DNA of 20,000 nt, taken from Malassezia furfur (lineage: Eukaryota). How positions within the stretch are numbered: position 1 is the first letter of the stretch; each line of letters begins with the position of its first letter. A program made the translations under genes and the position numbers. The notes beneath the pieces were generated by a model. That model did not search any database. It was not told the DNA's origin and saw only the letters and a program-made list of their open reading frames with translations. The DNA is taken from the NCBI GenBank assembly GCA_052055015.1, contig JBQJIT010000018.1. One strand, 5' to 3'. This document shows, in pieces, positions 1-20,000 of the stretch.

Positions 1-481
1 CTTTTCGAGCGCCGCGTGCTTGCCCCGAGCGCCCTCGGTGTGGCCATAGCCAACGTCCTCGTGGTACGTGCCGTCGCGAAGCGTGATGCGCACGATTGCG
101 CTTACGCCGCAGTTGCACCGTCCGGACTCGGGGTGCACGTCGAGCTGCGTTAGAACGCGCACGTACGTAATCGATGTCGAGACTCGTCACGCTTGTCGAC
201 CACCCGTTGAAGCCAAACACCTCATTTGCCAGATCCACGACCTTCCACCCCTCGATGTACGTCAGTTTCGGCCCGCCGCCCGGCCCGGGACGTTGCGAGA
301 GGTATTCGGGGCCGAGCCGCTGGTTCAGCTTACACTGCAGCGTCGCGAGCCGTGTCGCGCTCCACACCGGCAGGCCCGTGTCCGGATCAATGTCACTGGC
401 GAGCGCTGAGCCGCCGACCCCCACCGGGAACGCGTCGTGCGCCGCACTGGGCGCAAAGGGTTCACGCGTCGTGCCGTCCAT
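1..481 (-). CDS. RAD52: DNA repair/recombination protein Rad52, 5' part (runs off the left edge). Exons 481-167 and 144-<1; intron 145-166 (22 nt).
   Basis: Not in the ORF track. Manual minus-strand translation gives MDGTTREP...LQCKLNQRLGPEYLSQRPGPGGGPKLTYIEGWKVVDLANEVFGFNGWSTSVTSLDIDY|LDVHPESGRCNCGVSAIVRITLRDGTYHEDVGYGHTEGARGKHAALEK. This has the Rad52 N-terminal motifs (LGPEY, YIEGW, ANEVFGFNGWS, EDVGYG). Intron GTACGT...CTAACGCAG, phase 0. Confidence 0.95.
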   Translation of the reverse strand, partial: MDGTTREPFAPSAAHDAFPVGVGGSALASDIDPDTGLPVWSATRLATLQCKLNQRLGPEYLSQRPGPGGGPKLTYIEGWKVVDLANEVFGFNGWSTSVTSLDIDYVRARSNAARRAPRVRTVQLRRKRNRAHHASRRHVPRGRWLWPHRGRSGQARGARK

Positions 482-523
482 CGCGTGCACTACGCCGACG
501 CGTCGTGTTGGATGGATCACGTG

Positions 524-1322
524 CTACCAAAGTTTAATGTACACGATGAACAGGAACAGCAGCGCGATTGCACCGAGGCTGCGTGAGGGCGAAAGGAAAC
601 GTACGGTGCATACTTGCGGATCATGGCGTCCACGTTGATCTTGCGTGCGGCACGGCGGTACTTAAGCGACTCGTCGCGCAGCGACGACGAGAGCGAAGAC
701 ATATCTGGGTGAGCACGGCCTGCGCGGGGCATACGTACGGTCGAGACTATCGCCGCGCCATAGCAAATCTTCCATGTTTTTGGTCATAATCTTTTGCACA
801 TCCTGCAGATCCTCGTTGAGCCGGTCGAGGTTCGAGTGTGTGACGCTCTCGGCCGTGCGCGAATCCGCGTAGAGGCGCTTGGTGCGCTGCATAAAGGTGT
901 CTGGCGTGAGTGTCGTGCCACCTACCGAACCCGACAAATGCATACGGCCGCAGGTTGCGCTGTTGCACCTGGTGCCCGTAGGAGAGCGCAAATTCCTTCG
1001 CGAGCTCGTCGAGGTAGCTGAACGCAAGCTTGCGTGGGTACGATTTGTCGGTGATCGTCAGGTATACGACCGACCTTGGGTCGCCCGGCGGTGGCTGAAC
1101 AAGGTAGCTGTGTGAGTGTGCGTGGGTGCGCGCGACGTACTGCAGCGCCATCGGCCCGCTCTCGATCGTGCACCGCGTCTCGGACATAGGCGTAAGCTTC
1201 CGGAAAATTGTCTTGGCCTGCTGCTTATACTTGGTCAGGTCAATGCCCGTCTGATCATCGTCGACGCTCTGCGCGAGCGGGAGCGCGTCCGAGACGCGCA
1301 CGACCTGCGTGGAGCGCACCAT
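524..1322 (-). CDS. SEC22: ER-Golgi R-SNARE Sec22 (longin + SNARE + C-terminal TM), about 226 aa. Exons 1322-1141, 1107-926, 900-739, 704-605, 578-524.
   Basis: MVRSTQVVRVSDALPLAQSVDD..., YPRKLAFSYLDEL, NLRPYAFVGF|DTFMQRTKRLY, DVQKIMTKNMEDLLWRGDSLD, SLKYRRAARKIN, and TM LGAIALLFLFIVYIKLW*. Four GT-AG introns (33, 25, 34, 26 nt) join the ORF fragments into a 681-nt CDS. Confidence 0.95.
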
Positions 1323-1388
1323 GACGATCCGGAGGCAGGCGCGTGGAGGGTCACGTGGCGCAAGGCGCGGCGGCTCGCCGTGACCACC

Positions 1389-2649
1389 ATGGACGCCAGT
1401 GCACCGCAGGAGGCCGATGGCCCGCCGCCGTTCGCCCGGCTGATTCTGGACTTGCGTGGCGTGTACTTTGTGATTGAGCGCGAAACGCTGATGAGCTTGC
1501 CCGAGTCCATCCTGCTTTGTCTCTTTCCCAACGGCCTCGTCCTTCCCGAGGGCGGGGCGGACGAGACGGGCGACACGACGATGCAAGACGAGCACGTATA
1601 CCACGTCGACGTACGTGCCACGCTGACGCCAGTTTGATGCGAATTGCTTGCAATACGTCCTCTCCTTCTTCCGGCGCGCCCAGGAGTACTTCTACGGCAC
1701 CGACAAGGCACCCGGTGTCTACCGCGGCATGGGCCGCGGTGCCAACATCCTTGACTTTGCCGATCCCATGCAGGGTACGGCTGGGTTTGGCAACCACTTT
1801 TATCTCCCGCTCTTCCACAAGCAGGCGATCATCGTGCTGCGCGAGGAGCTCGAATATTTCACGATCGCGCCAAAAGGCATGGCGCGCCCGGCCGTCGCGC
1901 GCCCGCCGGTGGGCAACCGCCCACCACAGGCCTCGGAGGAGTTTGCGCATCTTAAGGATGCATGCGGCGACGTGCTGCTGCAGCGCCGCCAGATCTTTAC
2001 GGCGCTTCAGCGCAACATCAACAAGGAGAACAACGTCGCCGAGCAGCACCTCATTGACATGCTGTGCATGAGCGGCTTCGAGCAGGACGACCTGTGGGGC
2101 TACCGCGCGCGCGAGGCGAACCGGTGCAGTATCACCAGTACTGCCATGGTGCTCCTCAAGACGGGCGTCACGCACCGCGGCGAGCTCCCCGAGGGCCGCG
2201 CCCCGCATCAGCCGGCGCCGCGCAAGCCGATCGGCGTGGAGCGTGCGGGGGTGGACCCAGACGCAGGGCTTGAGCCGCTGGACACGCACGTCTCCGAAGA
2301 GCAGCTCGGCGAGTGGGTCGACGATGCACAGGGTGGCTCGCTGCGCGTAAACCAGCACCAGCTGAACACCACGCAAAAGCTGCTCCTCTTTTGGCGCAAA
2401 CCTGCGGTACGTGCACACACTGACCACAGCGGAAATGCTGGTGGGACGGCATTGATCTGGTGGTGCCGAGCGACGGCATCGCGACCAAGCCGCAGCCCGC
2501 GCCGTCCTTGGCGACGCTCGGCACCCTCTCGCCGCAGGAGCGCACGTGGCTCGAGCAGGGCAAAGGCCTGCTCGTCCGCGTGTGGGTCCGCCGGATCTGG
2601 ACGCTCGAAGTGAGCTTGGTACGTGGGCGTGGGCTGACCACAGATTTGA
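1389..2649 (+). CDS. WHI2: Whi2-family BTB/POZ growth-regulation protein (phosphatase activator), about 396 aa. Exons 1389-1610, 1633-2406, 2430-2618, 2644-2649.
   Basis: LDLRGVYFVIERETLMSLPESILLCLFPNG, VD|FDANCLQYVL, IIVLREELEYFTI, EQHLIDMLCMSGF, KLLLFWRKPA|RKCWW and the Whi2-type ending RRIWTLEVSL|I*. Introns of 22, 23 and 25 nt, all GTACGT...CTGAC-NN-CAG. Confidence 0.92.
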
Positions 2650-2801
2650 GCGCATCGCGTGCAGCGCAAGAGATACCAATTGTAGCTATAGTATCGTCGG
2701 CAGGTCCTCGGAACGCAGCGCCCGGCGGCCACCCGCGGTTCGGGGCACGGGCGGGCCTACAGTGGGTGGATGGATCGTACGTCGTGGGTCTACCATTCAC
2801 G

Positions 2802-3405
2802 CTATGCCTTCATGTGCGAACGCAGGATCTCTTCGGCCATCTCGCGCACCGCCTGCTCGCTGCGCTGGTCGACGAGCGTCTCGGTGTCGAGCTTCTTGCC
2901 GATGCCGAGGGGATAGCGGCTGGGTGAGCGGGAGCGCGACATACCGGAAGAGCGACACCTTGGACGCGACGCCGGGCATCTCATGCATGCGCAGAAACTG
3001 CAGCCAGCGATCGACGGTCGCGTCGCTCGCATCGTACACCTTGATGCTCCGGCGGTGCGTGCGGCGCCAGAAATTTTCCTGGGATTTTTTATGAACAAAC
3101 GGCCCGCGTGGCACGGTCCAGAGCGAGGTGCGCGTCGGGAGCGACGCAATCCCGCCCGTGGGGATCTCGAGCGCCTGTGCACACCGCAACGCAAAGTCTG
3201 CGAAGAAGTCCAGGTCGAACGTCTTCTGGTTGTACGACTTGAGCTGCAGCGTCGCGACGTGCACACCGTGCGTCGGCTTCACCGGCGCGACCGGCGGAAT
3301 GAGTTCTGTGGCCACCGCCGGCTCGCTCGACTCGGAGCTGTACGCCCGCGTGAGCCGCCGCAACGCGCGTGGCACGCTCGCCGCTCGCTGCGCTGCCCAG
3401 AACAT
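2802..3405 (-). CDS. RSM10: Mitochondrial small-subunit ribosomal protein uS10m (Rsm10), about 192 aa. Exons 3405-2945 and 2919-2802.
   Basis: Arg-rich presequence MFWAAQRAASVPRALRRLTRAYSS; S10 motif LPTRTSLWTVPRGPFVHKKSQENFWRRTHRRSIK. A 25-nt intron at 2920-2944 (GTATGT...CTCACCCAG) joins to RYPLGIGKK...SHMKA*. Confidence 0.9.
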
Positions 3406-3448
3406 GGCGAGAAGACAGGCGTCGCGAATAAGATTAGTCAGCGGGTAT

Positions 3449-6400
3449 CTACGACGGCGCCGCGCGCGCAAGGCGCCGGGCGCGGCGCGCCTCGTAGGCG
3501 TCGCGCACCGCAGCGCGGATCACCTCGATGCTGCGGCTGCCCTCTTCCACGTTGGCCATCGCCGTGCGGAGGAGGGCGCGGACCTGGTCGGCGGTCCAGA
3601 CGAGATTATAAGATGTGCTGTAGTGCGCCGTACTCGGGTCGAACCCGGGCTGCACCGCGTTGGGAAACAGGGGGCAGTACACCAGCCGTACGTCGGGGAC
3701 GCGGCCCGCGGGCTTGCCGCGGCGCAGGCGCCACCCATCGAAGCGCTGCGCAAGGCGCGCCTCGTACTCGTTGCGGATGCGCTCCGCCTCGTCCTGCAAC
3801 GCCTCGGGGGTGTGCTCGGTGCCCTGCTCCTTGCGCTGCTGCGCCTGCGCCGCATTCGCCTCGCCCGCACGCTTCGCAGCCTCGTTGGCGGCTTGGGTCT
3901 CAGGTTGGATTTCGACGTGCAGGCCACACTCGCTCGCAAACTCGTGCAGGCGCTCGACAGCCGCCCCGAGCTTCACGTCGGAGGACGAGTCGAAGGAGAT
4001 CAGCACGTCGGCGTCGCGCTCGTCGCGTGCCAGCACGTGGTTCGGCAGGTTGTTCGACAGGCCGCTGTCCATGAGACGCAGGCGCTTGGAGTGCTCCCAC
4101 GACCACTCGTGCCGCGGCGCAGGTCCCCCATCGGACGGCGCCGCTGCGCCCTCGGCGGAGGGCCCAGGGACGTCGTAGAGCGGCGCCATGAATGTCTCGG
4201 GGTCGTAGTTTGACATGGACGAGGTGATCGACGCATCGCTGCCCCGCCTTTGCCGCAGCGGGTTCTCGACCGAGATGTCGCCGAGTTTGGGGATCGTGGG
4301 CATTTGGATGTCGGGCAGCTTGGGCATGTGCGGCAGTTGGACGTGGGGGAGCTTGGTGAGGAACGCGTTGAAGGGCGTAGCAGCGTCCGGTGCGGCTTCT
4401 GGCGTGGGAGCGTCCGGTGTGACGTCCGACGTCGCCTTGTCGGGCGTCGCATGGTCGGGCGCCGCCTTCTCCGGGCTGGCAGCCTCGGGCGCCGCCGCCG
4501 CCGCCGCCTCCGTTGGCGCGCCTTGGGGCGCCTCGTGCACACTCTCGCCCAGCTCCTTGAGCGGCGGCGCGAACAGCGCCGGCGCCGGCCGCTCGCCGTT
4601 GCCGGGCCGTGCGTTGAGCCCGTCGCTGGTGAGGGTACCGCCGAGGCGCGCGTCGCCGAGCGCCGGCCCCGATTGCATGGCAACCGCCTGTGCGGTCGGG
4701 TCGCTGTACGGCTGGTCGACGATGCTTGTCGGGCGCGTGCGTGGCTCGGCGGGCGGGTGCTGCCCCTCCGGCGGGCGCGCGGCGCTCGGCGCGGTGCTGG
4801 CAGCCGGCATCGAGATCGCGCGGTCGTCCATGCCGTGGCCATAGAACGGGTTGGGCTCGTCGGCGGCGCGGATCGGATTGCCCCAGCGCTTCTCCCAGCG
4901 CTTCATCTTGATAAACTCGTTCACCCAGCTGAGCAACGTCGACATGACCGTGCCCTCGGGAATCGATGCGAGCATCGTCGAGATGTAGGCGGTGAGCGGC
5001 CCCGCAGGTGCGCCGGTGCACTGCCCCACGATCATCGCGAGGTTCACCTCCGGCTCGCGCTTGAGCGACACGCCGTTCTTAAAGCGGCGGCCGTAGCTCC
5101 ACGTCGGGATCCACGCGCCGACATTGCGCGAGCCCAGCTCCAGCGGGCTGATCTCGTACCAGTCGTACCCGCCGCCGACGAGCTGCCGCGCCTCGTACGC
5201 GTCCGCATGCGGCGCGGTGCCCTGGGCGACCGCGGCGGGGTGCGGCGCCGGCGGCTGCTCGTGCGACACGGGCGCCGTCTGGCCCTTCTGCGGGCGCGGG
5301 CGCCACACGCGGCGCACGCCTGTGAGGATCGGTAGCGGCGCAGCGGCCTCGTGGAGCTTGGCGCGCTCCCACACCTTGGACCACTGGAACGAGGTGCGGC
5401 GCATCCCCTCGCTCGGCATATACTCGCCGTGCTCCGTGCTCTCGTGCACGGGCGTCTCCGGGCGCTTGGCGTCCGGGCCATGGTACGAGCAGTCCGTGCC
5501 AAACAGCGCGAGGGGGCGCGGCAGATACTGGTAGGAGAGCACGAGCGTCGCGTAAAAGTCCATCAGGCGGCACGCCACGCTGCGCCCGCGCGATTTGCGC
5601 AGCAGCGGGCCCAGCAGGTAGTAGATGCCGTTCTGGCTGCGCGCGACGCGGTCCATCGCCTGCACGCTCATCGGGTGCGCCTCCTCGTGCGCCATGGCGA
5701 GCAGGTGCGCAATCAGCACGTCGGTCGAGCAAGAGGCGATCGTGTACAGCGCCGCAATCGTCCAGCAGCTCCCGCTCACGCCCGACGCCCACGTCGTGCA
5801 CTGCCAGAGGCCCGTGTTCTCCGCCTCCTTGATGAAGCCCGCGTACGCATACATCGCGCGATAGCCGCCGCCCGAGCCGCCGATCGCGATGAGCGGCACG
5901 TCGTCGGGGTGCACGTACGTGCCCTCGGGCAGCCGCAGAAAGTGCGCGAGCGCATTGTTGCCCTCGGACGAGATGCGCCGCCGCCGCTGCGCTATGAACG
6001 CGACCTCGTCATCGTGCAGCTCCGGCGAACAGCGCACCTTGGCGTCCCACTCGAGCTCAGGATAGGTCGCCGTGTCCTGAGTGTCCTGGTCGACCTGCGC
6101 GGCGAGCTGCGACAGGTCCGACCACCGCCACCGCCATCGCTGCAGCCGCGGCAGCGCCGTGAGCCGCGGCGGCGGCGGCAGATTGAGTGGTAGCTGGGGG
6201 GGTGGGAAGAGATAGGGGAAGCGCCGCTCCTGCCACCACGGCGTAGACGGCGCCTCCGCCTCGGCCGCCGTGGCTCCAGGTGCCGCATCGGATTCGGCTG
6301 CGCCATCGCCACGCCGCGTCGCGTTGGCGAGCAACTGCTGCATCCGGCCCCACGACGTCGCGCCGTGCCCGCCCTCGGTCGACTCATACCACACCCAGTG

Positions 6401-6523
6401 CCCACCCGGTCGCAGCCGCGACGAGATGGGGCGCGCCGCAAACAGCGTCACGAGCGTACAGATCAAGTAGCACTTGATGTACAAGTACGCCGGTGACGAT
6501 CGGATCCGGTGCAGCCAGGCCAT
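3449..6523 (-). CDS. Cytosolic phospholipase A2 / lysophospholipase (PLAc domain) family protein with an N-terminal hydrophobic anchor, about 1024 aa, apparently intronless
   Basis: Single ORF; first ATG gives MAWLHRIRSS. Gly-rich oxyanion motif IAIGGSGGGYRAM, nucleophile motif SGVSGSCW, APLPILTGVR, WYEISPLELG, WIPTWSYGRRF, and catalytic-Asp motif LMDSG. Hydrophobic stretch AYLYIKCYLICTLVTLFAA near the N-terminus. Confidence 0.88.
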   Translation of the reverse strand: MAWLHRIRSSPAYLYIKCYLICTLVTLFAARPISSRLRPGGHWVWYESTEGGHGATSWGRMQQLLANATRRGDGAAESDAAPGATAAEAEAPSTPWWQERRFPYLFPPPQLPLNLPPPPRLTALPRLQRWRWRWSDLSQLAAQVDQDTQDTATYPELEWDAKVRCSPELHDDEVAFIAQRRRRISSEGNNALAHFLRLPEGTYVHPDDVPLIAIGGSGGGYRAMYAYAGFIKEAENTGLWQCTTWASGVSGSCWTIAALYTIASCSTDVLIAHLLAMAHEEAHPMSVQAMDRVARSQNGIYYLLGPLLRKSRGRSVACRLMDFYATLVLSYQYLPRPLALFGTDCSYHGPDAKRPETPVHESTEHGEYMPSEGMRRTSFQWSKVWERAKLHEAAAPLPILTGVRRVWRPRPQKGQTAPVSHEQPPAPHPAAVAQGTAPHADAYEARQLVGGGYDWYEISPLELGSRNVGAWIPTWSYGRRFKNGVSLKREPEVNLAMIVGQCTGAPAGPLTAYISTMLASIPEGTVMSTLLSWVNEFIKMKRWEKRWGNPIRAADEPNPFYGHGMDDRAISMPAASTAPSAARPPEGQHPPAEPRTRPTSIVDQPYSDPTAQAVAMQSGPALGDARLGGTLTSDGLNARPGNGERPAPALFAPPLKELGESVHEAPQGAPTEAAAAAAPEAASPEKAAPDHATPDKATSDVTPDAPTPEAAPDAATPFNAFLTKLPHVQLPHMPKLPDIQMPTIPKLGDISVENPLRQRRGSDASITSSMSNYDPETFMAPLYDVPGPSAEGAAAPSDGGPAPRHEWSWEHSKRLRLMDSGLSNNLPNHVLARDERDADVLISFDSSSDVKLGAAVERLHEFASECGLHVEIQPETQAANEAAKRAGEANAAQAQQRKEQGTEHTPEALQDEAERIRNEYEARLAQRFDGWRLRRGKPAGRVPDVRLVYCPLFPNAVQPGFDPSTAHYSTSYNLVWTADQVRALLRTAMANVEEGSRSIEVIRAAVRDAYEARRARRLARAAPS

Positions 6524-6586
6524 CGTGCGTCGGCGCGAAGGCCACGGCGCATTAGGCGCACGCCCACGTGCAGGCACAGTGGAGGC

Positions 6587-8176
6587 TTACCAACCGAGTG
6601 CGCCGGGGTGCCACGGCAGGTCCTCCTCCGTGTCCTCCACACGCGTCTGCGCGTCGATCTCGGCGAGCAACACGTGCAGCAGCGCACGCGTCGCCTCGTA
6701 CAGCTGCGGCGACATGCCGGGCACGGGCGCGTAGGTCAGCACGCTCACCACGTCGCTCGTCGGGTACGGCGGGAGCGTTGACGCTCGCGTCGACCCCGCG
6801 TCCGTCTCGCGCGCCTCCTCCTCGTCCTTGGCCTCCTCCGCCGCATCGGACGCGTTGCGCGCGAGCGCCTTCTGTGTGCGCTCACGGATCGTCACAGCGT
6901 GCTCACCAAATTGCTTTTCGAGCGCCGCTTGTGTCTCGGGCACACCGCGTGTATAGGTAGTCAGAATGGTGTTTTGCGCGGCGCGCACATCACTAGTCGC
7001 CGCCTCGATGGCCTCGCCCATCTTGCTCTGCTGCTCCTGCATCGCTTTTTCGCGGGCAAACGACGTGCGAATCTCGTTGGTGATGTAGGTGCGGCAGAAC
7101 TGGCACTGTGCATACGAAGCCTCCATGTGCGCGTACATAGTCATCTCGTCCATCGCGCCGACCCGACGCCGGCCGGGCAACTTGGAGAGGTCCACCAGCT
7201 CAAACGTGGGCGCACGGTGCACCATCTTTTGGCGTATGCGTGCCCGCGCGACACATGTGTGAAACTCACCAAGACTCGACTTGCAGCTCAGCAGGCGTGG
7301 CATGCTCTGGTCGGCAAACGCCAGCGCCGAGCCAGAAAAGAGCTTCTGGTGGTGCTTGTTGTTCTGCGGCACCCCCATTTTCATGCCGAGCTGCAGGATC
7401 GTGCGGATGAGCTTTAAGCAGTCCTCCACATGCTTGTCCGCGAACTTGAGCGCCTGGCGCGCACGCCGCTCACGGTCGATCTCGGTGGGAATCAGCCGGT
7501 GCAAGGCCGACTGCAACTCGACTTCCCATCGCAGCGTCTCGAGCACCGGGAATGCGCTCACGGTCTCGGGCGGGAAGATGCGCGCACCAAGCATCTGCAG
7601 TTGCGTACGTAGCGCATCGTAGCGCGCGCGCGCACTCACGAGGGCATCGCGTGTGCGCTCCAGCTCCGCCTGGCGCGCAACGTCGGCGTCCACCTTGGCT
7701 TGTGCCGCGTCGCGCGCCTGTATCGCGGCAGTCAACTCGGCCTTGAGGTCTAGCATGTTCCGCGAGCGGCGCTGCAGTGCAGGCACAAGGCGCACGAGCA
7801 CCGCCTTGGCCGACTTGTCGTACGCGGCTTGCCGCTTTGCTCTGCGTCAGTGGAGGTGAACGCACGCTGCATCCTGGGCACGCTTCAGCACGACCGACGC
7901 AGTCTCGATCGAGCCCGAAATTTTCCATAGATCACGCTTGTTCGTCTCCTGTTGTGTGGGCACGTCGCCCAGGCTGACGAGCTCGGCTGCATCAGTGGCT
8001 GCACCTACCGTACAGACGGGTATACTGTGTAAGTGTTGTAGACGCACCTCGTCTCCGCTCTCTTGGAACTGTGGGAAATACGACGGCGGTGACGCCCAGG
8101 CGGGCTCGCGCGCGAGCACCACGCTTGGGTCGTGTGGCGCGCCTCCATTCGCCGACTGCATTGTCTTGGCTGTCAT
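6587..8176 (-). CDS. Hypothetical helical/coiled-coil protein, about 506 aa. Exons 8176-8048, 8024-8009 (16-nt micro-exon), 7986-7866, 7841-6587.
   Basis: The 404-aa ORF 6587-7801 extends upstream through three consensus introns: 8025-8047 (GTGCGT...CTTACACAG), 7987-8008 (GTAGGT...CTGATGCAG) and 7842-7865 (GTGCGT...CTGACGCAG). The spliced CDS is 1521 nt and in frame. The start could be 8176 or 8161. Heptad-like segments and a PPPY-like LPPY near the C-terminus. Family not recognised. Confidence 0.7.
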
Positions 8177-8225
8177 CCCGCTCGGACTGCGCGGGGAAGA
8201 GTGGAGGTGTCTTTGTACATCGGCC

Positions 8226-9378
8226 ATGGAGGGCGCCGAGGCAAATGACAACGCCGCGCGCCCGGCGGCCTCCGCCGAGGCGATCGATGGTGGCACGGGG
8301 TACAAGTACCAGCAGGAGATTGCACAGATGGTATGCCCCGTACACTCACCTAGATGTTCGTCTCGACCGAAGTCGAGAATCCAGACCCACAAGTCACCCG
8401 GCTGATCGAAGATATCGTGCGCAACCAGGTGATCGAGATGGTGCGTGTGCGCGCCACTGACGCAGATCATCCAATCGCGTTGGCTTGCGATGCGCCGCTC
8501 GTCTAAATACCTCATGCCAGAGGACCTAATTTTCCTGATCCGGTACGATCGCGCCAAGGTCAATCGGCTGCGTACGTACCTGAGCTGGAAGGACGTGCGC
8601 AAGAACGCCAAGGACTCGGGCGGCGACGGTGGCGCAGGGCCGGCCGCGGGAGGGGATGCTGGCGAGGGCATCGAGGACACCGCCGTCGACGGGCCCCTCC
8701 GCAACAACAAGCGCAAACTCAAGCTCCCCTGGGAGCTCTCTGCCCTCTTTTTTGAATACCCGCTCGTCGCAAACCCAAACCCAGGCATGGGCGAAGAGGC
8801 TGAAGACGAGGACGAAGATACCATCGAAACCAACGAGGACAGCCTGCGCCGCCTCAAGGCCGCCGACGAGACGACGCGGCGTATGACGCGCGAGGAGTAC
8901 GTCTTCTACTCCGAGTGCCGGCAGGCTTCGTTCACTTTCCGCAAGGGTATGTGGTGCGACTCACTCAGCGAAACGCTTCCGCGAATTTATTAACTCGAGT
9001 CATTACCTGGACGTCAAGCCGAGCGACGACACGATCGATATTCTGGGGTTCCTGGCCTTTGAGGTGGTCCACGAACTGTGCACGTCGGCGATGCGCATCA
9101 AGCGCGAATGGGAGGAACGGGCGCAGGGGGTGCAGGCACGTACACAGCGCACGTTTGAGCACACCGATGCAAAAGAAGACGGCGCCCCCGACGAACACGC
9201 CGAAGAGGCAGCATGCACCCTGTTCAGTCTCCCACCCAGCGCTGAGCCACCGCTCGAGGCCTGGCACATCCGCGAGGCGTTTGCGCAGCTTCAGCGCGAC
9301 CGCCGCCTGCTTGAGACGGGACGCAGGACGGCAGGACCGACAGGCGGCTTGCGTCGTACACAGGTATTTGTCATCTAG
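8226..9378 (+). CDS. SPT3: SAGA complex subunit Spt3, about 360 aa. Exons 8226-8330, 8354-8440, 8466-8946, 8969-9378.
   Basis: YKYQQEIAQM|MFVSTEVENPD...LIEDIVRNQVIEM|II..., EDLIFLIRYDRAKVNRLRTYLSWKDVRKNAKD, RLKAADETTRRMTREEYVFYSECRQASFTFRK|AKRFREF, DDTIDILGFLAFEVV. Introns of 23, 25 and 22 nt. Confidence 0.95.
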
Positions 9379-10423
9379 CTACAATGCATCGTAACGCTGC
9401 TGGGTGCTGGCCTTGGCATGCTCTTGGTACGACCGACGTTCGCTCGGCTCCACCAAGGCGCCGCTGCCCAGTCCGGCACGCTGGGCACCCACGCGGGGGG
9501 CAATGGGGGCTTGTTGGGGTATATGCTCGGCACCATCCGCCATCTTGGCCAGTAGTTGGTAGCCAACGTTGGAGGCATCGAGCGGTGCTGGCTCTGCCGA
9601 GACAAGCGGCTCCGTCCGCAGCTCCGAAGGCCCGACACGGGGTGCAGGGTGGGGCGCATCGGGGTGTAGACCCCGACGCGCAGAGGCACGGTCGCGGTAC
9701 AGCGGCCGCTCATCCACCGACGCAGGGCCGGGCGCAACAGGCTTTAGATAGACCTTCTTGAGCTCCCGCAGGTGTTGCTTCGTCTCGTGGCGCGCCTTGC
9801 GCTTCTCACTTTGTGTCTTGCGCGCCTGGTGCGGGCCTTTCAGCGCTTTCGTCGGTGCATCCTGCGCATTCGTACGTGCCTGCGGTGCGAGCGAAATTTC
9901 GTTCGCGCCGTCGGGAGACAGTTGGCACGCGGAGCAGCTCGCCCATGCATTGCCGTGCATATGGACCTCGAATATGTTGCTCTGTACACCAAAACGGATC
10001 ACATCAAGATGCTGCAGATCAAATGGACGGCTCGCGTGCTTCTCCGGAGAGAGCCGGAAAAACAGCTCCTCCGGAATTTGGTGAACTCGGCTGCGGGACA
10101 TCGGCGCTGGGTTTGGCGAGTCGGGCCGGTAGACAAACGTCCCATGTGTAGAGCCAGTGTCCGTTAAAGACACATTTGGCGGCATATCAAACTGTTTCTT
10201 GCGGTATATGGCGAAGATGCGCGCATGGTGCTTGCTAACCTCCATAGACGGCAGTCGGAGACGCGGGGTATACGAGCGATCGCGGCCCTAAGATGAGCGC
10301 TACACGTACCACAGAAACGCCCTCGTGACGTCCGTCTACCAGTGCTACCTGCTTGGCGGACGGTAGCACATCGGACGCGAGCTTCACGAGGCGCACGAGC
10401 GCGTCGTCCGAGGTATCGAGCAT
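9379..10423 (-). CDS. FHA + G-patch-like protein (AGGF1-like architecture), about 340 aa. Exons 10423-10310 and 10287-9379.
   Basis: Removing a 22-nt intron (10288-10309, GTACGT...CTCATCTTAG) restores the FHA signature VSV|GRDR...MEVSKHHARI...DTGSTHGTFV...LDVIRFG. Then HMHGNAWASCSAC, YRDRASARR and a G-patch-like PLDASNVGYQLLAKM...RAGLG. Start codon uncertain (MLDTSDD at 10423 chosen). Confidence 0.8.
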
Positions 10424-10512
10424 ACCGCTGCAGCCGCCAGCGCACGCTCCACAAGCGAACAAGGGGCAGGATGGGCATATGTATAGACGAATGCAAGTTC
10501 GTTACAACACAA

Positions 10513-10621
10513 GACAAGGTGCCGGAGCGGTTAACGGGTACGCCTCGAATTCAGTTCGACACCGGTTGCGGTGGTTAGCGTATGGGCTCTGCCCGCACAG
10601 GTTCGAATCCTGTTCTTGTCG
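10513..10621 (+). tRNA. tRNA-Ser(CGA) with a 27-nt intron (10550-10576)
   Basis: Acceptor stem GACAAGG/TCTTGTC plus discriminator G. D-arm GCCGGAGCGGTTAACGGG. Anticodon stem TACGC/GCGTA with loop CT-CGA-A|A and anticodon at 10546-10548. Long variable arm GGGC-TCT-GCCC; T-arm ACAGG-TTCGAAT-CCTGT. Mature length 82 nt. Confidence 0.95.
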
Positions 10622-10625
10622 CTTC

Positions 10626-10641
10626 TTTTTTGTTATTTTTT
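10626..10641 (+). terminator. RNA polymerase III oligo-T terminator for the tRNA
   Basis: Two T-runs (TTTTTT-GTTA-TTTTTT) immediately 3' of the tRNA gene. Confidence 0.75.
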
Positions 10642-10712
10642 GCTTGAGTATATGAGATATGCAATTATTTTTAATTCTTCGCGGCATTGTACCTTACTTA
10701 CCTTCTGACAAA

Positions 10713-13234
10713 ATGGCCCTGCGAGCAGTGCGCGGACTGCGGTCTGCTATGCCGACGCGCCGTCTGAGTGTGCCTGTTGTACAGGTGACGCGTGCGAGCT
10801 CGACGTTTGCGACGCGCCGCCCCGCCGTGCGAAGCGCGCGCGTGTGTGCCTGGATGGGTGCATCCCACACTCGCTTGCTCGCGACCGAGGCGGATAGTGC
10901 GACGGGCAATGTGACGCCTGTCGTGAGTGAGGCCGACATCGCGCGGCTGCTGCGCCAGCGCAATGTGGGTATCAGCGCACACATCGACAGCGGGAAGACC
11001 ACGCTGACCGAGCGTGTGCTGTACTACACGGGCCGCATCAAGGACATCCACGAAGTGCGTGGGCGCGACGAGGTCGGTGCCAAGATGGACAGCATGGACC
11101 TCGAGCGTGAAAAGGGTATTACCATCCAGTCTGCAGCTACCTACTGTAACTGGAAGGCGACACCTCCGACCGAGACGAGCAACGTTACCGGCGACGCGGC
11201 GCTCGACACCGAGTCGACCAGCAAGAAAGAAGACTTCCACATCAACATCATTGACACGCCCGGCCACGTCGACTTCACCATCGAGGTCGAGCGTGCTCTG
11301 CGTGTCCTGGACGGTGCTGTGCTTGTGCTTTGTGCCGTCTCGGGTGTGCAGTCGCAGACCATCACGGTGGATCGCCAGATGCGCCGCTACAATGTGCCGC
11401 GCCTGAGTTTCATTAACAAGATGGATCGCGCCGGTGCGAACCCGTGGCGTGTCGTGGAGCAAATCCGCACCAAGCTGCGCATGCCGGCCGCGGCACTTCA
11501 GGTGCCCATAGCGTCCGAGGAGAGCCTCGACGGTCTCGTGGACCTGGTGCGCTGGAAGGCCGTGTACAACGAGGGCACCAAGGGTAACGTCGTGCGCGAG
11601 ACCGACGAGATCCCTGCTGAGGTGCTGGAGCTCGCCAAGGAGAAGCGTACTGAGTTGATCGAGCAGCTCGCAGATGTGGACGACGAGATGGCCGAGATCT
11701 TCATCGAGGAGCGCGAGCCTACTATTGCCGAGCTGGCGGCCGCCATCCGCCGTGCGACGGTGGCGTGCCGTTTCTCGCCCGTGTTCATGGGGACGGCCAT
11801 CAAGAACAAGGGTGTGCAGGCGCTGCTGGATGGTATGTGTGCCTACCTGCCGAACCCTATGGAGGCGCCTGCGATCGCCAACGACACGCGGCGTGCCAAG
11901 CAGATTGCGCAGCAGGCTACTGAGGAGGGCCAGGCCAACGACGAGATTGTGTCGTCCGCCCAGGCCGGCTCCGAGGTGCAGCTGGTGCCCGCCAGCGACG
12001 CGCCCCTGGTGGGTCTGGCGTTCAAGCTGGAAGAGAGCCGCTTCGGCCAGCTCACCTACATGCGTGTGTACCAGGGCCAGCTACGTCGGGGTGGTGTGAT
12101 TTTCAACTCGCGTACCGGCAAGAAGGTCAAGGTGCCGCGTCTGGTCCGCATGCACTCGAACGACATGGAGGACGTCAATGAGATCGGGCCCGGCGAGATC
12201 TGCGCCATGTTCGGTGTGGAGTGCTCGTCCGGCGACACCTTCACGGACGGCAGCACGTCGCTGTCCATGTCGGCCATGTTTGTGCCCGACCCGGTCATTT
12301 CGCTGTCCCTTGCTCCCGAGGGCAAAGACGGCTCGCAGAACTTCTCGCGTGCGCTGAACCGCTTCCAGAAGGAGGACCCTACGTTCCGTGTCCACGTCGA
12401 CAGTGAGTCGGGCGAGACGATCATCTCGGGCATGGGTGAGCTGCACCTGGAGATTTATGTGGAGCGCATGCGCCGTGAATACAATGTGCCGTGCAAGACG
12501 GGCAAGCCGCGTGTCGCCTTCCGTGAGACGATCGGCCAGCCTGCCAAGTTCAACTACACCCACAAGAAGCAGACGGGTGGTGCCGGTCAGTTTGGTCGTG
12601 TGATTGGCTACATCGAGCCGATGCGGATGGACGAGGAGACGGGCAAGGACACAGCGTTTGAGAACAGCGTTGTGGGTGGCAATATCCCCTCGGGCTACAT
12701 CCCTGCCTGTGAAAAGGGCTTCTACGATGCGCTCGAGAAGGGCTCGCTTGCGGGGTACCCCGTGTGCGGTGTCCGTTTCGTGCTGGAGGATGGTGCGGCG
12801 CACAGCGTCGACTCGTCCGAACTGGCATTCCGTATCGCCACGGTCGCGGCCTTCCGCGAGGCGTTCAACAATGCGCAGCCCATGATCCTCGAGCCCAAGA
12901 TGACCGTCGAGGTGGTGGCCCCGGTGGAGTTCCAGGGTGCGGTCATTGGCGCGCTCAACCAGCGCAAGGGCACTATCGAGGACACCGAGGTCCGCGAGGA
13001 CGAGTTCACGATCCGTGCCGAGGTCAGCTTGAACGACATGTTTGGCTATTCGAGCCAGCGTACGTATATTCTCGCTCACCACAGTCCGCGGCCTCACGCA
13101 GGGCAAGGGCGAGTTCTCTATGGAGTACAAGAAGCACGAGCCTGTCATGCCCAACATCCAGGCGGAGATGCAGAGTGGTGTGTACCTCCTTCCTTGCTGA
13201 CGCAGCCTATCGCAAGAGCCAAGAAAAGAAGTAG
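10713..13234 (+). CDS. MEF1: Mitochondrial translation elongation factor G1, about 822 aa. Exons 10713-13059, 13085-13177, 13206-13234.
   Basis: Arg-rich presequence, then [70 protein letters not shown]. Introns 13060-13084 (25 nt) and 13178-13205 (28 nt) restore [19 protein letters not shown]...AYRKSQEKK*. Confidence 0.97.
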
Positions 13235-13457
13235 CCGGAATAGCACCACTTATGAAACGGACTCCATACGATGCTTGCGAAATGGCATGCATGCCGACGT
13301 GACATAAGCTTGCTTGTGTGTCTCGGCACTAGCACATGGCCATACTGCCCTGGAGCGGCCATCGTCTGTCTCGGCTAACCAAAAATACAATCTGTCAAAT
13401 TGGGACTATTTGGCCCAAATCTTTCAGGTGGAGGAAGGGTGTGCACGGACCACATCC

Positions 13458-14893
13458 TCACGCTTGCAGCAGCAGGGACGGTACCGCCATATCGCTGCTC
13501 GATTCGTCGAAATAGGGGTCAAACTCGGCCTTGTTGAACTGTGCCGGAGCGGGCGATGCATGTGACGACCCCGCCGCACCTGCTATCGACCCGAGCACCG
13601 CAAAGCGCTCGGCCAAGGTAGGGTAGGACTGGAAATAGGCGTTGTATAGTGGGTCGGCAAAGAGCGGCGCATCGGCCGCCAGGTACAGCTTGAGCAGTGC
13701 ATTCTCAAAGCACACTTTCAGGTCCGCACCTGTCGCGAAACTCGATGCCTCGTAGTCGACCCAGTCATTCACCAACTCATCCTCCACAACCATCTGTGCA
13801 CACCGCACAGCGAAGCGACTGGGGGTCAGCAAGTCCATACGTACCGATCCTTTGCACACACGGAGCGTCGCGACAGAAAGTTGATCTGCAGCGTTGCGGC
13901 CACCAGCAGCGGCCGCAAGAGGAGCGCCGCCAGCGCACTGCCAACAACGAGCGGCGGCGTATCGATCACGGCCGGCATGCCCTGCCCCGCTGCGCCAAAT
14001 CCAAATGCACGCAGGAACAGAGGGTTGCGGTTGACCAGCTGCACAAAAAGCACCGTAAAGACGAGATTAAATGCGAAGACGGTGCGCTGGGCGAACATCG
14101 ACACCTTGGTGCTGCACTCGTACGTGCGGAGCGCCTCGGCCTCCTCCCTGGTCAGCTGGAGGAGCTCCTCGGGGTGCATATAGCCCTTTTCGTCACTGTC
14201 GGCGGGCGATGCGGCAGTCGACGCCTCGATCGGCGCGATGCATTGCGTTGAAGGCATTGAAGGCATGAGCGGCACGTTGATAAAGAAGACCACCATCGGG
14301 ATCACGCATGCGGCAGCCGTATCGGCCACTGCGACTGCACCTGACTGCAGTGGCCATGCGCCGAGCTGCGTCGTGCTAGCGACATGCACTGCGCCCAGCA
14401 CGAAGATCGCCGCTACTGTCGCGCGATCGAGGAAGAAGGCGGCAAGCGACGGCCGCCTCGCGAGGCCGACGCGCCAACACTCTTCGATGTACATGGGTGT
14501 GCGCGTCACCGAGCGTAGGAGCTGGAGCAGCGCGAGCCACACGAGGCTCTGCAGGAAGGCGGCATGTGGCTGATCCAGGCGGACCAGGCACCCTGCCCAG
14601 TTCCATGCGATTGGCAGGAGACCGAACTGCACAGAGCACACGATGGTGTTGAGCACGATGTTGGCGCGCCCCATCTGGGCTGTAAAGGTGCGCTGGAAGC
14701 GCTGGGCGCTGAACCGGAACTCGTCTGGGGTAACGCTGGACGTGAGTACGACAGGAACGGCCTTGGACCGGCTCAAACGCCGCTGCCGTACAAGCAGGAC
14801 GACCTTCATGATCCAGTCCAGTCCTGCTATCAGCACGACCAAGGTGGCCCACGACGCGGCATCGCGCCCCTGCATCGCCTCGCTCCACGGCAT
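13458..14893 (-). CDS. Divergent Ste24/peptidase M48-like membrane protein lacking catalytic residues (candidate pseudo-peptidase), about 469 aa. Exons 14893-13845 and 13818-13458.
   Basis: Co-linear similarity to the neighbouring STE24: VRQRRL vs VRQLRL, FLRAFGF vs LYRAFGF, DPLYNAYFQSYPTLAERF vs DSLYSAYHHSHPTLTERL. HELGH is replaced by YECST. 26-nt intron at 13819-13844. The start may be 14893 or the next Met (MQGRD). Confidence 0.82.
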
Positions 14894-14966
14894 GATAGCT
14901 CCGAGAGGGCCTTTGGGCCCCGCTGGGTGCTCTTACATAATAATAGGCTACCGTACTGCCTACTGC

Positions 14967-16605
14967 CTAATGCGTCTTTTTGGTGGAGGCCACCCGGTCG
15001 AGCGCCACGAGCCGCTCGGTGAGCGTGGGGTGAGAATGGTGGTAGGCGCTGTACAGAGAATCGTGGTACATAGACGAAAGACTGTGTGAGCATGTGCGCA
15101 ACGTACTTGTGTATGTGCAGCTTGACGAGCGAGCGCTTGAGGAGCTCTGTGTACGGCTCTTGCTCCTCGGGCAGCGCATCCCCAATCGTCTCAGAGGGCA
15201 GGCGGTGCGCAGGCACCTCGCTCAGGCGGTCGACCCAGTCGACCACCGTCGCGCTTGGCTGTACATCGTCGCTGTCACCGCCCTTGGCCTCAATCAGACG
15301 CATCGCCTCGATCTCGGCAGCCGTTCTGGGCGCGCGCGGAAGCTCGGCGGCAAAGCTGGGTTAGGCACTTGCCCACGTACCGGTCAGCGGCGTACTCCAT
15401 ACGGCGCACAGCCGCATTGATACCGAAGCGGAGCACCGCGTCAGTGGGGTTCAGAACCAACTGGAACAGCTCCAGGCCGACCATCACGGGCAGGTACGGC
15501 TCCACGACCAGCGCGCCAGGCGCCACGCGCTGCACAAAGCCAAACGCACGGTACAGCGAGGCGTTGTGGATGAACAGCGTGAAGAGCGAGAGCATGAGCA
15601 CGAGGTTGAGCTGCGACATAAGCACGAGCTTCACCGGGTCCGAGTGTGCCCAGTGTCCCAGCTCGTGCGCCAGCACCGCCTCGATCTCTTCGGGCGTCGA
15701 CTTCTCAATGAGCGTGTCGTAGATGACTGGGTCAGCTAGCGCGAGAGCAACATACCGATGTGCTTGCCGCCGCCGGGCACAATGCCGTAAAAGTACGCAT
15801 TCGAGTGCGAGCTGCGCTTGCTCCCGTCGATCACGTACAGGTGCTTGAGCGGGAAGTGCAGCGCACTCGCAAGCGCCACGACGCGGTCGCGCAGGGCGCC
15901 CTCGGAGAGCGGCGTGAGCTTGTTAAAGAACGGTTGGATGACGAGCGGGTAGAGCACGCTGCCGAACAGGATGACCACCGTGAAGAGCAGCATGACGTAC
16001 ACGACAAAGTAGTCTCCCGCCCAGCGGATCACCCACACGGCGAGCATCACGAGCGGCGCACCGATGGCGGCGCCGACGACCCACCCCTTGATGGTGTCGC
16101 TGACGAACGTCGCGAGCGTGAGCTTGTTGAACCCGTGGCGCTCCTCAACGACAAAGTTGCGGTACAGCCCGAGCGGGATGCCCACCACCTCGTGCATTGC
16201 CGAGTTCACAATGACCCACATCGCCGACTTGGTCACCTCGTTCGCCGGCGCACCGACGGCGGTGAGCAGGTCGCTGGCCCACACCCACGCAAGCGCGTAG
16301 AAATCGAAGTAGACGGCGGCGAGGTTGTATGCATGCGCAATCGCGTCCGAGACCAGCGCAAAGCGCGCCTTGTCGCGGCCGTATGCCTGGCTTTTGGTAA
16401 AGGTGTCGAGCGACACGTGGGGTACGAGCGCCTTGGGCGGCATCGTCTTGTCGTACAGGCGCAACTGGCGCACCGCTACGTACGTCTCGAACAGGTACAC
16501 GCCCCACAGCAGGCAGATCACCAGCTGCTTCCAGGGGATCGTGGGCGTGTCGAGGTACGCGGCGGCGCCCTTAATTTCGCTCGCGGCGTGCGCGAGCCAG
16601 GTCAT
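14967..16605 (-). CDS. STE24: CAAX prenyl protease Ste24 (peptidase M48), about 519 aa. Exons 16605-15756, 15726-15381, 15355-15107, 15081-14967.
   Basis: SQAYGRDKARF, FVVEERHGFNK, LYVIDGSKRSSHSNAYFYG, KHI|VIYDTL, EIEAVLAHELGHW (HExxH), RRMEYAADR|F, YSAYHHSHPTLTERL, and a C-terminal KKTH (KKxx ER-retrieval motif). Introns of 29, 25 and 25 nt. Confidence 0.97.
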
Positions 16606-16625
16606 GGTGGTATGGGTTTAGTCAG

Positions 16626-18866
16626 CTACCAGAAGTCGTCCTCGTCGTCGCGGCCGCGCTGGCGCTTGGACGCGACGGCCTGTGCGCGGTACATGTGTGC
16701 AATCTGCTCGGGCGCCGTCGACTCTTCGGGCGCCTTGTCGTCGCGGATGCGGAGGAAGCGCGGGAAGCGCAGCGAGATGCCGCGCGCGTCGATGAGGCCC
16801 TTGGCCGCCGTGTACACTGGGCTCAGCGACAGGTCCGCCGTGAGCACCTCCCAGACGATTTTTGGCGCGAAATAGACCTGGGTGAGCAGCGCACACGTAC
16901 ATCGGGTTTTGCATCGCCGACATCATAGTATCCCTTTTTCTGCGTAAGCTCCAGTGCCTTGAGCGTGGTGTAGTGCGCGTCCAGATCGGCCTCGGAGAAG
17001 CCGGTGCCGATCTTGCAGATGCTCTGGTACGTCTCCGAGTCCTCGTCGTCTGCGTCAGCAACAGCACACGCACAGCACGCAAGGAGGAAGGCACCGTACA
17101 CGTTGGTGCGCTTGCCCTTGCCGTAGTAGCCGCCGATTACGGTCAGATCGAGGCTGTCGCCCGTGTCGGACACTGGGTGAGTCGTGCGGCGTACAATAGT
17201 CCTTTTTGAGCTTGAGCCAGTTGATCGAGCGGCGGCTTGGTTCGTACGTCGCGTCGGCGCCGTCGAGCATCTTGACCATGAGTCCCTCGCAGCCGCTTGC
17301 GACGCTCTCGTCCAGGAACGTCTGGATCTCTTCGGTGGTGTGGCAGTCGCGGCGCGTCGCAAAGTCAAACTCGTCGGCGACCGGAACAAAGTGCGCAAAC
17401 AGCTTGGCGCGGCGCTCCGAGAGCGCGAGATGCAGCAGCGGCTCACCGTTCAGGTAGAGCAGGTCGAAGCCAAACAGCTTTACAAACACCTTAATGTCCT
17501 CCGCCTTGACATCCTTGCGCTTCCGCCGGCTCAGCTCCTGGAAGGGCAACAGGCGCCCGACACTGGCGTCCGGCCGCTCGGCACGCGCAACGTGCAGCGG
17601 CTGCCACGCGACCGCCTCGGCGTCGATCACAAAGCTCTGCACGTCCTCGCCGAGGCACCGCGGGACCTGCACGACCAAGTCGGGGTATTTCATACTCATG
17701 TCTTCCGAGTTGCGCGAAAAGACACGCACATTCAGCTTGCCCGCCGCGTCGCGGAAGCCGTGCACCTGCGCGCGCTCGCCGTCGTACTTGTACTCACACG
17801 TAAACGTGCGGTTCTCGAACCGGTCGAGCACCTCGCCGATCTCCTTGGTGGGCTTGGCGAGCATGGGCTTGAGGGGGATGCCGGGCGTGAGCTTGACGCG
17901 CTCGCGCAGGCCGTCGATACCGTGCTCGAGCAGTGCAGGGATGAGCACGTTGTACGACGGCAGCTCGCTGAATACGGCCTTGACGATGTTGGCGTCATGC
18001 TCGAGCTTCGCGGCCAGCTCTTCACGGTCCATCGTGTGCGCCTCGTCGCCAAGCGACGCCAGCACCACGGCATGTGCGACGGCGACCAGCACCGTCTTTT
18101 CGGCGAGCCCAATGCGCAGCTTGCCCTCCAAGCTGCGGATGAGGTACTTGCTTTCGTCGCCCGTGCACGCGGCGAGCAGCCGCTTGATGATGCCGAGCTT
18201 CTTGTCCTGCGACTTGGTACCAGAGGCGCGGGCGATTTCGGTGAGCTGCTTGAACACCGACGGGACGGTCAGCGTCTGCGTTTGGAACATGGTCGGCTGG
18301 TGCTTGCGCGAGGCAAGGGCGACGAGGCCCAAGTCGCCCTGCTTCTCGAGGTCCTTTTTGATGCGCGCAACTTCGCGCCCGGTGCTCTGCGCGATCGCCT
18401 TGACGAGGAGGCCCTCGCCGATACCGAGCTCGAGACCCTCATAGTCCGGGCACAGCCTGTTGATGCATAGGTACACGGTGTACAGCAGGTTCTCGCTCGC
18501 GGAGGCCACACTGTCCTGGCGGCAGTGGGCGATCACCTGGACAAAGAGGTCCGTGACGAGCTGCAGGATTTCGAGGCGCTTCGTCGTTGCCTCGACCTTG
18601 GCAAAGGTCTCGACGAGTGTCGCGTACTTGATCGGCGTGCCGCGCTTGCCCACGGGTTTGGGGGGCGCGGTGCTCTGCAGCACGATCTGTGCCGTGGTTT
18701 CGGCGGCGTCGGTCTCGGGGATCTCGTCGTCGGCGTCGTCCGCTCCCGCGTCGGCCTCGGCCTCGATGCGTGTGCGCTTTGCAGCTGGCTCGTCTGCCTT
18801 GCCAAACAGGGCACTGTGTCAGTGCGACAAGCCCACGTACTCGAGCGTGCGCTGCTGCTTCGCCAT
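16626..18866 (-). CDS. CDC9: ATP-dependent DNA ligase I, about 714 aa. Exons 18866-18841, 18813-17195, 17172-17074, 17049-16901, 16877-16626.
   Basis: N-terminal PIP-box-like QRTL|DALF, ELGIGE, YLIRSLEGKLRIGLAEKT, PLKPMLAKPTK, active site CEYKYDGERAQVH, FDLLYLNG, EGLMVK, WLKLKKDY|L, LLAC|YD, SLRFPRFLRIRDDK. Introns of 27, 22, 24 and 23 nt; the 2145-nt CDS is in frame. Confidence 0.97.
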
Positions 18867-18872
18867 GGTCGA

Positions 18873-18895
18873 ACGCGTCGCGTCGCGTCGCGCGT
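18873..18895. repeat. Tandem CGCGT array beginning with an ACGCGT (MluI/MCB-like) hexamer in the CDC9-SMC2 divergent gap
   Basis: Sequence A-CGCGT-CGCGT-CGCGT-CGCGCGT. The repeat is seen directly; a regulatory role is speculative. Confidence 0.5.
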
Positions 18896-18968
18896 GTCCA
18901 ACAGGCCACGTGGCCTTTCGCATCACCACCCAACAGCCACCCCGGGGGCCCTGACGGCGGCGTGCGGC

Positions 18969-20000
18969 ATGCGGATCGAGGAGCTGATTCTCGACGGCTT
19001 CAAGAGGTGCGTGGGCGTGTGCCACTAACGCAGCTATCCCGTGCGTACGCATGTGCGTGGCTTCGACCCGAGCTTCAACGCGATCACGGGGCTGAATGGC
19101 AGCGGGAAGAGCAACATTCTCGACGCCATCTGCTTCGTGCTGGGCCTCACGAACCTCAGCTCGGTGCGCGCGTCGAACATCCAGGATCTGATCTACAAGC
19201 GTGGCCAGGCGGGCGTGACCAAGGCGTCGGTCACGATCGTCTTTGACAATGCGGACCGCGAGCGGTCGCCCGTGTCGTTTGAGAACTGCGCGACGATCAC
19301 TGTCACGCGCCAGATCGCGATGGGCGGCGTGTCCAAGTACCTGATCAACGGGCACAAGGCGACGCAGCAGGCGGTGCAGAACATGTTCCAGAGCGTCCAG
19401 CTGAACATCAACAACCCCAACTTCCTCATCATGCAGGGCAAAATCACCAAGGTGCTCAACATGAAGCCTGCCGAGGTGCTGTCGATGATCGAGGAGGCGG
19501 CGGGCACGCGCATGTTTGAGGAGCGCAAGGAGCGCGCGTTCCGCACCATGGCGAAGAAGGACCAAAAGGTGCGCGAGATCACCGCGCTCCTCCAGGAGGA
19601 GATCAAGCCCAAGCTGGACCGCCTGCGCGACGAAAAGCGCGCGTTCCTCGAGTACCAAAAGGCCTCGACCGAGCTGGAGCGTGCCACGCGCCTGCACAAG
19701 GCGTACGAGTGGCACACGCTGCAGCGCAAGCTCGCGCAGCGCACCAACGAGGGTGCGGCGCAGGCCAAGGCGCGCCTCGCCGCGTACGCCAGCGACGTCG
19801 CGGCGTTCACGCGGCAGCTCGGCGCGCTCGACGACGAGCTGCACAAGCTGCGTGGCCAGCGCGATGCCCAGCTTGCGGCCGACGGCGAGCAGGACGCGCT
19901 CGTGCAGCGCACCAAGGCGCTTGCGCACGAGCTGGTCGAGGCGACGACGCAGCGCGACTTCCGGCGCACGGCGCGCGACGAGGAGGCCGCGCACGCCGCC
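18969..20000 (+). CDS. SMC2: Condensin subunit Smc2, 5' part (runs off the right edge). Exons 18969-19006 and 19034->20000.
   Basis: Not in the ORF track as a whole. [50 protein letters not shown]...[23 protein letters not shown]...[25 protein letters not shown]...[11 protein letters not shown]. 27-nt intron at 19007-19033 (GTGCGT...CTAACGCAG). Confidence 0.96.

Follow-up and report, generated by a model that had tools for sequence, protein, structure and literature searches.

Introns of 22 to 34 nucleotides in a 20-kb window of Malassezia furfur, their splice signals and the question of a minimum length

We report that 27 short segments interrupting the genes of a 20,000-nucleotide stretch of Malassezia furfur DNA (the window) are very probably (about 0.93, judged from sequence) real GT-AG (U2-type) spliceosomal introns, removed constitutively, in the nuclear genes of M. 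furfur or of a strain very near to it. Such introns belong to the compact genome style already known for Malassezia, at its short end; they are not a new kind of thing, and very short introns are already known. The best protein matches of the window are to Malassezia furfur, and over the exons used as queries they are 100%, 100% and 98% identical.

Intron set, lengths and splice signals

The first-pass annotation had called 27 introns of 22–34 nt, and a scan for GT..AG segments joining open frames recovers 27 of 27 at the same coordinates (Table 1). Our recount reproduced its length tally exactly (22 nt, six; 23, four; 24, two; 25, seven; 26, two; 27, two; 28, 29, 33 and 34, one each) and its median of 25, with a mean of 25.07 (n = 27). 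That none is below 22 nt also holds, within the window only, and the six segments listed as 22 nt are all bounded by GT and AG when read on the coding strand. The most frequent length is 25 nt and 22 nt is second, in a set of only 27.

Table 1. Introns, and one micro-exon, in the 20,000-nucleotide window
Gene	Position	Strand	Length (nt)	Remarks
Rad52	145..166	-	22	phase 0; GTACGT...CTAAC..CAG
Sec22-type longin SNARE	579..604	-	26	
SNARE	705..738	-	34	longest of the 27
SNARE	901..925	-	25	gap-free in 8/8 homologs
SNARE	1108..1140	-	33	gap-free in all 5 covering homologs
WHI2-like	1611..1632	+	22	
WHI2-like	2407..2429	+	23	
WHI2-like	2619..2643	+	25	last exon is one codon plus stop
Mitochondrial ribosomal protein uS10m	2920..2944	-	25	signals and frame only
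g6	7842..7865	-	24	in-frame stop inside
g6	7987..8008	-	22	downstream of micro-exon; matches P0121
g6 micro-exon	8009..8024	-	16	two flanking introns; present in P0121
g6	8025..8047	-	23	upstream of micro-exon; matches P0121
TFIID-18kDa (SPT3/TAF13-type) histone-fold	8331..8353	+	23	
Histone-fold	8441..8465	+	25	Pfam positions 39 and 42 adjoin
Histone-fold	8947..8968	+	22	
FHA-domain	10288..10309	-	22	
Mitochondrial EF-G	13060..13084	+	25	
EF-G	13178..13205	+	28	ahead of last 8 codons
g10 (Ste24 paralog without HExxH)	13819..13844	-	26	in-frame stop inside
Ste24 CAAX protease	15082..15106	-	25	
Ste24	15356..15380	-	25	
Ste24	15727..15755	-	29	
DNA ligase I	16878..16900	-	23	
Ligase	17050..17073	-	24	gap-free in 10/11 homologs
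Ligase	17173..17194	-	22	KKDY/L; gap-free in 10/11 homologs
Ligase	18814..18840	-	27	after codon 8; in-frame stop inside
SMC2	19007..19033	+	27	SMC_N profile position fits

Excising exactly these 27 segments leaves one long reading frame in each of 13 gene models, 11 of which run from ATG to stop, while the Rad52 and SMC2 models are truncated by the ends of the window. The introns (27 per 20 kb) are spread over 12 of the 13 genes. The frame is broken by 22 of the 27, whose length is not a multiple of three (3n), and retention would cause a frameshift or a stop in 25. Five introns are 3n in length (binomial P = 0.07), three of them with an in-frame stop inside; if introns of the related loci L001/L002 (see below) are included, the count becomes 6 of 37 (P = 0.017), in which orthologous introns are not independent. 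Retention of 1108..1140 or 17050..17073 would escape premature-stop detection because these two are 3n and have no in-frame stop.

All 27 segments have GT..AG on the coding strand and a 5' site that fits GTRNGY (GTACGT, 14; GTGCGT, five; GTATGT, three; GTAGGT, two; GTATGC, GTGTGT and GTACGC, one each). A presumed branch box YTNAY, in the form CTNAC/T, is likewise found in 27 of 27 (CTCAC, 11; CTGAC, 10; CTAAC, three; CTTAC, CTGAT and CTCAT, one each). Its A, which by motif would be the branch point, lies 5 nt from the 3' end in 20 introns, 6 nt in six and 7 nt in one, and never comes closer than 16 nt to the 5' end; CAG closes 25 introns and TAG two. Each intron is thus little beyond three signals, i.e., the 5' hexamer, a spacer of 6–18 nt, and a 3' module of 9–11 nt made of CTNAC/T, 1–3 nt and YAG. 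Full-signal sites were taken to span 18–35 nt and to combine GTRNGY, a final YAG, and a YTNAY with its A placed 4–9 nt from the 3' end. With both strands scanned and each 3' end counted once, there are 30 in the window versus a mean of 4.7 (sd 2.2, maximum 13) in 200 dinucleotide-preserving shuffles.

Comparison of junctions with homologs and related loci

Twenty of the 27 junctions are residue-exact, as shown either by alignment without gaps to distant homologs or by orthologs that lack the intron and read through: four in the SNARE gene, three each in the ligase, WHI2-like, Ste24 and histone-fold genes, two in EF-G, and one each in SMC2 and the FHA gene. The motifs that splicing had been said to restore (WHI2 KPA/RKCWW, ligase KKDY/L, SMC2 GFK/SY and FHA V/GR, the slash marking the junction) are reproduced across the spliced junctions. 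Support is weaker for six others, coming from Pfam contiguity, a public gene model (possibly itself predicted), a matching position in a paralog or an N-terminus of low conservation, and one (2920..2944) was called from signals and frame only. The related loci compared are L001/L002, L004 and L005/L012, which are independent metagenome contigs. Gene order is common to the window and these contigs, and at the three syntenic species-level loci a junction is either intronless and continuous or carries an intron at the same site. Ten further introns were verified in L001/L002, with lengths of 22, 23, 23, 22, 22, 26, 25, 24, 23 and 26 nt.

Several junctions are intronless in every locus compared: ligase 17173..17194 (5/5 loci), EF-G 13060..13084 (5/5, score 118; EFG_C profile positions 60 and 62 adjoin) and Ste24 15727..15755 (5/5, scores 105–114; Peptidase_M48 positions 47 and 51 close across the junction). 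At EF-G 13178..13205, the intronless orthologs of L001, L004 and L012 align to the final residue with the same stop. At histone-fold 8947..8968 (score 103 each) and at FHA 10288..10309, L002, L004 and L012 lack the intron and are continuous; at the latter site the downstream exon opens at FHA profile position 4. Elsewhere, presence and absence are mixed. Histone-fold 8331..8353 has a 25-nt counterpart at the same site in L002, with the spliced peptide conserved and the following exon beginning at Pfam profile position 11, and 8441..8465 has a 24-nt counterpart in L002 and is missing from the continuous L004 ortholog. Ligase 17050..17073 is intronless in L004, L005 and L012 (scores 130–131) and 22 nt in L001/L002. 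At four sites L004 is intronless and the other loci keep an intron: ligase 16878..16900 (gap-free in 9/11 homologs; 23 nt in L001, 49 nt in L005/L012), SMC2 19007..19033 (L004 continuous, score 123; 26 nt in L001, 36 nt in L005/L012), Ste24 15082..15106 (22 nt in L001/L002, 53 nt in L005/L012) and Ste24 15356..15380 (22 nt in L001/L002, 74 or 80 nt in L005 and L012). The Ste24 exon downstream of 15082..15106 also aligns from its first residue to residues 418–452 of Ste24p (4il3).

The SNARE and WHI2-like junctions were placed by protein homologs. The junction at 579..604 is contiguous in five of eight SNARE homologs, the other three stopping early or having a long insertion, and 705..738 shows no gap in six of eight. 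WHI2-like 1611..1632 and 2407..2429 are each gap-free in 11 of 12 homologs; for the former the remaining homolog begins later, and for the latter P0129 runs into the intron. The spliced C-terminus after 2619..2643 (..SL/I, stop) is common to nine of 12 homologs. Nested shorter alternatives (17–21 nt) are present at some sites; the in-frame ones, 16878–16894 and 8447–8465, conflict with gap-free homolog or intronless-ortholog alignments.

For the seven remaining introns the evidence is of other kinds. Across Rad52 145..166 the Pfam Rad52_Rad22 profile positions adjoin (position 60 at residue 118 of 119 of the upstream exon, position 64 at residue 3 of the downstream exon). The spliced N-terminus of the ligase at 18814..18840 is identical in the public M. 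furfur record and similar in the M. psittaci and M. nana records, beyond which conservation of this region ends. The gene g6 was matched solely by Malassezia records in this analysis; across 7842..7865 its spliced model equals the public M. furfur protein P0121, with P0126 and P0127 aligning gap-free. The g10 intron sits at a position homologous to Ste24 15356–15380, both being phase 2. The upstream exon of uS10m aligns through its last residue to residue 143 of 203 of yeast uS10m.

It is unlikely, in our judgment, that one to three of the 27 were mis-called (retained and translated, read to a nearby stop, or cut at a neighbouring boundary), which would put the count slightly off. This concern arises from 2920–2944, where neither PDB nor Pfam gave a match for the 38-residue last exon and retention still leaves a 49-codon tail, from the agreement of 18814–18840 and the three g6 introns with public gene models that are possibly predictions, and from nested alternative 5' sites at several introns. 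However, no signal is missing from any of the seven less-supported introns, whose branch A lies 5–7 nt from the 3' end, the g10 intron has a verified Ste24 intron as its paralogous counterpart, and the micro-exon layout of g6 recurs in its L002 ortholog (16 nt at the same place, with introns of 23 nt upstream and 26 nt downstream). That the segments are sequencing or assembly indels, or pseudogene decay, is contradicted by the data and has next to no probability: only the broken frame in 22 of the 27 speaks for it, whereas the same three ordered signals occur on the coding strand in 27 of 27, independent public M. furfur protein records imply the same interruptions, independent metagenome contigs have introns at the same sites, and 13 of 13 genes are otherwise intact.

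Missed introns in public protein records

The first-pass annotation had worried that such genes would be mis-annotated, and such errors do occur. P0001, the public ligase record of M. furfur, retains the 23-nt intron 16878–16900 and ends in an exact 25-residue read-through; this frameshift tail stands instead of the last 83 residues of the conserved C-terminal domain. We consider the record wrong because the 23-nt intron was missed. It is the one in error among three public M. furfur protein records compared. Several database proteins of relatives are also unspliced read-throughs, e.g., P0003, P0129 and P0256, the last at SNARE 705..738. Users of these proteomes (gene content, drug targets, phylogenomics) inherit such missed-intron errors.

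Minimum length, known systems and meaning

The pile-up at 22 nt had been taken as a steric minimum revealing a modified spliceosome. As worded, this part of the earlier reading lacks support: the mode is 25 nt, n is 27, and a close relative seems to go lower. That relative is represented by P0003, a ligase of 83% identity in which three of the ligase junctions are each the exact site of an in-frame insertion (7, 8 and 7 residues); the inserted residues fit GT...CTNAC..CAG, which implies introns of 21, 24 and 21 nt, as read back from the protein. A hard limit of 22 nt for the spliceosome of this organism, with the pile-up as the mark of a modified spliceosome, is therefore improbable to us, even if the 27 window and 10 L001/L002 introns include nothing shorter than 22 nt, nine of these 37 being exactly 22 nt. 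Adding the smallest distances seen (branch A at position 16, and 5 nt to the 3' end) gives 21, and 22 nt is not a general limit either, because smaller introns of Paramecium and of chlorarachniophyte nucleomorphs are named in an excerpt of PMC3629993. The only Rfam match within the window is a tRNA, with no match to spliceosomal RNA genes there.

We instead favor constitutive splicing of GT-AG introns which may be recognized across the intron (intron definition). Two distances, each with its own minimum, would add up to the lower length limit: about 16 nt between the 5' end and the branch A, and 5 nt from there to the 3' end, or 21–22 nt in all. The stretch from branch to AG would be too short for a polypyrimidine tract, so 3' recognition probably rests on the branch box and AG. 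A stronger version, which we put forward tentatively and rate well below even odds, is that the spliceosome of the M. furfur lineage has a fixed two-part geometry, i.e., the 5' end and the branch A cannot come closer than about 16 nt, only 5 nt separate this A from the 3' end, and 21 nt is the physical minimum. Such a geometry would be derived: a congener of 55% GC has introns of 36–80 nt at four of the same sites, with a longer branch-to-AG stretch, and its 74–80-nt intron has a long pyrimidine run.

The earlier remark that short introns are already known in Malassezia agrees with the excerpted literature. The curated annotation of M. sympodialis has 5350 introns with a mean of 30 bp, 99% of them RNA-seq-supported (Zhu et al. 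2017, PMC5389616, Table 2); in M. restricta the mean is 37.2 and the median 30 (PMC9241646, PMC6473144); a minimum intron length of 15–20 was needed for annotation; and an excerpted review ascribes "very short introns" to the genus (PMC7426719). M. furfur is like both species in genus, compact genome and very short GT-AG introns, and unlike M. sympodialis (mean 30) in that the window has a mean of 25.1 and a median of 25. Intron statistics for M. furfur, branch-to-AG spacing and a minimum length were not found in the excerpted literature, although Supplementary Figure S8 of PMC5389616 (size distribution) may give the mode or minimum. The finding is correct but mostly ordinary because very short introns are already published for the genus.

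Outside the genus, excerpts describe 22-nt introns with strict motifs in Encephalitozoon cuniculi (PMC3629993), median lengths of 22–27 bp in myxozoans and dicyemids (PMC13644364), and an average of 25 nt over more than 90,000 introns in Paramecium tetraurelia (10.1101/2021.08.05.455221), the last bearing out the comparison drawn earlier with the size range of Paramecium. Myxozoans and dicyemids are animals with reduced splice-site motifs (excerpt of PMC13644364), whereas the motifs in the M. furfur window are strong. Unlike E. cuniculi, the M. furfur window has 27 introns over 20 kb, spread through 12 of 13 genes. A possible shortage of 3n lengths (5/27, P = 0.07) would be a likeness to Paramecium. 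Paramecium is a ciliate and Malassezia a fungus, and the introns of the window are dominated by a strong CTNAC box held at constant spacing from AG. Such a box is not known from Paramecium introns.

The practical point is annotation quality. The list of lineages with introns below 30 bp in PMC13644364 (2026) names ciliates, Microsporidia and Dicyemida, and its excerpted text has 0 occurrences of Malassezia, which belongs among the few lineages with introns below 30 nt. Because its signals are strong and lie at fixed distances, the limits on how short an intron can be are more cleanly studied in Malassezia than in ciliates. If the two-part geometry is true, 3' splice-site recognition would be independent of tract binding by a large U2AF-type subunit, and a genetically tractable fungus with thousands of near-minimal introns would be at hand for studies of the size limit of splicing.

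The intron set and its gene models

All 27 introns listed in the first-pass annotation were recovered by a scan for GT..AG segments that have both a 5' hexamer and a box resembling a branch site, in which the openness of the reading frame was scored with and without removal of the segment. The recounted lengths are identical to the earlier list, i.e., 22 nt (six introns), 23 nt (four), 24 nt (two), 25 nt (seven), 26 nt (two), 27 nt (two), and 28, 29, 33, and 34 nt (one each), with a median of 25 and a mean of 25.07 nt (n = 27). The six segments given as 22 nt long all run from GT to AG on one strand, and it holds among the window introns that none is below 22 nt. The window contains 30 full-signal sites versus a mean of 4.7 (sd 2.2, maximum 13) in 200 dinucleotide-preserving shuffles, a number far above chance. 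Nested alternatives of 17–21 nt were ruled out at the sites where they are testable, and motif matches that are antisense or in a wrong frame (an example is included in the table) were taken as chance.

Thirteen gene models were built with exactly these 27 introns removed. Each of the 13 has a single long open frame; 11 run from ATG to stop, and those of Rad52 and SMC2 continue beyond the edges of the window. Based on Pfam, the genes are, in order, Rad52, a Sec22-type longin SNARE, a WHI2-like protein, the mitochondrial ribosomal protein uS10m, an intronless lysophospholipase-type protein of 1024 residues, an uncharacterised gene (g6) with database matches only to Malassezia or unnamed records, a TFIID-18kDa histone-fold protein, an FHA-domain protein, mitochondrial EF-G, a Ste24 paralog, Ste24, DNA ligase I, and SMC2. 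The longest exons of the ligase, g6, and the WHI2-like gene have their best matches in protein records named Malassezia furfur, i.e., P0001 (100% identity), P0121 (uncharacterised, 100%), and P0128 (98%), respectively; these records differ from the window models by a few residues and are not the same sequence, which identifies the DNA as M. furfur or a strain very close to it.

GC content is 0.60–0.71 per 2 kb across the window and gene density is very high. Given this extreme packing, untranslated regions must overlap adjoining genes. A tRNA in the window (see the table), read by eye, possibly has a long variable arm and an intron 3' of the anticodon, and Ser is a possible identity. The tandem Ste24 paralog has one intron position in common with Ste24; it is found at the same place in the syntenic Malassezia-like metagenome contigs L004 and L005/L012 and is absent from L001/L002.

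Coordinates of features in the window and in syntenic contigs
Sequence	Position	Strand	Feature
Window	8009-8024	-	Micro-exon of g6
Window	8177-8225		Two divergent start codons, 49 nt apart
Window	9376-9381		Two convergent genes, stop codons abutting, 0 nt between
Window	10513-10621	+	tRNA, 109 nt; Rfam 42 bits, missed by ARAGORN
Window	13461-14893	-	Ste24 tandem paralog; 24% identity, weak Peptidase_M48_N match, no HExxH
Window	14824-14852		Antisense or wrong-frame motif match
Window	16606-16625		Ligase stop to Ste24 start, 20 nt
Window	16629-16900	-	Region of the read-through end of P0001
Window	16878-16900	-	Ligase intron retained in P0001, 23 nt
Window	17165-17167	-	Ligase codon two residues past the 22-nt intron; D in the window versus G in P0001 and all ten other homologs, in a conserved stretch
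L001	2805-2825	-	21-nt segment with full signals
L001	12003-12025		Ligase intron, 23 nt, where the window has none
L002	8807-8822		Micro-exon at the same place as in g6

The introns share a nearly uniform anatomy. GTACGT is the 5' hexamer of 14 introns, GTRNGY fits that of all 27, and a CTNAC or CTNAT box is present near every 3' end, with its A (assigned by motif as the branch A) 5 nt from the last base in 20 introns, 6 nt in six, and 7 nt in one. This A never lies before position 16 from the 5' end. The 3' ends are CAG (25) or TAG (two), and the three intron phases are equally represented (9/9/9). An intron can therefore be described as a 6-nt 5' signal, a 6–18-nt spacer, and a 9–11-nt 3' module, of which the spacer is the sole variable part. 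Of the 27 lengths, 5 are divisible by three (binomial P = 0.07) and three of these five contain an in-frame stop; retention would therefore yield a frameshift or a premature stop in 25 of 27 cases, a pattern similar to that described for Paramecium, though at small n.

Support for the splice junctions

Junctions were evaluated in three ways, i.e., by the Pfam coordinates of neighbouring exons, by alignment of homologs to the spliced models, and by syntenic orthologs. Pfam profile coordinates abut over introns in Rad52, the histone-fold gene, EF-G, Ste24, the ligase (C-terminal domain), and SMC2, and in the FHA gene the profile begins with the exon's first residue. No Pfam match at E up to 10 was obtained for ten short or unexplained exons, and a PDB search returned nothing for Ste24 exon 3 of 4 (82 residues) or the last uS10m exon.

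For the alignments, full-length homologs were retrieved with single exons and then aligned to the spliced models. The three C-terminal ligase junctions are without a gap in 10, 10, and 9 of 11 homologs, a set including records named Pseudozyma, Sporisorium, Ceraceosorus, Cryptococcus, and Phanerochaete. WHI2-like junctions 1 and 2 are gap-free in 11 of 12 homologs, and the spliced C-terminus of this protein, for which the last exon provides one codon and the stop, is common to 9 of 12. The four SNARE junctions are contiguous in 5 of the 5 homologs that cover the first, and in 8/8, 6/8, and 5/8 homologs for the others, the exceptions being truncated or unspliced predictions. Intronless orthologs read across the junctions with the same peptide as the spliced model: in L004 this applies to three Ste24 sites, three C-terminal ligase sites, and one SMC2 site, and further read-across sites are found in EF-G (two), the histone-fold gene (two), and the FHA gene (one).

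Taken together, homologs or intronless orthologs give residue-exact confirmation for 20 of 27 junctions. Support is weaker for six: the Rad52 junction has Pfam contiguity only as its basis, the three g6 introns match those of the public M. furfur model and recur in the same arrangement in L002, the intron of the Ste24 paralog corresponds in position to a verified intron of Ste24, and the ligase N-terminal intron is consistent with public Malassezia N-termini. For the remaining one, in uS10m, the evidence consists solely of signals and frame. Judged by these sequence comparisons, the earlier observation is fully confirmed, and its core reading as ultra-short spliceosomal introns appears right.

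Relatives and the lower length limit

The syntenic Malassezia-like contigs, obtained from a metagenome scan and compared with window positions 8200–20000, represent three species-level groups: L001/L002, L004, and L005/L012. L001/L002 (GC 0.60–0.62) have ten verified introns of 22, 23, 23, 22, 22, 26, 25, 24, 23, and 26 nt, with the A at position 17–21, 5–7 nt from the 3' end. In their ligase, a 22-nt and a 23-nt intron are jointly frame-keeping, so that tblastn passed through them; both were established from the sequence of the region itself. The L001 ligase also contains an additional intron (see the table). L004 (GC 0.60) is intronless at 12 of the 13 sites compared, and the alignment at the remaining one, in g6, is too weak to be informative (score 10). 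In these contigs the presence of introns varies widely from species to species. The g6 micro-exon of 16 nt is flanked by 23-nt and 22-nt introns in the window, and one of the same length in L002 by 23-nt and 26-nt introns.

L005/L012 (GC 0.55) carry introns of 74–80, 53, 49, and 36 nt at four shared sites; their branch-to-AG stretches are longer, and the 74–80-nt intron has a long pyrimidine run ahead of its 3' end. Shared introns are 36–80 nt in contigs of 55% GC versus 22–27 nt in those of 60–64% GC. From the comparison with these relatives, the extreme compaction, and with it the fixed 5-nt distance from branch to end, is probably a derived feature of certain lineages within the genus.

The first-pass annotation had taken the pile-up at 22 nt to suggest a steric minimum and a modified spliceosome, and 22 nt is indeed the shortest length among the 27 window and ten L001/L002 introns. 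However, the mode is 25 nt, and the unspliced prediction P0003, from a relative with an 83% identical ligase, contains extra stretches of 7, 8, and 7 residues, inserted in frame, precisely at the three ligase junctions. Because the inserted residues fit, codon by codon, a GT start, a CTNAC-type box whose A lies 5 nt before the end, and a CAG end, they would imply introns of 21, 24, and 21 nt in this relative. The window minima, position 16 for the A and 5 nt from the A to the end, likewise sum to 21. The pile-up at 22 nt more plausibly marks the lower flank of a length distribution whose limit near 21 nt is set by two separate spacings, and neither a special limit at 22 nt nor a modified spliceosome is supported. 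The 21-nt segment in L001 was not counted as evidence for introns below 22 nt: it joins only two short frames beside a long one and has no gene placement.

Annotation errors and published context

That such genes would be mis-annotated, as had been anticipated, is shown by P0001, which retains a 23-nt intron. This ligase record is 656 residues long versus 714 in the spliced model, which it follows up to the intron, one substitution aside; its last 25 residues are the exact read-through of the intron, followed by a stop, and the final 83 residues of the model, in the conserved C-terminal domain, are missing. The relatives' records P0003, P0129, and P0256 read through unspliced introns. The other two M. 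furfur records compared, P0121 and P0128, are spliced as in our models. The D/G difference in the ligase (see the table) may stem from variation between strains or from an error at that base.

Short introns were already said to be known in Malassezia, and published work agrees: a review describes genes with "very short introns" (PMC7426719), the curated M. sympodialis annotation contains 5350 introns with a mean of 30 bp and RNA-seq support for 99% (PMC5389616, Table 2), and M. restricta introns have a mean of 37.2 and a median of 30 (PMC9241646). Minimum intron lengths of 20 and 15 were used in annotating M. restricta (PMC6473144), and introns average 76–79 in an older annotation of M. globosa (PMC4634964). 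Introns are not mentioned in a paper on M. furfur hybridisation (PMC9040865). Outside the genus, E. cuniculi introns are reported as 22–76 nt with strict motifs (PMC3629993), and a 2026 study of the shortest introns in animals names ciliates, Microsporidia, and dicyemids as lineages below 30 bp, with Malassezia unmentioned (PMC13644364). Our literature search, with subscription journals mostly outside its reach, found no paper on splice signals, branch points or their spacing, or minimum intron length in Malassezia.

The phenomenon is already known for the genus, and novelty is low. Within the literature searched, the fixed distance between branch and AG, the lower bound near 21 nt made up of two parts, the longer orthologous introns in a lower-GC congener, the conserved 16-nt micro-exon, and a concrete mis-annotated essential gene, the ligase, seem to be unpublished; we consider these details to be of modest interest.

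Follow-up and report, generated by a model that had tools for sequence, protein, structure and literature searches.

Ste24 and ZMPSTE24 are the prenyl proteases of subfamily M48A, whose active site is tabulated as HEXXH, EXXA, an Asn and a His (PMC7804941, Table 7). Some of the roles ascribed to these proteins, namely translocon unclogging, control of membrane-protein topology and virus restriction, may be free of proteolysis. ZMPSTE24 is described as not needing its protease activity to act against viruses (PMC5379977), and a preprint describes the catalytic-dead mutant ZMPSTE24 E336A as trapping IFITM3 (10.64898/2026.02.27.708584). What share the empty barrel has in such roles is the question that the gene described here bears on. 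It lies in a stretch of 20,000 nucleotides from Malassezia furfur (contig JBQJIT010000018.1), hereafter the window, next to an intact STE24 gene. An original prediction, made from the letters of the window, had proposed that it is a tandem duplicate of STE24 that kept its frame, lost its zinc ligands and is maintained as a non-catalytic membrane barrel, one that could regulate Ste24 or bind substrates that are prenylated or lipids.

Results

Gene structure of STE24 and its tandem paralog

The intact STE24 gene, encoding an M48A CAAX prenyl protease of 519 residues that ends in KKTH, occupies 14967..16605 on the minus strand. Sequence reading and translation resolved four exons (16605-15756, 15726-15381, 15355-15107 and 15081-14967, with the stop codon at 14969-14967) separated by introns of 29, 25 and 25 nt, all of the form GTAYGT...CAG. 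The zinc-binding and catalytic motif HELGH was found by direct reading at 15653..15667 (minus strand), where the prediction had placed it. The protein matches the Pfam families Peptidase_M48_N (E 5e-55) and Peptidase_M48 (E 1e-16), and over exon 1 it shares 82% identity with the named Ste24 of Malassezia psittaci. Matches to named STE24 proteins assign the window to Malassezia. Named Malassezia STE24 models among the matches already lack the last exon. Upstream, the stop codon of a DNA-ligase gene (16628-16626) is separated from the STE24 ATG by a 20-bp spacer. The window also contains a phospholipase-B-like ORF and, as part of a 63% G+C genome in which long open frames arise easily, many spurious long ORFs.

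The paralog follows STE24 on the same strand after a 73-bp spacer (14894..14966), as predicted. Translation, homology and the modelled fold define it as a two-exon gene for a Ste24-derived protein of 469 residues (13458..14893, minus strand), with exon 1 at 14893-13845, exon 2 at 13818-13458, the ATG at 14893 and a TGA stop codon at 13460-13458. The predicted length of 469 residues was thus correct; the frame, which had been called uninterrupted, is so only after splicing, because the raw frame meets a stop seven codons into a 26-nt intron (13819..13844, minus strand; GTACGT..CTGAC..CAG, phase 2, after ..AKD-R). This intron coincides in position and phase with intron 2 of STE24 (15380-15356, after ..AAD-R). 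Codon usage in the paralog carries the signature of a coding frame, with a GC3 of 0.76 and an RSCU correlation with two neighboring genes of 0.84, compared with 0.13-0.38 in the wrong frames; STE24 itself has a GC3 of 0.87 and a codon-usage fit of 0.93.

Homology to Ste24 and origin of the duplicate

The case for homology comes from profile-profile comparison, intron position and structure, and not from Pfam thresholds. When the profile of the paralog family was compared with that of the STE24 family using hhalign, the two aligned collinearly across 414 columns, at 23% identity, with a probability of 99.6% (E 8.8e-25). On this significant, full-length and collinear profile similarity, together with the shared intron position and phase, we consider the paralog an evolutionary homologue of Ste24 and a tandem duplicate, as had been proposed. 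The alignment drawn by eye along the whole length of the protein therefore stands, but the degree of similarity needed correction: it is weak in the protein and absent from the DNA, where neither similarity nor gene conversion between STE24 and the paralog was detected (best blastn E 0.077).

In BLASTP, exon 1 of the paralog matched exons 1 and 2 of STE24 with E values of 4e-5 and 3e-5 (24% and 30% identity), and a local HMM built from 110 STE24 sequences matched the spliced paralog at E 5e-25 (search space of 1) as well as all nine members of a set made up of the window protein, seven relatives and the short form P0013. The Pfam comparison suggested in the original prediction gave a mixed outcome. 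Peptidase_M48_N (PF16491) was marginal, its score of 25.8 bits (E 1.1e-5) falling short of the gathering cut-off of 27, although all six paralog-family members scanned matched it at E <= 0.01 (best 3.1e-7), and Peptidase_M48 (PF01435) had no match at E <= 1 on either paralog exon. A search of solved-structure sequences with exon 1 found no Ste24, only a chance match of 42 residues (E 0.26). Falling below the Pfam thresholds, in a locus with introns of 25-29 nt, such a gene is easily missed or mis-modelled in annotation.

Phylogenetic analysis placed the paralogs in one clade (100/100) within the STE24s of Ustilaginomycotina (93/81), and a clade joining the paralogs with Malassezia STE24 was not rejected (AU p 0.27). 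An insert motif in the C-terminal domain, [DA]W[VIL][DES], is found in the paralog and in four of five STE24s of the Malassezia clade, and in none of 63 other STE24s. Origin as a retrocopy was rejected because the intron is shared with STE24. The likely history is an old tandem duplication of STE24 at the DNA level, in or shortly before the Malassezia lineage, after which the duplicate would have turned into a pseudoprotease.

Loss of the zinc site and strand region

Direct reading and alignment bore out the predicted loss of the zinc ligands. Where STE24 has HELGH the paralog has YECST (14108..14122, minus strand), so that both His ligands are gone and the Glu is kept, and the Glu at the third ligand position is replaced by Val345 (13859..13861, minus strand; RRSVCAKD vs RRMEYAAD). 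The conserved C-terminal His of Ste24 (SHP) has become Tyr415 (SYP; 13623..13625, minus strand) in the translation. The strand region of Ste24 (LYVIDGSKRSSHSNAYFYG...IVIYDTL) has given way to a linker at residues ~207-247 (14153..14275, minus strand), recognized from the alignments and from a pLDDT below 50 at residues 211-238; it is the least conserved block in comparison with the relative P0008 (51%). The KKxx tail is likewise absent, replaced by a C-terminal acidic Ser-rich motif, DESSSDMAVPSLLLQA (13461..13508, minus strand), that is also present in P0011 and P0013 (DESDSDIAVPSIMLLP).

The same losses run through the family. None of eight paralog-family sequences, the window protein and seven relatives, has a complete HExxH plus Glu: across the eight, the H/E/H positions read YYQHHRFS / EEKQSTEE / TSEEFPPP, the ligand Glu of the TM7 ExxA reads VVVVEDSC and the column of the active-site Asn (HSNAYF strand) reads SSA-DIII. 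Even the Glu of YECST, present in the window copy, is not kept family-wide. Each mark of an active M48A enzyme that was compared is missing from the paralog sequence, whether HExxH, the Glu of ExxA, the Asn and C-terminal His or a match to PF01435. With HExxH, the third-ligand Glu and the Asn-bearing strand region all lost, the paralog, judged by its sequence, cannot be a zinc peptidase. Descended, by its profile homology, from an active protease and stripped of the catalytic residues, it would be classed as a pseudoprotease.

Retention of the paralog in relatives

An exhaustive phmmer search of 1.84 billion representatives recovered seven relatives of the paralog, from 79% down to 29% identical, and a profile search added two more; all appear to come from Malassezia. 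Eight diverged relatives, spanning 79% to about 23% identity, have an intact frame. Start and frame are preserved in all relatives, and five of the seven retain the 5' splice site; the signature expected from reading through the intron, 'D-x-YV', is likewise seen in five of seven (P0008, P0009, P0011, P0135, P0136). Searches for orthologous DNA yielded none with P0136 against genome contigs and, with P0001 and P0136 against metagenome contigs, pattern matches but no relative.

Conservation within the family is specific and uneven. The eight family sequences share 22 invariant columns, and at three positions a residue found in all eight differs from the one invariant in STE24: Ala63 for Gln, Arg65 for Tyr and Thr159 for Lys. 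Block identity to the 79% relative is lowest in the linker, at 51%, and reaches 94% at residues 36-70. The replacements are milder than in neutral simulations (mean BLOSUM -0.20 vs -0.59), where the observed value was attained in 13 of 1000 runs, and only 59 of 1000 neutral simulations stayed free of stop codons even at the smallest divergence. Taken together, the retention of the gene, the family-specific invariant residues and the uneven conservation point to selection on the paralog sequence.

These observations bear on the alternative of a relic, slowly decaying or unexpressed: a gene whose function was lost long ago and whose frame has stayed open owing to the scarcity of stop codons at high G+C. 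Several features count against a maintained gene. Provided that the lineages correspond, path lengths along the tree (2.8-6.5 vs ~1.0) show the paralog evolving ~3-6 times faster than STE24. Its replacements are also the more radical (mean BLOSUM -0.20 vs +0.55 to +0.91 in STE24), only 12 of 100 columns conserved in STE24 are preserved in six or more of the eight paralogs, and its GC3 and codon-usage fit are below those of STE24. Two relatives have suffered large in-frame losses: P0013 (273 residues) lacks the middle of the protein and P0012 the TM6-TM7 loop, so that the protein may be able to do without parts of the barrel, or the gene may be decaying in some lineages. The many spurious long ORFs of the window also show how readily an open frame occurs here. 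Against this, similarity, start, frame and 5' splice site persist down to ~23% identity, a divergence at which the STE24s of the same group are still 56-82% identical, and neither the family-specific residues, the strong unevenness along the protein nor the rarity of stop-free neutral simulations would be expected of a relic. We regard decay as improbable, and the predicted state of the gene, maintained and not freshly decaying, agrees with a frame kept across this range, a splice site that is mostly kept and invariant residues peculiar to the family.

Predicted fold

The AlphaFold2 (AF2) model of the paralog (pLDDT 80.7) has seven long helices, and hydropathy analysis gave seven hydrophobic segments. 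In a Foldseek search with this model the best 10 matches were all Ste24 or ZMPSTE24. Superposition on Ste24/ZMPSTE24, a comparison that the original prediction had put forward, was carried out with VIA against 4IL3, 5SYT, 6BH8, 2YPT and 4AW6 and gave Z scores of 15.2-16.0 (269-279 residues aligned, rmsd 4.2-4.9), the next fold reaching 7.0. The fold match is not independent of the sequence comparison, because the input alignment of the confident model included 58 STE24 sequences. A model from paralogs only was poor (pLDDT 55.7), and its low confidence makes it only a weak cross-check; Ste24 and ZMPSTE24 were still its top matches (E 0.02-0.19). An ESM Atlas look-up with the paralog gave no usable match.

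In the model, then, the paralog keeps the seven-transmembrane Ste24 barrel, which fits the proposed non-catalytic membrane barrel. Features retained from Ste24 include the N-out barrel of seven transmembrane helices with its conserved TM1-loop-TM2 segment, the RAFGF loop, the TM7 proline and the C-terminal DPLYxAY...L.ER helix region.

Discussion

Our data favor the reading, to which we assign a probability of roughly 0.7, that the paralog is a Ste24-derived pseudoprotease retained throughout the genus that binds and does not cut. It is probably a working, non-cutting protein, because related yeasts retain it too; binding in place of cleavage is what we infer because diverged relatives keep the paralog, with invariant residues specific to the family. 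Most likely it would form a chamber in the membrane in which polypeptide clients, membrane-associated or translocating, are held, and so would be a natural analogue of the catalytic-dead 'trap' mutant engineered from ZMPSTE24; the new acidic C-terminal motif may change its localization or its partner. Expression, client binding and cellular location follow from this reading by conjecture, unlike homology, gene structure, active-site loss, retention in relatives and the fold model. Full-text literature searches gave no description of the paralog, in keeping with the earlier remark that it was not recognized as a described gene.

A different possibility is that the paralog regulates Ste24, as a prozyme-like or inhibitory partner that pairs with the active enzyme or competes with it for clients. 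Regulation of an active enzyme by a dead paralog is a familiar pattern, and the tandem arrangement, 73 bp downstream on the same strand, and the shared predicted fold would suit such a role. Adjacency is, however, the sole link between the two proteins, and close spacing is ordinary in the window, since unrelated genes lie 20 bp apart. Loss of the KKxx ER-retrieval tail means that Ste24 and the paralog may not share a compartment, and in their solved structures Ste24 and ZMPSTE24 are each described as consisting of one chain. We consider a partner role unlikely, to about the same extent as decay.

More doubtful still is reuse of the chamber for lipids, in which a cap-less, fenestrated barrel would move or sense them. 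The model retains the barrel and lacks the cytosolic cap elements, Malassezia are lipid-dependent yeasts that rely on external lipids, and the phospholipase-B-like ORF offers context only; yet no known lipid transporter or scramblase resembled the paralog in the fold searches. Continued peptidase activity of the paralog through an unconventional active site was rejected as scarcely credible in spite of the Glu that the window copy retains in YECST, because the family has no conserved metal-binding residues left: the four ligand or catalytic positions hold no His, Cys or acidic residue conserved in all eight sequences, His and Cys are missing from the invariant columns, and the substrate-positioning strand region is absent.

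Within the favored reading of a binding pseudoprotease, a more specific version can be put forward only tentatively, as it is a good deal less likely than the general one. The paralog might be a dedicated, Malassezia-wide 'natural trap', in which a cap-less seven-helix chamber holds clients and the acidic C-terminal motif would direct it to another site or another partner than Ste24. If so, it would be the first pseudoprotease to arise from the M48A barrel and would represent a natural split between the non-catalytic and catalytic roles of Ste24/ZMPSTE24. A natural copy without the zinc site and cap, kept across the genus, would be a ready-made separation-of-function allele and would add an example of how intramembrane protease folds are reused. 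If unexpressed, the paralog would merely be a slowly fading duplicate.

Comparison with known systems

The closest described system is Ste24/ZMPSTE24 itself (MEROPS M48A; 4IL3, 4AW6, 5SYT, 2YPT, 6BH8), to which the paralog is homologous over its whole length. The two have in common the intron position, the seven-helix barrel of the model (Z 15-16) and the conserved TM1-loop-TM2 segment, RAFGF loop, TM7 Pro and C-terminal DxLYxAY..L.ER. In contrast to Ste24/ZMPSTE24, the window copy is without HExxH, the third-ligand Glu, the Asn-bearing strand region and the C-terminal His, and in place of KKxx it has a new acidic, Ser-rich tail of 40 residues. The paralog also evolves several times faster than Ste24, and 66 of 100 columns conserved in STE24 are preserved in no more than one of the eight paralogs.

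The ZMPSTE24 E336A 'trap' offers the nearest functional likeness, a Ste24-type barrel without catalysis, which the preprint describes as binding and stabilizing IFITM3 (10.64898/2026.02.27.708584). That mutant has one residue changed and keeps its zinc, its cap and its location at the ER or nuclear envelope, whereas the natural copy has lost the entire zinc site and the strand domain.

Rhomboid pseudoproteases, the iRhoms and the derlins such as Dfm1, which the literature calls a pseudoprotease, have likewise lost catalysis from an intramembrane-protease fold, and bind clients in ER quality control. Their fold and family are unrelated to those of the paralog; to our knowledge they are ancient and universal in eukaryotes, whereas the paralog is apparently confined to one fungal lineage. 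Our literature searches found no non-peptidase homologue described for subfamily M48A, and it is the 'non-peptidase homologues' of MEROPS that the paralog resembles as a homologue of a metallopeptidase family without the active-site residues.

Gene structure and genomic context

The window is eukaryotic, with a G+C content of 58-71%, and carries three consecutive minus-strand genes: DNA ligase I (identified by Pfam matches; stop codon 16628-16626), STE24 and the paralog. STE24 encodes 519 aa in four exons (16605-15756, 15726-15381, 15355-15107 and 15081-14967), has HELGH (15667-15653), RRMEYAAD and HHSHPTLTERL motifs, ends in KKTH, and matches Peptidase_M48_N (E 5e-55) and Peptidase_M48 (E 1e-16) in Pfam. 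The paralog (469 aa, 14893-13458, minus strand) has two exons and a single 26-nt intron (13844-13819). The original prediction described this gene as uninterrupted; the frame is open once the intron is spliced out, but not before, and the coordinates and motif changes given for both genes were all correct.

Packing of these same-strand genes is extremely tight, with 20 bp between the ligase stop and the STE24 ATG (16606-16625) and 73 bp between the STE24 stop and the paralog ATG (14894-14966), so promoters and terminators must overlap the adjacent genes, or transcripts must read through. The four minus-strand introns, three in STE24 (15727-15755, 15356-15380, 15082-15106) and one in the paralog (13819-13844), are 25-29 nt long and have strong GTAYGT, CTRAC and CAG signals. 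Introns of this length are close to the lower size limit of spliceosomal introns and are easily missed by gene callers. The public models of three named Malassezia STE24 proteins (P0017, from Malassezia psittaci, P0024 and P0027) either stop at the last 25-nt intron or pass over it, finishing in ..KLHIQK, in ..KLQIHN jumping to HPTLPERW, or in read-through. The conserved C-terminal LYSAYHHSHPTL region is consequently missing wholly or partly from these proteins, which looks like annotation error.

The surroundings are ordinary housekeeping genes without mobile elements, including a longin-domain SNARE (747-1604, minus strand), a mitochondrial-type EF-G (10659-13307, plus strand) and an SMC N-terminal domain protein (19041-19998, plus strand). 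A 1042-aa open frame (3449-6577, minus strand) lies where the G+C content of the window peaks (about 70%). It matches the PLA2_B lysophospholipase profile at the first 69 positions only (E 5e-19) and is probably one phospholipase B exon within a longer spurious frame.

The paralog is a diverged copy of STE24

Sequence comparison indicates that the paralog is a real copy of Ste24 whose similarity is faint. By BLASTP, paralog exon 1 matched STE24 exon 1 at 24% identity (E 4e-5) and STE24 exon 2 at 30% (E 3e-5), and a direct sequence search against PDB sequences returned nothing relevant. HMMER comparison with Pfam, a check named in the original prediction, was marginal: Peptidase_M48_N scored 25.8 bits, just below its cut-off of 27, and the Peptidase_M48 profile gave no match. 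Profile comparisons settled the homology. A local HMM built from 110 basidiomycete STE24 sequences recovered the spliced paralog at E 5e-25 (search space 1) and matched 9/9 family members, and hhalign of the two families gave 99.6% probability (E 8.8e-25, 23% identity) over 414 collinear columns, placing paralog 11-428 onto STE24 21-512. The proposal of a tandem duplicate that aligns along its length was thus borne out.

The paralog intron and STE24 intron 2 share their codon position and phase (after ..D-R), indicating that the copy was made from DNA; copying via mRNA is ruled out by this shared intron. The two coding sequences had no DNA-level similarity by blastn (best E 0.077), which argues that the duplication is old and has undergone no recent gene conversion.

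In a maximum-likelihood tree of 29 rows, the paralogs grouped as a single clade (100/100) whose stem is very long (4.3). This clade was nested in the Ustilaginomycotina STE24 group (93/81), with only weak placement outside the clade of Malassezia STE24 (88/88). A constraint uniting the paralogs with Malassezia STE24 cost 2.8 log-likelihood units and was not rejected (AU p 0.27). Named matches to STE24 exon 1 came first from M. psittaci (82%), M. equina (60%) and M. pachydermatis (58%), then from other Ustilaginomycotina and after these from Agaricomycotina, which assigns the window to a Malassezia-type yeast. In Malassezia STE24, the C-terminal domain (15109-15354, exon 3) contains a lineage-specific insert, about 35-50 residues long, with the motif ..T-V-x-D-W-V-D/E.., or [DA]W[VIL][DES]. 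This motif occurs in four of the five Malassezia-clade STE24 sequences with both anchor motifs, in 0/63 other basidiomycete STE24 sequences, and in the window's paralog, and it appears as TDWIDYD in the relatives P0011 and P0013. The shared motif suggests that the duplication took place on the Malassezia stem.

Loss of the active site

The M48A active site is described in PMC7804941 as HEXXH, EXXA, an Asn and a His. In the window's paralog, the HExxH His, Glu and His have become Tyr, Glu and Thr (YECST for HELGH), the third-ligand Glu is Val345, the C-terminal His is Tyr415, and the Asn-bearing strand region (LYVIDGSKRSSHSNAYFYG..IVIYDTL) is replaced by a low-confidence linker of about 40 residues. 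The predicted loss of the zinc ligands therefore stands. Across the window's paralog and seven relatives, the four ligand and catalytic columns contain YYQHHRFS, EEKQSTEE, TSEEFPPP and VVVVEDSC, and none of the eight has a complete M48A site. The QLT.EE.EA helix start flanking the lost motif is conserved. Among 100 columns at least 95% conserved in 58 STE24 sequences, 12 were kept in at least six of the eight paralogs and 66 in at most one. The paralog has neither zinc site, strand domain nor KKxx tail.

Predicted fold

AlphaFold2 modelling of paralog exon 1 (349 aa; alignment of 8 paralogs and 58 STE24 sequences) yielded seven long helices with residues 211-238 disordered (mean pLDDT 80.7, pTM 0.77). 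The top ten Foldseek matches were all Ste24p/ZMPSTE24 (4IL3_B, E 3e-4, TM 0.54), and VIA-align superposed 269-279 residues (Z 15.2-16.0, rmsd 4.2-4.9 A; next fold Z 7.0). Since the alignment included STE24 sequences, this fold match is not independent. A model of the full-length relative P0011 from a paralogs-only alignment was poor (pLDDT 55.7), and Ste24/ZMPSTE24 filled its first ten places (E 0.02-0.19, probability 0.97-1.00). Hydropathy alone gave seven hydrophobic segments in the paralog, which is a Ste24-derived seven-helix membrane protein.

Retention or decay

Exhaustive phmmer searching of 1.84 billion representatives recovered seven relatives (79, 35, 33, 29 and 32% identity, and two partial forms); word-index searches added a 99% copy (P0007), and a profile search two more. 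All relatives that reach the N-terminus begin at the equivalent position with the frame kept, and five of the seven read 'D-x-Y-V' at the end of exon 1, which is translated GTACGT, a conserved 5' splice site. The eight sequences share 22 invariant columns. Some residues invariant in 8/8 paralogs differ from the STE24-invariant residue (Ala63 for Gln, Arg65 for Tyr, Thr159 for Lys), a pattern that reads as a signature of new constraint and not of absent constraint.

Against the 79% relative (P0008), 349 columns held 275 identities, 71 mismatches and one 3-residue gap, with identity per 35-residue block ranging from 51% (linker) to 94% (residues 36-70). When 1000 neutral simulations were run to the same divergence, 59 were stop-free; the mean BLOSUM62 of replacements was -0.20 observed versus -0.59 neutral, and only 13 simulations were as mild. 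The nearest non-self relative was 80-82% identical for STE24 exon 1 and 79% for the paralog, so if both come from the same species, the two proteins would have changed at about equal rates over that interval. The paralog also has a coding-frame signature (GC3 0.76; RSCU correlation with two neighbouring genes 0.84 versus 0.13-0.38 in wrong frames).

A fading relic is the alternative to be weighed against these data, which favour maintenance, and several findings count towards it: GC3 and codon fit fall below those of STE24 (0.87, 0.93), tree path lengths over longer distances come to 2.8-6.5 substitutions per site versus about 1.0 for STE24, and replacements are more radical than STE24 mismatches (average +0.55 to +0.91). 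Moreover, the middle of the protein is entirely missing from the short form P0013 (273 aa), and the TM6-TM7 loop from P0012; either loss may reflect an in-frame deletion, a splice variant or an assembly artefact. In P0013, the conserved ~100 residues at the N-terminus run nearly straight into the conserved ~100 at the C-terminus. The frame, start and family-specific invariant columns kept in relatives agree with the earlier proposal of retention over decay, and a dead, homologous and retained paralog is the supported reading.

Possible function

The paralog has a new, acidic, Ser-rich tail of 40 residues that ends in a conserved DES.SD.AVPS..L (full motif (Y/C)(F/L)DES.SD.AVPS..L, 13461-13508, minus strand); this looks like a short linear motif for sorting, phosphorylation or partner binding. 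Among the rival readings, a regulator of Ste24 seems as unlikely as a fading relic, a lipid-handling chamber less likely again, and an unconventional peptidase the least likely of all; no family member has a complete M48A site. We favor a pseudoprotease, at roughly seven chances in ten: the barrel may be kept because something is bound by it, and the paralog would then act by holding, not cutting.

No catalytically dead Ste24 paralog was described in the full-text literature searched, a body that leaves out most subscription journals, and 'pseudoprotease' matched alongside Ste24 there referred to derlins. We infer that the paralog is present genus-wide in Malassezia; pseudoproteases are already known, but an M48A-barrel one kept across a genus would be new. 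The nearest experimental analogue of the proposed mode is catalytic-dead ZMPSTE24 E336A, reported in a preprint (10.64898/2026.02.27.708584) to trap and stabilise a topological isoform of IFITM3, and protease activity is described as not needed for the antiviral role of ZMPSTE24 (PMC5379977).
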